From Bryobacterales bacterium (GTDB lineage: Bacteria > Acidobacteriota > Terriglobia > Bryobacterales > UBA6623): DNA of 64,000 nucleotides. The notes beneath the pieces were generated by a model that worked only from the letters and a program-made list of their open reading frames with translations, made no database searches and was not told where the DNA came from. Of this stretch, positions 1 through 64,000 are shown one piece after another (within the stretch, counting starts at the first letter, position 1; each line of letters opens with the position of its first letter). The translations under genes and the position numbers were made by a program. The stretch is taken from the NCBI GenBank assembly GCA_963422375.2, contig OY729428.2, positions 2,016,001 to 2,080,000 on the forward strand. Direction: 5' to 3'.

Positions 1-58
1 GCGCGGCGCACGGTCGGCGCGGGGATGCGCATGACAGCCGCGAAGTCCGGCGGCTTGG

Positions 59-1546
59 TTGAGATCGTCAGTCAGTAGAGTGTCGCCTGCCTGCCCGGCA
101 TCGACGAGCGGCCCGCGACCGGCCGCGATTCCCCGTCGCGACTTCCTCGTCGCGGGCGTCGGTGCGGCGCTCGCGAAGAGCCTGCCGGGCGCTTCGCCGC
201 GCCCAAACATCCTGGTCGCGATATCCGACGACCAGTCCTTCGCCCACACCGGCGCTTCCGGCGACCCTGTCGTGCGCACGCCCGTTTTCGACCGGATCGC
301 CGCCGAGGGAGTCCGCTTTTCCCACGCCTTTTGCAGCTCGCCTTCCTGCACGCCTTCGCGCGGTGCCATCCTGACGGGGCAGGACTGCTATCGCCTTGAA
401 GAGGGCGTCAACCTCTGGAGCTCGCTGCCGGCCAAGTTCGAGACCTACCCGGACCTGCTAGAAGCGGCCGGCTATCACGTCGGATTCACGCGCAAGGGAT
501 GGGGGCCGGGCAGATTGGAAGCGGGAGACCGCTCCCGCAATCCCGCGGGGCCCCGGTACGCTGACTTCCGCGTGTTCCACGAGGCCCGGCCCGACGGAGC
601 TCCGTTCTGCTTTTGGTTCGGCAGCACGGACCCTCACCGCCGCTACGAGAAGGGCTCCGGCCTGGCCAGCGGCCTCCGCCTCGACAACGTCGCCGTACCT
701 CCGTTCCTGCCCGACGCGCCGGAAGTCCGCAGCGACATATTGGACTACTACTTCGAGATCGAGCGGTTCGATCGGCAACTGGGCGAAATCCTCCGCTTCC
801 TGGAAGAGCGCGACCAGCTCGCCAACACGATCGTCGTCGTCACTAGCGACAACGGGATGCCGTTTCCCCGCGCCAAGGCCGACCTCTACGATTTCGGCTC
901 GCGGGTTCCTCTAGCCGTCCGCTGGCCCGAGCGCGTTCCGGCAGGTCGGGCAGTCAGCGATTTCGTCAGTCTGGTCGACGTCGCTCCGACGATTCTCGAG
1001 GCGGCAGGCCTCGAGCGCCTGCCTAGCATGACCGGGCGCAGCTTCTTAGCCGAGCTGACTTCTCGGGAGCAGGGCCGCGTCCACGAGACGCGCGACCACG
1101 TAGTCCTGGCCCGCGAGCGCCACACTCCTTGGCGCGCTGGCGGGGTCGGCTACCCCATGCGCGCCATCCGAACGGATCGCCACCTCTACGTCCGCAATCT
1201 CGAGTCCGATCGCTGGCCGGCGGGAGATCCTCCTATCCTCGGCGAGGTCGACCCCTCGCCCACGAAGGACTTCATGCGCGCGAGAAAGGCCGCGCCCGGA
1301 TTCGAGCGCTACTACCGCGCCGCTTTCTCGAAGCGCCCGGCCGAGGAACTCTACGACGTGGCGCGAGATCCGGGCCAGATGGAAAGCGTCGCCGCCCTCG
1401 AGGCGTATAGCGAGGTCAAGCGGTCGCTGTCCTCGCGCCTCGACCGGCGCCTGCTAGCGACCGCCGACCCGCGGGCACTCGGTCACCCGCCGACCTGGGA
1501 GAAGAATCCCCATTACGGCAGGCTGACGTTGGAACAGCGTCGCTGA
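59..1546 (+). CDS. Sulfatase (Cys-type, N-sulfoglucosamine sulfohydrolase-like), probable Tat substrate
   Basis: PNILVAISDD; FGly motif CTPSRGAILTG; TSDNGMPFPRAK; RRDFL twin-arginine-like leader. The exact start is uncertain (TTG at 59). Confidence 0.9.
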   Translation: MRSSVSRVSPACPASTSGPRPAAIPRRDFLVAGVGAALAKSLPGASPRPNILVAISDDQSFAHTGASGDPVVRTPVFDRIAAEGVRFSHAFCSSPSCTPSRGAILTGQDCYRLEEGVNLWSSLPAKFETYPDLLEAAGYHVGFTRKGWGPGRLEAGDRSRNPAGPRYADFRVFHEARPDGAPFCFWFGSTDPHRRYEKGSGLASGLRLDNVAVPPFLPDAPEVRSDILDYYFEIERFDRQLGEILRFLEERDQLANTIVVVTSDNGMPFPRAKADLYDFGSRVPLAVRWPERVPAGRAVSDFVSLVDVAPTILEAAGLERLPSMTGRSFLAELTSREQGRVHETRDHVVLARERHTPWRAGGVGYPMRAIRTDRHLYVRNLESDRWPAGDPPILGEVDPSPTKDFMRARKAAPGFERYYRAAFSKRPAEELYDVARDPGQMESVAALEAYSEVKRSLSSRLDRRLLATADPRALGHPPTWEKNPHYGRLTLEQRR

Positions 1547-1563
1547 CGGGCCGGCGCCCGCGA

Positions 1564-3096
1564 TCAGCCGACCGGGTCGACCGTCCAGTCCGTGTTGACC
1601 CTTCTTCCGTAGTACGGATAGAAGTCCCACGGCGCCGGCTTGCCGAGGGCGCGCGGATCCCCGGTGTCGGCTAGGCGTTTCATGAGGCGACCATGCAGGG
1701 CCTGCCTGCGGTCCACTGCGGCGGGTTCGCCGGCAATGTTCCGCAACTGGCCCGGGTCTTCGCGGAGGTCGTAGAGCTCGTGGCCCTCCCTCGTGCCGAA
1801 GGCAAGCTCGGAGAGGGCGTCGACGGCGGGGTCGTCGCGATTCTCCATCATGAAAGTCTTCGTCGGCGATCTGTCGATCTCGCCGTAGGGGATCGCGCGG
1901 GCGCAGTCCGCCGCGTTGGGCGAGCCGGAAGGCCAGCGCGTCGGCTCGAAGTTTCGGACGTAGAGGTAGTCGCGGGTGCGGATGGCCCGGCAGGGGTACC
2001 CCTTTCCGCCGCGACGGCAGCCGTCGTGCCGCTCCATCGCGAAGAACGCGGCGTCGCGCGACGCATCGACTTCCCCGTTGGCGCTCGCCGAAAGGACGGG
2101 CAGCAGGCTCCGCGCCGTCATGCTCTCGTGCCGCGCCAGTCCGGCAGCCTCCAGGAACGTCGGCGCGAGATCGCTCAGACTGACAAAGTCGTCCACCGTT
2201 CTGCCCGCGGGGATCGAGCCGGGCCAGGAAATCGCGAGCGGGACCCGGCTGCCGTAGTCGTAGAGGCTCGCCTTGGCGCGAGGGAAGGGCATGCCGTGGT
2301 CGCTCGTTACTACAACGAGGGTGTTGTCGAGCTGGCCGGATTGGCGCAGGAGAGCGAGCGCCCGATTCACGTTGGCATCGAAGCGCTCGATCTCGACGTA
2401 GTAGTCGAGAATGTCGTTGCGCGTCACCCGATTGTCCGGCAGGTGCGGGGGTACGACGACCCGTCCGGGATCCTTTCCCGAGCGGACGCCCGAGCCGAGC
2501 TCGTAGGGCCGGTGGGGGTCGCTGCTTCCGAGCCAGAAGCAGAACGGCTTGCCCGCCGCGGTCTCCTGCAGGAAGGCTTCGAAGCTCGCGAACCGGTCGC
2601 CGGCGGGGTTGCGCGTGCGCCCGCCCGGCCCGAGCCGCCCCGGCGCCCATCCCTTACTGGCGTGGCCGGTTCGATAGCCCTCTCGTTCGAGCATTTCGGT
2701 GTAGGTCGCGAACTTGAGCGGCAGGGTGCTGTGAATGTTGCCGGCCTCTTCCAGGCGCCAGATCGACTGGCCGGTCAGGAGGGCGCTGCGGGACGGTCCG
2801 CAGGTCGGCGCGTCGCAGAAGGCGTGCGTGCATAGCACGCCTCGGGCGGCGACTCGGTCGAACGCGGGCGTCTTGACGACCGGATCTCCAGCGGCCCCGG
2901 CGTGCGCCCAGGACTGGTCGTCGGAAATACAGATCAGGATGTTGGGCCGGTCCCCGGCCGGTCGCCCTTGGGCCGCGAGCGGGGCCGACCCGGCGGCTCC
3001 CAGGCCCGCGGCCGCCAGTCCCACGAACGACCGGCGTGAGATGCCTGTGCCGCCCGTTACTCCGATCTCGCCGCCTCGGCTGCTGTCAGGTTGCAT
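1564..3096 (-). CDS. Sulfatase, close paralogue of the previous gene, Tat signal
   Basis: PNILICISDD, CGPSRSALLTG, TSDHGMPFPRAK, SRRSFVG leader. ATG 3096 is preferred over the ORF-track start 3270, which overlaps a TonB-receptor remnant. Confidence 0.9.
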   Translation of the reverse strand: MQPDSSRGGEIGVTGGTGISRRSFVGLAAAGLGAAGSAPLAAQGRPAGDRPNILICISDDQSWAHAGAAGDPVVKTPAFDRVAARGVLCTHAFCDAPTCGPSRSALLTGQSIWRLEEAGNIHSTLPLKFATYTEMLEREGYRTGHASKGWAPGRLGPGGRTRNPAGDRFASFEAFLQETAAGKPFCFWLGSSDPHRPYELGSGVRSGKDPGRVVVPPHLPDNRVTRNDILDYYVEIERFDANVNRALALLRQSGQLDNTLVVVTSDHGMPFPRAKASLYDYGSRVPLAISWPGSIPAGRTVDDFVSLSDLAPTFLEAAGLARHESMTARSLLPVLSASANGEVDASRDAAFFAMERHDGCRRGGKGYPCRAIRTRDYLYVRNFEPTRWPSGSPNAADCARAIPYGEIDRSPTKTFMMENRDDPAVDALSELAFGTREGHELYDLREDPGQLRNIAGEPAAVDRRQALHGRLMKRLADTGDPRALGKPAPWDFYPYYGRRVNTDWTVDPVG

Positions 3097-3152
3097 GTCT
3101 GATTCTCGCGCATCTCGCGCTGGCGCGGGGAGTTCCGGAAATCGCTGTCGTG

Positions 3153-3400
3153 TCAGAAGATTAACTCCATCCCGAATCGGATTCGCCGTACCGGGCAGTA
3201 CTCCATGGCGGAAGAGATCCTCCCGCCTGGGGGCCTGTTGACGGTGCCGCTGGGGGCACTGCGGCGCCACTCGTTGAACGGGTTGAAGAACTCTCGTCGC
3301 GGAAGCTGCGGGACAGGCTCTCCGTCAAGTCGAAGATTTTGAGCTCACCCTACCTTGGTTGAGCGGCCGGCCTTTCTTAGCGGTTCGGCGGCTGCGAGGC
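3153..3400 (-). pseudogene. 3' remnant of an Oar-type TonB-dependent receptor
   Basis: Manual translation of the minus strand gives KIFDLTESLS, then after a frameshift QLPRREFFNPFN...GRISSA...RRIRFGMELIF-stop. This matches the acidobacterial TBDR C-terminus (LQFRAEFFNAFN...GRITSA...QFGLKLIF). Confidence 0.6.
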
Positions 3401-3751
3401 GACGTTGCCAATTGGTCGGCCTAGAGGTGCGTGGCTCGCACGCTCCGCCCCAAGCCGGAAGGGCTCGGGTCGCTGGCCTCCGGGCAGGACTCAGGGGCGG
3501 GGCACGACCGGCAGCGCGGGAAGGCCGCCCGATGGCCGCTTGAGCGTGACGTCCTCGAATAGCAGCGACGGCACAACCAAGGAAACCACCGGCGTGCCGA
3601 CAGATGCGGTGAACGGCAGTCTGGGCTGGCCGCGGAACGCCACGCTGTACACGGTCAGGTCTTGCGAAGCCGCCACGATGTCGCGGAAGCTCGAGTCACC
3701 GATCCCCGTCAGGACGGCGCTGCGGATCAGTTCCTCGCGTCCATCCGGAAA

Positions 3752-4771
3752 CCTGATTACCAACGAACGTCAGCCGAGGATATGCTATACTGGAGGAGGT
3801 CGGAAATCTCTGACAGGAAAGGGGATAGCAGCTGAAACGCAATCGCGTGCAATTCCAGAAGGGACTCAGCCTGGGCAAGTTCCTGCAGCGCTACGGCAGC
3901 GAGGGGCCATGCGAGCAGGCCGTCTTCAAGGCCCGCTGGCCGGACGGCTTCCGCTGCCCGGAGTGCGGCTCCCGACGGCACTGCCGCATCCGCTCCCGCA
4001 AGCTCCGGCAGTGCCATGCCTGCCACCGCCAGAGCTCCCTCGTCGCCGGCACGCTCTTCGCCGCCACCAAGCTGCCGCTGACCGTCCGGTTCCTGGCTAT
4101 GCACCTGCTGACGCAGGGCCAGCACGGCGTTTCGTCGCTGGAACTGGCGCGGCAGCCGGGCGTGAGCCGGAACACGGCTTGGAAGATGAAGCACAAGCTC
4201 TTGCAAGTGATGAAGGAGCGCGACGAGCGCCTGCCGCTGGGCGGCATCGTGCAGGTGGACGACGCTTACTGGGGCGGGGAGCGGAGCGGCGGCCAGCGCG
4301 GGCGCGGCGGGCAAGACGCCGTTCGTGGCCGCCGTGCAGGTCAGCGCCGCCGGCCAGGATGCTCATGAGCAGCGTGGCGGGCTTGCGCAAGAAGACGCTG
4401 GCAGCGTGGGCCGGGCGGCACTTGCAGCCCGGCACGAAAGTGCATTCCGACGGCCCGGCCTGCTTCCGGGGCGTGGCCGGCGCCGGCTGCGAGCACGTGC
4501 CGACCGTCACCGGAGGCGGGCAGCGGAGCTGCGCGGATTCCCGCTTCGTCCGGGTCAGAACGATGCTGGCGCACGTCAAGCAGTCCCTGGCGGGAACCTG
4601 CCATTCGTTCGACGGCAAGCACCTGCCGCGCTACCTCGCCGAGTTCCGCTACCGCTTCAACCGCCGCTACGATCTGCAGGCGCTGGTCCCCCGCCTGCTC
4701 CACGCCTCCGTGCGCACCCCGCCCATGCCTTACCGCCTCCTAACCTTGGCTGAGTCTTGTGGGTAATCAGG
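3752..4771 (+). mobile_element. IS1595-family element (ISSod11-like), 1020 bp, inactive
   Basis: IRL cctgattaccaacgaacgtcagcc versus IRR reverse complement cctgattacccacaagactcagcc (19/24 identical). 8-bp TSD tccggaaa at 3744-3751 and 4772-4779. Confidence 0.93.
3832..4766 (+). pseudogene. IS1595-family transposase with two frameshifts
   Basis: RWPDGFRCPEC zinc ribbon, VQVDDAYWGG, GKTPFVAAVQ, VHSDG and RYLAEFRYRFNRR are spread over three frames, with shifts near 4310-4355. Confidence 0.9.
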
Positions 4772-5299
4772 TCCGGAAATACCCTGTAGGCGACGACGGC
4801 CTCGATCTCAGACTCGGAGCCGGACGCCGAGGACGAAAGGCCTCGGCGACCGGAAAGCCTCGCTCCGGGAGAGCCGAGGCGCCGCACCGAGATGGTGAAC
4901 TCCAAGTCCCGTTCCCGCGCCAGGTCGAGCAGCTCCTGCTTCATCTCCGCGCGATCGAGGCCGTCGCGCGGCTGGACAAACGGGTTCGAGGGCGCCGGGC
5001 CCGAGCCGCGGCGGCTGCCGGTACTGCGCGGGATGCCTTGGACCGGGCTGCGCGTGGGGAGCAGAGTCTTCAGCAGCCCGTTCTGCACGAGCTCCGTCCG
5101 GCGAGCCGGCACCCCTTCGTTGTCGATACGATAGCCGCCCAAGAGCGGCACCTCACCGTGCCTGTCGGCGTGCGGGTCGTTGGCCACGCCGAGAAACCGG
5201 GGAAGGACACGCGAGCCGAGCCGGTCCTGGAAAGGGTTTGCCATCCGGCGGGAGATTCGCTCGTATCAGGACTCCGCGACGACGGGAGCCTTCATCGCG

Positions 5300-5888
5300 A
5301 GCAGGCGCGGCGCCAAGACCTGATGCACCAAGTACGTTGCTGCTCTTCCCGGCCGAGGTGATGATGGCCCGCACCCACTCGTCGTAGGGCCGGTCGGAGT
5401 GCAGCTTCTCCTTCAGCCAGTACGTGGAAGAGCTCTCTGCCGCGACCCATCTTGCCGTTGGCGCGAAAGAGATCCATGTAAAAGTAGGCCCACTTCTCGC
5501 TGAATTCCTCGCGGGCAAGCAATTCGTCGATCTTGCGGCTGCGCTTGCCGCTCGAATCGTCCTCCATGAACTCGCGGATTTCGGGCCGAGTCGGAATGCG
5601 CCCGACGAGATCCAGCTGCACTCGGCGAAGGAATTCGAGGTCGCCGGACGGCGGGGCATGCGGTATGCCGTCGCTCGCGATCTTCCCGAATATATGGTCG
5701 TCGACGAAATTGCGCCGAACGGCGGGCTTCGTTGCGACGGCCTCCGACACTGACACGACGCGCTGCGTTACCTCGGTGGCCACGGCACGGGAATCTCGGG
5801 CCTCCCGCAGCGGCTCGCGGTCCGCCGACTGTCCGAGGACTACAGCCGCGGTCGAGAGCACGAGGAGAATGTGTCTTGGAACCCGCAT
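5300..5888 (-). pseudogene. DUF1549 (PSD1-type) protein, 5' remnant, frameshifted and truncated
   Basis: NFVDDHIFGK...EFLRRVQLDLVGRIPT...KIDELL; +1 frameshift near 5424 continuing as YWLKEKLHSDRPYDEWVRAII; ends abruptly at the TldD remnant. Confidence 0.75.
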
Positions 5889-6124
5889 TGAGTCGCCGCT
5901 GGCATTATTGCAAGATTCCGGGGCCCAACGGCGTTCCTCGCCGACGGAATTCGACGGAAATGCGCCGGCATTCCGAGGCTGTTTCGGGGAATCGATCAAA
6001 GGCCCTCGATGGCGCGAGCCCTGCGAGCCCAGCCTCGTAGCCGGAGCGCCGGCGGGCTGCCGGCACGGGCGCATGCTGGCCCTCCCAGCGTTGAGCGGCC
6101 GAACCGCTTTGCTAGCCTTTGCTC

Positions 6125-7783
6125 ATGCACCGTGCGCTCCTAGCTGCCGCCGCCCTGCTGACAGGCTCGATCGCCGCCAGCGACAGCCCCGACCTAGAGG
6201 TCGTGAGCCGAATTAAGCAAGAGGCCTACGACAACAGCCAGGTAATGGACCACCTGTTCCGGCTCGTGGAAGTCTACGGCCCGCGAATCACGAACTCGAG
6301 CGGATTCATGGGCGCGGCCGAATGGGCCGCGGAGACGATGGAGGGCTGGGGCCTCGAGAACGCGAATCTGGAGGAGTGGGGGCCGTTCGGGCAGGGCTGG
6401 TCACGGGAGTACTTCTCGGTCCACCTGACGGCGCCCCAGTACGAGCAGCTGATCGGCGTTCCCATGGGCTGGAGCCCCTCCACCGACGGCAAGCTGACCG
6501 GCCAGCCGGTACTGGCCCCCATCCGGCGGGACGGGCGCCTGCCCCGCGACGAGCAAGCGGTCGACGAATACATCGCCGAGTGGAAGGGCGAGCTCTCCGG
6601 GGCGATGGTGATGATCAGCGACCCGAAGAGGCTCCGGCCCCAGAGCCGCCCGGCCTTGCACCGCTTCTCGGGTTCCGAGCTGCAGGAGGTCGCCAAGGCG
6701 AGGCCGGCGTCCCCTCCCGTCGACTACCTGGATCCGGATTTGGAGATTCCCGGGGCCCCCGAGGACCGGCGCGCATTCATGGTCAAGGCCCCGCGCTGGT
6801 TCCGCGAGCACCGCTCACAGGAGCGGCGCAGGATCCAGTCCAAGCTTAACGCGTTCCTGGTCTCCGAGGGTGTCAGGCTGGTCCTCCACCCCGCCGCCCG
6901 GGGCGACGGCGGCACAGTGTTCCCGCCTCGCTCGGGCAGCCGCCACGTCGAGGACGCCGGGCCGCCGCCGTCAATCGCGCTGACTCCCGAACACTACAAC
7001 CGCATCTACCGGCTGATCGACAAGGGGGTCGGCGCGACGATCGAGGCCGAAGTCCGCACCACCGTGTACCGCGAGACTCTCGACTCGGTGAACGTCGTCG
7101 CGGAAATCCCGGGCACCAGCAAGGCCGACGAGCTCATCATGCTCGGTGGGCATCTCGACTCGACGGCCGCCGCGCTCGGCGCCACTGACAACGGGGCGGG
7201 CTGCGCGGTCATGATGGAGGTCGTTCGCATTCTCAAGGCGCTCGACCTGCCGCTGAAGCGGACCGTGCGCATCGCGCTTTGGGGCGGGGAAGAGCAGGGC
7301 CTGCTGGGTTCGGAGGCCTACGTCAAGAAGCACTTCGGAAACTCCGAGACGATGGCGCTGACTCAGAAGCACGCCAAGCTCTCGGCGTACTTCAACGTCG
7401 ACAACGGGACCGGGAAGATTCGCGGCGTGTACCTGCAGGGCAACGACCGCGTACGGTCGATCTTCCGGCAATGGCTTTCCCCGTTCCAAGACATGGGGGC
7501 CTCCACCCTGAGCATTCGCGATACCGGAGGCACGGACCACCTATCCTTCGACGCGGTCGGACTGCCCGGCTTTCAGTTCATTCAGGATCGGATCGAATAC
7601 GAGACCCGGACGCACCACTCGAACATGGACGGCTACGACCGCGCCCAGTCCGCCGACCTGATCCAAGCGTCGATCATCGTCGCCACGTTCGTCTATCACG
7701 CGGCCAACAGGGACGAGATGATTCCAAGGAAGCCGCTGCCGCGGCCCCAGCCCAAGACCAAGCCGGAGCAGAAGCCCGAATAG
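6125..7783 (+). CDS. M28 family metallopeptidase (carboxypeptidase Q-like), secreted
   Basis: GGHLDS, GATDNGAG, GEEQGLLGS, GTDH and THH motifs; signal peptide. Confidence 0.9.
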   Translation: MHRALLAAAALLTGSIAASDSPDLEVVSRIKQEAYDNSQVMDHLFRLVEVYGPRITNSSGFMGAAEWAAETMEGWGLENANLEEWGPFGQGWSREYFSVHLTAPQYEQLIGVPMGWSPSTDGKLTGQPVLAPIRRDGRLPRDEQAVDEYIAEWKGELSGAMVMISDPKRLRPQSRPALHRFSGSELQEVAKARPASPPVDYLDPDLEIPGAPEDRRAFMVKAPRWFREHRSQERRRIQSKLNAFLVSEGVRLVLHPAARGDGGTVFPPRSGSRHVEDAGPPPSIALTPEHYNRIYRLIDKGVGATIEAEVRTTVYRETLDSVNVVAEIPGTSKADELIMLGGHLDSTAAALGATDNGAGCAVMMEVVRILKALDLPLKRTVRIALWGGEEQGLLGSEAYVKKHFGNSETMALTQKHAKLSAYFNVDNGTGKIRGVYLQGNDRVRSIFRQWLSPFQDMGASTLSIRDTGGTDHLSFDAVGLPGFQFIQDRIEYETRTHHSNMDGYDRAQSADLIQASIIVATFVYHAANRDEMIPRKPLPRPQPKTKPEQKPE

Positions 7784-7833
7784 GCGGCCGCCCACGTTCC
7801 CGGGGCGGCTCCTCGGCCGTTCCCGGCCCGGCG

Positions 7834-8382
7834 CTAGAGGTCGTACTGAGCCAGCGTGGATTCCCAGCGCCCTTGGGCTTTCAGCACGAGCTCGACGACC
7901 TCGCGGATCGCGCCGTGCCCGCCGTGGCTCTTGGTAACGAGATGCACGCAGTCGATGACTTCCGGGCGGGCGTTGGCCGGGGCGACGGCCAGACCGGCTC
8001 GCTTCAGGAGGGGCAGGTCCGTGACATCGTCCCCGACGTACGCCACCTGCTCGGCTGCGAGGCCGGCGTCCTCGAGAATCGAAGCGAACGACCCGAGCTT
8101 GTCGGTCCGACCTTCGACGAGGTATTTCATGCGCGCCGACCGGGCGCGCTCGCGAACGGCCAGGCCGCCGCGCCCCGTGATGATCCCGGTGTCGATGCCT
8201 GCTCGACGGATCCATGCGAGCGCGATGCCGTCGTGGCAGTCGAAGGCCTTTGTTTCCGCCACCGTGCCGTCAGGCCCGGGAAGGAAGTAGATCGTGCCGT
8301 CCGTGAGAACCCCGTCGCAATCCATCAGGAGGAGGCGGATGCGGGACGCCCGGTCGCGCAGCGACTCGCTGGTTTCGCCCAT
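7834..8382 (-). CDS. kdsC: KDO 8-phosphate phosphatase (HAD, YrbI/KdsC family)
   Basis: DCDGVLTDG, IITGR, YVGDDVTD, GGHGAIRE. Confidence 0.9.
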   Translation of the reverse strand: MGETSESLRDRASRIRLLLMDCDGVLTDGTIYFLPGPDGTVAETKAFDCHDGIALAWIRRAGIDTGIITGRGGLAVRERARSARMKYLVEGRTDKLGSFASILEDAGLAAEQVAYVGDDVTDLPLLKRAGLAVAPANARPEVIDCVHLVTKSHGGHGAIREVVELVLKAQGRWESTLAQYDL

Positions 8383-8654
8383 CGGCTCCTTTATCGCATG
8401 CCGACGACAGCAGTCCCCCAGCGCTCGGAACGACTCCCCGCGGACGACGCGACGCGCCGCGGGGCATGACGCCCGGCAGCAGCTCCGCGATTCGCTATGA
8501 TCAAGGGCAGTCGCGCGCGGCAGGCCCCTAGCTTGGCTCAGAGCGTCGCCGCGGCTTCCCCTCCCATCCGCGCGTCCTAGAGGAGACCAGGCCGTAACCT
8601 ACAGGGGACCGGTTGGGTGTTCAAGCTTTCCATAGACAGGAGACCACAACGAGA

Positions 8655-9653
8655 ATGGCTGCCAGAGTTGCAATTAACGGGTTCGGCCGCATCGGACGGA
8701 ACGTCTTCCGCGCCCAAATGGGCAATCCCGACGTCGAGGTCGTCGCGATCAATGACATCACGGACAGGGCGACGCTTGCGCACTTGCTGAAGTACGACTC
8801 CGTGCTCGGTAACCTGGACGCGAACGTGGCCGCGACCGAAGACGGGCTCCTCCGGGTGGGCGACCAGGAATTCCGGGTCTTCTCGGAGCGCGACCCCGCA
8901 AGGATTCCCTGGGACTCCGTCGGGGCCGAGGTCGTGGTGGAGTCGACCGGGCTCTTCACCAAGCGCGAGATGGCCGCCAAGCACCTTGGCGGCAGCGTGA
9001 GGCGCGTGGTCGTGTCGGCCCCGGCGAAGGGCGAGGACATCACCGTGGTGCTCGGGGTCAACGACTCCCAGCTCGATGACAGCCACGAGGTGATCTCGAA
9101 CGCCTCCTGCACCACGAACTGCCTCGCGCCGGTCGCCAAGGTGCTGCACGACCAGTTCGGCATCGTGAAGGCCACGATGACCACGGTTCACAGCTACACC
9201 AACGACCAGCGGACGCTCGACCTGCCGCACAAGGACCTGCGCCGGGCCCGCGCGGCGGCACTCAACATGATTCCGACCAAGACCGGCGCGGCTGCGGCGA
9301 TCGGTCTCGTGATGCCGGACCTGGAGGGCAAGTGCGACGGTTTCTCCATTCGAGTGCCCACCCCGAACGTGTCCGTCGTCGACCTCGTGGTGGAACTGAG
9401 TCAGGGCGTCACCAAGGAACAGGTCAACGGTGCGCTCCGCGAGGCCGCCGAGGGCCAGCTCAACGGCATTCTCGCGTACACCGAGGAGCCTCTGGTCTCC
9501 AGCGACTTCATGCGCAACCCCCACTCGTCGATCGTGGACGGAGCGATGACCCGCGTCATCGGCGAGAACATGGTCAAGGTCCTCTCGTGGTACGACAACG
9601 AGTGGGGCTACTCGAACCGCGTGGTCGACCTGGTCAGCAAGCTGGCCGCCTGA
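8655..9653 (+). CDS. gap: Glyceraldehyde-3-phosphate dehydrogenase
   Basis: INGFGRIGR, SNASCTTNCL, WYDNEWGY; ATG 8655 follows an AGGAG element. Confidence 0.98.
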   Translation: MAARVAINGFGRIGRNVFRAQMGNPDVEVVAINDITDRATLAHLLKYDSVLGNLDANVAATEDGLLRVGDQEFRVFSERDPARIPWDSVGAEVVVESTGLFTKREMAAKHLGGSVRRVVVSAPAKGEDITVVLGVNDSQLDDSHEVISNASCTTNCLAPVAKVLHDQFGIVKATMTTVHSYTNDQRTLDLPHKDLRRARAAALNMIPTKTGAAAAIGLVMPDLEGKCDGFSIRVPTPNVSVVDLVVELSQGVTKEQVNGALREAAEGQLNGILAYTEEPLVSSDFMRNPHSSIVDGAMTRVIGENMVKVLSWYDNEWGYSNRVVDLVSKLAA

Positions 9654-9702
9654 GGGACCCCGCGGACGGCCGACCGCACACAGTGCTTGGCATCGCGCGC
9701 AG

Positions 9703-10884
9703 ATGACACTCCGGCAGCTGGACCAACTGGCGCTGCGCGGCAAGCGCGTGTTCGTGCGCGTGGACTTCAACGTCCCGCTCGACAAGGAGTCTGGGACGAG
9801 CATCACCAGCGACACGCGGATCCGCATGGCGCTGCCGACGATCCGAACGCTACTGGACCAAGGCTGCTCGCTGGTGCTCGCGTCACACCTCGGAAGGCCT
9901 AAGGGCCAGCCGAATGCGAGGATGCGCCTGGCCCCGGTGGCGCGCAGGCTGGCCGAGCTTCTTGGTCGACCTGTCCGCCTGGCTCCGGACTGCGTTGGGG
10001 CGGAGGCGGAGGCGATGGCCGGGCGGCTCCAGTCGGGAGAAGTCCTGCTGCTCGAGAATCTTCGCTTCCATTCCGGGGAGGAGGCCAACGATCCTGGCTT
10101 CGCTCGCGCGCTGGCCTCGCTCGCCGGTGCCTACATCAATGACGCCTTCGGCACGGCCCACCGGACGCATGCGTCGACTACAGGGGTTCCTGCGCTACTA
10201 GACCACAAGGCGGCAGGCTTGCTGATGATGCGGGAACTCGAGAACCTCTCGCATGCGATCTCCGCGCCCGCGCGGCCTTCCCTCGGCATCATCGGGGGCG
10301 CGAAGATCTCAGGCAAGATCGACGTGATCCGCAACCTCCTTAACGTGACCGAGCGGGTGCTGATAGGCGGCGCAATGAGCTACACCTTCCTGCGTGCCCA
10401 AGGCGTCAGCACGGGGTCGTCGCTGGTCGAGGCGGACCGAGTCGACATGGCTCGGGATCTCCTCGGGCTCGCGAACGGCCGGATCGTTCTGCCGGTCGAC
10501 CACGTCATCTCCCAGCGATTCCGCGCGGACGCGCCGACGCGCATCGTTCGGGGCGGAGTTCCTGACGGCTGGATGGGTCTGGACATCGGACCGAAGACGG
10601 TCGAGAACTACGTGGCCGCTATCGGCGCGGCCGAGCTAATCATCTGGAACGGCCCCATGGGGGTGTTCGAGCTGAAGCCTTTCGCTGCGGGCACGGTCGC
10701 GGTCGCTCGGGCTGTCGACGAATCGTCCAAGGCGGCATTCAGCGTTGTCGGGGGCGGGGATTCCGAGAGGGCAATCCGAGTTGCGGGCGTCGGCGACAAC
10801 ATCAGCCACATTTCGACCGGCGGGGGCGCCTCGCTGGATTTTCTGGCGGGAAAGACGCTGCCGGGCGTCGAGGCCTTGCGCTGA
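9703..10884 (+). CDS. pgk: Phosphoglycerate kinase
   Basis: RVDFNVP, SHLGRP, LLENLRF, NDAFGTAH, WNGPMGVFE, STGGGASL. Confidence 0.98.
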   Translation: MTLRQLDQLALRGKRVFVRVDFNVPLDKESGTSITSDTRIRMALPTIRTLLDQGCSLVLASHLGRPKGQPNARMRLAPVARRLAELLGRPVRLAPDCVGAEAEAMAGRLQSGEVLLLENLRFHSGEEANDPGFARALASLAGAYINDAFGTAHRTHASTTGVPALLDHKAAGLLMMRELENLSHAISAPARPSLGIIGGAKISGKIDVIRNLLNVTERVLIGGAMSYTFLRAQGVSTGSSLVEADRVDMARDLLGLANGRIVLPVDHVISQRFRADAPTRIVRGGVPDGWMGLDIGPKTVENYVAAIGAAELIIWNGPMGVFELKPFAAGTVAVARAVDESSKAAFSVVGGGDSERAIRVAGVGDNISHISTGGGASLDFLAGKTLPGVEALR

Positions 10885-11189
10885 GGGGGCGGCACGTAGC
10901 ACGCAAGCGCAGCCATCGTCGGAAACCGCGCCCGTGGCAGGCGCTCTCCGCTCGTATTCTTCAAACTGTTCCGCCCAGCTGCTGGCGTCGCACCGGCAGC
11001 TCCAGCGCTGCTGCCAGAGTCGCCGGGCAGAATCGACTGGCTGGCGCGTCCACGCGATCCGTCTAGTCGCTGCGGCAGCAGGTGAGGGGCACCCAATCGG
11101 CACTTCCTCCCGGGAATCCCGGCATACGAGAGCCCGGCATCTCGGGTTGCGGGAGACACCGGCCGGCTCTGAAGAGTTGACCTAGAGGC

Positions 11190-11330
11190 GTGTCTCCGCT
11201 CGAGTTCATCGTCAAGTGGAAGGCAGCGCAGCTTACGGAACGGGCGGCGGCCCGGTCCCATTGCAATGATCTCCGCCGGATGCTCGGCGAGCCGACCCCG
11301 GCCGAGGCTGATCGGTCCGGAAGCTGGTAT
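11190..11330 (+). pseudogene. N-terminal remnant of an MmeI-like (type IIL/IIG) restriction-modification enzyme
   Basis: MSPLEFIVKWKAAQLTERAAARSHCNDLRRMLGEPTPAEADRSGSWY resembles the family start (EFIxKW...ERxxxQxHFxDLCxLLGEPxP). Similarity stops after about 47 codons. Confidence 0.7.
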
Positions 11331-11654
11331 CGCATCGTCGACCACGCAACGCCAGCCAATCGCCTCCTTGGTGGAGCCATTCCTTTGCGGAGTCGACCAG
11401 CCAACTTTCCCGCCTCGCCAGAGAGGCCCGAGACCTCGCCCCCCGCTGGACTCGGGACCGGTCGCCTGGCGATACGTCGCCGCTGGAATCCAGGAATGCG
11501 CCAGTCGGACCCTACGGAATGCGAAGTTCGCCGGCCTAATGCATGAGGACACCCGTACCTGCACATAGTCTGGCAGGGGGCTCCCTTCACGCCCGCGCGG
11601 ACGCGGTTCAATTCTGCACTTGCAACTCACTGCTATCATGCTCAGGGCAGCATC

Positions 11655-13013
11655 ATGGCTGCTAATCCCAGACTCGCGCAGATCGCGCTGCTTGTCGCAC
11701 TGGTCGCGGCGTCCGCTGCGGCGCAAGGCGAGAGCAACTTCATCCTCATCCTGACGGACGACCATGCTTGGAGCCAGCTCTCCTTCGCGATGGACCCGGA
11801 GATCCCCGAGGCCGAGTCGTCCTATCTTTTGACGCCCAGCATGGCCCGCCTAGCTCGGCGGGGCATGCGGTTCACGAGCGGCTACGCGCCCGCTCCGCTA
11901 TGCACGCCCACCCGGCGCAGCATTTTCTGCGGCATGACGCCGGCACGGCAGCGCGGCACCGAGTTCAAGTCCGAATTCGACTGGCGGGGGCGCCTGACCC
12001 TGCCCAGCGCGCTCAAGCAGGCCCACCCGAACTACCGAACGGCTCACTTCGGCAAGTTCGGCTCCGAGATGGGAGCCAGCCCGGAAATGGTCGGATTCGA
12101 CGAGAGCGACGGCTGGACGACCAATCGGACAGGGGGGATGCCGGCGACGATGCAGGAACGAGGTCGCAGCATCGTTAGGGAAGACCCGAAGCTGGCCTTC
12201 GAGATCACGGACCGAGCGATCAACTTCATCGAACGGCAGATAGGCAGGCACCCCTTCTACGTTCAGGTGAGCCACTACGCAACCCACCTGCAGGTCCAGA
12301 CGCGCCAAGCGTCATTGGACATGTTCGCTGCCAAGGGCACCCCCGACCGCGCGGTCACGCACGCTTTCGCTGGAATGCTCTATGACTTGGATCAATCGGT
12401 CGGGCGCATTCTCGACGCCGTCGAGCGACTTGGCATCGCGGACAGCACCTATCTGATCTTCCTGGCCGACAATGGCGGCCGCGGGACGATTCCCGGCGCT
12501 CAGGAGACGCTGCCGCCACCGAACCGGCCCCTCAACGGCGCCAAGCACACCCTCTACGAAGGCGGGATCCGAGTTCCGTTCCTCGTCGCCGGTCCCGGCG
12601 TCGAGCCGAACTCCGTCTCACGGGTGCCGATCACGGGGTACGACCTGCTCCCGACACTCTACGATCTCGCCGGAGGGGAGGCACCGCTGTCAACCGAGAT
12701 CGATGGCGGCAGCTTCCGGTCGGTCCTCGAGAACATCGGTGCAGGCGAGGTCAAGCGTCCATTCGCAGGTCTCGTTTTTCACCGTCCTTTACGCAGGAGC
12801 CTACCCTCTTCCGCCATCCGCGTCGGCGACTACAAGCTGCTCCTCAAGTACGCGGGCCCAAATCGGCCTCGGAGCCGGGAGCTCTTCGACCTGGGAAGGG
12901 ACGTCGGCGAGAGACACGACTTGAGCGCGGAGATGCCTGACAAGGCCGAAGAACTGGAACAGCTGCTGGTCGGGTACCTGAAGTCGGTGAACGCTGAAGA
13001 ACCGGCGCAATAG
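11655..13013 (+). CDS. Sulfatase (Cys-type), secreted
   Basis: NFILILTDD, CTPTRRSI, HFGK, LADNGG, KHTLYEGGIRVP. Confidence 0.9.
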   Translation: MAANPRLAQIALLVALVAASAAAQGESNFILILTDDHAWSQLSFAMDPEIPEAESSYLLTPSMARLARRGMRFTSGYAPAPLCTPTRRSIFCGMTPARQRGTEFKSEFDWRGRLTLPSALKQAHPNYRTAHFGKFGSEMGASPEMVGFDESDGWTTNRTGGMPATMQERGRSIVREDPKLAFEITDRAINFIERQIGRHPFYVQVSHYATHLQVQTRQASLDMFAAKGTPDRAVTHAFAGMLYDLDQSVGRILDAVERLGIADSTYLIFLADNGGRGTIPGAQETLPPPNRPLNGAKHTLYEGGIRVPFLVAGPGVEPNSVSRVPITGYDLLPTLYDLAGGEAPLSTEIDGGSFRSVLENIGAGEVKRPFAGLVFHRPLRRSLPSSAIRVGDYKLLLKYAGPNRPRSRELFDLGRDVGERHDLSAEMPDKAEELEQLLVGYLKSVNAEEPAQ

Positions 13014-13410
13014 GGCCCCGGCCGGCTTTCGAGTCCCGCTCATGCACGGACGGTACCGGCGATTCGACAGATCGGACGGCGGGCCGGGCGAGATCGGAGC
13101 GCCGAGTGGCGTCGCCGGACGCTCCGCTTCGCGAGTTCTCGACCACCCGCAGTAAGTAGGGGTCTAGCAGCCTTCGATCCGGTCGCAGACGCGCGCAACG
13201 CTCGTCCTAGGCGCTGTACCCGCGCCTCGAATCGAATGCATGGCGTTGCCACCGCTGCCGCGCCCAGCAGTTCCTGCACTCGAAGCCGCTCGCGCTGCAC
13301 CCCGGCTGTTGCAATCACGTTCCTTGGAGTGGGCCGGAGCTCCGCGAGAGATAGCCGATTTCGGCTGCTAGACTCGCGAGAAGCTCTACGATTCCGCTGG
13401 GCCCGCTCGC

Positions 13411-15031
13411 TTGGCAACGAAATACCGTTATTCGCTTCTCGTCCTGCCGGTCGCTGTCGCGATCATCGATCTGGGGCAGGGGAGTCCGGCCGAGCGCGAG
13501 AGCTTGGTCCCCATGGATGACGGAATCCGCTTGAACACATCGGTTTTCCACCCGCAGGAACCCGTACCGGAAGGCGGTTGGCCGGCTATCGTCTTCGTCC
13601 GCGGCCTGGGCGGCAGCAAGCAGGCCTCCGCCGCGCGACAAGCGGCGACCGGCGGCTATGTAGACTTGGCCTACACGGTTCGGGGACAGGCGCGTCGACT
13701 GGGAGGGGCGCCATCGGGAGGCGAAGGACCTGAGGTCGATGCTAGCTTGGATGCGCGAGAACCATCCAGTCGATCCGTCCAAGATAGGAATCACCGGCTC
13801 GTCACAGGGAGGCATTCACTCGTGGATGGCAGTGGCGCACGGAATGGGCGTCGCTGCGGCGGCTCGCCAAAACTTCACGGCAGACGTATCGAGGGCGATC
13901 CTGATCAACGGCGGGATCAATCGCCGAGCGATCATTTCACGCCGTTCGTCGGTCGACTATCTTCCCTCCACGATCAAGTTGCGGAGGGATGCGGTCGTGG
14001 AATACGACGCGGCGCGCATTGGCGCGCAGGCCGCCACCCGCGACCTGCGCGAACTGCTCCGTGGGGCGACCATCCCCGTTATGGTTCAATTCGCGTTCGA
14101 AGACGAATGGGGCATGGCGAACAACGTAATCGATGACTACCTAGCACTCGGCGGTCCGAAGAAGCTCTACCTCGGCACGGGAGGGCACGGATCGGCCAAC
14201 GTGCCGTCGGAACGGCGGTTCGGTCAGCACTGGATCAACCGGTGGTTCGACCGCTGGCTCAAAGACGAGCGGAACGGGATCGAGGGCGAGCATCCGGTGA
14301 CGGTCGCCATGCTGGACACTTGGCGCCACCTGAGCCTGCCCGCGTTCCCGCCACCGACCGTCAGGATGACGCAGTACAATCTCGAAGGCGACGGAAGAAC
14401 GGGCGGCGGGCTGGCACGCGAGAACGGAGCCGATCGCGGCGCACAACGGTTGCAGCCTGGCGACGCAGAGGCGGTCAGCCCTGAGCGGCCTCTGGCAAGG
14501 CAGTCTCTCGAGCATCGCAGCGGTGCGGACTTCGGATTGGCGGAGTTCTACGACGCCGGCGGGCCGCTCGGCGGGCCGCTGGGCGCGCTGGCTCGGTTCC
14601 GGCTCGATTCGTTGCGCTACTCGACACCCAAGCTCGAGCACGACCTCGTGCTGGCAGGCATTCCGAAAATCCAAATTGCCTTCCACGGGACGGCGCGAAT
14701 GCACCAAGTCGCATTGCGCCTCTGGGCGATCGACGGAAGTTCGGGCAGGCGCAGGCTTATCTCGCGAGTCTCTGCGACCTCCGACCGCGGTGACGGCGAC
14801 GGTCAGCATGTACGCATCGAAATGAGCGCCACGGCGTACCGGGTGTTGGCGGGCGGGTCCGTGGAGCTCGAAATCTCGAACCTTGATTTGGACTGGGACG
14901 CGGCGAAGCAGGACTGGCGAAGCTTGTGGGCGATCCCGGTCTTCGAGCCGGGCGAGATCGCGGTGCATTCCGGGGAGCGGCCCTTCGCATTTCTCAAATT
15001 GCCGGAATTGCGTGACCCGGACGAAGCCTAG
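13411..15031 (+). pseudogene. CocE/NonD-family alpha/beta hydrolase, frameshifted near 13700-13740
   Basis: VPMDDGIRL...WPAIVFVRGLGG...YTVRGQ in one frame; DPSKIGITGSSQGG nucleophile elbow and WFDRWLK in another. Confidence 0.75.
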
Positions 15032-15329
15032 CTCACGGTCTGCCGACGCTTCGCCAAGCGAATTCTCTCGAACAGCGCCCATGCGGGCAGCCGGAGCAAC
15101 AGGCCTCACGGAGCCAGCATCCGGCGACCTCTACCCGGCATGGTCCAGCCGCCTCCGGACATTCGAAAGGAACGCCGGTACCGATCCGGGCAGTCGAGGC
15201 AAGTCCCGCCTGCACGTCGTACGCCGACGAACTCCGCAAGCTTAGACCGCTAGTCTAGGCCAATCCGCGTGCCGGCGATGGTCCGGCATGAAGTCTGCAC
15301 GAGGCGCGTAGGAATCCCACTGATGGAAA

Positions 15330-15561
15330 TGTCTAGGCACAGGTCCAGGCCCTTCGCGGAAACCAGCCGAAAGGGCCTCGGAGCTGCCGCATGGCTTCGG
15401 AGTCAGTGATCAACGATCTCGAGTATCGCGGTCTGGACCGAGGAGCGGAGCGAATGATCGGGCTGGCAGTGCTGGCGGGGAACGCGCAGCGAGTGGGCCG
15501 GATTCTGTGCGACAGAGAGAGCGAGCGTCTCAATGCGAGACCGTTTCTGCTGGCTGCATAG
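15330..15561 (+). pseudogene. ISNCY-like transposase, C-terminal remnant
   Basis: ESVINDLEYRGLDR...GLAVLAGNAQRVGRIL...LAA-stop resembles the ISNCY ending ESAINxLExxGLDRC...ALAVLARNxQRLG. Confidence 0.55.
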
Positions 15562-15597
15562 GCAGCCTGCAGCGATCTTGATTACCCAGAATTGAAA

Positions 15598-17123
15598 GGG
15601 AATTATATATCTGAGTGCCGAGGGAATCAAGTTGGCAAATTATCAAACCATAATAAGATTCCATATTTCTTCCGAATTTCCGTTGAAATTCTGTGGTGTT
15701 TCTTGGTAGAATAGTTCCAGTATGGGATACCGTAAATGAAGAAACAAGGTCCCGGGAAGTGGTTCCGTAAAGGCATCACATTGATTGAAGTGATCGCCAT
15801 GTTCCGCGATGACGAATCCGCGGAAAAGTGGTTCGCCTCCATGCGCTGGCCGGACGGTCCCGCGTGCCCCCGCTGCCGCGGCTCCAGCGTGCAGTCCGGC
15901 GCGGCCCACCCTTCGATGCCGTACCGTTGCCGCGGCTGCGGCAAGCGCTTTTCCGTGCGCACCGGCAGCGTGACGGCCGACACCGAGCTCGGCTACCGCA
16001 CCCGGGCCGTCGCCCTGTTCCTGCTGACCACCGGCATCAAGGGCGTCTCGAGCATGAAGCTGCACCGCGACCTAGGCATCAGCCGGAAGTCGGCCCGGCA
16101 CCTGGCGCACCGCATCCGCGCGTGCCGGGAGCGGGATCGGGGCCTGTTCGCCGGCCCGGCGGAGGTGGACGAGACCTACGTCGGCGGCAAGGAACGCAAC
16201 AAGCACGAGAGGAAGAAGGCCCGCGCCGGGCGCGGGCCCGTCGGCAAGACCCCGGTGGCGGGGGCGCGGGACCGCGCCACGAACGCAGTGGCCGCGCGGC
16301 CGCTGCCGGGCACCGCCAAGGGCGACCTGCAGGGCTTCGTGCGCGCCCGCGTCGCGCCGGGCGCGCAGGTCCGCTCCGACGAGGCGGCGGCCTGCGCCGG
16401 CATGGCGGAGTTCGCGCACGAAGCCGTCAGGCACTCCGGCGGCGAGTACGTGCGCGGGGCGGCGCATGCGAACGGCATCGAATCGTTCCGGTCCCTGTTC
16501 AAGCGCGGCCTGTACGGAACCTATCACCGGATGAGCGTCCGTCATCTCGGCCGCTACCTCACGGAGTTCGCGGGACGGTGCAACGACCGCGACTGCGACA
16601 CGGCGGAACGGATGCGGCGCATGGCGCGGGGCTTGGTCGGCCGGACGCTGACCTGCCGGCAGCTGACCGGCAAGGCCGCGGTCGCGGCCTGAGCGGCGCC
16701 CGCCGCGCTGAGCGCGGCAGCCCGCTGCGGGCGCGCTCTTCACGCTCGGTGCGCTGCACGCTCGGTGCGAGGGGCGCACCGGATCCGGAATGCCCCGGTG
16801 CGACCCCGGTCCGGCCCGGACCGTCCATGCAGGCCGTCGAGCGCCGGGGATCCGCTGTCTTCGGCCCTCGCAGGGCCTGCAATCGGCTTGCAAGGGGTGC
16901 CCTGCCACCGCCAACCGGGTTCCAGCGGGGCAACCGGGGCATGCGAGGCGGCCTCTCTAGTCCCTTCCTCGTCAAATCCGCTGGCAGGCTCGATTCAGAT
17001 ACGATCCCACCCCTCTGTGCCTGCCGCGGCCGCACTCGAATGACCCGAGCTCGACACCGACCTCCCTGCTCACAGCAGTTCTAGTCGGACATGGCGTTGT
17101 CGGCACTCAGATATATAATTCCC
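15598..17123 (+). mobile_element. IS1595-family element, 1526 bp
   Basis: Perfect 24-bp terminal inverted repeats gggaattatatatctgagtgccga (15598-15621 and 17100-17123); 8-bp TSD aattgaaa at 15590-15597 and 17124-17131. Confidence 0.95.
15736..16692 (+). CDS. IS1595-family transposase; open frame but many conserved residues substituted
   Basis: RWPDGPACPRC and YRCRGCGKRFSV zinc ribbon, EVDETYVGG, SDE, NGIESF, GTYHRMS. Confidence 0.9.
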   Translation: MKKQGPGKWFRKGITLIEVIAMFRDDESAEKWFASMRWPDGPACPRCRGSSVQSGAAHPSMPYRCRGCGKRFSVRTGSVTADTELGYRTRAVALFLLTTGIKGVSSMKLHRDLGISRKSARHLAHRIRACRERDRGLFAGPAEVDETYVGGKERNKHERKKARAGRGPVGKTPVAGARDRATNAVAARPLPGTAKGDLQGFVRARVAPGAQVRSDEAAACAGMAEFAHEAVRHSGGEYVRGAAHANGIESFRSLFKRGLYGTYHRMSVRHLGRYLTEFAGRCNDRDCDTAERMRRMARGLVGRTLTCRQLTGKAAVAA

Positions 17124-17334
17124 AATTGAAACCCTGAAGAGACAGGATTCAGCAAGAGTTAGCAACTGAAATACAACTAGATATTCCCTCACAATTAGAA
17201 TGGTATATGAGGCGATGAATTCGGATCATTCGTCGTATTAATTTCCTTCTAAGGCTATTATACGGTGACGATTTATCGGCTCGCATCTCCGAAATATCAG
17301 GATCTTGTGACAAGCGCAATTTAGGCTTCCCGCC

Positions 17335-17780
17335 CTGCCCGGGGCGCAGCTGTGATACTTCGTCCGCACAACGGACGGCACGCCCGCGTCCCTGCTTAGG
17401 CTTCGGCGCGGACGCTTGGAAGACCGCCCTTCGCGACCGCTTCGTCGGCTGGTCACCGCATGCCCGCCAGCGCAACATGGCGCTGGTAGTCTATCGCGCC
17501 CGCTACCTGATCATGCCCTGGGCGCACGTGCCCACCTAGTCTCGCACGTGACGGTCCTCGCTGCCCGGCGCCTGCCCGCGGACTGGTTCGAGCGACACCG
17601 CCTGGCCCGGTGATAATGGAATCCCTCCGCGAGGGCGGCCGCCGCGCCGTCAACAGGATCCACATCGGCCGCACCCAGGGCCGCGGCAAGCGCGACACCC
17701 GCAAGCTACGCCCGCTCCCCGTGAAGGACATCTTCCTCAAGCCCCTCGATCCCGACTGGCGCGCGATCCTCAACCGTTAG
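17335..17780 (+). pseudogene. DUF4338 (DruA-like / IS-associated) protein remnant
   Basis: LPGAQL-stop-YFV...LLGFGADAWKTALRDRFVGWS...RYLIMPW...GRTQGRGKRD...PVKDIFLKPL; internal stops and deletions. Confidence 0.7.
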
Positions 17781-17819
17781 CCGCGCCTCTCCTTCTCCAA
17801 CCATCCGACTAAGCGATTA

Positions 17820-18070
17820 CCGTCGGAGTGAGTCGAATGGAGTGACCAGCCCGTTCCGTGCTGTCCACCGCATGCGGTCGCTCGCGAAGAGGCAGCCTCA
17901 CGGCAACTCCGGAAGCGCACGCTCACGACCCTTCACAACGCGCAGCCGTAGTGGCTTGTCGACAAGCAAGCGATGTCGCAATGGCCTATGGCTTGCCCGA
18001 GGACATTGCCGAAGATGACGCCGTACGCTAGCTGCTGGCGCTGGACTTCGCTGCAACGGGGTGCCGAGGC
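17820..18070 (+). pseudogene. C-terminal remnant of an MmeI-like restriction-modification enzyme
   Basis: PSE-stop-VEWSDQPVP...QLRKRTLTTLHNAQP-stop-WL...AYGLPEDIAEDDAVR-stop-LLAL matches the family ending (ELKKRTLTNLYNARPxWL...AAYGW...LLALN). Confidence 0.75.
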
Positions 18071-18094
18071 GAGCGGCACGGATCCCCGCTACGC

Positions 18095-19681
18095 TCAGCT
18101 GGGGGAGAAGAATCGCGGGTACTCGGACTCGGGGAGCCGCTCGGGCGAGAAATGCGATGTCGGCATTCGCTTTAGGTCCGGACTGATGATGGGCTTGCAG
18201 CCCAGCTGCGGCAGGATGTCTTCGTAGGGATCGATTCCGGGAGCGATCTCCTCGAGCATGATCCCTTCTGGCCGCAGGCGGAAGACCGCTGCCTCGGTGA
18301 CATAGACAACTTCCTGGCCGTTCCGGCGGGCGTAGTCGGCACTAAAGGTCACCTGCGCCACCGCATCGACGATCTTCGGCGCCCCTCGCGAGATGTACCG
18401 AAGCTGCCTGTCCTCGATAGCGGTATTGGCCCGAATCGAGAGCGTACCGCAGAAGACCACCTTGTCGGCCTTCTGCACGATGTCAATGAAGCCCCCGACC
18501 CCCACGATGTGCGACGAGAGCTTGCTCACGTTTACGTTACCCGCGCGGTCGATCTGCAGGAATCCGAGAAACGTCTGGTCGACCCCGCGGCCGTGATAGA
18601 AGTCGAACATATGACCCGTCTCGAGGATGGCGTCCGGATTGTGCACCGCCCCGAAGTCCAGGCCTCCGGCAGGCACGCCTCCAAATTGGCCGTGCTCAAT
18701 GGTCGGCGTCACCCGGCCGATAAATCCTTGCTCGCGGGCTACGGCGATCACCCCGTCGGGCATCCCGAATCCTACGTTGATAACGGCTCCGGGCTCCAGT
18801 TCCTGCGCGGCCCTGCGCGCGATCACCTTCCGCGGGCCGAACGGCATCGCGCGAAAAGCTTCCTCAGGCCTGCGGACATCGCCGCAGTATGACGGTTCAA
18901 ACACGGTCTGGTATGTCTGGCCGTGCTCCTCGTCGACCACAATGACGTCGACAAAGCAGCCCGGTACGTGGACGGATCGCGGGTCGATGGCTCCTGCGGG
19001 CAGGACCCTGCGGACGACGGCTATGGTCAGCCCGTCGGACGCCTTGGCTGCCTGCGCCAGCGCGCAGTTGTGCCAGAATCCCGCCTCTCCGCGCATGGAC
19101 AGGTTGCCTCGCGTGTCGGCCTCCCATGCGTGCAGCAGCGCGACATCGACCGGGATGGTCCTGTAGAACAGCCACGGCCTTCCGTCGAGCTCGACGTACT
19201 CGACCAGCTGCTCCTCGGCCTTGGCGTTGAGCCGCCCTCCCTCGATCCTCGGATCGACGAAGGTGTTCAGCCCGACATGCGAGTACCAGCCGGGGCTCCT
19301 CGCAGCCGCGCAGTGGAACATCTGAACCATTACGCCGGCGGGCAGGCAATATGCGGCGAACCGGTTTTCGGCCGCCAGCCGCGCCATCCGGGGCGCCATG
19401 GACCAATGGCCTCCGACCACTCGGCGGTACATTCCGGCGCATGCGGCCTGCTGGAGCCCTCTCGCCTGCTGATCGCCCACCCCGAAGGGATGCAGCAGGG
19501 TCAGGCCAGTCGGGGATCCGGTGGCCCGATGGCGGTCTCCGAGGTGCCGCAGCAAGATGTCGGGAATCGCATGGCCGGCACCGGAGCCGCCGATCGCCAC
19601 CGAAGAGTTGTCCGGGATTCTCTGAACGGCCCGACTCGCAGTCTCGACGAGGGGGGCGGCCGTAGGCTTGCGCGAGGTCAC
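18095..19681 (-). CDS. Acyl-CoA:acetate/3-ketoacid CoA transferase (YdiF/Pct-like, fused alpha-beta)
   Basis: VGLNTFVDPR, VINVGFGMP, GNVNVSK, GVGGFIDI, YVTEAAVF. Confidence 0.9.
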   Translation of the reverse strand: MTSRKPTAAPLVETASRAVQRIPDNSSVAIGGSGAGHAIPDILLRHLGDRHRATGSPTGLTLLHPFGVGDQQARGLQQAACAGMYRRVVGGHWSMAPRMARLAAENRFAAYCLPAGVMVQMFHCAAARSPGWYSHVGLNTFVDPRIEGGRLNAKAEEQLVEYVELDGRPWLFYRTIPVDVALLHAWEADTRGNLSMRGEAGFWHNCALAQAAKASDGLTIAVVRRVLPAGAIDPRSVHVPGCFVDVIVVDEEHGQTYQTVFEPSYCGDVRRPEEAFRAMPFGPRKVIARRAAQELEPGAVINVGFGMPDGVIAVAREQGFIGRVTPTIEHGQFGGVPAGGLDFGAVHNPDAILETGHMFDFYHGRGVDQTFLGFLQIDRAGNVNVSKLSSHIVGVGGFIDIVQKADKVVFCGTLSIRANTAIEDRQLRYISRGAPKIVDAVAQVTFSADYARRNGQEVVYVTEAAVFRLRPEGIMLEEIAPGIDPYEDILPQLGCKPIISPDLKRMPTSHFSPERLPESEYPRFFSPS

Positions 19682-19909
19682 TTGCTCAGAGGCCCGAGAG
19701 GTCCTCTTGACGGACAGCCCCGGCAGCGCCGTCGATTGGACCCATCTCCCATCCTACTCGTGCTCCCGCCGCCGGCCGGAGGGTTCATTCCTGTCCGCCG
19801 AGCGAGCTCAGCCCGGCAGGCCCAGCCCGAGACAGGGAGCCCCGCAGACTCCAAGCAGCTGCGGCAGGGAGGTCGAAGTCCCGTCCAGGCGATCCCCGGC
19901 CGGCGTCGG

Positions 19910-20725
19910 CTACTTCGGCTTCCACTCCGGCCATGCATCGTCCAGCAAGAGCGCAAGCCGCACGGCCGCCTTCGCTAGCTGATCAACCACGATGTCGTAC
20001 GCCTCGCTGAGCGCCCGCCCCCTCAGCACCGTCTGGGCCGCCGCGCTGTCAACCAGCGGGTAGACGTTCCCGGTGGCGACCTGATGCGTTTCCCACGTCC
20101 ATGACTCGTAGGTCCCCTTCTTCCAGGCCTCGGTGTCCGCTGCCGCGAGGTGCCGCCTGACTCGCTCCAGTACCGCGTCCTCCGAGCCCATGCGCTTGAT
20201 CAGGTCGCCCTCCCACAAGTCGAAAAGCGGCCTCGCGTCGCCTGCGAGGACCACGACGCTGGCCTCCTTGCCGTCACTGGGAGGATAGCCATTCAGCAGC
20301 GGCTGGTGCATGTCGGCCGCCAGGCTGACTAGCATCTTGAAGGCATCTACAATCTCTGGTCTCTCTCGGATCGAGAGGCGCATGATTCCCACGCACTCGC
20401 GCACCTTCGCGGTTACACAGTCCCCGAGGGGGCAATCTCGATCCAAGTCGACCCCGGTCGCGCCGGGCGGAATCGTGATGGAGTGCCAAGCCTCGGTCTC
20501 CGGCCTCTCGCTGACGATATCGTGGCCCCAGGTCGCCACGTCCACCAGCCTCGGGTCTCTTCCGAGCAGGTACGAAACGCGACGCTTCGCGTTGTCGCTG
20601 AGTCGCTCCTCGGCTGCCATCGCCACGATCCGATGGCCTTCGTCGCTCCATCCGAAGAGGGCGGATGCCGATACAACGCTGGTTGCGAGTAGCAGCCAGC
20701 GTTTGCGGGAACGACCAAACCGCAT
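19910..20725 (-). CDS. S1/P1 nuclease-family protein, secreted, degenerate active site
   Basis: Signal peptide, then WSDEGHRIVA, AWHSI, CPLGDCV, ADMHQPL, QLAKAAVRLA. Confidence 0.8.
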   Translation of the reverse strand: MRFGRSRKRWLLLATSVVSASALFGWSDEGHRIVAMAAEERLSDNAKRRVSYLLGRDPRLVDVATWGHDIVSERPETEAWHSITIPPGATGVDLDRDCPLGDCVTAKVRECVGIMRLSIRERPEIVDAFKMLVSLAADMHQPLLNGYPPSDGKEASVVVLAGDARPLFDLWEGDLIKRMGSEDAVLERVRRHLAAADTEAWKKGTYESWTWETHQVATGNVYPLVDSAAAQTVLRGRALSEAYDIVVDQLAKAAVRLALLLDDAWPEWKPK

Positions 20726-20800
20726 CCTAGTAGGATAGTTCCTGCGGGCTCGCGCGTTCGGGGGCAGGTTGGGACTGTGTCCGAGCGTTCCCGGCAAGGC

Positions 20801-21823
20801 ATGACGGCCGGACAGATTGCGGCGCTGGTCGGCGGCGAGCTTGTGGGCGACGCCGGCGTCGCGCTAGATTCGGCGCGCACGCTGGAAAGGGCGCGGGGGG
20901 CGGATCTGGCCTTCTGGGAGCGGAAGCGGCCGGATGGTCGGCTTCCGGAGACGCTAGCCGGTTGCGTGATCGTCGACACTCGCACGAGCGCAGCAGGGCG
21001 CACGCTGATCCGCTGCCAGCATCCCCGCCTGGCCTTCGCCCGCGCCCTTCGCGCGCTGGCACCCCTCGCCGTGCCGGCGGCCGGGGTCGATCCGACAGCG
21101 AGCGTTCACCATGCCGCGAAGCTCGGCCGCGGGACCTTCGTCGGACCGCTGGCCGTCGTGGAGGCGGACGCCGAGGTGGGAGAGTCCTGTATCCTCGCCG
21201 GCCAGACGTTCGTCGGCGGGGGCGCCGTCCTCGGGCGCGAGTGCCGCCTGCATCCGGGAGCGCGCGTCCTCGACAACGCCCGGCTCGGCGACCGCGTGAT
21301 CCTGCACAGCGGAGCGGTCATAGGGGCCGACGGATTCGGCCTGGTGCTTGACGCCGACCATTACGAGAAGTTCCCGCAGGTTGGAGGCGTAGAGATTGGA
21401 GACGACGTCGAGGTCGGTGCCAATTCCTGCGTGGACCGAGGCGCCCTGGACGCCACCCGCATCGGATCCGGCTCCAAGCTCGACAACCTTGTCCATGTCG
21501 GTCACAACTGCCAGATCGGGCGGCACGTGGTCATGGCGGCGCAGGTGGGTTTGTCGGGAAGCGTCGTAGTCGAGGACTACGCCGTCCTCGGCGGCCAGGC
21601 GGGAATCGGTGACCGGGCACGAATCGGCCGGGGAGCCCAGCTGGGCGGCCAAGTCGGGCTGCTGCCGGACAAGACTCTGGCCGCCGGCGGCTCCTACTGG
21701 GGCACGCCCGCCCGGCCACTGCGCAAGCAGCTCGCCAGCCAGGCCCGAGTGAACCGACTGTCCGCGCTCTTCGACGAGGTGAAGCGGCTGCGCGCCCGCA
21801 TCGAGGAGCTCGAAGCGTCATGA
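20801..21823 (+). CDS. lpxD: UDP-3-O-(3-hydroxyacyl)glucosamine N-acyltransferase
   Basis: Hexapeptide repeats, IGADGFG, KFPQVG, VDRGALDAT, KLDNLVHVGHN. Alternative GTG start at 20777. Confidence 0.95.
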   Translation: MTAGQIAALVGGELVGDAGVALDSARTLERARGADLAFWERKRPDGRLPETLAGCVIVDTRTSAAGRTLIRCQHPRLAFARALRALAPLAVPAAGVDPTASVHHAAKLGRGTFVGPLAVVEADAEVGESCILAGQTFVGGGAVLGRECRLHPGARVLDNARLGDRVILHSGAVIGADGFGLVLDADHYEKFPQVGGVEIGDDVEVGANSCVDRGALDATRIGSGSKLDNLVHVGHNCQIGRHVVMAAQVGLSGSVVVEDYAVLGGQAGIGDRARIGRGAQLGGQVGLLPDKTLAAGGSYWGTPARPLRKQLASQARVNRLSALFDEVKRLRARIEELEAS

Positions 21824-22428
21824 GAGCGGTCGTCATCGGCGGGTGCAGCCGCAATGTCGGTAAGACCAGCCTCGCGGTTTCCCTGATCGCCGCCACGAGG
21901 GATCTCGAATGGACGGCGGTTAAGGTGACCCAGTTCGGGCACGGGGTCTGCTCCCGGAGCGGAGGGCCCTGCGGCTGCGAGGTGGCCACTCCGCAGTGCC
22001 CGTACGAGATCTGCCGCGAGGGCGGGCTGGATCCCGGCACGGACACAGCTCGCATGCTGGCCGCAGGCGCTTCGGAAGTGCTGTGGGTGCGAGCGGCGTT
22101 GGGGCAACTGGGCGTGGCGGTCCCGGCTCTCCGCGAGATGCTGCGCGACAAGCGCAGCGTTCTTCTCGAGTCGAACAGCATCGTCGAGCACATGACGCCC
22201 GCCGCATACCTTTCGGTCCTGCAATGCGACGTGGACGATTTGAAGGAAAGCGCCGCCCGACTCGCGCCGCGAGCGGACGCCTTCGTGCTGCCTCCGTCCG
22301 AGCGGGTCGCGCCGACTTGGGACCGATTCGATCCGCGCCTGCTAGGGTCGAGGCGCACTTTTCGGGTCGCGCCGCCGTCCTACTGCACGCCGGAGCTCGT
22401 CGGATTCGTCAGAGACCGGTTGGCGTGA
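21820..22428 (+). CDS. Uncharacterised P-loop (MobB-like) protein, ATGA-coupled to lpxD
   Basis: GGCSRNVGKT Walker A-like motif, Cys cluster, DTARMLAAGA, ESNS. Confidence 0.7.
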   Translation: MRAVVIGGCSRNVGKTSLAVSLIAATRDLEWTAVKVTQFGHGVCSRSGGPCGCEVATPQCPYEICREGGLDPGTDTARMLAAGASEVLWVRAALGQLGVAVPALREMLRDKRSVLLESNSIVEHMTPAAYLSVLQCDVDDLKESAARLAPRADAFVLPPSERVAPTWDRFDPRLLGSRRTFRVAPPSYCTPELVGFVRDRLA

Positions 22429-22471
22429 GACTGGCCGCGGTCACGGAAACGATTCAGAGAGGAAACCGCAG

Positions 22472-23893
22472 GTGCTGACAAAAGCTGCCGTCTTCGGCGC
22501 CCTAATGCTTCTCGGCCCGGCCCACGCGACGGCCCGGCCGAATATCGTGCTCATCCTTGCCGACGACCTCGGCTGGAGCGATGTGAGCTTCCACGGGGGA
22601 GCGATTCCGACTCCCAGCATCGACCGGATCGCGGCCGAGGGGGTCGAACTCGACCGGTTCTACGCGTGCCCCGTGTGCTCGCCCACCAGGGCGGGCCTGA
22701 TGACCGGGCGCTATCCGATTCGGTTCGGGATGCAGCGCGCCGTGTGCCGGCCGTTTCTCGAAGCGGGCGTGCCGGCCTCCGAGGAGACGCTTCCCGAAAT
22801 GCTGGGCCGGGCAGGGTACCGGCACCGCGGAATCGCGGGCAAGTGGCACATCGGCCACGCATTTCGCCGGTTCCACCCGCTGAACCAAGGGTTCCTGTCA
22901 TTCGTGGGCCACTTCAACGGCAACATCGACTATTTCACCCACCACCGGGAGGGCGAGCTCGACTGGCACAGGGGCTTCGAGCCGAACTACGACCAAGGCT
23001 ACTCCACCGACCTGATCGCGGAGGAAGCCGTCCGCTTCATCGAAGGGCATGCGGGCGACGCCCCGTTCTTCCTATACGTGCCGTTCAACTCTCCGCACAC
23101 GCCCCTGCAGGTTCCCGACCGCTGGCTCGAGCCTTTCGCCGGCGTGGAAGACGGCAAGAGGCGGGTCTACATGGCGATGGTGGCGTCGCTGGACGACGCA
23201 GTCGGCCGGATCCTCGCTGCGCTCCGTCGCAGCGGTGTCGACGATGACACGCTCGTGTGGTTTGCCAGCGACAACGGAGGGCAGGCGCTCGCGGACAACG
23301 CGCCGCTGAGGGCGGGCAAGGGAACGGTCTACGAAGGGGGCACGCGCGTCGCGGCGGCCTTGCGCTGGCCGGGCGGGCTGCCGGGGGACGGCCGCAAGGT
23401 GACGGGCTTGATCAGCTACATTGACGTCTGGCCGACGCTGCGACGCGTCGCGGGCCTCGGCGCGGGCAACGGGCCCGGGGAGCCCTTGGACGGCGAGGAC
23501 ATGCTCGACGTCATCGCGGGGAGGCGGGAAGCCGGGAAACGGCAGTTCTTCTCCTACTACGAGCGCTACGGCGACGAGCAACTGGCTGTGATCGACGGCG
23601 ACTGGAAGCTCGTGAGGCGGGGCCCGCCGATTCTCGGACCGAATCCGGCCGACGCTCCGCCGCCCGGGCATCAACCCAGGCCTGCCGGCTCCGAGAGGGT
23701 GGAGCTGTTCAATCTCGCGGACGATCCCTTGGAGAGCGCGGATCTAGCGCGGCGCGAAACGGCGCGCGTTCAAGCGATGATTGCGATGTTGCGGGATTTC
23801 CGCGCGCTGCGAGAGGACGGAGGGGTGCCTCCGATGACGGCACCGACGCCCCCCGGCTGGAAGGCGCCGCCTGAGTGGCGGATGGCGAGATGA
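22472..23893 (+). CDS. Arylsulfatase (arylsulfatase B-like)
   Basis: PNIVLILADDLG, CSPTRAGLMTGRY, GKWHIG, SDNGG, KGTVYEGG. Confidence 0.92.
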   Translation: MLTKAAVFGALMLLGPAHATARPNIVLILADDLGWSDVSFHGGAIPTPSIDRIAAEGVELDRFYACPVCSPTRAGLMTGRYPIRFGMQRAVCRPFLEAGVPASEETLPEMLGRAGYRHRGIAGKWHIGHAFRRFHPLNQGFLSFVGHFNGNIDYFTHHREGELDWHRGFEPNYDQGYSTDLIAEEAVRFIEGHAGDAPFFLYVPFNSPHTPLQVPDRWLEPFAGVEDGKRRVYMAMVASLDDAVGRILAALRRSGVDDDTLVWFASDNGGQALADNAPLRAGKGTVYEGGTRVAAALRWPGGLPGDGRKVTGLISYIDVWPTLRRVAGLGAGNGPGEPLDGEDMLDVIAGRREAGKRQFFSYYERYGDEQLAVIDGDWKLVRRGPPILGPNPADAPPPGHQPRPAGSERVELFNLADDPLESADLARRETARVQAMIAMLRDFRALREDGGVPPMTAPTPPGWKAPPEWRMAR

Positions 23894-23934
23894 GGCAGGA
23901 TTCCGCCCGGACGTGAAATTTGTGCTGCGTCCGC

Positions 23935-23963
23935 TTGACAGGCCCGCCGGTGCATGCTAGCAT
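23935..23963 (+). promoter_or_regulatory. Sigma70 promoter of the tRNA gene
   Basis: TTGACA (23935-23940), a 17-bp spacer ending in TGC, TAGCAT (23958-23963); the tRNA begins 5 nt later. Confidence 0.75.
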
Positions 23964-23968
23964 TCAAG

Positions 23969-24045
<77 letters not shown>

Positions 24046-24166
24046 ATCCCTGTTCCCGTCGGCCGTCGAATGCGAGCACTGGATTGAGCTAGGCCAGCCC
24101 CGCCGTCGCTAATGGGGCAATGCGTGAGTTGCGCCCCTGTCTCGGGCACCGCTCCAAGGAGATCAG

Positions 24167-24763
24167 ATGCCCGTTCGGACTGTCGAGATCGATTCGAGTA
24201 CGTACGAGCGACTTGTGTGGCACGCCCGCCCGTTCGTCGATTCCCCGAATTCGGTCATCAAGCGGGCACTTGACGCCTTGGACAAGGCGGAGGGCAACGC
24301 GCTGCCCCAGGATTCTCCAGCGGCGGCGAAGAAGTCAGGCCAGTCGCCGGTCGCCTCCCCTCGCGCTGCCAAGCCAGTGGATCCTGACCGGCCCGGCAAG
24401 CTGGCGTTCACGACAATCCGGAGCGTCACGATCGAAGGCGAGTCGGTGGCTGAGCCCAGCTGGACCAAGCTGGTTGAATCGCTGCTCGTCAGGGGCCTCG
24501 CGCACGTCCATGGCAGCTTGGTGGACCTCAACGCACTGGTCGGCATGGAGCTGACCGAAGGGGATACACCGAACAAGAAGACCAGAAAGATTCCGGGGTC
24601 GGACATAAACTATCGAACCGGCCTAGGTGCGAACAATTCGCTCCGCACCATTGCGAGAGTCGCACGTGGTTTGGGCGTGCCGGTCGACATTCGGATCGAG
24701 TGGGAAGACACCCCGGGGGCGGCGCGACCCAGGGAGGTCGGTCTCATCAAGATTCGCCCGTGA
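24167..24763 (+). CDS. Hypothetical protein resembling the so-called SepA family (ribbon-helix-helix-like N-terminus)
   Basis: TVEIDSSTYERLVWHARPFVDSPNSVIKRALD N-terminus; clear aaggag RBS; 198 aa. Confidence 0.55.
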   Translation: MPVRTVEIDSSTYERLVWHARPFVDSPNSVIKRALDALDKAEGNALPQDSPAAAKKSGQSPVASPRAAKPVDPDRPGKLAFTTIRSVTIEGESVAEPSWTKLVESLLVRGLAHVHGSLVDLNALVGMELTEGDTPNKKTRKIPGSDINYRTGLGANNSLRTIARVARGLGVPVDIRIEWEDTPGAARPREVGLIKIRP

Positions 24764-24764
24764 G

Positions 24765-24783
24765 CCGCCCGCGCGGCGGGCGG
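24765..24783 (+). terminator. GC-rich hairpin directly after the stop codon
   Basis: ccgcccgc-gcg-gcgggcgg, 8-bp stem; no U tract. Confidence 0.35.
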
Positions 24784-25166
24784 ACGGTCCGCAAGACCGG
24801 CGGTGCTTGGTTGCTACGCCTGCGCGGCAGCGCCATGGGACGAGTTGCACGACCCGGTTCATCAGATCTCGGACAATGGGTCGATCGCGCGCGATGCGGG
24901 ACGCAACTAGCCCGGACCGGGTGAAGCTGTCGGCGGATGGTTTCCTCCGAAGGTGCCGGGCTGAATTCCCGCCAGCCCCGCCAAACTGCACGCGACCTGC
25001 TGCGAGCAACACGCCTGACGTGGCCGGAAACCCGGTCGCAGTCCAACTCGTCGCGACTCGGAACGCGGCGACTCCAAGCTAGGTGTCTTGGCATTCGATC
25101 CAAGTCGGCGTTTGACGGGGAGCGCCAAGCACTCTCGGCGCGCGGGCCGTTCGCGGATTTGCCGGA

Positions 25167-25441
25167 CTAGACGCCTCCAGTGCGACGCTCGACCCGTATC
25201 GTCTTGACGCGGGCCGTGCGGTCGCGAATGGTCCTCAGGCTGGATTTGGGCAAGCCGAGGTACCTCGCCAGAGACCGCAGAACCGCGCGATTGGCCCTGT
25301 CGTCTTGCGGCGCCGCGGTGACGCGCACGTGGAATCCCTCCGAGCCGTCGGGGAAGATTGCAGCCTCGACGCTGTTACGACCAGCCTTGGGCGAGACTCG
25401 TACACGGACGATTCGCGGCTGGCGAGACCAACGTTCGACAT
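25167..25441 (-). pseudogene. DUF167 (YggU-like) gene without an in-frame start codon
   Basis: Manual translation IVRVRVSPKAGRNSV...HVRVTAAPQDDRANRAVLRSLARYLGLPKSSL...TARVKTIRV-stop. The ATG at 25441 is out of frame. Confidence 0.7.
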
Positions 25442-25532
25442 TGCGTGCCTGTGCCGAGTCGTGCCGAAGCAGCCACTCGCCGGGCCGTCGGCGAGGCGGC
25501 GCCCCTTCCCCACGCCGACGCAGCGGCCGCCC

Positions 25533-26585
25533 CTAGGCCTCCTCGCCGGCGGCGAGTCTCGACCAGACCTGCCGGGCCGTGATCCTAACGGTGTTGTTGC
25601 TGCTTGAGAGCCTCGGGAAGATCGCGGCCGCTGCCTCGGCTGACGCAATCTTGCCGAGGCCGAGCATCGCTGCGCACTGGAGGTGCTCCGCGTCGCGTGC
25701 CAGCGCATCGAGGTAGATCTCCATCGCTTCGTCCGCGTTGCCTGCCTGGAGCTGGCCGTCCGCGAAGCGGAGCAGGCTGTCGCCAAACTCGATCCGCTGC
25801 CATTCGCTCAGACCGTCGAGAGCCGGGTACGGGACCTTGGAGCCGTCCGAGAGGCCGATCCGCGCCCACGCCTTCATGCCCGCAATCGCGATGTCGGGAT
25901 CGGCCGATCCCATTGCCTCGATGCAGGCTCCGACGGCCTCCTCGGCCATCCTGTGGCCGAGCGCGGCAAGAATGCGCGGCTTGAAGTCGTCGGAGACGCT
26001 AGGCAGCGCCTTCAGCAGCGCTTCCTCGGCTGCCTTGCCCGGAATGCGCTCTAGGCAAAAGGCCGCTTCTTCCCGCAGATGGGGATCGTGGATAAACGCC
26101 GCGACCCTGTCGACGTCGTCTGTCGTCGCGATCAAGGACAGATGTCGCAGGGCCGTTGCCCTCTCGGTCCCATGCCGCTTGCTCTCTTCGAGCACGACAA
26201 GGAAATGCATCACTACGAGCTGGCGGCGGTCCATCCGCCCCGGGTCGTCTGGACGGCCGATGTTCGCGCCGAAGCTGCGCGGGTCGATCGTCTTCCCCAC
26301 CGAATGCACGAAGTTCTTGAGTGCTTCCTCGGCTGCCTTGCGCACGTTGAGCTTTTTCGACACCAGCAGCTCGCAGAGGGCCGGGATGACGCCGGGGTCG
26401 ACGTCCGCGACGTTCGACCAAGCGGCGTAATTCGCGTTCTCGTCGTCGCTGCGGATGCCGGCGAGAAACTTGTCTTCGGCCTCCGCCGCGGATACGGCCT
26501 GCGAAGAGGCGACCGCGACCGCGGCTGCCGCGGCGACCGCGCCTGTGTGGCCGGACGGGGACGAAATCTCTTGAGGGTCGGTCAT
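25533..26585 (-). CDS. HEAT-repeat protein
   Basis: Repeated helices (LREEAAFCLERIPG, RILAALG, AAMLGLGKI, VRITARQ); lies downstream of the Gfo gene on the same strand. Confidence 0.75.
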   Translation of the reverse strand: MTDPQEISSPSGHTGAVAAAAAVAVASSQAVSAAEAEDKFLAGIRSDDENANYAAWSNVADVDPGVIPALCELLVSKKLNVRKAAEEALKNFVHSVGKTIDPRSFGANIGRPDDPGRMDRRQLVVMHFLVVLEESKRHGTERATALRHLSLIATTDDVDRVAAFIHDPHLREEAAFCLERIPGKAAEEALLKALPSVSDDFKPRILAALGHRMAEEAVGACIEAMGSADPDIAIAGMKAWARIGLSDGSKVPYPALDGLSEWQRIEFGDSLLRFADGQLQAGNADEAMEIYLDALARDAEHLQCAAMLGLGKIASAEAAAAIFPRLSSSNNTVRITARQVWSRLAAGEEA

Positions 26586-26649
26586 GGCTTGTTGCTCTCT
26601 CTGGTTGCTACCCGCGTGTCGTACTGCCTTGCCCGTTGCCCGCGACGCC

Positions 26650-27996
26650 TTACAGATGCCAAGGGCCCCGCCCCGGGCGGCTGAGCATGCGGTTGGCCTC
26701 CTGGTCGTTGCGAACGCGCTCGTTCACCGGATCCCAGTCGAGCTTGCGTTGGAGCCGGTACGAGATGTTGCCGAGTATGCACAGGATGGAGACCCGGTGT
26801 GCCGACTCGATGTCCATAATCGGCAGCTCCCGCGTGCGGATGCAGTCCTCGAAGTTCTCGCCGTGGCCGGGGCTCTGGAAGACCTCCACGCCGCCGTACG
26901 GCATTTCGTAGTCCTTGGCCACTTGGTCGGTGTCGGTGGTGTTGCGATCGCCGTAGGTGACCGTGATATGCCCTTGGTCGCCCCAGTAGACCGCCCCGTA
27001 CTGGGCGTCGAGCTCCTTGGACGGCTCCCCTGGCTGCGCCCATATCAGCGTCCAGTCCGGATCCTTAAACTCGTAGGTCACGGTCATGCTCTGCGGGGTG
27101 TCGTAGATTCCGCCGGGGTGGTGTGGCTCGCCGGTCGCATCCACGCTGACGGGGCCGGTGCGGTCCGCGTTCATGACCCATTGCGCCACGCTCATCACGT
27201 GCGCACCGCGGTCGCGGATCTGGCCGCCGCCGAAGTCGAGCATCCAGCGGAAGCTGCCGTGCGTGCGGGTGGAGTTGTACGGGACCTCGCGGGCAGGCCC
27301 GATCCAGGCGTCGTAGTCCAGCCGTGACGGCGGCTCCGAGTCCGGCGTCCAATCGCCGGGCGGGTTCTCGTAGTGCCAGCACCTCACTTCGCGAACCGTG
27401 CCGATCTGGTCGTTGTTGACGTACTTCTTCGCGTGGTAGGCGGCTTCCTGCGAGCGCCCCTGGGATCCGACTTGCACGACGCGGCCGTAGCGTTCCGCGG
27501 CCGTCACCATCGCTCGGCCCTCCTCCACGGTCTTGGCCGCGGGCTTCTCGACGTAGACGTCCTTGCCCGCCTGGCACGCCATGATCGTCATCAGCGCATG
27601 CCAGTGGTCCGGGGACGCGATGAAGACCGCGTCGATGTCCTTGACCTCGAGCAGCCTCCGGAAGTCCTTGAAGAGGCGCGGCTTGCCGCCGACCATCGTG
27701 GCGGACATATCCAAGCGGCTGGAATCCACGTCGCACAGGGCCGTGGAGAGCGCCGGGCGCATGTAGCGGTCGCCCGTCCCGCCTAGGTTCTCCCAGGGCT
27801 GGACCTTCTGGTCGACGCGCGCGAGCGGCCGCAGGAAGCGGCGGCCGCGGCCTCCCAGGCCGATGTGCCCGAAGTTCAGGCGGTCGCTGGGGGCCGGGCT
27901 TGCGAGCACCGACGCCGGGACGATCGTGAAGCCGAGGCCGGCGGAAGCCGCCCCCGAGAGAAAGGTTCTGCGTGAGACGCTGTCGTTGTTCTCCAT
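26650..27996 (-). CDS. Gfo/Idh/MocA oxidoreductase, Tat substrate
   Basis: SRRTFL leader, IGLGGRG, SPDHWH, DVYVEKP, QVGSQGRS. Confidence 0.92.
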   Translation of the reverse strand: MENNDSVSRRTFLSGAASAGLGFTIVPASVLASPAPSDRLNFGHIGLGGRGRRFLRPLARVDQKVQPWENLGGTGDRYMRPALSTALCDVDSSRLDMSATMVGGKPRLFKDFRRLLEVKDIDAVFIASPDHWHALMTIMACQAGKDVYVEKPAAKTVEEGRAMVTAAERYGRVVQVGSQGRSQEAAYHAKKYVNNDQIGTVREVRCWHYENPPGDWTPDSEPPSRLDYDAWIGPAREVPYNSTRTHGSFRWMLDFGGGQIRDRGAHVMSVAQWVMNADRTGPVSVDATGEPHHPGGIYDTPQSMTVTYEFKDPDWTLIWAQPGEPSKELDAQYGAVYWGDQGHITVTYGDRNTTDTDQVAKDYEMPYGGVEVFQSPGHGENFEDCIRTRELPIMDIESAHRVSILCILGNISYRLQRKLDWDPVNERVRNDQEANRMLSRPGRGPWHL

Positions 27997-28167
27997 TCGT
28001 GCCTCGACTGCCTGCGTACGGCCTCGGCCTGCGCGAACCGCCAAGGGCGGCTCGCACGATTGGGGCCAAGCGCAGGGATCTTGTAGATCATAGCGCAAGG
28101 CCCGGAGGACGGGCCGGATGCGGCGCGCCGGCGCGTGACCCGCCACGATTCTGTTATCGTCCGGCAC

Positions 28168-28602
28168 ATGGTCGCCGCCCCTACGCATGATGACGTCAAC
28201 CTGATCCTCAAGCTCTACGACCTGCGTCGAGAGAGCCGCATGCGCGAGGCGCGCGCCTGGTTCGACGAGCACTGCAGCTTCCGCACGCTGAAGGAACTCG
28301 AGGACGCCTGTCCGATGGGAAGCGACGCCAGTCAGTTCTTCTGGCAGGTCGTCACCTACTGGGACATGGTTGCGTCGTTCCTGAAGGTCGGCAACCTCCA
28401 TCGGGACCTGTTCCTCGAGAACCACGGCGAGATGGTATTCGTCTGGCTGCGCATCGCGAACGTGATCCCTGAAATGAGGGAGAAGTGGAAAAACCCCATG
28501 CTGCTGGAGAATCTGGAAGCTGCCGCGGCGGCCTACGAGGAGTGGGCTAGCGCGAGAGCTCCCGAGGCATGGGAGGCGATGAAAGGGTTCGTCGCGCCTT
28601 AG
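28168..28602 (+). CDS. Small acidobacterial helical protein (DUF4760-like)
   Basis: DVNLILKLYDLRRESRMREARAWF...YWDMVASF motif. Confidence 0.7.
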   Translation: MVAAPTHDDVNLILKLYDLRRESRMREARAWFDEHCSFRTLKELEDACPMGSDASQFFWQVVTYWDMVASFLKVGNLHRDLFLENHGEMVFVWLRIANVIPEMREKWKNPMLLENLEAAAAAYEEWASARAPEAWEAMKGFVAP

Positions 28603-28710
28603 TCGAACAGGCTGGCGCCGGGTCGGGCAGGGCCGGCTTCGGACCCTGCTATGATGCGCTCCCAGGTCGATCCGGGCAGCGCCCGGGCGGTCTTGGGAGG
28701 TGTTACGGGC

Positions 28711-29790
28711 ATGTCCGTTCGGCTAGCGTTCGTGGTCGCCGCTGCTGCAGTCCTGGCTGGCGGCCAGGCGACCAGCGACGGGACCGAGGACCCCGGCCTC
28801 CTCATCACCGCGGAATCGAACTTGGTCGTGGTTCGGTGCCACGTCTACCGGAATAAGGAGGCCGTCGGGGGCCTTGGGCCGGACGCATTCGAGCTCCGGG
28901 AAGACGGCGAGATCCAGGACATCGCGTTTGTCGAGGGGCCTCCCGGCGAGGGCGAAGAATCGGAACGGAGCGTGCCGACCGAGATCATCTTCCTGATCGA
29001 CTTCAGCTTGAGCGTGATGGAGCCCGGCCTGCTGGACTTCAAGACGGTCCGGAGCGCGATGCTCGAGAACCTGCGCGAGGACGTCCTGATCTCGATATAC
29101 GGCTTCGCGAACACCCTGAAGCGCTTCACCGGACCGACCCGCGACCTAGGAGCGCTGCAGAAAGCAATGGATCTCGCATTCAGATCCAAGGCGCTCGGCA
29201 GCCGTGTCTACCAGGCGATCATGCAGACTGCCCGCGACGCGGCGAGTCGCGGCGGCAACGCGTCCCGGATGATGGTGGTCTTCTCGGACGGTTTCGCCAC
29301 GACTGACCTTCGCCCCGAGATTGTCGTCGCGTCGGCGAAGGCCTTGGGCATACCGATCTATCCGGTCATCCTCGGGCACGACCGCATCATCCAGCGGGCG
29401 CAGGGCAGGCGGGGCGGCCACGGGGCGCTGCAGGGCACGCTGGGAGGCGCCGGCGGGCGGGCTAGGGATGCGCAGGTGTTCGGTCCGCCACGGTGGCCCA
29501 GCGGAAACCAGCAACGCCAGTCGAACGCTCGCATGCAAGAGCGCCGACAAGCAGAATTCGCGACGATCGGGCCGCAAACGGGCGGCCGGAGCTACGACCC
29601 GGACATCATCAACAACCTGGTGATACGGCAGATCCTCGCCTCTCTCGCGACGCTGGCCCAGACCGAGTACGTACTTGGCTACTACCCGAAGGCCGTGGAC
29701 GACGAAATGACGCCGCACCAAGTCGAAGTGAAGCTGACGAAGGGTGCAGTCGGCAAGCTATTCGGAGGGCAGCGGCTGGTCGTGCATTGA
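28711..29790 (+). CDS. VWA-domain protein, acidobacterial type, secreted
   Basis: SNLVVV...FELREDG..QDI, DFSLS MIDAS-like motif, VFSDG, QTGGR, YVLGYYP. Confidence 0.85.
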   Translation: MSVRLAFVVAAAAVLAGGQATSDGTEDPGLLITAESNLVVVRCHVYRNKEAVGGLGPDAFELREDGEIQDIAFVEGPPGEGEESERSVPTEIIFLIDFSLSVMEPGLLDFKTVRSAMLENLREDVLISIYGFANTLKRFTGPTRDLGALQKAMDLAFRSKALGSRVYQAIMQTARDAASRGGNASRMMVVFSDGFATTDLRPEIVVASAKALGIPIYPVILGHDRIIQRAQGRRGGHGALQGTLGGAGGRARDAQVFGPPRWPSGNQQRQSNARMQERRQAEFATIGPQTGGRSYDPDIINNLVIRQILASLATLAQTEYVLGYYPKAVDDEMTPHQVEVKLTKGAVGKLFGGQRLVVH

Positions 29791-29936
29791 TTCCGGCGGC
29801 TGGCGGAGAAGGTGACGTTTCCCGAGCATGGCGGAAGACGGCCGGCTGACTGCCGCGTGTCCCGGGAATCCCGTCGATTGACGACCAGCTCGCGACGCCG
29901 CCGGGGTTCCTCGCGCCCGAAGTCCGCACCGTCCGA

Positions 29937-30368
29937 TCAGTCGTCTTCGTCGGCCAAACCGCCCATTTCGAGCACGACCCCGAACTGATCCGGAGTGACG
30001 GGGGTTACCGAGAGGCGGCTCCGGCGGACAAGCTGCATCGCGGACAGGCGGGGTTCCCTCTTAATCTGCTGGAGCGTGACCGGCTTCGGCAGCGCCCGAG
30101 CGGGGGCGAGGTCGACGACGCACCACCTAGAGTCCTCGGTGGTCGGATCTTGGTAGTACTCTTGGATCACCGTCGCCACCCCCACGACCTCCGTCCCCTT
30201 GCCCGAGTGGTAGAAGAGAAGCCGGTCGCCGAGCTTCATCAGGCGAAGGTTGTTGCGCGCCTCGTAGTTGCGCACGCCGTCCCAGTATGTAGAGCCGTCC
30301 CGGACTAGGTCATCCCACGAGTAAGTGCCCGGCTCGGACTTTACCAACCAGTGGTTTCGGTCAGCCAT
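29937..30368 (-). CDS. EVE-domain protein
   Basis: WLVKSEP, WDGVRNYEARN, FYHS, RLSVTPV. Confidence 0.92.
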   Translation of the reverse strand: MADRNHWLVKSEPGTYSWDDLVRDGSTYWDGVRNYEARNNLRLMKLGDRLLFYHSGKGTEVVGVATVIQEYYQDPTTEDSRWCVVDLAPARALPKPVTLQQIKREPRLSAMQLVRRSRLSVTPVTPDQFGVVLEMGGLADEDD

Positions 30369-31218
30369 CGAACCCGAAGGATACCACCAACCGCGGTGAC
30401 CGGCTGCGCGCTTCCGCTCAAGTTTCGAGGCGCTTGCCAGTCTGCCGACCGCACTCAGGCACGGGCCGCCACGCGGACGCGGAGGGTGGCTTGGAGAAGT
30501 CGGCACGCAGCCACTGCCTTCTAGGACGGGCGAATCGGGCTAGAACACATTCATTTCGAGGCCCGCTGTCGATGCGCGGCTGAGCGGGGCATTGCACTTG
30601 CGTCAAATGTACGCCGAACGCAGGTGCGGTAAGGTGCGACGATTCACCCCTGCGGGCGTGACGTGGGACCCGGGATCGCTTCGACCCCAGCAAGAGGCGG
30701 CGGCGAGGGGTCGCGGCGGCCGATGCAGTCGAATCCTCCTTTCGACTTCCGAACGCCTCGCCTATAGGCGAGCTTGCCGTGGAGGGCCCCGTACGGCGGA
30801 TTCGCCCCGGCAGTTCTCTCGTCGGGCGGGCTCGGCCGACCGGCCCCGGTCATCGTCGGAGGCCTTCGATTCCCCGGGGTCTTCCTTGCCATCGAGACCC
30901 CCTTGGAAGGATCGACCGATTGCGTGCCGCCCTTGGCCGGTAGCCCCCGGACGCCCCGGGCACTGATCATTCGCGCAGGGCCGGCGTCCTAGCTGGAGCA
31001 CGCTCGTACGCAACGCCTGATCCGGGCTCCGCCAGGAAGTATCCCCCGGCCGCAGAGTCAGCGACGGGCCTGTGTCCGCCCCCCAAGGCTCCTCCGCGAC
31101 ATGCGAGCGTGCGCCTATGCGCGGGGTCGCCCCGTTGGACGGCTGTCCACTCACGGATAATCCGGGCCAAGCGCCCCAGCCTAGCCAAGGCGGCGATGCG
31201 TCCGCCGCCACGTCCGAG

Positions 31219-31803
31219 TCATCGGTCCAGCATGCGCCGGATGTTGGACCGGTGGCGCCAGACGAGAAAAAGGGTCATCAGCGCCGAGTACTTGGTGTGC
31301 GGCATGCCCAGGTAGACTTGGATCGCCGCGGTGAAGAATACCCACGTCAGCAGCGACGCCCACGCCCCGCGCTCGTTGACTTCCAATCTGCTTCCGAGGA
31401 CGCGGACGACTAGGAAGAAGACCAAGCCGGCGCACGCCAGGGCAGGGTACATGGCGAGCATGGTGCCGGCCGAAGTGGCAATGCCCTTGCCGCCTCGGAA
31501 CCGCAGCCACGGCGAGTAGCAGTGCCCGAACACTGCGCAAAGACCGAAGAGCCAGCCGTAGTTGACGGTCAGCTCGGGGGAATAGAAGAGCCACACCGGC
31601 AGGAAGCCCTTGCCGACGTCCCCGACCAGCGAGATCAAGGCGCGCTTCTTGCTGAACCGCAGGACGTTGTTGAAGCCCGGGTTGCCCGAGCCGATGTCGC
31701 GGATGTTCGTGCCGGACCCCCACATGGCGATTACGGCGAAGGGCGTCGAGCCGCAGGCGAAGCTTGCGAGGAGTTGGAGTAGGAGCTGCATTTCGATTGG
31801 CAT
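31219..31803 (-). CDS. plsY: Glycerol-3-phosphate acyltransferase PlsY
   Basis: GSGNPGFNNVLR, DVGKG, GHCYSPW, FRGGKGIAT, RHRSNI. Confidence 0.92.
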   Translation of the reverse strand: MPIEMQLLLQLLASFACGSTPFAVIAMWGSGTNIRDIGSGNPGFNNVLRFSKKRALISLVGDVGKGFLPVWLFYSPELTVNYGWLFGLCAVFGHCYSPWLRFRGGKGIATSAGTMLAMYPALACAGLVFFLVVRVLGSRLEVNERGAWASLLTWVFFTAAIQVYLGMPHTKYSALMTLFLVWRHRSNIRRMLDR

Positions 31804-31810
31804 CGTGGGT

Positions 31811-33037
31811 TCAGGTCCCGAGAAGCGGAGTGAAGGCGATCAGGCCCGTGATCGCGGCCGTAGTGAGGTTGCAAAGCGTGGCCGCCAGCAGCGCCCGCAA
31901 TCCGAGGGCAGCCAGTTCCGCCCGGCGCTGCGGAAGGATCGCCCCGAGCGCGCCGACTAGGATTCCGACTGAGCCGACGTTAGCGAAACCGCACAGTCCG
32001 TAGCTCGCAATCAGGGCCGAGCGCGGGTCCAGCGTGTCCTTGATGGCGGCGAGTTCGGCAAAGCTGATGAACTCGTTCAGGACAAGGCGGGTCCCGAAGA
32101 GGTTCCCGACGGCGGGCGCGTCCTGCCAGGCGATGCCGATCAGCCACGCGACCGGAGCGAGAAGGGGGCCGAGCATGCTCTGGACGCTTCCTGGGAACCA
32201 CGCCCAGCCCAGCAGGCCCTTCAGTCCGGATAGCATGCCGTTCAGGATCGAGATCAGCGCGACGAAGGTCAGCACGACGGCGCCGACCTGCAGGGCGACG
32301 TTCAGCCCCTCGCTGGCACCGCGGCTGGCCGCGTCGATCACGTTGCGGTCGAGGCCCCCCGTCTGGCTCGGAATCTGACCCATCGTTTCGGGCATGCCGG
32401 TCTCTGGCTCGAGGATCTTGGACAGCATGACGCAAGCGGGCGCGGTCATCACGACGGCGGTGACGAGGTCCTCGGCCCGGGCTCCCCCGATCTGAACGTA
32501 CGCCACCAGCATTGCACCGGACACGGTAGCCATCCCGCTGGTCATGATCGTCATGAGCTCCGAACGGGTCATCCTCGCCAGGTAGGGGCGGACGGTTAGG
32601 GGAGCCTCGGCCTGCCCGAGAAAGAGATTGGCGGCAACCGTCAGCGACTCGGCACCACTCACCCGCATGCCGCGCTGCATGATGAACGCCAAGCCGGTGA
32701 CGATCTTCTGCATCGCACCGAGGCGGTAGAGGATCGCCGAAATAGAGGACACAAGAATGATCAGGGGCAGGATCTGAAAGGCGAAGATCACGCCGTTCTC
32801 GGGCTCTGCCAGCTCGCCGAAGACGAATTGCGTGCCTTCCCCCGCATACTGGATGAATCGGTTGAACGCGAGCCCCAGCGACTGGACGGCGAACCCCAGC
32901 GGCGTGCGGAGCACGAGCACGGCCAGCAGCACCTGCAACCCGAGCCCCCAAGCGACGACCTGCCAGCGGACTTCGGAGCGGTTGGAAGACAGGGCGTAGG
33001 CCGCTGCGAGAAAAAAGAGGATCCCGAGCGCGCCCAT
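31811..33037 (-). CDS. Concentrative nucleoside transporter (NupC/CNT family)
   Basis: FAFQILP, SGAESL, FLGQAEAP, GMATVSG, LVLNEF, LCGFAN. Confidence 0.92.
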   Translation of the reverse strand: MGALGILFFLAAAYALSSNRSEVRWQVVAWGLGLQVLLAVLVLRTPLGFAVQSLGLAFNRFIQYAGEGTQFVFGELAEPENGVIFAFQILPLIILVSSISAILYRLGAMQKIVTGLAFIMQRGMRVSGAESLTVAANLFLGQAEAPLTVRPYLARMTRSELMTIMTSGMATVSGAMLVAYVQIGGARAEDLVTAVVMTAPACVMLSKILEPETGMPETMGQIPSQTGGLDRNVIDAASRGASEGLNVALQVGAVVLTFVALISILNGMLSGLKGLLGWAWFPGSVQSMLGPLLAPVAWLIGIAWQDAPAVGNLFGTRLVLNEFISFAELAAIKDTLDPRSALIASYGLCGFANVGSVGILVGALGAILPQRRAELAALGLRALLAATLCNLTTAAITGLIAFTPLLGT

Positions 33038-33381
33038 CGGAGCAATCCATTGTAGGTGCTTGCATGCGTACCTCGGTTGACGAAGGACGGAAGCCGCCCG
33101 GGGACGGCCGCCACTTCTGCGTGGCGGCCCGTTCCAGGAGCGACGGTCGGCGCGACCGCTGGCGCTTTGATTCCAGCGGAGCGTCCGGCGGCAGGCGCAT
33201 CCGGCGCGGATCCGGCTCGTCGCTTTCTCTCGGGTCCGCCCGGCCGTTCGCGCTTGGAGCGAAAGCGCGACGAAAGCCTCGAGCGCCGATTCGATTCATT
33301 CTCGTGCCGACGGAAACGAGGGGGACTCGGCATGCGTCTGACGGCTGTCAGCGGTTCAGGACGAACCGGAGGGAGCACACG

Positions 33382-33978
33382 ATGAAGAGTCTCGCAAGCG
33401 TTGTCGCGATCAGCCTGCTTGGCGTGAGCCCGATCTCGGCCGAGTGTTTCGAACGCGGCAAGTCGGCCTACAAGACGCCGGACGGGAACTGGAGAAAGGC
33501 TGCTATCTGCGTGACAGACGACGGCGTCCAAGTGTACACCCGCAAGACGGGCCTGCTCGTGGCAGCGTTTCTCGGCGCCGATCACGATATGAGATTCAGT
33601 TCCTGGGATCTTCGTCGTCGGCAGGTCACCGGAAGCGTTCTCCTCGGCGGGCTGATCACGATCGGCTGCCTCGCGCTGCCGGTCAAGCCCGGCTACGTCA
33701 CCAATTGCACGCACACCAGCGATTCGTACTCGTCCAGCTCGCGCTGCAATAGCTACTACGACGAGGGTCGCGAGGGCTACATCAGTCCCAAGGCGGCTCT
33801 GATCTCCCTCGGTGCGCTGTCCGGCGTGGTGGCCGCGATGGCGCTCAGTCCGAGCTCACCTCCGGAGTATTCGTTCAAGGACGGCCCCCGCGAAGTCACC
33901 GTCCGCGTCGACAAGCGCGACCGGTCCAACTGGGAGTCTGCTCTGCTTCGTTACCGGCTGAAGCCCGGTCCGGACTAA
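33382..33978 (+). CDS. Hypothetical exported/membrane protein
   Basis: ggagggag RBS, signal peptide MKSLASVVAISLLG, two hydrophobic segments; no family recognised. Confidence 0.6.
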   Translation: MKSLASVVAISLLGVSPISAECFERGKSAYKTPDGNWRKAAICVTDDGVQVYTRKTGLLVAAFLGADHDMRFSSWDLRRRQVTGSVLLGGLITIGCLALPVKPGYVTNCTHTSDSYSSSSRCNSYYDEGREGYISPKAALISLGALSGVVAAMALSPSSPPEYSFKDGPREVTVRVDKRDRSNWESALLRYRLKPGPD

Positions 33979-34357
33979 CCTCGACCCTGTCGCATGGGAG
34001 ACCGGTCGATTCGAGTCGATCTTCGCGACTCCTCCCCACGCCGATCGGCGGTGGCCCTCAAGGAGGCCCGCGGGCGATTCCCGAATACTCTCCCCAGCCG
34101 TCGGAACCCACGTGTCTTCGGGCGGAACTGCTTCCGGATCGGATGCCCCGCGCGACTGGCCGCGGGGTTCGCTGGCGGGCCTGCGGCGAGACAACACCGG
34201 GCCTTCAGCATTGCGCACAGGGCGCACGCCTCAAGGCGTGGTTGCAATGGGTAATTCCATGGGGAGGCCTTGATTGCGCGCGCCCGCCCGCCTCTGCCCG
34301 GCCGCTCCTTCTGCTCGCAGCGTCCGCACGAGTCTCGCAGGTGCCTACACTACGGCA

Positions 34358-34801
34358 ATGAGGCCGGAGCCCGCGCCCGTCGCCGAGTCCCGCCTGGCCG
34401 AACTGGCCCGATCGACCATGGCCCGGGCGCCGTTTCCGATGCTGGCCAGCGTGGACGGCACGCGACCGCGCCTGCGGCCGGTCTCCCCCGTCGCGGTCGA
34501 AGGCTTCACCGTATTCGTGGCCTCGCTCCGCAGCTCCCACAAGACAGGCGAGCTGGATGCGAATCCGGCCGTGGAGTTGTGCTACCTGGACGACGACCAC
34601 GACCAGGTTCGCATCGAGGGCACGGCGGAGCTGGTCGGGGACGCCAGCGTCCGGCAGGGGATCTGGGATCGCAATCCGCTGCTGCGCAGCTTCCTCGGGT
34701 CGATCGACAATCCGGAGTTCATGCTCTATCGAATCCGACCCGAGCGGGTGCGCTTCATGCGGGAATGGGCTCTGACCTACTTCGACGTGCCCTTGGATTG
34801 A
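34358..34801 (+). CDS. Pyridoxamine 5'-phosphate oxidase-like FMN-binding protein
   Basis: LASVDGTRPRLRP, SHKTGELDANPAVEL, QVRIEG. Confidence 0.85.
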   Translation: MRPEPAPVAESRLAELARSTMARAPFPMLASVDGTRPRLRPVSPVAVEGFTVFVASLRSSHKTGELDANPAVELCYLDDDHDQVRIEGTAELVGDASVRQGIWDRNPLLRSFLGSIDNPEFMLYRIRPERVRFMREWALTYFDVPLD

Positions 34802-34879
34802 CCCTCTCGGAAACGGCTGCCAGCCCGCGCCCTATACCGCCTTGGCTTACAATCGGGCTGGGTCGCAAGGAGCCCTTCC

Positions 34880-36196
34880 ATGGACCGACGCAAATTCCTC
34901 TCCTCCACCGGCGTGACGGCCGCCGCGCTCACGGCCGCGCAGTACTCGCGGGTGCTCGGGGCCAACGAGCGCCTCCAGACCGCCGTCATCGGTGTCAACG
35001 GCCGAGGCAAGTCCCATATCCGGGCGGCGGCGGAGAGCCCCGGCATGCAGGTCGCCGCTGTCGTGGACATCGACCAGACCGTCGCCGAAAAGGCGGCTGC
35101 CTACGCCAAGCAGTACCAGCCCGAGGCGCCGCGGGAGTACCGCGACCTCCGCGACATGCTAGGCAGCAAGGACATCGACGTGGTGACGGTCGCCACAACT
35201 AACCACTGGCACGCCCTCGCGACCATCTGGAGCGTCCAGGCCGGCAAGGACGTGTACTGCGAGAAGCCCGCGAGCCACAACGTCTGGGAGGGCCGCAAGA
35301 TGGTCGAGGCGGCTCGGAAGTACGGACGCATGGTCCAGATCGGCCACCAGTCGCGCTCGACTCCCGCCGTGATCGAGGCTATCCAGCGTCTCCGCGAGGG
35401 CGTGATCGGCGACGTCTACATGGCCAAGGGCCTCTGCTACAAGCGGCGCAAGTCGATTGGGTCCGCTGCGGTCAGCGCCGCGCCCCCGGGCGTGGACTAC
35501 GACATCTGGCTGGGGCCGGCCCGGCCGAGCGAATTCAAGCGAAACCGGTTCCACTACAACTGGCACTGGCACTGGGCCTTCGGTAACGGCGACATCGGCA
35601 ATCAGGGCGTCCACCAGATGGACGTGGCCCGCTGGGGGCTCGGAATCGACCATCTCCCCGAGCACGCCCATTCCGCCGGCGGCCACTACGTGTACGACGA
35701 CGACCAGGAGACGCCCAACACCCAGCACGCGACCCTCGACTACGGCGGGCGCATGCTGCAATTCGAGGTACGAGGCCTGATCACGGGCGGTGAATGCCGC
35801 CTGCTCGAGGACACCGGGAACGGTTCCCACACCATCGGCGTCCTGTTCTTCGGCAGCGACGGCTTTCTGACGATCTCGGGACGCGGATACCGCACCTATC
35901 TCGGCGAGAAGCGGATTCCGGGCCCGACCATGGAGCCCACCGGCGAGAACATCACCGCCCTGCATTTCGAGAACTTCCGCAAGGCGATCACGAGCCGGCG
36001 CACCAGCGACCTAAACTGCGACGTGCTCGAGGGGCATCTGTCCGCCGCGCTCTGCCATCTGGCGAACATTTCCTACCGCACCGGAGACAAGCTCCTGTTC
36101 GACGCGGAAAAGGAACGCTTCGTGGGCAACTTCGGCGCGAACACGCTCCTGACGAGGGACTATCGCGAACCTTGGGTGGTGCCCGCGGAGGTCTGA
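34880..36196 (+). CDS. Gfo/Idh/MocA oxidoreductase, Tat substrate
   Basis: MDRRKFL, IGVNGRG, TTNHWH, DVYCEKP, GDIGNQGVH. Confidence 0.93.
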   Translation: MDRRKFLSSTGVTAAALTAAQYSRVLGANERLQTAVIGVNGRGKSHIRAAAESPGMQVAAVVDIDQTVAEKAAAYAKQYQPEAPREYRDLRDMLGSKDIDVVTVATTNHWHALATIWSVQAGKDVYCEKPASHNVWEGRKMVEAARKYGRMVQIGHQSRSTPAVIEAIQRLREGVIGDVYMAKGLCYKRRKSIGSAAVSAAPPGVDYDIWLGPARPSEFKRNRFHYNWHWHWAFGNGDIGNQGVHQMDVARWGLGIDHLPEHAHSAGGHYVYDDDQETPNTQHATLDYGGRMLQFEVRGLITGGECRLLEDTGNGSHTIGVLFFGSDGFLTISGRGYRTYLGEKRIPGPTMEPTGENITALHFENFRKAITSRRTSDLNCDVLEGHLSAALCHLANISYRTGDKLLFDAEKERFVGNFGANTLLTRDYREPWVVPAEV

Positions 36197-36221
36197 TCAG
36201 GGACCGGGCCCGCCGCCGGAG

Positions 36222-36389
36222 TCAGACGTCGGCGGAAGCCCCGCTGCCTAGGTCCTTGACTTGGGCGCTTACGTTATCGAGCTCGCGCGATAGCCGCTTC
36301 GTGCGAGCGGACAGCAGGGCCACGTATCCAACGTGGAGCGCCCAAGCGACGCCGAACGCCGCCCACAGCCATTTCAGGTTCTCTCCCAC
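36222..36389 (-). CDS. ccmD: CcmD-family heme exporter small subunit
   Basis: 55 aa, single TM (LWAAFGVAWALHVGY) followed by a coiled tail; directly after ccmC. Confidence 0.75.
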   Translation of the reverse strand: MGENLKWLWAAFGVAWALHVGYVALLSARTKRLSRELDNVSAQVKDLGSGASADV

Positions 36390-36405
36390 GGGATCCTCCC
36401 CCCTC

Positions 36406-37086
36406 TCAGGCAAGCGCCTGGACCTCCCTGCGCAGGGCGTCCGTCCTCTTGCGCAGCGCCTCCATGCGCCGCCTCTGGCGGACCAGGCACCAGTACAGCA
36501 GCGCCAGGGCGAACATCGTGAAGAACAGCACGAACGTCATGCGCGGATCGAGCGAGCCGCCGCCGCCCAAGACGGGGGCGGGATGCTGGGTTCTCCACCA
36601 GCGGTTCGCCATGTACACGATCGGAACGTCCACCATTCCGAAAACCGACACGACGGCGCACACCACGGCGCGCTGGCTCGGTTCGTCAATCGACTCGCGG
36701 AGGATCAGGTAGGCCGCGTAAATCAGCGCAAGCAGAAGCATCGCGGTCAGGCGGGCGTCCCATGCCCAGTACACGCCCCAAACCGGCTTCGCCCACAGGC
36801 ACCCGGTGACCAGGTTCACGCAGGCGAATAGCAGGCCCACTTCGTTGCAGGCGACGGACAGGTCGTCCCGCTCCCCCGCGCGGTTCAATAGGTAACCGAT
36901 CGCCGCGAAGCCGCCGAGGAAGAATCCGCCGAACGCAACCGCGGCGGATGAAACGTGAATGTAGAAGATCCGCTGGACGATGCCCATCGAAGCCTCGGTG
37001 GGCACCCAGGCAAAGATCAGGTACATCGAGGCCAGCAGTGCGGTCGCGGAGACCGCCGCCAGCGGTGCGGGAACAGCGTCGCGCAT
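36406..37086 (-). CDS. ccmC: Cytochrome c biogenesis heme exporter CcmC
   Basis: QRIFYIHV, WAKPVWGVYWAWDARLT (WWD domain), WWRTQHP. Confidence 0.92.
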   Translation of the reverse strand: MRDAVPAPLAAVSATALLASMYLIFAWVPTEASMGIVQRIFYIHVSSAAVAFGGFFLGGFAAIGYLLNRAGERDDLSVACNEVGLLFACVNLVTGCLWAKPVWGVYWAWDARLTAMLLLALIYAAYLILRESIDEPSQRAVVCAVVSVFGMVDVPIVYMANRWWRTQHPAPVLGGGGSLDPRMTFVLFFTMFALALLYWCLVRQRRRMEALRKRTDALRREVQALA

Positions 37087-37185
37087 CAAGCCTGTCGCCA
37101 GCTCCAAGTGTACCCGAGCACCGCGCCACGGGGCGGCCGCGCCAGCCCGGCCGGCTCCGCAGGACAATGAGCACTGGGACTGGCC

Positions 37186-38142
37186 GTGCGCAACTGGGGA
37201 GAGTGCGTGCCGAATTTCTCCGAAGGCCGTCGGGCGGGATCCATCGGCCGACTGGAAGCCGCGGTCGCGAGCGGCGGAGCGGAACTACTCGACCTGCACG
37301 CCGACCCGGACCACAATCGCTGCGTGCTGACGCTCGCGGGCCCTCTAGCTTCGGCCGCGGAGGCCGTCCTGGCCGCTTCCGCCGTCGCGGTCGAGAGCAT
37401 CGACCTGCGCACGCATCGAGGCACCCACCCTAGGATCGGCGCCGTCGACGTCGTTCCGATCACCCCCCTGTGGGCGACGCCCCGCTCTGCTTGCATAGAA
37501 GCCGCGCGCGAGATCGGCGAACGGCTCTGGCGGGACCTGCGCGTCCCAGTGTACTACTATGGCGAAGCTGCCAGCCGGGAGGGCCGCCGGAGGCTGGAGT
37601 CGGTCCGCCGGCTTGGCTTCGAGCGGCTCGGCCCCTTGGCGCGGGACGGGGAAGTCCGCCCGGATGTGGGCGGCCCGTCGCTGCATCCGTCCGCCGGCGC
37701 CTGCTGCGTGGGAGTCCGACCCTTCTTGGCGGCATTCAACGTGCAACTTGCTGCCCGCGACGCGGCCGCGGCGCGCCGGATCGCCGGGGCGCTCCGGGAG
37801 TCGGCCGGAGGCCTGCCCGGCGTGAAGGCCCTGGGCATGTATCTCGAGTCGGCCGGGGTCGCGCAAGTCTCGATGAACCTGACGCGGCTCGACCTGACCC
37901 CGCTGGACGCCGCCTACGACGCGGTGTGCGCGGCGGCCTCCCGGCTGGGCGTGCAGGTGCTCGGAAGCGAGATCGTCGGGCTCGTGCCGCGGGCAGCTCT
38001 CGGGCCCGCCCCGGCACGCCTGCGCATCGCCGACTTCGGTCCCGGCATGATTCTAGAGGAGCGCCTGGAAGACGCCCTGTCCGGGGGGCGCGCCGGGATG
38101 CCCCGCGGACCCGGCCGGGCCCGCGGGGTCCGTCAAGGCTAG
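37186..38142 (+). CDS. ftcD: Glutamate formimidoyltransferase
   Basis: ECVPNFSEGR, DPDHNR, HPRIGAVDVVP, QVSMNL, SEIVGLVP. Confidence 0.92.
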   Translation: MRNWGECVPNFSEGRRAGSIGRLEAAVASGGAELLDLHADPDHNRCVLTLAGPLASAAEAVLAASAVAVESIDLRTHRGTHPRIGAVDVVPITPLWATPRSACIEAAREIGERLWRDLRVPVYYYGEAASREGRRRLESVRRLGFERLGPLARDGEVRPDVGGPSLHPSAGACCVGVRPFLAAFNVQLAARDAAAARRIAGALRESAGGLPGVKALGMYLESAGVAQVSMNLTRLDLTPLDAAYDAVCAAASRLGVQVLGSEIVGLVPRAALGPAPARLRIADFGPGMILEERLEDALSGGRAGMPRGPGRARGVRQG

Positions 38143-40706
38143 CCCCGGTCGTCGGATGGCGGCCGCGAGCCCCGCCCGAAGCGCCTGCCGCGGCTTGGCC
38201 GATCGCGAGGAGGCCGGTCGCCTCCGGGCCGGGGGCGCCTGCCGCGGTCGCCTCCGGGCCCGCCGCCGCGGAAGTGGCTCGGCGAGCGGTCGCGCCCGCG
38301 CTGGTCGCCGCGCCGCTCCTGCAGCACCGCCCGCCGGCTGAGCTTGATCCGATTGCCGTCCAAGGCGAGGCACTTGACCATGATCTGGTCGCCCTGGTTG
38401 AGCTCATCGCTCACTTCGTCCACGTGGTGGTCGGCAATCTCACTGATGTGCAGCAGGCCCTCCGTACCCGGCAGGATCTCGACGAACGCCCCGAAGGCCT
38501 CGATCTTGGTGACCGTCCCGAGGTACTCATTGCCGACCTCGGGACTGCTGCCGCGGTCGGCTCCGGGCCCGCCGCCGCGGAAGTGGCTCGGCGAGCGGTC
38601 GCGCCCGCGCTGGCCGCCGCGCCCCTCCTGCGGCACCGCCCGCCGGCTGAGCTTGATCCGATTGCCGTCCAAGGCGAGGCACTTGACCATGATCTGGTCG
38701 CCCTGGTTGAGCTCGTCGCTCACTTGGTCCACGTGGTGGTCAGCAATCTCGCTGATGTGCAGCAGGCCCTCCGTACCCGGCAGGATCTCGACGAACGCCC
38801 CGAAGGCCGCGATCTTGGTGACCGTCCCGAGGTACTCCTTGCCGACCTCGGGACTGGCCGTGATCGCCTTGACTCGCTCGATCGCCTGGTTGCCGCGCAC
38901 GCGGTCCGTCGAGGCGATGCTGACCGTGCCGTCGTCGGCCACGTCGATCTTCGCTCCGGTCTCCTCCTGGAGCCCCTTGATGACCTTGCCGCCCGGCCCG
39001 ATCAGGTCCCGGATCTTGCCCTCCGGGATCTTGATCTGGGTGATCTGCGGAGCGTGCTCGGCCATCTCCTCGCGGGGAGCGCCGAGGGTGTCGGTCATCT
39101 TTTCCAGAATCTGGACCCGCGCCTGTCGCGCCTGCTCGAGAGCTGTCTCGAGCACCTCGAGGCTCACCTTGGGCTGCTTGATGTCCATCTGAAGGGCGGT
39201 GATGCCGTCCGAGGTGCCGGCCACCTTGAAGTCCATGTCCCCGTGATGGTCCTCGGCCCCCGCGATGTCGGTCAGGACGGCGAACTCGTCGCCCTCCGTG
39301 ACCAAGCCCATGGCGATGCCCGCGACTGCCCCTTTGATCGGCACGCCGGCGTCCATCAGCGCCAGCGAGCCGCCGCAAACTGTCGCCATCGAGCTGGATC
39401 CGTTCGACTCGAGGATGTCGCTCACGAGCCGGATCGTGTAGGGGAAGTCTTCCTGGCTCGGCATGACCGGCGTGAGCGCCCGCTCGGCCAGCAGGCCGTG
39501 CCCGATCTCGCGCCGGCCCGCGCCTCGCATGAATCCGGTCTCGCCGACGCTGAACGGCGGGAAGTTGTAGTGGACCATGAAGGTCTTCTCGTAGTCCGGG
39601 TCCTCGATGCGCTCCTGGCGCTGGCCGTCGGACTTGGTGCCGAGCGTCGTGCTGACGAGGGCCTGCGTCTCGCCGCGCGTGAACACCGCGGACCCGTGCG
39701 TCCTGGCCAGCTCGCCGACTTCGCACGTGATCGGACGGATCGCGTCTGGAGCGCGATGGTCCGGCCGCCGACCTTGGTCGAACACTTGCTTGCGGAAGAT
39801 CTTCTCCTGCCAGGGCTCCATGAAGGCGGAGGCCTGCGCCAGCTTGGCCGGGTCGTCCGCGTACGCCTGCTTGATCTCCTGCTTGATGGAGCGGAACAGG
39901 GCGTAGCTCTCGAGCTTCGGATGGACGCTCGTGTTGAGCGCCTCCTCGGCGCGCTCGCCCCACTTCGCCTCGACCTCGTCCCGGATCGCCTGGTCGATCT
40001 CGGGCGCGTCGAACTCGCGCTTCGGCTTGCCGGCCTTGGCGGCGAGGTCCTCGATGGCGTCGATTACCTGGACGCAGCCCTCGTGGCCGTGGCCGATGGC
40101 TTGGAGCATCGCGCTCTCTTCCGCCTCCCCGGCGTCGGCTTCCACCATCACGATGCCGTCCCGCGCGGCCGCGACCGTGGCGAGCACGTCAGCCCGCTGG
40201 GACTCGGCGTACGAGGGGTTCAGCACCCAGCGGCTCCCTTCCACGAGAGCCACGCGGACCGATCCCGTCGTGAGGACGACGGGAATGTCGGAGACCGCGA
40301 CGGCCGCGGACGCCCCGATCATGGCGTAGATGCTCGGGTCGTGCTCGGGGTCGGACGACAGGACGAACGCGATGACCTGCGTCTCGTTGCGGAAGCCGCG
40401 CGGGAAGAGCGGCCGCAGCGGGCGGTCGATCAGCCGGCAGGTGACCGTCTCCTTCTCGGAAGGGCGGCCCTCCCGCTTGATGTATCCTCCGGGGAACCGC
40501 CCCGCCGAATAGGTGTACTCCCGGTAGTCCACGGTCAGGGGGAAGAAGTCGATGCCCTCCCGGGGCTCCGCCGCTGACGTGGCTGTGACAAGTACCTGAG
40601 TGTCGCCGCAGCGCACTACGACGGCTCCTCCTGCCTGCCTTGCTAGGCGGCCGGTCTCGAGTGATACGGTCTTGCCGTCCAGCTCGAATTCTGTAACGTG
40701 CTTCAT
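38139..40706 (-). CDS. pnp: Polyribonucleotide nucleotidyltransferase with a duplicated S1 domain (855 aa)
   Basis: FFPLTVDY, RLIDRPLRPLF, RREIGHG, SNGSSS, GDMDFKVAG, KH motif IGPGGK, two S1 domains. Confidence 0.97.
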   Translation of the reverse strand: MKHVTEFELDGKTVSLETGRLARQAGGAVVVRCGDTQVLVTATSAAEPREGIDFFPLTVDYREYTYSAGRFPGGYIKREGRPSEKETVTCRLIDRPLRPLFPRGFRNETQVIAFVLSSDPEHDPSIYAMIGASAAVAVSDIPVVLTTGSVRVALVEGSRWVLNPSYAESQRADVLATVAAARDGIVMVEADAGEAEESAMLQAIGHGHEGCVQVIDAIEDLAAKAGKPKREFDAPEIDQAIRDEVEAKWGERAEEALNTSVHPKLESYALFRSIKQEIKQAYADDPAKLAQASAFMEPWQEKIFRKQVFDQGRRPDHRAPDAIRPITCEVGELARTHGSAVFTRGETQALVSTTLGTKSDGQRQERIEDPDYEKTFMVHYNFPPFSVGETGFMRGAGRREIGHGLLAERALTPVMPSQEDFPYTIRLVSDILESNGSSSMATVCGGSLALMDAGVPIKGAVAGIAMGLVTEGDEFAVLTDIAGAEDHHGDMDFKVAGTSDGITALQMDIKQPKVSLEVLETALEQARQARVQILEKMTDTLGAPREEMAEHAPQITQIKIPEGKIRDLIGPGGKVIKGLQEETGAKIDVADDGTVSIASTDRVRGNQAIERVKAITASPEVGKEYLGTVTKIAAFGAFVEILPGTEGLLHISEIADHHVDQVSDELNQGDQIMVKCLALDGNRIKLSRRAVPQEGRGGQRGRDRSPSHFRGGGPGADRGSSPEVGNEYLGTVTKIEAFGAFVEILPGTEGLLHISEIADHHVDEVSDELNQGDQIMVKCLALDGNRIKLSRRAVLQERRGDQRGRDRSPSHFRGGGPGGDRGRRPRPGGDRPPRDRPSRGRRFGRGSRPPSDDRG
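38239..38856. repeat. 309-bp tandem duplication (38239-38547 and 38548-38856) inside pnp
   Basis: Manual alignment shows about 10 mismatches and no indels; the unit encodes 103 aa (S1 plus RG-rich linker). Confidence 0.95.
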
Positions 40707-40726
40707 GTGTGCGTAAGTCCTTCTGC

Positions 40727-40752
40727 GCCTCCCGCCTCGAGGGGCGGGAGGC
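40727..40752 (-). promoter_or_regulatory. Stable hairpin in the pnp leader just 5' of the RBS
   Basis: gcctcccgcc-tcgagg-ggcgggaggc, perfect 10-bp stem, about 20 nt before the ATG. Confidence 0.5.
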
Positions 40753-40935
40753 CAATCCGCGGCCATGCGGATGATCGGCTAAGGGAGACGTGCGGGCACT
40801 GTCAGCCAGTCCCGCGAATTGCAGGCGCGAGCCTGCCGGCGCATCGGCGGCCGACGGGCCCGGGCAGCGCAGCTGGTCGTTCCCGCCGGACAGCGCCGGG
40901 TCGGTGCGGTTCGAGAGTTCTCGGATCGTGACGCA

Positions 40936-41205
40936 TCAGCCGCGGAGCCCCAGGGACTCGACAACTCTCACGTACTCTCCGGGATTCTTCTTGCTCAGGT
41001 AGCGGAGCAGGCGTCGGCGCCTGCTCACCATCTTCAGCAGGCCCCTGCGGGACCCGAAGTCCTTCCTATGCACCTTCAGGTGCTCGGTCAGATCGGCGAT
41101 CTGATGCGTCAAAGTCGCTATCTGAACCTGCGAGGAGCCGACATCCCGGGGATGGGCTCCGTAGGTCTTCACCAATTCTTGCTTCGCCTGATTTGCGAGT
41201 GGCAT
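40936..41205 (-). CDS. rpsO: 30S ribosomal protein S15
   Basis: [13 protein letters not shown]...[29 protein letters not shown]; aaggag RBS; canonical rpsO-pnp order. Confidence 0.97.
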
Positions 41206-41368
41206 GCTCGACTCAGGTCTCCTTCCCTTTCCAAATTCGCTTGGCCGTGATTTATAGTAGCACATCGCTTGCGCCCGGCGCGAGCCGGTGCCCGAGCCGG
41301 GTGGCGCTCGATTCCCCGGTGGTTGTCTCACCGCCGGATCCCGCGGAACCGAGACCCTATGATTGGAC

Positions 41369-42439
41369 ATGATTGGACGCGTGCCTGCGGTCGACTCGGA
41401 GACGGTCTCCGCCGCGGCAGGCGGGGCCGGCCCCGCGGGGAGGCGCGATCTGCCCGCGGGCCTCGCCGTGCTGGCGCTGGCGGTCGCGGCGGTCCTACCG
41501 CCCCCCGCGGCAGGCCAAGGCGACTGGCCGCCGCGGGGCCAGGCCCTAGCAGCGTTCAGCGAGGCGCGCTGGCCTCCCGGGCAGCAGTACCTCGGGAGCC
41601 AGATCTGCCAGGGGTGCCACGAGAAGGTGTGGGAGCGATTCCCGGCCAACCCGCACTTCAAGCCGGCGGCTCGGCCGACTCGGCCCGCTGACAGCACGGG
41701 CTGCGAGGGATGCCACGGCCCGGCCGGTCTCCACGTCGTCGATCCCTCGAACGCGATGATCCTCCGGTTCCCGGAGATCGGCCCGCGCCAGGAGCAGGAG
41801 GCATGCCTGCGCTGCCACGCCGGGGATTTCGGCAAGATGCACGTGCGCCGCTCCGCGCACCTGACCGGCGAGGTTGGATGCGGCGGTTGCCACTCGATCC
41901 ACCGCCCGCACGACAACCGGACCCTGCTGGCCGACGACCAGCGCTCCCTCTGCTACGGCTGCCACCGCGAGATCGAGGCCCGCTTCGCCATGCCGTTCAA
42001 GCACCGCGTCAACGAGGGCGCGATGGACTGCACCGACTGCCACAACCCGCACGGGGCCGCGCTGGCGACCTGGCGCACCGCGCACGCGCCGCGCATGGTC
42101 TCCCGGGCCATGGGGAACGCCCCGCCCTGCGTGCGATGCCACGCGGACCTGCGCGGGCCGTTCGTCCACGAGCACCCGCCCGTGCGGGTGGAGGGCTGCC
42201 AGGCGTGCCACGACCCGCACGGCAGCCCCAACCCGCGCCTGCTCAGCCGGCCGGCGGCCTTCGCGCTCTGCATGGAATGCCACAGCGACGTGGCCGGCGC
42301 GGGATTCGGCCTGGGCGACAGCGGGATTCGCGGGCCGAGCCCGTGGCTGCACAACCTAGCGGATCCCTCCTTCCGGGAGTGCGTGACCTGCCACTCCCGG
42401 ATTCACGGCTCGAACGCCGACCCACTGTTCCGCCGATGA
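41369..42439 (+). CDS. Decaheme c-type cytochrome, DmsE/MtrA/PioA family
   Basis: Ten CxxCH motifs (CQGCH, CEGCH, CLRCH, CGGCH, CYGCH, CTDCH, CVRCH, CQACH, CMECH, CVTCH), [15 protein letters not shown]; hydrophobic leader. Start approximate. Confidence 0.92.
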
Positions 42440-44430
42440 GACTCTGCATGGCCGCGCTGCTGGCCTGCGTTCCGGCCATCGCGCAGCGCCCTGTCGACCA
42501 GACGCTGCGGCCTGGCGGCGGGACGCGGCCCGCGGGCGGCTACTCCCTAGCGAGCTCGTTCGATCTCGGATACCGGTTCGCCGAGGTGGGCGGGCAGCGC
42601 GACCTGTACCGCGCCAGCGTGAACTACGGAGACGGGCTGCGACTGTTTCGGGGGAACCTGCGCGTCGCCGCGGCGGACGGGAAGGGACGCGGCCTCGACG
42701 AGTTCTCCCTGCGGTCGACGGGCGGCGCGGGCGACCCCTACCAGTCCCACGCGGTCCGAGTCGAGAAGAACGGCCTGTACCGCTACGACCTGCGCTACAG
42801 GCTGACGCGCTACTACAATCGCCTGCCGTCCCTGTGGCGCGGCGAGCACGGCCTGTTCACCGAGCGCGCCGCGCAGGCGCACGACTTCACCCTCCGGCCG
42901 GGATCGAGCTTCGAGATTCTGCTCGGATACGATCGCAACTCACGGCGCGGGCCGGGCTTCTCGTCTGCGGGCGCCGCGGACGGCTTCGGCATGCTCGACG
43001 AGCGGAACTTTCTCCGTTTCCGGACGAATCTGCGGCAGGCGAACCGCCAGTATCGCGCCGGATTCACGGCGCGGTTCGCGGGGCTGGCCCTTACCGCGAC
43101 GCGCGCCGTCGACCTATACAAGGAGGGAGGCGAGCAGGACGACGCTTCGGGCCTGCCGTCGAGCGCATCCAACGTCCAGCCGCTCGCCGCGCTGAGCCGG
43201 GCCGAGCCCTATCACGGCCGGACCCCGGTCACCGCCGTGGCGCTGCGAACGCAGCGGGACCGGGCGGTGGGATTCAGATCCCAATTCGTGTATTCCGGCG
43301 GGTCGCGGGACTCAGTTCTCCACGAACGTGTCGAAGCACTCGATCCGGCGGCTTCCGGCGCGGCCCTGCGCGAGTCGCTCGTCATCGGTGCCGCGCAGCG
43401 CAGGCAAAGCTCCGGTGACGCGACGGCGGTGCTGGCCCCCGGCGGGCGCTGGACGATCACTAATACCAGCGGCTTCCACAACACGCGCATCGACGGCGAC
43501 GCGGCAATCGCGGAAATCGGGCCCTACCGCGAAGAGTTCCTGCGATTCAGCCGCTTGGGAATCCGGCGCATCTCCAACGCTACCGAAGCTACGGTCCAAG
43601 TCGCCAGGCAACTCTCCGTCTACGGCGCTTTGCGCCTCTCCTCGCGCAGGCTGCGCTCGGCACGCAGCCTGCAGTACCCGGACTTCGGCTTCTCGGACGA
43701 GCCGGAAGCGGCGGACAACAGCGTCCGGTCCGGCGTCGGCGGGCTTCGCTGGCTGCCTGGACGCAACGTCCGTGCGTCCTTCGACTTCGAGTCCGGCAGG
43801 GCGGACCGCCCCTTGGCGCCGACCAGCGAGCGCCGCTTCCACAACCAGTCCGCCCGCATTCGCTGGCGCGGCGCGCAGTGGACGCTGAGCGGCTACGCCA
43901 GGAATCGCGTCAACGACAATCCGACCGAGCTGGTCGCCTACAGCACGAAGAGCCGCGACGGCGGAATCTACGCCACTTGGCTGCATCCGCGTTCCGGCAC
44001 GGTGGTGAACGCCGGATGCAGCCGCCTCGAAATGGAGACGTCGGCCGGAATCCTGAACCTGTTCGATTCAGGACGAGGCCCCTCTCGACTGCGGAGCGCC
44101 TACTCGAGCGACATTCGCAGCCTGAGCGTTGCGGTCCTAGCGCGCCTCAGAAAGCGCGCTTCGATCCACGCCGGCTACAGCTTGACGCAGGATGTCGGTC
44201 GGGACGGCTTCGCGGCCCGCGCAGCGGAGGCGTTCGCACTCGAGGGCGGGCTCCTGGTCTCGAGCCTTCCGATGGCCTACCACTCGCCGCAGGCGCGCCT
44301 GTCCGTCAAGATTTCCGACAGTCTAGCTTGGAATGCCGGCTGGCAGTTCTACTCCTATGTCGAGAGCGTCGCCGGGAGACGCGGATTCCGCTCGCATATC
44401 GGGCTAACGAGCCTCACAATCGGATTCTGA
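42436..44430 (+). CDS. Outer-membrane beta-barrel (MtrB/PioB-like porin), 664 aa
   Basis: ATGA overlap with the cytochrome stop, signal peptide, amphipathic beta strands, terminal Phe (LTIGF). Confidence 0.75.
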   Translation: MRLCMAALLACVPAIAQRPVDQTLRPGGGTRPAGGYSLASSFDLGYRFAEVGGQRDLYRASVNYGDGLRLFRGNLRVAAADGKGRGLDEFSLRSTGGAGDPYQSHAVRVEKNGLYRYDLRYRLTRYYNRLPSLWRGEHGLFTERAAQAHDFTLRPGSSFEILLGYDRNSRRGPGFSSAGAADGFGMLDERNFLRFRTNLRQANRQYRAGFTARFAGLALTATRAVDLYKEGGEQDDASGLPSSASNVQPLAALSRAEPYHGRTPVTAVALRTQRDRAVGFRSQFVYSGGSRDSVLHERVEALDPAASGAALRESLVIGAAQRRQSSGDATAVLAPGGRWTITNTSGFHNTRIDGDAAIAEIGPYREEFLRFSRLGIRRISNATEATVQVARQLSVYGALRLSSRRLRSARSLQYPDFGFSDEPEAADNSVRSGVGGLRWLPGRNVRASFDFESGRADRPLAPTSERRFHNQSARIRWRGAQWTLSGYARNRVNDNPTELVAYSTKSRDGGIYATWLHPRSGTVVNAGCSRLEMETSAGILNLFDSGRGPSRLRSAYSSDIRSLSVAVLARLRKRASIHAGYSLTQDVGRDGFAARAAEAFALEGGLLVSSLPMAYHSPQARLSVKISDSLAWNAGWQFYSYVESVAGRRGFRSHIGLTSLTIGF

Positions 44431-44620
44431 TTGGTGCCCGTGGGGGCGCCGGTCCAGCGTATCCGATGTGGAATCGCCACGACCGGTGGCGGTCACGGCG
44501 GAACGTCGCGCCCCGCCTACACCCCGCCGCTACCGGGACCGTCCGCGTCGGGGTGCTGCCGCTGCCACCAACCGCCTGAATCGCCGAGCCGCGGCTCGGC
44601 GCCGCTGTTCGCCTGCGATC

Positions 44621-45316
44621 TCAGCTGGACTCCTGGCCGAACCCGAGCTCCCGGCGGAGCTTGCTGAGGGTGAGCGTCTGCAAGGTCACCTTGCCCGGAC
44701 CCGTCAGCGTCGCGAGGAACAGCCCTTCGCCGCCGAACAGGGACGTGGCGATCCCTCCGGCCAGCCCGATGCTGTAATCGACAGTCTCGTCGAAGCAGAC
44801 CAGGCACCCTGTGTCGACTTGAAGCTGCTCGCCGGAGGCGAGATTGAATTCCACGAAATCCCCGCCCGCGTGAATGAAGGCCGTGCCCGGCCCCGTCAGC
44901 CGCTGCAGGATGAAGCCCTCGCCGCCGAACAGGCCCGCCCCGATCCGCTTGGTGAGCGCGACGCCAAGCTGCACGGTGGCCTCGGCGGCTACGAAGCCGT
45001 CCCGCTGGACCAGCACGGACTCCCCGGCCCTGAGATCCAGCGCGCGGAGCCGTCCCGGGAAGTCCCCTGCGAAGCCGACCTCCCCGTCGCCGGAAGGGCT
45101 CGAGAAATGCGTCACGAAAAGCGACTCCCCGGTGAGCGTGCGCTTGAGCCCGCCTAGGAGCTTCCCGCCGATGCCCTTGCCGTGCATCGACGTGCGCCAT
45201 TCCACATGCTGCTGCTTGTAGACCATCTTGCCGGCCTCGGCGATGACCTCGTCGCCCGGCCTGAGGCGCACTCTCACAACTTCAAGGTTGTTCCCTTCGA
45301 TGGCATAGTTGATCAT
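44621..45316 (-). CDS. AIM24/TIGR00266-family protein
   Basis: AEAGKMVY, TGESLF, GLFGGEGFILQ, VDTGCLV, GPGKVTLQ. Confidence 0.92.
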   Translation of the reverse strand: MINYAIEGNNLEVVRVRLRPGDEVIAEAGKMVYKQQHVEWRTSMHGKGIGGKLLGGLKRTLTGESLFVTHFSSPSGDGEVGFAGDFPGRLRALDLRAGESVLVQRDGFVAAEATVQLGVALTKRIGAGLFGGEGFILQRLTGPGTAFIHAGGDFVEFNLASGEQLQVDTGCLVCFDETVDYSIGLAGGIATSLFGGEGLFLATLTGPGKVTLQTLTLSKLRRELGFGQESS

Positions 45317-45417
45317 GGGATGCACTTCGTTCGTCCATTGTACGGTCCGCCGCTCCCGGCCCCGCAGCCGGGGCCTCGGTCGCGCAACCCGGCGGGGACG
45401 GGCGATAGAATGAGCCA

Positions 45418-46515
45418 ATGCGCACGGCGGGACGGATCCTTGCTCCCCTCTGCGTAGCCGTCGCGCTGGCAGCGCAGACCGGGCTGAGCTACAGCCAGCT
45501 CCGGCAGTTCGTCAAGTCGTCGGTCGAGCAGAGGCTCAAGGACAAGGAGGTAGCTACCTACCTGAAGAAGCAGGTCGTCCGATTCGCGGTCACCGACGGG
45601 CTCGTCGAGGAATTCGTCGGATGGGGCATCGGCCCCCGGACGCTCAAGGCGCTCGAGGACTTGCAGCGGTTCACTGCGGGCATGCCGGAGCCGGGCCCCG
45701 AGCCGGCCGCCGAGGCCCAGGCCAGGCCGAGGCAGCCCCCGCCTCCCAGCGCCGCCGAGCAGCAGCAGATCATCGAGGCGGCCCGGCGTCAGGCCGAGGC
45801 CTACGCTGCGGAACTCCCGAACTATGTCTGCCTGCAGGTCACCCGCCGGTTCTTCGACCCGACCGGCCTTTCAATGGACTGGCTCAAGCACGACGAGATC
45901 AAGACCCGTCTCAGCTACGTGTCGGGGCGGGAGATCTACGAGACGCTCAGCGTCAATGAAGTGGCCACGACCAAGGGGTTTTCCGACTTGGGCGGGACGA
46001 CCAGCACCGGGGAGTTCGGCACAGTGCTCGCCAGCCTCTTCGACCGCAAGACGGACGCGAGGTTCCGCTGGGCGCGTCACTCCCTGCTTCGCGGCAAGCC
46101 CGTGTACGTATTCCACACCGAGGTGCTTCAGGCGCGCTCCAGCTGGACCCTCTCCTCGACGGGCCCCCCTGGCGACGGCAAGGGCACGCGCCAGGTTCGG
46201 GCCGGCTACACGGGCCTCGTGTACATCGGTGCGGAGTCCGGGCAGGTTCTCCGCATCGTGATGGAAGCGGAGGGCGTGCCCAGCAGCTTTCCCCTGCAGG
46301 AGGCCCGGTCGCGGCTCGACTTCGACTTCATAGATCTCAGCGGCCAGACGTTCCTGCTGCCGCTCAAGGCGGAGGCCTTCGTGCGCAGCGGCCGCCTGCT
46401 CACGCGCAACGACATGGAATTCCGTCTCTACCGCAAGTTCACGGCGGAGGCGACCATCACCTTCGACGAGATCGAGGATCTCGAGCCGTTGCCCGACGAG
46501 GAGCCGATCGAGTGA
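45418..46515 (+). CDS. Conserved acidobacterial exported protein of unknown function
   Basis: Signal peptide; LPNYVCLQVTRR, STGEFG and YRKF motifs. Confidence 0.75.
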   Translation: MRTAGRILAPLCVAVALAAQTGLSYSQLRQFVKSSVEQRLKDKEVATYLKKQVVRFAVTDGLVEEFVGWGIGPRTLKALEDLQRFTAGMPEPGPEPAAEAQARPRQPPPPSAAEQQQIIEAARRQAEAYAAELPNYVCLQVTRRFFDPTGLSMDWLKHDEIKTRLSYVSGREIYETLSVNEVATTKGFSDLGGTTSTGEFGTVLASLFDRKTDARFRWARHSLLRGKPVYVFHTEVLQARSSWTLSSTGPPGDGKGTRQVRAGYTGLVYIGAESGQVLRIVMEAEGVPSSFPLQEARSRLDFDFIDLSGQTFLLPLKAEAFVRSGRLLTRNDMEFRLYRKFTAEATITFDEIEDLEPLPDEEPIE

Positions 46516-46562
46516 CGCGATCCGGCCGGCCCTCTGCCGGGCGCTTATACTCGGCTGCGACC

Positions 46563-47906
46563 ATGAAGATCCCGCTGCTGCTGGCCGCCGCCTTCGCGTC
46601 TTCGGCAATCGCCCAGGAGCCCGGGCGGCAGCTTAACGTCGTCCTGGTCATGGCGGACGACGTGGGCTACGAGTGCTTCGGGGCCTACGGCAGCGACCAG
46701 TACCCTACACCGCGCATCGACAGGCTCGCGGACGGGGGTGTCCGGTTCACGAACTGCTATGCCACCCCCCTCTGCACTCCGAGCCGCGTGGCCTTGATGA
46801 CCGGCAAGAGCAACGTCCGCAACTACGCGGACTTCGGGGCGCTTCCGCCGGACCAGTACACGATCGCCGACCTTTTCCGCGAGGCCGGCTACGCGACCGC
46901 GGTGGCCGGCAAGTGGCAGTTGCAGGGCGGGACTAATGCGCGAGGCATTCCCCCCGGGAACGGCTTCGACACCTACTGCCTCTGGAACACCGGAAATACC
47001 GAAGGGCGCCGCTTCTGGAATCCCTCGATCGAGTGCGACGGCAGGATTATCGACGTCGCCGAGGACGATTACGGCCCCGACATCTTCGCGGACTTCCTGC
47101 TGCGCTTCATCGAGACCAACCAGCGCAGGCCGTTCTTCGTCTACTACCCGATGGTCCTCGTCCACTCGCCCTTCGTGCCGACGCCTCGGTCCGCCGACCG
47201 AGAGTCGCAGGACGAGCAGCTGAACTTCGTCGACATGGTCGCCTACACCGACCACCTCGTGGGGCGGATCCACGACAGGCTGGGAGACCTCGGACTGCTG
47301 CGCAGCACGGTCTTCGTTTTCACCTCGGACAACGGCACGCACCACAGGCTCGCCTCCGATCTCGAGGGCCGGAGCATCCGGGGCGACAAGGGGGCGCCGA
47401 CGGACGCAGGCACGCACGTGCCGCTCGTGGTCAGCGCGCCCGGAAATATCCAAGGCGGCCGGGTCCTCGACGACCTCATCGATTTCGCGGACTTCCTGCC
47501 GACCCTAGCGGAGGCCGCGGGCATCCAGCTGCCCCCCGGGGAGGAGATCGACGGGCGGGGCTTCTGGGACAGGCTGCGCGGCGGCCCGGGGAATCCACGC
47601 GAGTGGCTCTACACCTACTACTTCCCGCGGCCGTACGCCGAGCAATTCACCACGCCATATGCGCACCCCGAGGTCCTGTACGTCCGCGACAAGCGCTACA
47701 AGCTCTACGGCAACGGCCAGCTGTTCGACTTGCAGGCGGATCCCGCCGAGTCCCGACCCCTGCCGACGGGTCACGCCGCCTCGCGGTCCGCCAGGGCGAG
47801 GCTCGGAGCCGCGCTGCGGTCCATGCCGGCCCGCGGGGCTCTGATTCCGCCCGAGCGCCGCGCCGCTTCCAAGGCCGCGCCGCGCCCCCGCTGGCCCCCG
47901 CGGTGA
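46563..47906 (+). CDS. Sulfatase (arylsulfatase A-like)
   Basis: NVVLVMADD, CTPSRVALMTG, GKWQL, TSDNGT. Confidence 0.92.
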   Translation: MKIPLLLAAAFASSAIAQEPGRQLNVVLVMADDVGYECFGAYGSDQYPTPRIDRLADGGVRFTNCYATPLCTPSRVALMTGKSNVRNYADFGALPPDQYTIADLFREAGYATAVAGKWQLQGGTNARGIPPGNGFDTYCLWNTGNTEGRRFWNPSIECDGRIIDVAEDDYGPDIFADFLLRFIETNQRRPFFVYYPMVLVHSPFVPTPRSADRESQDEQLNFVDMVAYTDHLVGRIHDRLGDLGLLRSTVFVFTSDNGTHHRLASDLEGRSIRGDKGAPTDAGTHVPLVVSAPGNIQGGRVLDDLIDFADFLPTLAEAAGIQLPPGEEIDGRGFWDRLRGGPGNPREWLYTYYFPRPYAEQFTTPYAHPEVLYVRDKRYKLYGNGQLFDLQADPAESRPLPTGHAASRSARARLGAALRSMPARGALIPPERRAASKAAPRPRWPPR

Positions 47907-47958
47907 TGGGGCCGCTTCGCAGCGCTTCCGTCCCCGGCCGGCGGGCTACGATAGGCGC

Positions 47959-50052
47959 ATGGATCCGAGGATTCTCGCGACGGCTCTCACGCTCGCGCTC
48001 GCCGTCGTCCTGAACTGCGGCCCCAGTCCGGGCCCTCCGCCCCCAACTGAAGCATCCATGGTCGAGGAGGTGCTGCACGGAGTCACCGTTCGCGACCCGT
48101 ACCGTTGGCTGGAGGCAGCCGACAGCCCCGAGACCCGCGCCTGGATCGACAGCCAGACGGCCTACACGACCGCCTACCTGAAGCAGGTGGCGGCCCGCGA
48201 TGGCATCCGCGAGCGCATGGCGGAAATCCTGGCATCGGGCTCGATCTCTGCGCCCAGGGAGGCGGGCGGGCGGTACTTCTTCTCGCGCAGGGACGGCGAT
48301 CAAGACCAGCCCGTCGTGTACATGCGCGAGGGGATCGACGGCGAAGACAGGCCCCTGCTCGATCCCAACGCGATGAGCGACGACGGCACGACGACGGTCG
48401 ACTGGTACGTTCCCTCGAAGGACGGGTTGCTGCTGGCGTACGGCAAGTCCGTCGAAGGGACTGAGACCAGCACGATGTACATCCTCGACATCGCCGCGGG
48501 CGAGAACCTAGAGGACGAATTCCCGAAGGTGCGCTTCGCCAACCCGCAGTGGCTGGGGGACGGCTCGGGGTTCTACTATTCCCGGCCTCAGGACGTGGAA
48601 TCGATCGGTCCGGGCGAGGAGCTGTACGACCGGCGGGTGTACCGGCACGAGCTGGGGCGGCACTACAGCCAGGATCCGGTGGTATTCGGAGAGGATCTCG
48701 CAAGGGCCGAGATCCCCGACGCGGCCCTCAGCCACGACGGGCGCTACCTCCTGCTCGACACCTTTCTCGGCTGGGGACGAAACCACCTCTACGTCCGGGA
48801 TCTGAAGACCGGGCGCACCGCCACCATCGCCGAGGACGGGCAGTTCAGCTATACCGGCGAGATCGCCGACGGGACGCTCTATATGCTCACGAACGCGAAC
48901 GCGCCCAGGTACCGCGTGGTGGCTGTCGACCTGCGCGACCCGCGACCCCCGGCCTGGAGGACGGTCGTGCCCGAGGGCGACGCCGTAATCGAGATCGCGG
49001 CCGTGGCAGGGGGCCGGCTGTATGTCGTCAGCATGCGCGACGCGCACTCGGAATTGCATTCCTACGCGCTGGACGGCTCGGACAGGCGCGCGATTCCGCT
49101 GCCCGGTCTCGGCACGGTTGACGCTTTCTCGTCGAGGGCAGCGGCTAGCGAGGTCTTCCTATCGTTCAGTTCATTCGTGCAGGCTCCCGCGATCTACCGC
49201 ATCGACGGCGATCTTGCCGAGCCCGTCGTCTGGGAGAGGGTGGACTCGCCGGTCGATCCCGGCGCGTTCGATGTCCGCCAGGTCTTCTACGCCAGCAAGG
49301 ACGGCACCAGGATCCCGATGTATTTGATCGGGCGCTCGGGCCTGCCCGCGGACGGCAGCGTGCCCGGCCTGCTGTACGGCTACGGCGGTTTCAATATCGC
49401 CTTGACGCCCAGCTACTCGACATGGATCTTCCCGTGGATCGAAGCGGGCAACCTGCTGGCGATAGCTAACTTGCGCGGCGGGAACGAGTACGGCGAGGAA
49501 TGGCATCGCGCCGGCATGCTCGGGAACAAGCAGAACGTATTCGACGACTTCATCGCTGCGGGGGAATACCTGAAAGCCGAGGGGCTGGTCGATCCGAACC
49601 GCCTTGCGATTCACGGACGCAGCAATGGCGGCCTGCTGGTCGGAGCGGCCCTGACGCAGCGTCCGGATCTTTGGAGCGCAGCCGTTTCGGGCGTGCCGCT
49701 GCTCGACATGCTGCGGTACGACAAGTTCCGCATGGCCAAGCTCTGGGTCTCCGAGTACGGCAGCGCCGAGAATGCCGAGGACTTCGCGTGGCTCCACGCC
49801 TACTCGCCCTACCACCGGGTCGAGGACGGCACGGCCTATCCCGCGACGCTGATCTACACGGCGGACTCCGATTCCAGGGTGGATCCGATGCATGCGCGCA
49901 AGATGGTTGCCCGGTTGCAGGCCGCCAACGCGGGCGATGAGCCGGTCCTGCTGCGCTACGAAGACGCGGCCGGGCACGGCCGCGGCAAGCCCCTGCGCAA
50001 GATCGTCGACGAGTGGGCCGACATCTGGAGCTTTCTGTTCGCCCAGATCTAG
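47959..50052 (+). CDS. Prolyl oligopeptidase (S9A), exported
   Basis: DPYRWLE, YGYGGF, GRSNGG, DSRV, AGHG. Confidence 0.95.
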   Translation: MDPRILATALTLALAVVLNCGPSPGPPPPTEASMVEEVLHGVTVRDPYRWLEAADSPETRAWIDSQTAYTTAYLKQVAARDGIRERMAEILASGSISAPREAGGRYFFSRRDGDQDQPVVYMREGIDGEDRPLLDPNAMSDDGTTTVDWYVPSKDGLLLAYGKSVEGTETSTMYILDIAAGENLEDEFPKVRFANPQWLGDGSGFYYSRPQDVESIGPGEELYDRRVYRHELGRHYSQDPVVFGEDLARAEIPDAALSHDGRYLLLDTFLGWGRNHLYVRDLKTGRTATIAEDGQFSYTGEIADGTLYMLTNANAPRYRVVAVDLRDPRPPAWRTVVPEGDAVIEIAAVAGGRLYVVSMRDAHSELHSYALDGSDRRAIPLPGLGTVDAFSSRAAASEVFLSFSSFVQAPAIYRIDGDLAEPVVWERVDSPVDPGAFDVRQVFYASKDGTRIPMYLIGRSGLPADGSVPGLLYGYGGFNIALTPSYSTWIFPWIEAGNLLAIANLRGGNEYGEEWHRAGMLGNKQNVFDDFIAAGEYLKAEGLVDPNRLAIHGRSNGGLLVGAALTQRPDLWSAAVSGVPLLDMLRYDKFRMAKLWVSEYGSAENAEDFAWLHAYSPYHRVEDGTAYPATLIYTADSDSRVDPMHARKMVARLQAANAGDEPVLLRYEDAAGHGRGKPLRKIVDEWADIWSFLFAQI

Positions 50053-50081
50053 CGCTCGGGGCGGGATGATACGCTAGCGAG

Positions 50082-51788
50082 GTGCCCGAGAACCGGCTGC
50101 CGAGCGCCGCCGCAGAAGAAGAAGCGAGCGGGCCCGGCGCCGGGCCAGAGGCGGCAGCTGAGGCCGAGCACGCCGAAGTCGTGCGGCGGGCCGGCGTCGT
50201 GAGCGCGTTCGTGCTGCTGAGCCGGGTCACGGGGCTGGTGCGCGAGATCGTGTTCGCCGGCCTGTTCGGGGCCGGCATGCGGTACGACGCCTTCGTCGCG
50301 GCATTCCGGATTCCGAACCTTCTCCGGGACCTGCTGGCGGAGGGCGCCCTCTCGGCGGCCTTCATCACGACGTATTCGCGGAAGCTCTCGGAGAAGAGCC
50401 GGGAAGAGGCGTTCGCTCTGTCCAACCGGCTGGCCACCCTGCTGGTGCCGCTGGTGGCGGCGATTTGCCTAGCAGGGGCGTGGTTCGCTCCCTGGCTCGT
50501 CCGGCAGATCTTTCCCGGATACGCGGCCATCGAGGGGAAGTTCGACCTGACGGTCCTGCTGACCCGGATCATGATGCCCTTCCTGCTGTTCATCGCCTTG
50601 GCGGCGAAGGCGATGGGCGTGCTCAACTCCCACGGCACATACGGCATTCCCGCCCTTTCTTCCGCTTTCTTCAACGTCGTCTCGGTGACGGCGGGGCTGG
50701 CGCTGGGCTACCTGGCCGGGCCGGCGCTGGGGGTCGAGCCGATCGTGGGCATGGCGATCGGCACGCTGCTGGGCGGGTTCGTGCAATACGCCTGCCAGGT
50801 TCCGAGCCTGCGGGCGACTGGCCTACGGTTCCGCCCCATGGGCGGCATCAGGGATCCCGGAGTCCGCCAGGTCTTGCGCCTGATGGGACCGGCCGCGATC
50901 GGGGCGGCGGCCGTGCAGGTCAACGTGATGGTCAACAGCGTCTTCGCCTCGCGGGTGACGGACGACGCCGGGCAGATCATCGACGGGCCGGTATCGTGGC
51001 TGGGCTATTCGTTCCGGTTCATGCAAATGCCCCTGGGCCTGTTCGGCATCGCGATCGGATCGGCGCTGCTGCCGATGATCGCCCAGGCGGCGGCGGCCGG
51101 CGAGACCGCCAAGTTCCGGCACTTGCTCTCGCGCTCCCTCGGCTTGGTGTTCCTCCTCACCATTCCGTCGGCGGCCGGGCTGTTCGCCCTCAGCCGGCCG
51201 CTGATCGGCATCGTCTACGAGCGCGGCCAGTTCGTCGCCTTCGACACCGAGCAGACCGCCGTCGCCCTGTCGTTCTACTGCCTCGGCTTGGTCGGGTACG
51301 CGGCCACGAAGGTCCTCACGCCCGCGTTCTACGCGCTGCAAGACGTGCGGGTCCCGATGACCGTGTCCGTCCTGTCGATCCTGCTGAACTTCACCCTGAA
51401 CAAGGTGTTCATCGACGTTCTCGGATTGGGTCACTGGTCCCTTGCGCTGTCCACGTCGCTGGTCGCGACACTCAACTTCTCAATCCTCCTGAGCGTCATG
51501 CGCTCGAGGATCGGAGGCATCCACGGCGAGCACCTCGCGGCCTCGGGCCTCCGGATCGCGGCCGTGTCGGGCCCAATGGGCGCCTGCTGCTGGGGCGGCG
51601 CGCGCTGGGTCGAAGCGGCGCTGGGCCCGGGCACTTTCGCCGGGCGATTCGCGGCGGTCGCGGTCGGCGTGCCGCTGGGCCTCGGCGTGCTCTACGGCGT
51701 ATTCCGGGCGCTCAACCTGCCCGAATACGAGACCGTTCGGACGGTCGTCCGCGAGCGGCTCGCGAAGGGATGGAACCGGGACCGCTAG
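50082..51788 (+). CDS. murJ: Lipid II flippase MurJ (MviN)
   Basis: SRVTGLVRE, AFRIPNLLRDLLAEGALSAAF, FMQMPLG, YERGQF. Confidence 0.95.
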   Translation: MPENRLPSAAAEEEASGPGAGPEAAAEAEHAEVVRRAGVVSAFVLLSRVTGLVREIVFAGLFGAGMRYDAFVAAFRIPNLLRDLLAEGALSAAFITTYSRKLSEKSREEAFALSNRLATLLVPLVAAICLAGAWFAPWLVRQIFPGYAAIEGKFDLTVLLTRIMMPFLLFIALAAKAMGVLNSHGTYGIPALSSAFFNVVSVTAGLALGYLAGPALGVEPIVGMAIGTLLGGFVQYACQVPSLRATGLRFRPMGGIRDPGVRQVLRLMGPAAIGAAAVQVNVMVNSVFASRVTDDAGQIIDGPVSWLGYSFRFMQMPLGLFGIAIGSALLPMIAQAAAAGETAKFRHLLSRSLGLVFLLTIPSAAGLFALSRPLIGIVYERGQFVAFDTEQTAVALSFYCLGLVGYAATKVLTPAFYALQDVRVPMTVSVLSILLNFTLNKVFIDVLGLGHWSLALSTSLVATLNFSILLSVMRSRIGGIHGEHLAASGLRIAAVSGPMGACCWGGARWVEAALGPGTFAGRFAAVAVGVPLGLGVLYGVFRALNLPEYETVRTVVRERLAKGWNRDR

Positions 51789-52573
51789 CTCGGCGGAGCG
51801 CCAGTATCGAGCTCCGCGGGAGGCGGCAGGGGAGGAAACGCCTTGAGCGCCTCCTGCAAGTCGGACGGCAGATCCTCGTACGATTTCATTAGGGCATCCG
51901 TCGTGACGGTCCCGCTCTCGCGGACCGCGTTCCCGTGCAGGGTGTCGAGCGCGGCGCCGAACTCGGTGTCGCGGGAGAACTCCGGGGGAGATCCGAAGAG
52001 CAGCAGCCGGAGGCTGTCGGTGAGCCGCTCCGCCCAAATGCGCGCCAGCAGCTTGGCGTCTTCGGTCTCGGACAGGATCATGTCGTCCGACGTGACCGCC
52101 ACGATTTCCTGCGCCACCTCGGCATCGGCTGTCTCCTTCTGCAAGATGCGCGGCATCCCGCCATCGGCTCCGGTGTCGATCGTGATGACGCGCCCCGGCG
52201 TCTCGGCCAGCTCCCCGACCACCTCGTTGAGGCTCTCAACCACCTGCTTCGCCCGGGTCGCCCCGGCGCCTCCGGCCATAGGATCGCTGATCTCGAACAG
52301 CGTCAGCGGGCCGAGCTGGATCGCGATCGGCACGCCAGCCGTCAGGCCCTGGTTGGGAAGGAGCTCGTACCGCGCGTCCGGGACCTCGAGCGTCAGGGCC
52401 GAGGGAGCGTGCTGCAGGAAGACCACGGCCGCGACGACCGCCAGGGCGAGGCCTAGGGCGATGATGGAAACCGGCTTCGACAGCGGCTGGCGCTTCACGC
52501 CTGCCTTGAGCGCCTCGAATTCAGATCCCCGTGACGGGACGTCCGCGGACGGCGATGGCTGCGGTTCCGACAT
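51785..52573 (-). CDS. Hypothetical membrane-anchored protein
   Basis: One N-terminal TM followed by an acidic soluble domain; coding-like codon use. Confidence 0.7.
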   Translation of the reverse strand: MSEPQPSPSADVPSRGSEFEALKAGVKRQPLSKPVSIIALGLALAVVAAVVFLQHAPSALTLEVPDARYELLPNQGLTAGVPIAIQLGPLTLFEISDPMAGGAGATRAKQVVESLNEVVGELAETPGRVITIDTGADGGMPRILQKETADAEVAQEIVAVTSDDMILSETEDAKLLARIWAERLTDSLRLLLFGSPPEFSRDTEFGAALDTLHGNAVRESGTVTTDALMKSYEDLPSDLQEALKAFPPLPPPAELDTGAPPS

Positions 52574-52739
52574 CTAGCGATTCGCGCCCGATCTCTCATT
52601 GTGACCGCTGCGGGCGCGAATGTCGAATGGGTAGGCCGGGGCGCTCGGCGGGCTGTGGGCGATCCGCAATAGCGGCGGGTGGAGGTGCGGGGAAGGAGCG
52701 TACAATGGCGGCGCGGGCGCTGCCCGGCAAGCCGATTCC

Positions 52740-53621
52740 ATGCGCGCCGATCCCTCCCTCCGGAACGCGCCCCGCCCGGTGCCGGTCTACCGGGCGGAGG
52801 CGCGAACCATACTCAGTCGAACTAGGGGGTTCATCGCCCGGGCCGGCTTCACCCACTCGCTGAATCCGGCCCGGAATTGCGTCTACGGCTGCACCTACTG
52901 CTACGTGCCGACCTTGCGCGTTTACGGGGGACTGAAGGCCGCCGACTGGCAGCGGTGGGGCCGCCACACTACGTACAAGGCTAACGCCGCCGAGCTGCTG
53001 CGGCGCGAACTCCGGCCCGGGCAGCTGATCTACTGCTCGCCGCTGGTGGACCCGTATCAGCCCGCCGAGGCATCGGAGCGCGCGATGCCCGCCCTGCTCG
53101 AGGCGCTGTGCGCCAGCCCCCCGGCAGCATTCGCGCTGCAAACCCGCGGGACGCTAGCGCTGCGCGACACCGGCCTGCTGCGCCGCTTGGCGAACCGGAC
53201 CCGGCTGCGGATCAGCTTCTCGCTCACCACCGACCGCGACGACGTGCGCCGACTCTACGAGCCGCACTGCGAGTCGATCAACGCACGGGTGCGCGCCATG
53301 AGGCAGCTCGCGGGCGCGGGGCTCGCCGTGCACTGCACGTTGGCACCGATCCTGCCGTGCGATCCCCGGCGCCTGGCCGACCTCGCGCTGCAGTCAACTG
53401 GCCGGGACGTGATCGCCGATCCGCTGCACAGCCGCGAGGGCAAGCCGCAGGGCGCGACCACGCGGGCCGAGGGCCTGCGCGTCAGCGAGGCGCAAGGCTT
53501 CCGCGAGTGGCACAGTCCCGCGTTCCAAGCCGAGGTCGTGGCTAGGATCCGCTCGCGGGTCGAGGCCGCCGGGCGGGCGCTGGGCGTCGGCGAGGAGGGC
53601 TTCCGCATTCTGGCTCGTTGA
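52740..53621 (+). CDS. Radical SAM protein, spore-photoproduct-lyase-like (Rv2578c-type)
   Basis: SLNPARNCVYGCTYCY (CxxxCxxC), DPYQPAE, LQTR, YEP. Confidence 0.85.
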   Translation: MRADPSLRNAPRPVPVYRAEARTILSRTRGFIARAGFTHSLNPARNCVYGCTYCYVPTLRVYGGLKAADWQRWGRHTTYKANAAELLRRELRPGQLIYCSPLVDPYQPAEASERAMPALLEALCASPPAAFALQTRGTLALRDTGLLRRLANRTRLRISFSLTTDRDDVRRLYEPHCESINARVRAMRQLAGAGLAVHCTLAPILPCDPRRLADLALQSTGRDVIADPLHSREGKPQGATTRAEGLRVSEAQGFREWHSPAFQAEVVARIRSRVEAAGRALGVGEEGFRILAR

Positions 53622-54078
53622 GAAGCCGGCGGGGAGGGCGGGCATTCGTGCGAGCCAACCCAGGCGATTCGGCCGCTGCACGCAGGCAGCATGTCACAGC
53701 GCGGCGGCCGCCGCGGAGGGGCGGACCGAGGAACGGCCGGTCAGTTCAAGCCGACGAGTCGAGGCCTGATCCAGCAGTCCCCGAGAAACGCTCGGATCGC
53801 GGTATGCATCGCAACGAGAGCGAACAAGAGTAGCCGCTCGGGCCGGTGCGAGGCTCGGCGCGTAGCAAGAACTCAGCAATGCCGCGGACTTCCTCCGGTA
53901 TGCGCTGCATTGGGTTGCGGTTGCGGCGCCGTTCGCATGGCCCGCGGCGACAATCTCGCTGGATGACAGCTCGTTCGGCGGGCGGTCGAGACCCGCGCGG
54001 CCGCCCGAACCAGCAGCCCAAGACGTCTCGACTTCGGTTGCTCCGGGCGGAGTAGGGCGTGGTCAGTACAATCGGGAC

Positions 54079-54405
54079 GTGCGGGTTCGTCTCGTCAAAA
54101 TCGCTCATGCGCGCTCCGGCGACAAGGGCGACACCGCCAACATCGGACTCATCGCGATCGAGCCTCGCCACTACCCGGCGATACTGCGGGAAGTCACGCC
54201 CGCACGGGTCAAGGCGCATTTCGGCACGCTCTGCCGGGGGCCTGTGGAGCGGTTTGAGCTTCCGAACATCGGGGCTGTCAACTTCCTGTTGCACGGAGCC
54301 CTTGCTGGCGGCGGCACGCTGTCGCTGCGCACCGATGCCCAGGGCAAGACGCTGGGGGCGGCCCTGCTGCGCCTGGAGGTCGAGGTCTCCGCCGACGAGC
54401 TCTGA
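54079..54405 (+). CDS. AtuA-related small ferredoxin-fold protein
   Basis: AHARSGDKGDTANIG, VERFELP, LAGGG..SLRTDAQGK. Confidence 0.85.
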   Translation: MRVRLVKIAHARSGDKGDTANIGLIAIEPRHYPAILREVTPARVKAHFGTLCRGPVERFELPNIGAVNFLLHGALAGGGTLSLRTDAQGKTLGAALLRLEVEVSADEL

Positions 54406-54486
54406 GCGAGGCCCGGGCGGAATCGCGGAGCTGCGCCGACGGCGCGCCTCCACTGTGCTAGCGTGAGAAATAGAGAAGACAAGCAA

Positions 54487-56160
54487 TTGAGCAAGGAACT
54501 CCGAGTCATCCCTATCGGCGGCTTGGGCGAGTTCGGCATGAACATGATGGCGCTGGAAAGCGGCGCCGACATGATCCTGATCGACGCCGGCACTTCGTTC
54601 CCGGGTCCGGAGCGCCCGGGTATCGATGTCGTCGTGCCCGACCTAGAGTACGTTCTGGCCAACCGCCAGAAAGTGCGCGGCCTAGTCCTCACCCACGCCC
54701 ATCTGGACCACATCGGCGCGGTCCCCTACGTCTTGGAGCAGTTGCAGGTACCCGTCTACGGCACTGCCTTCACCTTGGGCTTGGTGCGCAAGCAGCTGTC
54801 CGAGTTCACCCTGCAGAACCCGGCGAAGTTGACCACCGTCAGCCCCGGCGAGGCGTTCTCGCTCGGCTGCTTCGCAATCGAGGGCATCCACGTTACGCAC
54901 AGCACGGTGCAGTGCATGGCCTTGGCGATCTCGACCCCGGCCGGATGCGTCCTGCACACGGGCGACTTCAAGATCGACCAGACCCCGGTGGACGGTCGCG
55001 AGTTCGACTTCGCGAAGTTCGCCGAGTACGGCCGGCGCGGCGTCCTGCTGCTCTGCTCGGACTCCACGAACGCCGACGTGAGCGGCTTCAGCAAGTCGGA
55101 ACGCGCTGCCGGCGCGGCGCTGGACCGCGTCTTCGCCGAAGCGAAGCACGCCCTTTTTTTTACCTGCTTCTCGTCCGCCACGCACCGCATCCAGCAGATC
55201 GTTGACCATGCGGTTTCCTACCGGCGCAAGCTGGCCTTCGTCGGTCGCAGCGTGGCGCGATCCTGCGACATCGCGAGGGACCTCGGACTGCTCAAGATTC
55301 CTCCGGGAACCGTGGTCCGCCCGCAAGACTTGAAGTCCTACCGGCGTCTCGACCGGGTCACCGTGATCGCCGGATCGCAAGGAGAGCCCCTGTCGTCGCT
55401 GTCTCGGGCCTCGCTAGGCCGGCACAATACCGCTGAAATCCTCGAAGGCGACACCGTTGCGTTCAGCGCCAAGATGATTCCCGGCAACGAGACCACCATC
55501 AACCGCATGGTGGACCACCTGTACCGCCGGGGCGCGAAAGTCCTGTACGGCGACGCCTTGCCGGATCTGCACGTAACCGGCCATCCCTGCCGGGAGGAGC
55601 TCAAGCTGCTGCTCAATCTCGTGCGGCCGCGCTATTTCGTGCCGATTCACGGCGATTACCGCCAGCTGGCCCGGCACCGGCTGCTGGCGAGGGCGGTCCG
55701 CGGCTCGAAGTTGGACGAAGCGATCCTTCTCGAGAACGGCCAGGTGCTGCAGTTCGACGAGTTCGGCGCCCGCGTGCTGGAAGATAAGGTTCCCGTGGGC
55801 CATCGCCTCATCGACGCGGGGACGGGCGGCGAGGTACTGGCGGACGCGGTCATGCGCGACCGGCGACGGCTCTCCGAATTCGGGATTCTCCTTCCGGTGG
55901 TCACGGTCGACGAACGCAAGGGGGAGGCGACCAACGTCGAGATCATTTCTCGCGGCTTCGTCGATTCCGGACAAGTGGGAGAGATTGCGGACGGTGCCGC
56001 GGATGCGATTCGAAGCGCGGTCGTGCGATGCACGGCAGAGGAGCGCGGAGACCTCGGCGTGATGGAAGCGAGAATACGGGATTCGGTCCGGCGCTTCATC
56101 GCTCGCAAGACCTCGCGCCAGAGCCAGCCGCTGGTCGTGCCGGTGCTGCTCGAAGGATAG
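54487..56160 (+). CDS. rnj: Ribonuclease J
   Basis: PIGGLGEFGMN, THAHLDHIG, HTGDFKID, DSTNA, GSQGEP, HVTGH. Start TTG 54487 or GTG 54463. Confidence 0.95.
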   Translation: MSKELRVIPIGGLGEFGMNMMALESGADMILIDAGTSFPGPERPGIDVVVPDLEYVLANRQKVRGLVLTHAHLDHIGAVPYVLEQLQVPVYGTAFTLGLVRKQLSEFTLQNPAKLTTVSPGEAFSLGCFAIEGIHVTHSTVQCMALAISTPAGCVLHTGDFKIDQTPVDGREFDFAKFAEYGRRGVLLLCSDSTNADVSGFSKSERAAGAALDRVFAEAKHALFFTCFSSATHRIQQIVDHAVSYRRKLAFVGRSVARSCDIARDLGLLKIPPGTVVRPQDLKSYRRLDRVTVIAGSQGEPLSSLSRASLGRHNTAEILEGDTVAFSAKMIPGNETTINRMVDHLYRRGAKVLYGDALPDLHVTGHPCREELKLLLNLVRPRYFVPIHGDYRQLARHRLLARAVRGSKLDEAILLENGQVLQFDEFGARVLEDKVPVGHRLIDAGTGGEVLADAVMRDRRRLSEFGILLPVVTVDERKGEATNVEIISRGFVDSGQVGEIADGAADAIRSAVVRCTAEERGDLGVMEARIRDSVRRFIARKTSRQSQPLVVPVLLEG

Positions 56161-56262
56161 GGCGGCGGCAGGCCGACCACTCCTCACCCTCGCGGCACGA
56201 GGCGCTGCAGGCGATTCCACTCGTCGAGGTACTCCCGCCGATGCTCGTTGCCTTCCTGCAGT

Positions 56263-57531
56263 TCACTTAGGACTTTGATCGATATTAAGTTTCCAACTTC
56301 GTCGTGGATGTAGTTCGTAGTTCCAATCACCGTGGAACTCGTTCCGATGGAGCGACAGGGCGTCCATCTTCGCCTTCGTTACTGCCTCACCGGTCGGGTA
56401 CTTTCTATTGTCAAGTTCGGCTTTGACCGGAAGGCCGGCGGCTGTGCGCGTACCGCCGATCAAGTCGACAACGGTCTCAAATGTACGCAGTGGCTTGCCT
56501 CGCCAATTCTGCGTGACGTGGCAGAACAGGCGGCGCTCAATCTTATGCCATGGACTGGTCCCCGGCGGGAAGCGGCTGACGTGGATGCGAAGACATGTCC
56601 GGTCAGCGAACTTCTGCAGCCGATGCTTCCAGGCGCGAGAGCGATACCCGTTGCTACCGCCCGCATCGGCAGCGATGAACAGCTCGCCAGCCTCGGGGTA
56701 GCGGCGCTTCCCCGTCTCGTTCCACCACCGTCGCAGCGAGGCCGCGGCAAACGCGGGCGTGTCGTGATCACGTCCGACATGCACCCAGGCTTCGTTGCGC
56801 CCCATGTCATGGATGCCATACGGCATCGCTTTGCCGGACGAGTCCTTGGGAAAATCATGCACCAGTGATTTCCCGGGGCTCCCCTGCGGTTGCCATGCCC
56901 GCCCGCCGTTCTTGAATTCACCCGCCAGTTCCTTCTTCTCGGTGTCGACCGAGACCACTGGCTGACAACGTTGCGGGAAATCATCCGCCTTCGTATGGAT
57001 GTGCTCGAACTGCGCGTCCCGGTCGGGGCGGGTTGTCCCTTCGAGACTCTTGCGCACCGATTGCAGGCTGCAGCCAAGCTCGTGCAGTGAACCGCTCGCC
57101 GTCGTCGAACTCACCTGCCAACCCGCCTGCGACAACGCCGCCTGCGACAACGCCGCGGTGAGCTTCGCCCGACTCTTGCATGTCCAGCGCAACGGCGACT
57201 CCGGGTCACCGCGCGTCAACGGGTCGACCAGCTTCTCCAGCGCTTGCTCGATGCCCGGCCGCGACTGCTCGATGCCGGGCCGGGCGGCGCCCGGGCGGCG
57301 TATCCGACCGCGTTCAACACTGCCGGATTCCAGCTCTCGACGCCCCGCGCGGATGGCGCGGACGGTCGGGCGCGACAACCCAGTCGCGTCCGATACCAGC
57401 GCATCTCCCCCATACCCGATGGCACGCGACTCCGTCGCCGCCCATAGCCGACGCCCGCGCTCGTCGAGAAACGCTTCCACCGCCGCGTACTGCTCAACAA
57501 TTGTCGCTTCGAGTTCAAGATTGCGTCTCAT
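56263..57531 (-). CDS. ISAzo13-family transposase (Rhodopirellula-type DDE), degenerate
   Basis: LDERGRRLWA, TRGDPESPLRWTCKS, DRDAQF, SVDTEKKE, ADAGGSNG, PPGTS, FHGDWNY; contains a 15-bp internal tandem duplication (AALSQ twice). Confidence 0.88.
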   Translation of the reverse strand: MRRNLELEATIVEQYAAVEAFLDERGRRLWAATESRAIGYGGDALVSDATGLSRPTVRAIRAGRRELESGSVERGRIRRPGAARPGIEQSRPGIEQALEKLVDPLTRGDPESPLRWTCKSRAKLTAALSQAALSQAGWQVSSTTASGSLHELGCSLQSVRKSLEGTTRPDRDAQFEHIHTKADDFPQRCQPVVSVDTEKKELAGEFKNGGRAWQPQGSPGKSLVHDFPKDSSGKAMPYGIHDMGRNEAWVHVGRDHDTPAFAAASLRRWWNETGKRRYPEAGELFIAADAGGSNGYRSRAWKHRLQKFADRTCLRIHVSRFPPGTSPWHKIERRLFCHVTQNWRGKPLRTFETVVDLIGGTRTAAGLPVKAELDNRKYPTGEAVTKAKMDALSLHRNEFHGDWNYELHPRRSWKLNIDQSPK

Positions 57532-57586
57532 CGGATGATGAGAACACAAAACTCAGAACATGGAAATCTGATTTCCGACAACGCCC
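56270..57586 (-). mobile_element. ISAzo13-family element, 1317 bp
   Basis: 3-bp TSD tta at 56267-56269 and 57587-57589; imperfect terminal IRs sharing an inner tttcca; removing the element restores the exonuclease frame (CAG CTA AGT). Confidence 0.88.
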
Positions 57587-58408
57587 TTAGCTGCTGCTGC
57601 TCGTCACGATATTCCGCGTCCGAGACGTGCCCGGCTAGGTGAGCCGTGCGCAGCCACACGAGATAGGTGGTCAGCGCGTCGTGTTCGTTGTACTTGACAA
57701 TCCGTTCGAGTTTCCCGTCGAGCCAGGCCTGGGCGATGTCGCCGCCGTCGAAGCCCAGCTTCCCGGGAATGCCCGAGAGGGTGGCGATCTGATTCAGTGA
57801 GGGCGCAGCGTTCCCGTACGGACTCACGACCGACATCAGGTCGACATGCCAATCCGTCGTCCTGGCGAAATAGTCGGTCCCCTCCCAAGGCTTCTCGGGC
57901 CGACTGCAGAACCGCTCCGCCCGGATGCCGTTGACGATCGCCCTCTGGACGAGAATCGCAAGGTCGGATCCCTGCGAGTTGTAGCCGACGAGCCGCGGCC
58001 GGCACCGACCCACGCTGCTGAGGAACTTCCTGAGGATAGCGGCCTCCCGGCATTCGTCCGGTTCTCGGGGGTCCTTGGGCTGGGAGCGCAGATCAAGCGC
58101 GAGCCGACCGCTTTCGGTGCGTTGGCGCCTGACCATGGCGACCGAGAACCCGGTACAGGAGCGTGCGCAGAAACGGCCTGGGATTGTCGTCCGTGGCGCC
58201 GTTCCGCCGCCACATCTCGTCGAGAACCTCGCTGTCCGGCAGATTTTCCGGCAGGTCGTAGAGCAGCCGGCCCGCCGCCGGGTCGGGCACCCATTCGACA
58301 TCGAAGGCCCAAACCTCCTGCATGACCTGCCTGAACATGGTCTCTGCTCGCTCCAGTCCTCGCCGCCCGACGGGCCGGCGCGCCGCTCCGGCCGTTCCGC
58401 CGCCGCCG

Positions 58409-59686
58409 CTAGCCCCGCTCCGTTGACCTAGGGAGGAGGGGCTTCGACGGATCGATTGCCAGCCAGCAGGCCATTGAGACGAAGCAGGAGCAGGCGATGA
58501 GGGCCAAGGGGAAGTTCCAGCCGTAGGTGTCGATCAGAGCGCCGTAGCCGACGCTCATGATCACCGCTCCCGCCTGGCCGGCCGTGTTCATCGCACCGCT
58601 GACGGTTCCGGACGCTTCGCGCCCGATGTCGACGCAGACCGCCCAGGCCGCCGGCAGCATCAGGTCGGAAGCGGCGAAGCCGAGGGCGAGAATCAGGCTG
58701 GCGGCCAGGCGGTCCTCCACCGCGATGGAAAGCAGGATCAACGCTCCGGCGCACCCGACCCCGGCCATTCCGACGATCCGGCGGCCCAGCACGATGCCGA
58801 TTCGCCGGACCAGGCGGTCGCTCAGCGATCCGCCGAGCCAGTTGGCCATGGCGGCCAGCAGGAAGGGCAGGGCAGTGTAAGCCGCCAGTTCGGAACTCTC
58901 CCAGCCCTTCTGGGAAGAGAGGTAGCTCGCTGTCCAGAACAGGTACCAGTTCGAGGCGTAGCAGAAGAAATGGTAGGCACCCAGGATCGCCCAGAAGTTG
59001 CCGCTAAGCAGCAAGGCGCCAAGCGCAATGCGCCCGCCGCGCGAGGGAGCGGCCCCGATCGCGGCAATCTCGGCGGCATTCACGCTCCGGTGTTCCGCCG
59101 GATAATCGCGAAAGAACTTCCACCACCAGACGGCCCAGACGACACCTAGGACGCTGAAGACGTAGAAGACGCTGCGCCAGCCCCAGTTCGAGATCAGCGG
59201 CAGCACAAGGAAAGGCGACAAGGCGCCCCCGAGACGGCTGGCCAGGAACACGATGCCCTGGGCGAGAGCCCGCTGCTGCGGGGGGAACCATCGAGACACC
59301 ACGCAGGCGGCGTTGGGGTAGGCCCCTGCCTCGCCGGCGCCGAACAGCGCTCGGACGACCAGAAGCTGCCAGTAGCCGCTTACCGTGCCGGTGAGGGCGG
59401 TGAACGCCGACCACCAGACGACGATCCGCGTCAGGATAAGGCGCGGTCCGAAGCGATCCCCCAGCCAGCCCCCGGGCACTTCGAAGATGCCATAGGCTGC
59501 CAGGAAGGCTGCCAGCACCATCCCCCACTGGGCGTTGGACAGGCCGAGGGCCCGCTGCATGTCCGGTCCGGCCGAATTGATGCAGACGCGATCGAGATAG
59601 GTGACCACAGAAAGCAGGAACAGCCCGGCCATCACCGTCCGACGAACCTTCGTCGGCCCGGAGCCGACGCTGGTTCCGCCCGCCAA
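58409..59686 (-). CDS. MFS transporter (anion:cation symporter family)
   Basis: YLDRVCI, GWLGDRFGPR, RALFGAGEAGAYP, SGAMNTAG. Start approximate. Confidence 0.92.
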   Translation of the reverse strand: MAGGTSVGSGPTKVRRTVMAGLFLLSVVTYLDRVCINSAGPDMQRALGLSNAQWGMVLAAFLAAYGIFEVPGGWLGDRFGPRLILTRIVVWWSAFTALTGTVSGYWQLLVVRALFGAGEAGAYPNAACVVSRWFPPQQRALAQGIVFLASRLGGALSPFLVLPLISNWGWRSVFYVFSVLGVVWAVWWWKFFRDYPAEHRSVNAAEIAAIGAAPSRGGRIALGALLLSGNFWAILGAYHFFCYASNWYLFWTASYLSSQKGWESSELAAYTALPFLLAAMANWLGGSLSDRLVRRIGIVLGRRIVGMAGVGCAGALILLSIAVEDRLAASLILALGFAASDLMLPAAWAVCVDIGREASGTVSGAMNTAGQAGAVIMSVGYGALIDTYGWNFPLALIACSCFVSMACWLAIDPSKPLLPRSTERG

Positions 59687-59712
59687 GAGAGTCCCGCTGT
59701 GACTGCTCCAGG

Positions 59713-60366
59713 CTACGCGTGCGCGACGAGCGTGCGCCGGTAGTCCGCTAGGAACTTGTCGAGGCCGATGTCCGTCAGGGGGTGGTTGAACAATTGGTCG
59801 AAGACCTTGTAGGGCAGGGTGCAGACGTGCGCGCCCGCGAGGGCAGCTTCCTTGACGTGCAGGGGCCCGCGCGCCGATGCCGCGAGCACCTGGGTCGCGT
59901 AGCCGTAGTTGTCGTAGATCTCGACGATTTCCCGGATCAGCTCCGAGCCGTCGTGGGAGATGTCGTCCAGGCGCCCGATGAAAGGGCTGATCAGGTACGC
60001 GCCCGCTTTCGCGGCGAGGAGTGCCTGGAGCGGCGAGAAGCACAGAGTGACGTTCGTGCGGATGCCCTCGCTGGCGAGCCTGCCCACCGCCTTGATGCCC
60101 TCGCGGACGAGAGGAATCTTGACCACGACCGATTCGTGAATCCTAGCCAGGTCGCGCCCCTCGGCGACCATCCCCTCGACGTCCGTCGCGACCACCTCGG
60201 CGCTGATGTCGCCGTCGATCATGCCGCAGATCGCCCGGATCTGGTCGTGGTGCTCGTGCCCTTCCTTGGCGATGAGGGACGGGTTGGTCGTGACGCCGTC
60301 GATGATGCCGAAGGACGTCGCCCTGCGGATCTCCTCGAGGTTGGCACTGTCGATAAAGAGTTTCAC
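59713..60366 (-). CDS. fsa: Transaldolase / fructose-6-phosphate aldolase (short form)
   Basis: GVTTNPSL, VVKIP, NVTLCFS, SPFIGRLDD, HPLTDIGL. Confidence 0.93.
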   Translation of the reverse strand: MKLFIDSANLEEIRRATSFGIIDGVTTNPSLIAKEGHEHHDQIRAICGMIDGDISAEVVATDVEGMVAEGRDLARIHESVVVKIPLVREGIKAVGRLASEGIRTNVTLCFSPLQALLAAKAGAYLISPFIGRLDDISHDGSELIREIVEIYDNYGYATQVLAASARGPLHVKEAALAGAHVCTLPYKVFDQLFNHPLTDIGLDKFLADYRRTLVAHA

Positions 60367-60428
60367 TGTATTCTCCTAGTGGGTTCGAAAGGCAAGCGGC
60401 GGCACCGCCGCCGAGCGGCTGCTGGCGC

Positions 60429-62528
60429 CTAGCGCTTGACCGGGCCCTTTTTCTTCGGCTCCGGGCGATCGGTCATCGAGACCTCGAGTTCGGCCAGTTT
60501 CCGACGCAGGCTGTCGACCTCCTCGCTGTCGCGGTCGGCCGGCGCGGAGCGGTTCCACTCCTCAAGAGCCCGGCTCCAATGCCGCTTGGTCTCGGTCACA
60601 CGGCCCTGCTTGTAGTACACGTCTCCCAAGTGCGTGTGGATGACCGGGTCGTCGCCGTGCTGCTCGAGGGATCGCTCGAGGTACTTGGCGGCGAGCTCGA
60701 GCTTGTCTTGGCGGTAGTACAACCACCCCAGGCTGTCGAGATATGCCCCGTTTTCGGGCTCGATATCCAAGGCGCGCTGGATCAGGTCGTGGGCCTCTTC
60801 CAAGTTCACGCTGCGGTCGGCGAACATGTAGCCGAGGTAGTTCAAGGCGCCTGCGTTGTCCGGATCGATCGCCAGGAGCTCCCTGAATCGGGCCTCGGAC
60901 CGCTCGTACTGCTTGGCGCGCTCGTGCAGCGAGCCGTACGAGAAGAGCACGGCGACGCGCTCCTCTTGCGACTCGGCCAGTTCATGCGCCCGCTCGACGC
61001 GCTCCTCCGCCTTGGCGAACTGGCGCCCTTTGACGTGTATCTCCGCCAAGGTCAGCAGCACGTCGATGCCTTGGGGGCTGCCCTTGGTGGCGCGCTCCAC
61101 GACCCGGATGGCTTCCTTGGTCTTGCCCCTGTCCGAGAGGACGTTCGCGAGCAGGCTGGCCAGCATGAAGTTGCCGCCCATCTCCCCCAACGCCTTGCGC
61201 GCTTCGGCTTCGGCGCGCGAATAGTTGCGGGCGTTGCGCCAAGTCTCCACGACCTGGGCCAGTGCCTGCGGCTTGAATTCGGGGTTGAGGCCGGCGATCT
61301 CCAGATACGCCGCCACGGCTGACCCGGGCTCGCCCAGAGTGCGGCGAAGGTGCCCGAGTCGTTCCAGGAGGAGCACGCGTCTCCTGCGCTCGCCGGGTGC
61401 GTACTCGTCCTTGCGAGTCGCTTCGAGGACCTTGGAGGTCTCGGCGGCGGCATCCTCGGTTCGGCCCTCTGCTTCGAGCAGGCTGATCGCGTCGAACTGG
61501 ACCTCGAGCGAATCCGGGTCGATCTGGCGGGCGCGCTCCAGCGACTCCCACGCCTTGGCGAAGTCACCGCGCTGGCGCTCGATGCGCGCGACCCTGATGT
61601 GATAGATCGGATTGCGCGAATCCAGGCGCGCCAAGGCCTCGTACTGCTCCTGCGCCTGGCCGAACTGCCTCGAGAGGAAGAGGTTGTCGGCGAGACGCTG
61701 GCGGGCATCCAAGGTGTTGCCGCCTTGATCTACGATCCTCCGGTACATCGACGCCGCGTCGCGGAAACGCCCGACCTGCTCGTACGCTTGGGCGAGGGCC
61801 GTCATGGACCGCCGGTCCCCGCCGTCCTCGGCGATTGCCTCGAGCACGTCGATCGCCTCGCGGAACTTGCCGCCCTCGAGCAGCACGTAGGCTAGGTCGA
61901 CCTGTGCGTCCTGCTGTCCGGGGTCGAGTTCCAGCGCGCGCTGGAGGGAAGCCTCCGCCTTCTCGGGCTGCTCCGCGGACCGGTAGAGCAGTCCGAGTTC
62001 CGTGTGGTTCTCGGCCTTGTCGGGCTCGATCTCTACGATGCGCTCGAACTGCTCGACTGCCTTGCGGAGCAGCTCGGCGTTCACGCCCCGTCGGTCCTTG
62101 GTGGCGTAGCTACGGTAGATGCTCCCCAGCAGACGGCGGACTTCCAGATTCTCCGGATCCTCGGCGAGCAGCTCCATGGCGACGCTCTCGGCGTCGGCCA
62201 GACGCGTGGCGCCCGCATAAAGATTGATGAGCTCCATTCGAATCACGGCCGACTCGGGGTCGCTTTCCAGCGCGGCGGTGTACTCGGCGACGGCCCGGTC
62301 GACATACTCTTGGCGCATGTACTGCTGGGCGAACTGATGGTAGAGGTGCCCGAGCGCGAAGTGATAGTAGGATTCGCTGCGGTCGGACGAGGTGCGCTTC
62401 TCCTGTGCCGTCGCGAGGAGCGGCAGCGCAAGGGCGCACAGAGCGAGCGCTAGAGTCCCCGTTCGGCCGGTTCGGAGCGACGATTGCCTGCGGAATCCGG
62501 CCGTGCGGGCCGAGGGAAGGAAGGGCAT
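60429..62528 (-). CDS. Tetratricopeptide-repeat protein, exported
   Basis: Many TPRs; ALNYLGYMFAD, AYLDSLGWLYY, HLGDVY. Confidence 0.9.
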   Translation of the reverse strand: MPFLPSARTAGFRRQSSLRTGRTGTLALALCALALPLLATAQEKRTSSDRSESYYHFALGHLYHQFAQQYMRQEYVDRAVAEYTAALESDPESAVIRMELINLYAGATRLADAESVAMELLAEDPENLEVRRLLGSIYRSYATKDRRGVNAELLRKAVEQFERIVEIEPDKAENHTELGLLYRSAEQPEKAEASLQRALELDPGQQDAQVDLAYVLLEGGKFREAIDVLEAIAEDGGDRRSMTALAQAYEQVGRFRDAASMYRRIVDQGGNTLDARQRLADNLFLSRQFGQAQEQYEALARLDSRNPIYHIRVARIERQRGDFAKAWESLERARQIDPDSLEVQFDAISLLEAEGRTEDAAAETSKVLEATRKDEYAPGERRRRVLLLERLGHLRRTLGEPGSAVAAYLEIAGLNPEFKPQALAQVVETWRNARNYSRAEAEARKALGEMGGNFMLASLLANVLSDRGKTKEAIRVVERATKGSPQGIDVLLTLAEIHVKGRQFAKAEERVERAHELAESQEERVAVLFSYGSLHERAKQYERSEARFRELLAIDPDNAGALNYLGYMFADRSVNLEEAHDLIQRALDIEPENGAYLDSLGWLYYRQDKLELAAKYLERSLEQHGDDPVIHTHLGDVYYKQGRVTETKRHWSRALEEWNRSAPADRDSEEVDSLRRKLAELEVSMTDRPEPKKKGPVKR

Positions 62529-62571
62529 TCGTTTCGCCCCAGTATAGCCTCTCCCGGGATTCGCCGGGAGA

Positions 62572-63507
62572 CTAGGAGAGCGATTCTCCCGGCGGGCGCG
62601 TCTTCCAGCGCCGATGGATCCAGAGCCACTGCTCCGGATGCCGTCGCACTCGTTCCTCGATGGCGGTCTGGAAAATCTGGGAGCTGGCCTGCAAGTCGCG
62701 AGACGGGTCGCCAGTCCGGACCAGTTCGATCCGCGGGCCGTACTCGACCACGTGCCGTCGCGACGCCCCGTCCCACCATGCCACGGCCGGGACGACGGCC
62801 GCGCCGGAGCGCAGCGCGATCCGGGCGACACCCCTGCTCGCGGCCGCCGTCGTGCCGAAGAAGTCGACGAAGACCGCGTCCTCGGGAACCGCGTTCTGGT
62901 CGGCAAGGATTCCGACCGTGCCGTTGCTGCGCAGGACCCGGAACACTTCCCGCGCCACGGCCCGCTTGGAAATCACCCGATTGCCGTGCGCACTCCGGCG
63001 CCCTTCGACCAAGCGGTTGACCAAGGGGTTCTCGATCGGCCTGACTATGACATGGACCGGACCTTCCACCGCTCCGTGGGCCAGCGCCCCGAGCTCCCAG
63101 TTGCCGAGATGGGCGGTTAGCAGGATCACTCCGCGGCCGCGAGCCGCGCCGGCGCGGAAGTGCTCGAGGCCGACGAAGTCCACCCTCTGCCTCACCTCTT
63201 GCTCCGACCAGGCGGGGAGCTTGGCCAGGGCCAGAGCGACCCGGCCGAGGTTTTGGAAGACGCCGACGCGAATGCGCCTTCTCTCGCGGGGCGACAGACG
63301 GGGGAGGGCCTTGCGCAGGTTGATCTCGGCCACGCGGCGCCACTTTGCCACGAGACAGCCGCAGGCCAGTCCGAGACCGTGAGCGACGCGAATCGAAACG
63401 CCGTACGGCAGGACGCGGAGTCCACAGAGGACGGCCAGCGCGGCGAAATAGGCGAGACGGTCCGTGGCAGCGGCGTTGGCTGCGTCCGCCACCCGCGGGT
63501 CAGCCAA
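62572..63507 (-). CDS. Lipid A late acyltransferase (LpxL/HtrB family)
   Basis: HLGNWE, ILADQ, VDFFG, PEQWLWIHRRWK. Confidence 0.92.
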   Translation of the reverse strand: MADPRVADAANAAATDRLAYFAALAVLCGLRVLPYGVSIRVAHGLGLACGCLVAKWRRVAEINLRKALPRLSPRERRRIRVGVFQNLGRVALALAKLPAWSEQEVRQRVDFVGLEHFRAGAARGRGVILLTAHLGNWELGALAHGAVEGPVHVIVRPIENPLVNRLVEGRRSAHGNRVISKRAVAREVFRVLRSNGTVGILADQNAVPEDAVFVDFFGTTAAASRGVARIALRSGAAVVPAVAWWDGASRRHVVEYGPRIELVRTGDPSRDLQASSQIFQTAIEERVRRHPEQWLWIHRRWKTRPPGESLS

Positions 63508-63565
63508 GCTTCCGGCCCGCCCGCGCGGCGTCCGGGGGCCCTATGGGTCCCATGGCGGGCATCTG

Positions 63566-64000
63566 TCAGGATGCCAGCAGCTGGAATGATCTCGGCTGGT
63601 ACAGCCAGTCGACGATGTTTCCCTCGTGGGGTTGCAGCCAGTCCAGCTTCGTTGTCGGAACGGCTCCCAGATTCAGCCGGTCGATCGAGGGGCACGCGAT
63701 CAGCCGCTGCCGGAATTGAGTCGAATCCGTGATGCCGGTGCAGACGAGCGTCGGACCGATCCGTCCGAGCATTTTGGTTTCGGGGCACTCGACAACGCTC
63801 GCGAAGGGGAACATGAACTCCTTGTTCGCCAGCGGATGCTCGGGCGACTCGCAATGAACTACCGTCGGAAGCAGGTACGAGCAGTACACCCGGGTAATCG
63901 CCCGCGGGCGGCGTCGCATGTCCGCCGTCACGTCGGTGGCCCCTCCCTGCGCGAGGGCGTCGTCGATCATGCCCGAGACAGCCTCGGCCACGCCGGCGAC
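63566..64000 (-). CDS. Aldehyde dehydrogenase-family protein, C-terminal part (cut by the window edge)
   Basis: LLPTVVHC, EFMFPFASVVE, QPHEGN. Confidence 0.75.
   Translation of the reverse strand, partial: VAGVAEAVSGMIDDALAQGGATDVTADMRRRPRAITRVYCSYLLPTVVHCESPEHPLANKEFMFPFASVVECPETKMLGRIGPTLVCTGITDSTQFRQRLIACPSIDRLNLGAVPTTKLDWLQPHEGNIVDWLYQPRSFQLLAS

Follow-up and report, generated by a model that had tools for sequence, protein, structure and literature searches.

Damaging G/C alleles spread among dead insertion sequence copies of a Bryobacterales genome, probably through biased gene conversion

Dead insertion sequence (IS) families in the genome of a Bryobacterales bacterium share damaging G/C alleles that are derived, and homologous copies exchange sequence non-reciprocally. 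The reading that we favor, with a probability of about two in three, is gene conversion between dead copies biased by a mismatch-specific short-patch repair that keeps G/C. Vsr probably acts on T:G mismatches, most strongly before GG, and MutY on A:G mismatches. The damage would then be a by-product of housekeeping repair and not the work of a dedicated anti-transposon system.

The window, i.e., the whole 64,000-nucleotide stretch that was analyzed, contains three IS elements in which T->C or A->G changes had been predicted at conserved codons. Element A (3752..4771, + strand; Pfam PF12760 and PF12762) is a frameshifted IS1595 family copy with terminal inverted repeats, an 8-bp target duplication, and 87 near-full copies genome-wide. 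Its G/C alleles were present in 63/87 copies at the W->R codon of TVRFL (4087..4089) and in 39/87 at the L->P codon of QPGV (4156..4158), both on the + strand in a CTGG context, and in 73/87, 85/87, and 86/87 copies at SDGPA (L->P), FVRV (W->R), and GTCH (Y->C), respectively (4455..4601, + strand). Element B (15598..17123, + strand), also an IS1595 family member by Pfam match, has 24-bp inverted repeats, an 8-bp target duplication, and 79 near-full copies; its open 318-amino-acid transposase frame (15736..16692, + strand) carries 9 of the 14 scored damaging alleles shared by the family. Among the 79 copies, the G/C allele was found in 68 at YRTRA, 16 at KSARH, 28 at ESFRS (plus GGG in 22), 52 at AACA, 32 at LTCR, 11 at GPAEVDE, and 21 at HANG. 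Element C (56266..57588, - strand; PF07592) is an open ISAzo13 frame with 8 full and 3 partial copies, most A/T alleles being retained in one copy elsewhere; the G/C allele was present in 7 of the 8 full copies at GIHD and SRFPP, in 6 at LGCSL, ELAG, IAAD, and IERRL, and in 4 at DTEKK. A single-copy MmeI-like N-terminal remnant of 41 codons (11208..11330, + strand) has one in-genome paralogue (61% amino acid identity), against which AARSH and DLRR are consistent with Q>R and C>R changes, as the original prediction had proposed; by this comparison, the remnant appears to be an exception to a repeat-only rule.

All 22 predicted motifs of the IS elements and the MmeI remnant were found where they had been placed. 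Of the 20 IS motifs, 19 still have the conserved A/T codon in sister copies, which shows the direction of change inside the genome. AMHLL was not supported as a damaged motif, as histidine occurs in 86/87 copies and the closest homologue from outside has it too (AIHLL). Two damaged transposases had been said to be open; the frames of elements B and C are open, and the 3.8-kb copy (element A) is frameshifted. The changes are family-wide: private A>G or T>C changes in the window copies of A, B, and C numbered just 1, 5, and 2. Sharing of the odd residues among copies, taken as a sign of ancestry, was to count against the signature; it does so in part, the residues being shared but derived.

Polarization relied on outgroups, since the majority allele is often derived and polarization by consensus only conceals the signal. 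At outgroup-conserved codons, variants present in 10 to 90% of copies comprised 36 A/T->G/C and 3 reverse changes, the excess expected from polarized counts, whereas singletons at the same codons comprised 25 and 46, respectively (Fisher p=2e-9 between the classes). The G/C direction strengthened as allele frequency climbed, and the singleton rates gave a balanced equilibrium GC of 0.51 to 0.53. The proposed signature of A:T->G:C transitions was real but incomplete, because the pattern includes A:T->C:G transversions: A->C is a second drive beside T->C. Singletons, too, had A>C raised twofold, and TGG was not enriched for them. In the non-coding part of element B, the signal was weak and poorly polarized.

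The T->C changes were strongest before GG (22/52 CTGG sites). T>C was common at 18 of 29 CTGG sites, with 7 sites unchanged and 3 rarely changed, versus 8/300 non-motif T sites. Common T>C followed a gradient of 3' context, with 40/111 sites before GG, 8/24 before AG, and 17/476 before a pyrimidine. The reverse C>T change at CGG reached 3 copies at none of 85 sites, and other changes destroying CTGG failed to spread (T>G, 1/52; first C, 0/92). Changes of the A:G->C:G type occurred mostly before another A, and A>C creates CTGG sites. The pattern fits T:G->C:G correction in a sequence context, and A:C repair would leave the same sequence trace. At fourfold-degenerate sites, T before GG was no more depleted than before GA (0.085 versus 0.069); the relatives are ~80% identical in DNA, so that the substitution spectrum at such sites is not polarizable.

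Exchange between copies was evident from the distribution of alleles. Families of 87, 79, and 8 copies carried derived alleles in a non-tree-like mosaic, and in families of 2 to 5 copies the changes were mostly all-or-none across copies. In family A, 4120 of 4950 site pairs failed the four-gamete test (4159 to 4196 in shuffled data). Linkage (r2) fell from 0.20 at 1 to 3 bp to 0.05 at 4 to 20 bp and 0.016 beyond 80 bp. For alleles present in two copies, the excess flank identity of the carriers was 0.49 to 0.53 within 10 bp, 0.20 to 0.37 at 11 to 25 bp, and ~0 beyond 200 bp, and simulated exchange tracts of ~25 to 50 bp matched these flank-sharing data. Similarity between copies bore no relation to their genomic distance (rho -0.005). 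Motif alleles did not show significantly shorter linkage than other variants, nor a 3'/5' asymmetry. Simulations with a motif bias of 0.5 to 1 recovered the class of untouched sites and the depletion of the reverse change; they did not recover the singleton excess.

Motif change rose with copy number, from 1.0% in intact genes to 3.8% in single-copy pseudogenes, 19% in low-copy repeats (already at 1 to 7 partners), and 40% in high-copy repeats, and C>T decay in the same classes was 0.6, 2.0, 2.2, and 1.8%. Single-copy pseudogenes, a suggested comparison, lacked the excess: non-motif T>C there (2.5%) did not differ significantly from C>T (2.0%; p=0.37). The changes in the MmeI remnant and a twofold motif excess in intact genes (91/9041 versus 185/36086) indicate that a weak genome-wide component exists. 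Homology length also mattered: pieces of <450 bp carried 16 derived alleles versus 44 expected, and in five deleted copies the long arms carried 46 versus 45.8 expected and the short arms 3 versus 8.2. In a 12%-diverged copy, the sites with the derived allele numbered 5 and lay without exception within the 11 hot sites of 29 (p=0.004), and one of these was flanked by the copy's own letters at -6 and +4 bp, a single bounded case that suggests a patch of <10 bp.

The genes for the proposed reactions are whole in this genome (vsr, in the region of C2:2578614; mutY, in that of C2:826560; and recA). Vsr is a 145-amino-acid open frame matching E. coli Vsr (E=1e-29) and keeping the PD and HGCFWH motifs. 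The gene occurs in 30 of the 31 genomes of the genus, a presence that cannot separate genomes, and is an orphan core gene with no adjoining methylase; C5 methylases, several of them broken, are located elsewhere, and no CCGG methylase was identified in the genome. In the mechanism that we propose, each family has expanded to tens of copies, new mutations arise without G/C bias, and copies swap short tracts of tens of bases on average, as the allele statistics show. RecA pairing would require several hundred bases of homology and yield heteroduplex DNA. The pattern of alleles shows resolution of T:G into C:G, its strength depending on the 3' bases, and of A:G into C:G, for the most part where another A follows. 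The core orphan Vsr and MutY would perform the two corrections, in patches under ~10 bp. The sweep of alleles of the W>R, L>P, Y>C, Q>R, and K>Q types leaves every copy damaged, yet many frames remain open.

Part of the original prediction, a process specific to repeats, agrees with the scaling of the excess with copy number; the form given to it, an enzyme that edits or silences, does not, since the data favor biased allele spread. De novo editing triggered by pairing, similar to a reversed repeat-induced point mutation (RIP) and altering T or A in every copy by itself, independently of a donor allele, is nevertheless the strongest of the alternatives, albeit an unlikely one. It would explain an effect that depends on repeats, motif, and homology length and reaches 19% with few partners, as well as the hot sites shared by the divergent copy, if extended context sets the rate. 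However, CTGG sites were either untouched or common, carriers of rare alleles shared their flanks, an independent demonstration of conversion, and stop-gaining changes seldom spread (6/351 reached 3 copies versus 40/111 T>C changes before GG). Moreover, simulated hypermutation left zero untouched sites, small families were mostly all-or-none, and the reverse change was selectively lost at CGG. Generic GC-biased conversion through long-patch MutS/MutL repair, with a motif effect due to mutation rates, is less probable still. The non-motif T>C changes spread ~fourfold more than C>T (57/808 versus 20/1103), mutS and mutL are whole, and GC3 is 0.85 versus 0.77 in the nearest relative, all as this explanation would have it. 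Against it, the bias follows mismatch type and context and differs by species, TGG lacks singleton enrichment, and a bias of 0.1 produced 42 to 62 common non-motif T>C changes per 300 in simulations, with ~19/336 seen.

A mutator-like spectrum of the lineage had also been put forward, and a present or past genome-wide mutator (loss of mismatch repair or of MutT), with damaged copies multiplied in trans, is improbable and already largely refuted. It could draw on the motif excess in intact genes, the MmeI remnant, the raised A>C singletons, and mutT, whose best match fell under the curated cut-off in 5/5 genomes searched. The suspected mismatch-repair defect was not borne out, mutS and mutL being intact and above the cut-off (nucS was not found in the 96%-complete genome); this, together with the equal levels of T>C and C>T in single-copy pseudogenes matched for decay, speaks against a mutator. 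In addition, singletons were balanced, variants were not nested as descent would require, and short and long arms of one insertion differed. Host selection favoring transposase inactivation or the loss of a restriction site would raise alleles at conserved residues, which the common alleles do strike, and younger open-frame families lacked shared CTGG changes (0/15 sites in G021; 0/19 in G046). It is nonetheless very improbable, given the failure of stop gains to spread and the creation of CTGG by A>C; erosion of a restriction site is out, since CTGG was removed by the spread of T>C alone, without other changes. Errors linked to methylation, or a mixing of reads from different repeats, can resemble mosaic copies and motif-bound T/C differences, and both features were present here. 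Such an assembly or base-calling artifact is equally improbable, because both alleles occurred at the same sites in contigs from two further runs, each belonging to a different study, W>R in single-copy intact genes amounted to 19/1564 after C and 16/1375 otherwise, and G046 has a different spectrum.

Fungal RIP is likewise repeat-dependent, context-specific, and transposon-inactivating. There, a dedicated methyltransferase-like enzyme creates C->T changes afresh in every copy; in the dead IS families, alleles that already exist spread, and they do so in the opposite direction. Another parallel is very-short-patch repair, which shares the one-way, context-bound T:G->C:G correction in a very short patch. 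E. coli Vsr targets CTWGG and can promote CTAGG->CCAGG (PMC2715241), and N. gonorrhoeae V.NgoAXIV was assayed on CTGG/CCGG (PMC6116569). Unlike these systems, including E. coli Dcm/Vsr, the Vsr studied here is an orphan without a methylase beside it and would putatively act on mismatches between IS copies, spreading damaging alleles. MutY takes A from G:A mispairs, giving A:G->C:G (PMC12606429), which fits the A>C drive in this genome and in G046; it is known as an antimutator, and the literature searched yielded no report of MutY pushing A>C through repeat families. Lassalle et al. 2015 (PMC4450053) describe a recombination-linked fixation bias to G/C, able to fix deleterious alleles; their work deals with recombination between alleles of different strains and indicates MutS/MutL, and 'insertion' and 'VSP' are absent from its text. 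In contrast, the process described here is ectopic, within one genome, and dependent on mismatch type and context. Sequence exchange among dead copies recalls the gene conversion reported for non-functional Wolbachia IS copies (Cordaux 2009, cited in PMC3205602), where it is described as maintaining copies. No direct precedent was found in the literature searched, which lay largely outside subscription papers.

GC-biased gene conversion in bacteria and the responsible enzyme are debated, and the process is tied to genomes whose GC content exceeds the level predicted from mutation. Dead IS families offer ~90 recombining alleles in one genome, mostly free of selection, in which direction, context, and patch size are readable; they provide a rare within-genome view of a GC-favoring process with two named candidate enzymes. 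They also disclose how transposon families can cripple themselves, in a manner dependent on copy number, with their frames still open, and such open yet damaged frames mislead annotation and the consensus-based reconstruction of active elements. More tentatively, Vsr and MutY might generally drive GC-biased gene conversion in an enzyme-specific way wherever bacterial repeats pair, each with its own signature, inactivating transposons in proportion to copy number and setting lineage GC. If so, the two drives would vary independently of each other across the genus, making it a natural panel.

A second species, G046, had a mosaic, dead 27-copy IS subfamily with 15 A:T>C:G alleles in 3 to 24 copies and 0 reverse alleles, i.e., the A->C drive alone without T->C. 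Its TGG sites were changed at 0/19 positions, though its Vsr is intact; the lack of T>C may reflect scarce supply in a young family or another cause of T>C. A 9-copy IS family in G015 showed variation of the subfamily type. In a three-copy prophage-like region of the present genome, which may be under selection, the T>C excess was not significant, and an odd T at CGG was rarer (3/2384 versus 69/11804; p=0.002).

The 6.0-Mb genome of G000, the source genome (67% GC, three contigs), contains 87 near-full copies of element A (IS1595 family, 3752 to 4771), 79 of element B (IS1595 family, 15598 to 17123) and 8 of element C (ISAzo13, minus strand, 56266 to 57588); repeated sequence makes up about 13% of the window, which spans G000:C2:2016001-2080000. 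The original prediction had noted that conserved A/T codons were lost from transposase motifs of these elements. All of the motifs were located, and the A/T codon survives in some copies for 19 of the 20 IS motifs, AMHLL being the sole exception. The odd residues are real, but they are alleles of the families rather than lesions of the window copies, in which just 1, 5 and 2 A>G or T>C changes are private. Damaged alleles were found in every copy of A (at least 2 of 16 scored sites) and B (at least 1 of 14), and 36 of 87 A copies and 38 of 79 B copies retain an open frame despite them. The proposed mutator spectrum caused by loss of mismatch repair is not supported, as mutS and mutL are intact in G000, where mutS2, recA and mutY are also whole.

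Several other features of the elements were recorded. Element B is inserted in a copy of another repeated element (15400 to 15597 and 17124 to 17300) with about 15 copies elsewhere (70 to 73% identity), nested insertions being common in G000. The start codon of element A is changed from ATG to CTG in 35 of 86 copies, and the stop codon of the element C transposase in the window is CGA, extending the frame (2 of 8 copies). Tandem duplications of 8 to 22 bp and microhomology deletions are numerous in families A and B, often in 10 to 45% of copies.

Families were polarised with 11 to 13 outside homologues each, based on missense variants at conserved codons; for B, this analysis was restricted to 49 copies with at most 70 differences from the consensus, the 30 more divergent copies being treated separately. 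Variants present in 10 to 90% of copies comprised 20 A/T→G/C changes versus 2 reverse changes in A (singletons, 14 versus 30) and 16 versus 1 in B (singletons, 11 versus 16), a contrast between common variants and singletons with P = 2e-9 for the two elements together. Since per-site singleton rates were balanced (0.183 versus 0.164; 0.187 versus 0.179), the G/C bias is in the spread of alleles, not in their origin. A transversion class belongs to the bias: among changes in at least 10% of copies in all protein-polarisable families, with overlapping segments de-duplicated only approximately, T>C reached 103 of 935 possible sites (C>T, 25 of 1,329), A:T>C:G 45 of 1,014 (C:G>A:T, 13 of 1,732) C>G 34 of 1,797 and T>A 4 of 1,013. 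TTC→TTG (F>L, C:G→G:C) was common at 6 of 90 sites versus 28 of 1,707 other C>G sites in families A and D-type segments, an excess for which G/C preference does not account.

The bias depends on neighboring bases. In A and B, T>C was common at 18 of 29 CTGG, 4 of 6 TAGG and 4 of 20 GTGG sites versus 8 of 300 other T sites; seven CTGG sites remained untouched, and the reverse C>T at CGG never reached three copies at any of 85 sites. Across families, T>C was most often common before GG (40/111), followed by AG (8/24), GA (10/54) and pyrimidines (17/476), A>C was common before another A at 32 of 205 sites versus 13 of 809 elsewhere, and no CTGG-destroying change other than T>C was seen to spread.

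Copies exchange sequence. Tree incompatibility of shared variants was close to that of shuffled columns in A (4,120 of 4,950 versus 4,159 to 4,196; in B, 16,692 of 25,878 versus about 20,700), and linkage (r2) fell from 0.20 at 1 to 3 bp to background by 40 to 80 bp. Many copies have 8- to 11-bp tandem duplications in common, and copies carrying the same two-copy allele share flanks over tens of bases. A Moran-type simulation fitted exchange with tracts of about 25 to 50 bp, or up to 100 bp by linkage. On the sequence of A, with one run per setting, a motif bias of 0.5 to 1 and 10 to 20 conversions per site reproduced both the class of untouched sites and the disappearance of reverse changes; motif hypermutation without bias left zero untouched sites.

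Copy number was examined in a control set made up of IS loci and 1,742 ORFs taken from a 2.0-Mb portion of G003 (6.9 Mb), the nearest relative, with 59 unclear hits excluded. Motif codons were changed at 91 of 9,041 sites in 1,091 intact genes (C>T decay, 0.6%), 16 of 426 in 58 single-copy broken genes (2.0%), 52 of 272 in repeats with 1 to 7 partners (40 hits; 2.2%) and 347 of 865 in repeats with at least 8 partners (141 hits; 1.8%), the repeat counts being non-independent and some single-lesion genes possibly young or mis-called. Pieces shorter than 450 bp carried 16 derived alleles versus 44 expected, and in internally deleted copies the short arms, but not the long arms, were depleted of such alleles. 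In a B copy 12% diverged, derived alleles were confined to hot sites, and at one of these the copy retained its own letters 6 and 4 bp away. An assembly or base-calling artefact is unlikely, because contigs of two other runs carry both alleles at family sites and housekeeping tryptophans lack motif-bound W>R changes.

A second IS1595 family was analysed in G046, a second species, from 40 of 41 matches. Its 27-copy subfamily (C1, loci L243 to L282; pi, 1.4%) is dead, with an in-frame TAG in 24 copies, and mosaic, with four-gamete failure of 70 to 78% beyond 10 bp. Polarisation by sister subfamilies gave 15 A:T>C:G and 6 changes of all other kinds, none of them C:G>A:T, for alleles in 3 to 24 copies, versus 2 A:T>C:G and 19 others in 1 or 2 copies (P = 9e-5). 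Some of its changes hit codons that are also altered in family A of G000 (K>Q, F>L). No T>C was found at 19 TGG sites of this subfamily, even though Vsr and MutY look whole in G046; the T>C and A>C drives are therefore separable, in keeping with two mismatch-specific enzymes, Vsr being only a candidate. Rather than being general, the bias is specific to the mismatch, and it recurs in a second species with a different spectrum. Open-frame families of the genome G021 (14 copies) and of G046 (30 of 34) were mosaic, with no drive seen.

The data establish exchange and the direction, context, copy-number dependence and length dependence of the bias. RecA may form heteroduplexes between copies, the mismatches of which would then undergo one-way short-patch repair. 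The vsr gene is an orphan core gene present in 30 of 31 genomes of the genus, with constant neighbors in several (a purine phosphorylase and a membrane protein) and no methylase beside it at loci L037 (G000:C2:2578614), L140 and L283 to L294. Published Vsr substrates include CTWGG (PMC2715241) and CTGG/CCGG (PMC6116569), and MutY is described as correcting A:G to C:G (PMC12606429). Counting against the proposed mechanism are the lack of linkage asymmetry and of shorter linkage at motif sites, the MmeI remnant, which is single-copy yet carries similar changes, and the twofold motif excess in intact genes, which suggests that the bias operates weakly genome-wide as well.

The observation is real and represents a variant of known processes. 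Conversion among dead IS copies is reportedly known from Wolbachia. Our literature search found no report of a drive that acts through IS families and depends on mismatch and context; GC-biased conversion in bacteria has been argued from allelic data (PMC4450053).

Genome-wide GC3 is 0.85 in G000 versus 0.77 in the nearest relative. G000 also contains three copies, 92 to 99.9% identical, of a prophage-like region that encodes C5 methylases along with a collagen-like repeat protein (G000:C1:1-21509, C1:1824034-1844793, C2:1307817-1350163 and the ends of C3); the overlap of contig ends is possibly assembly redundancy.
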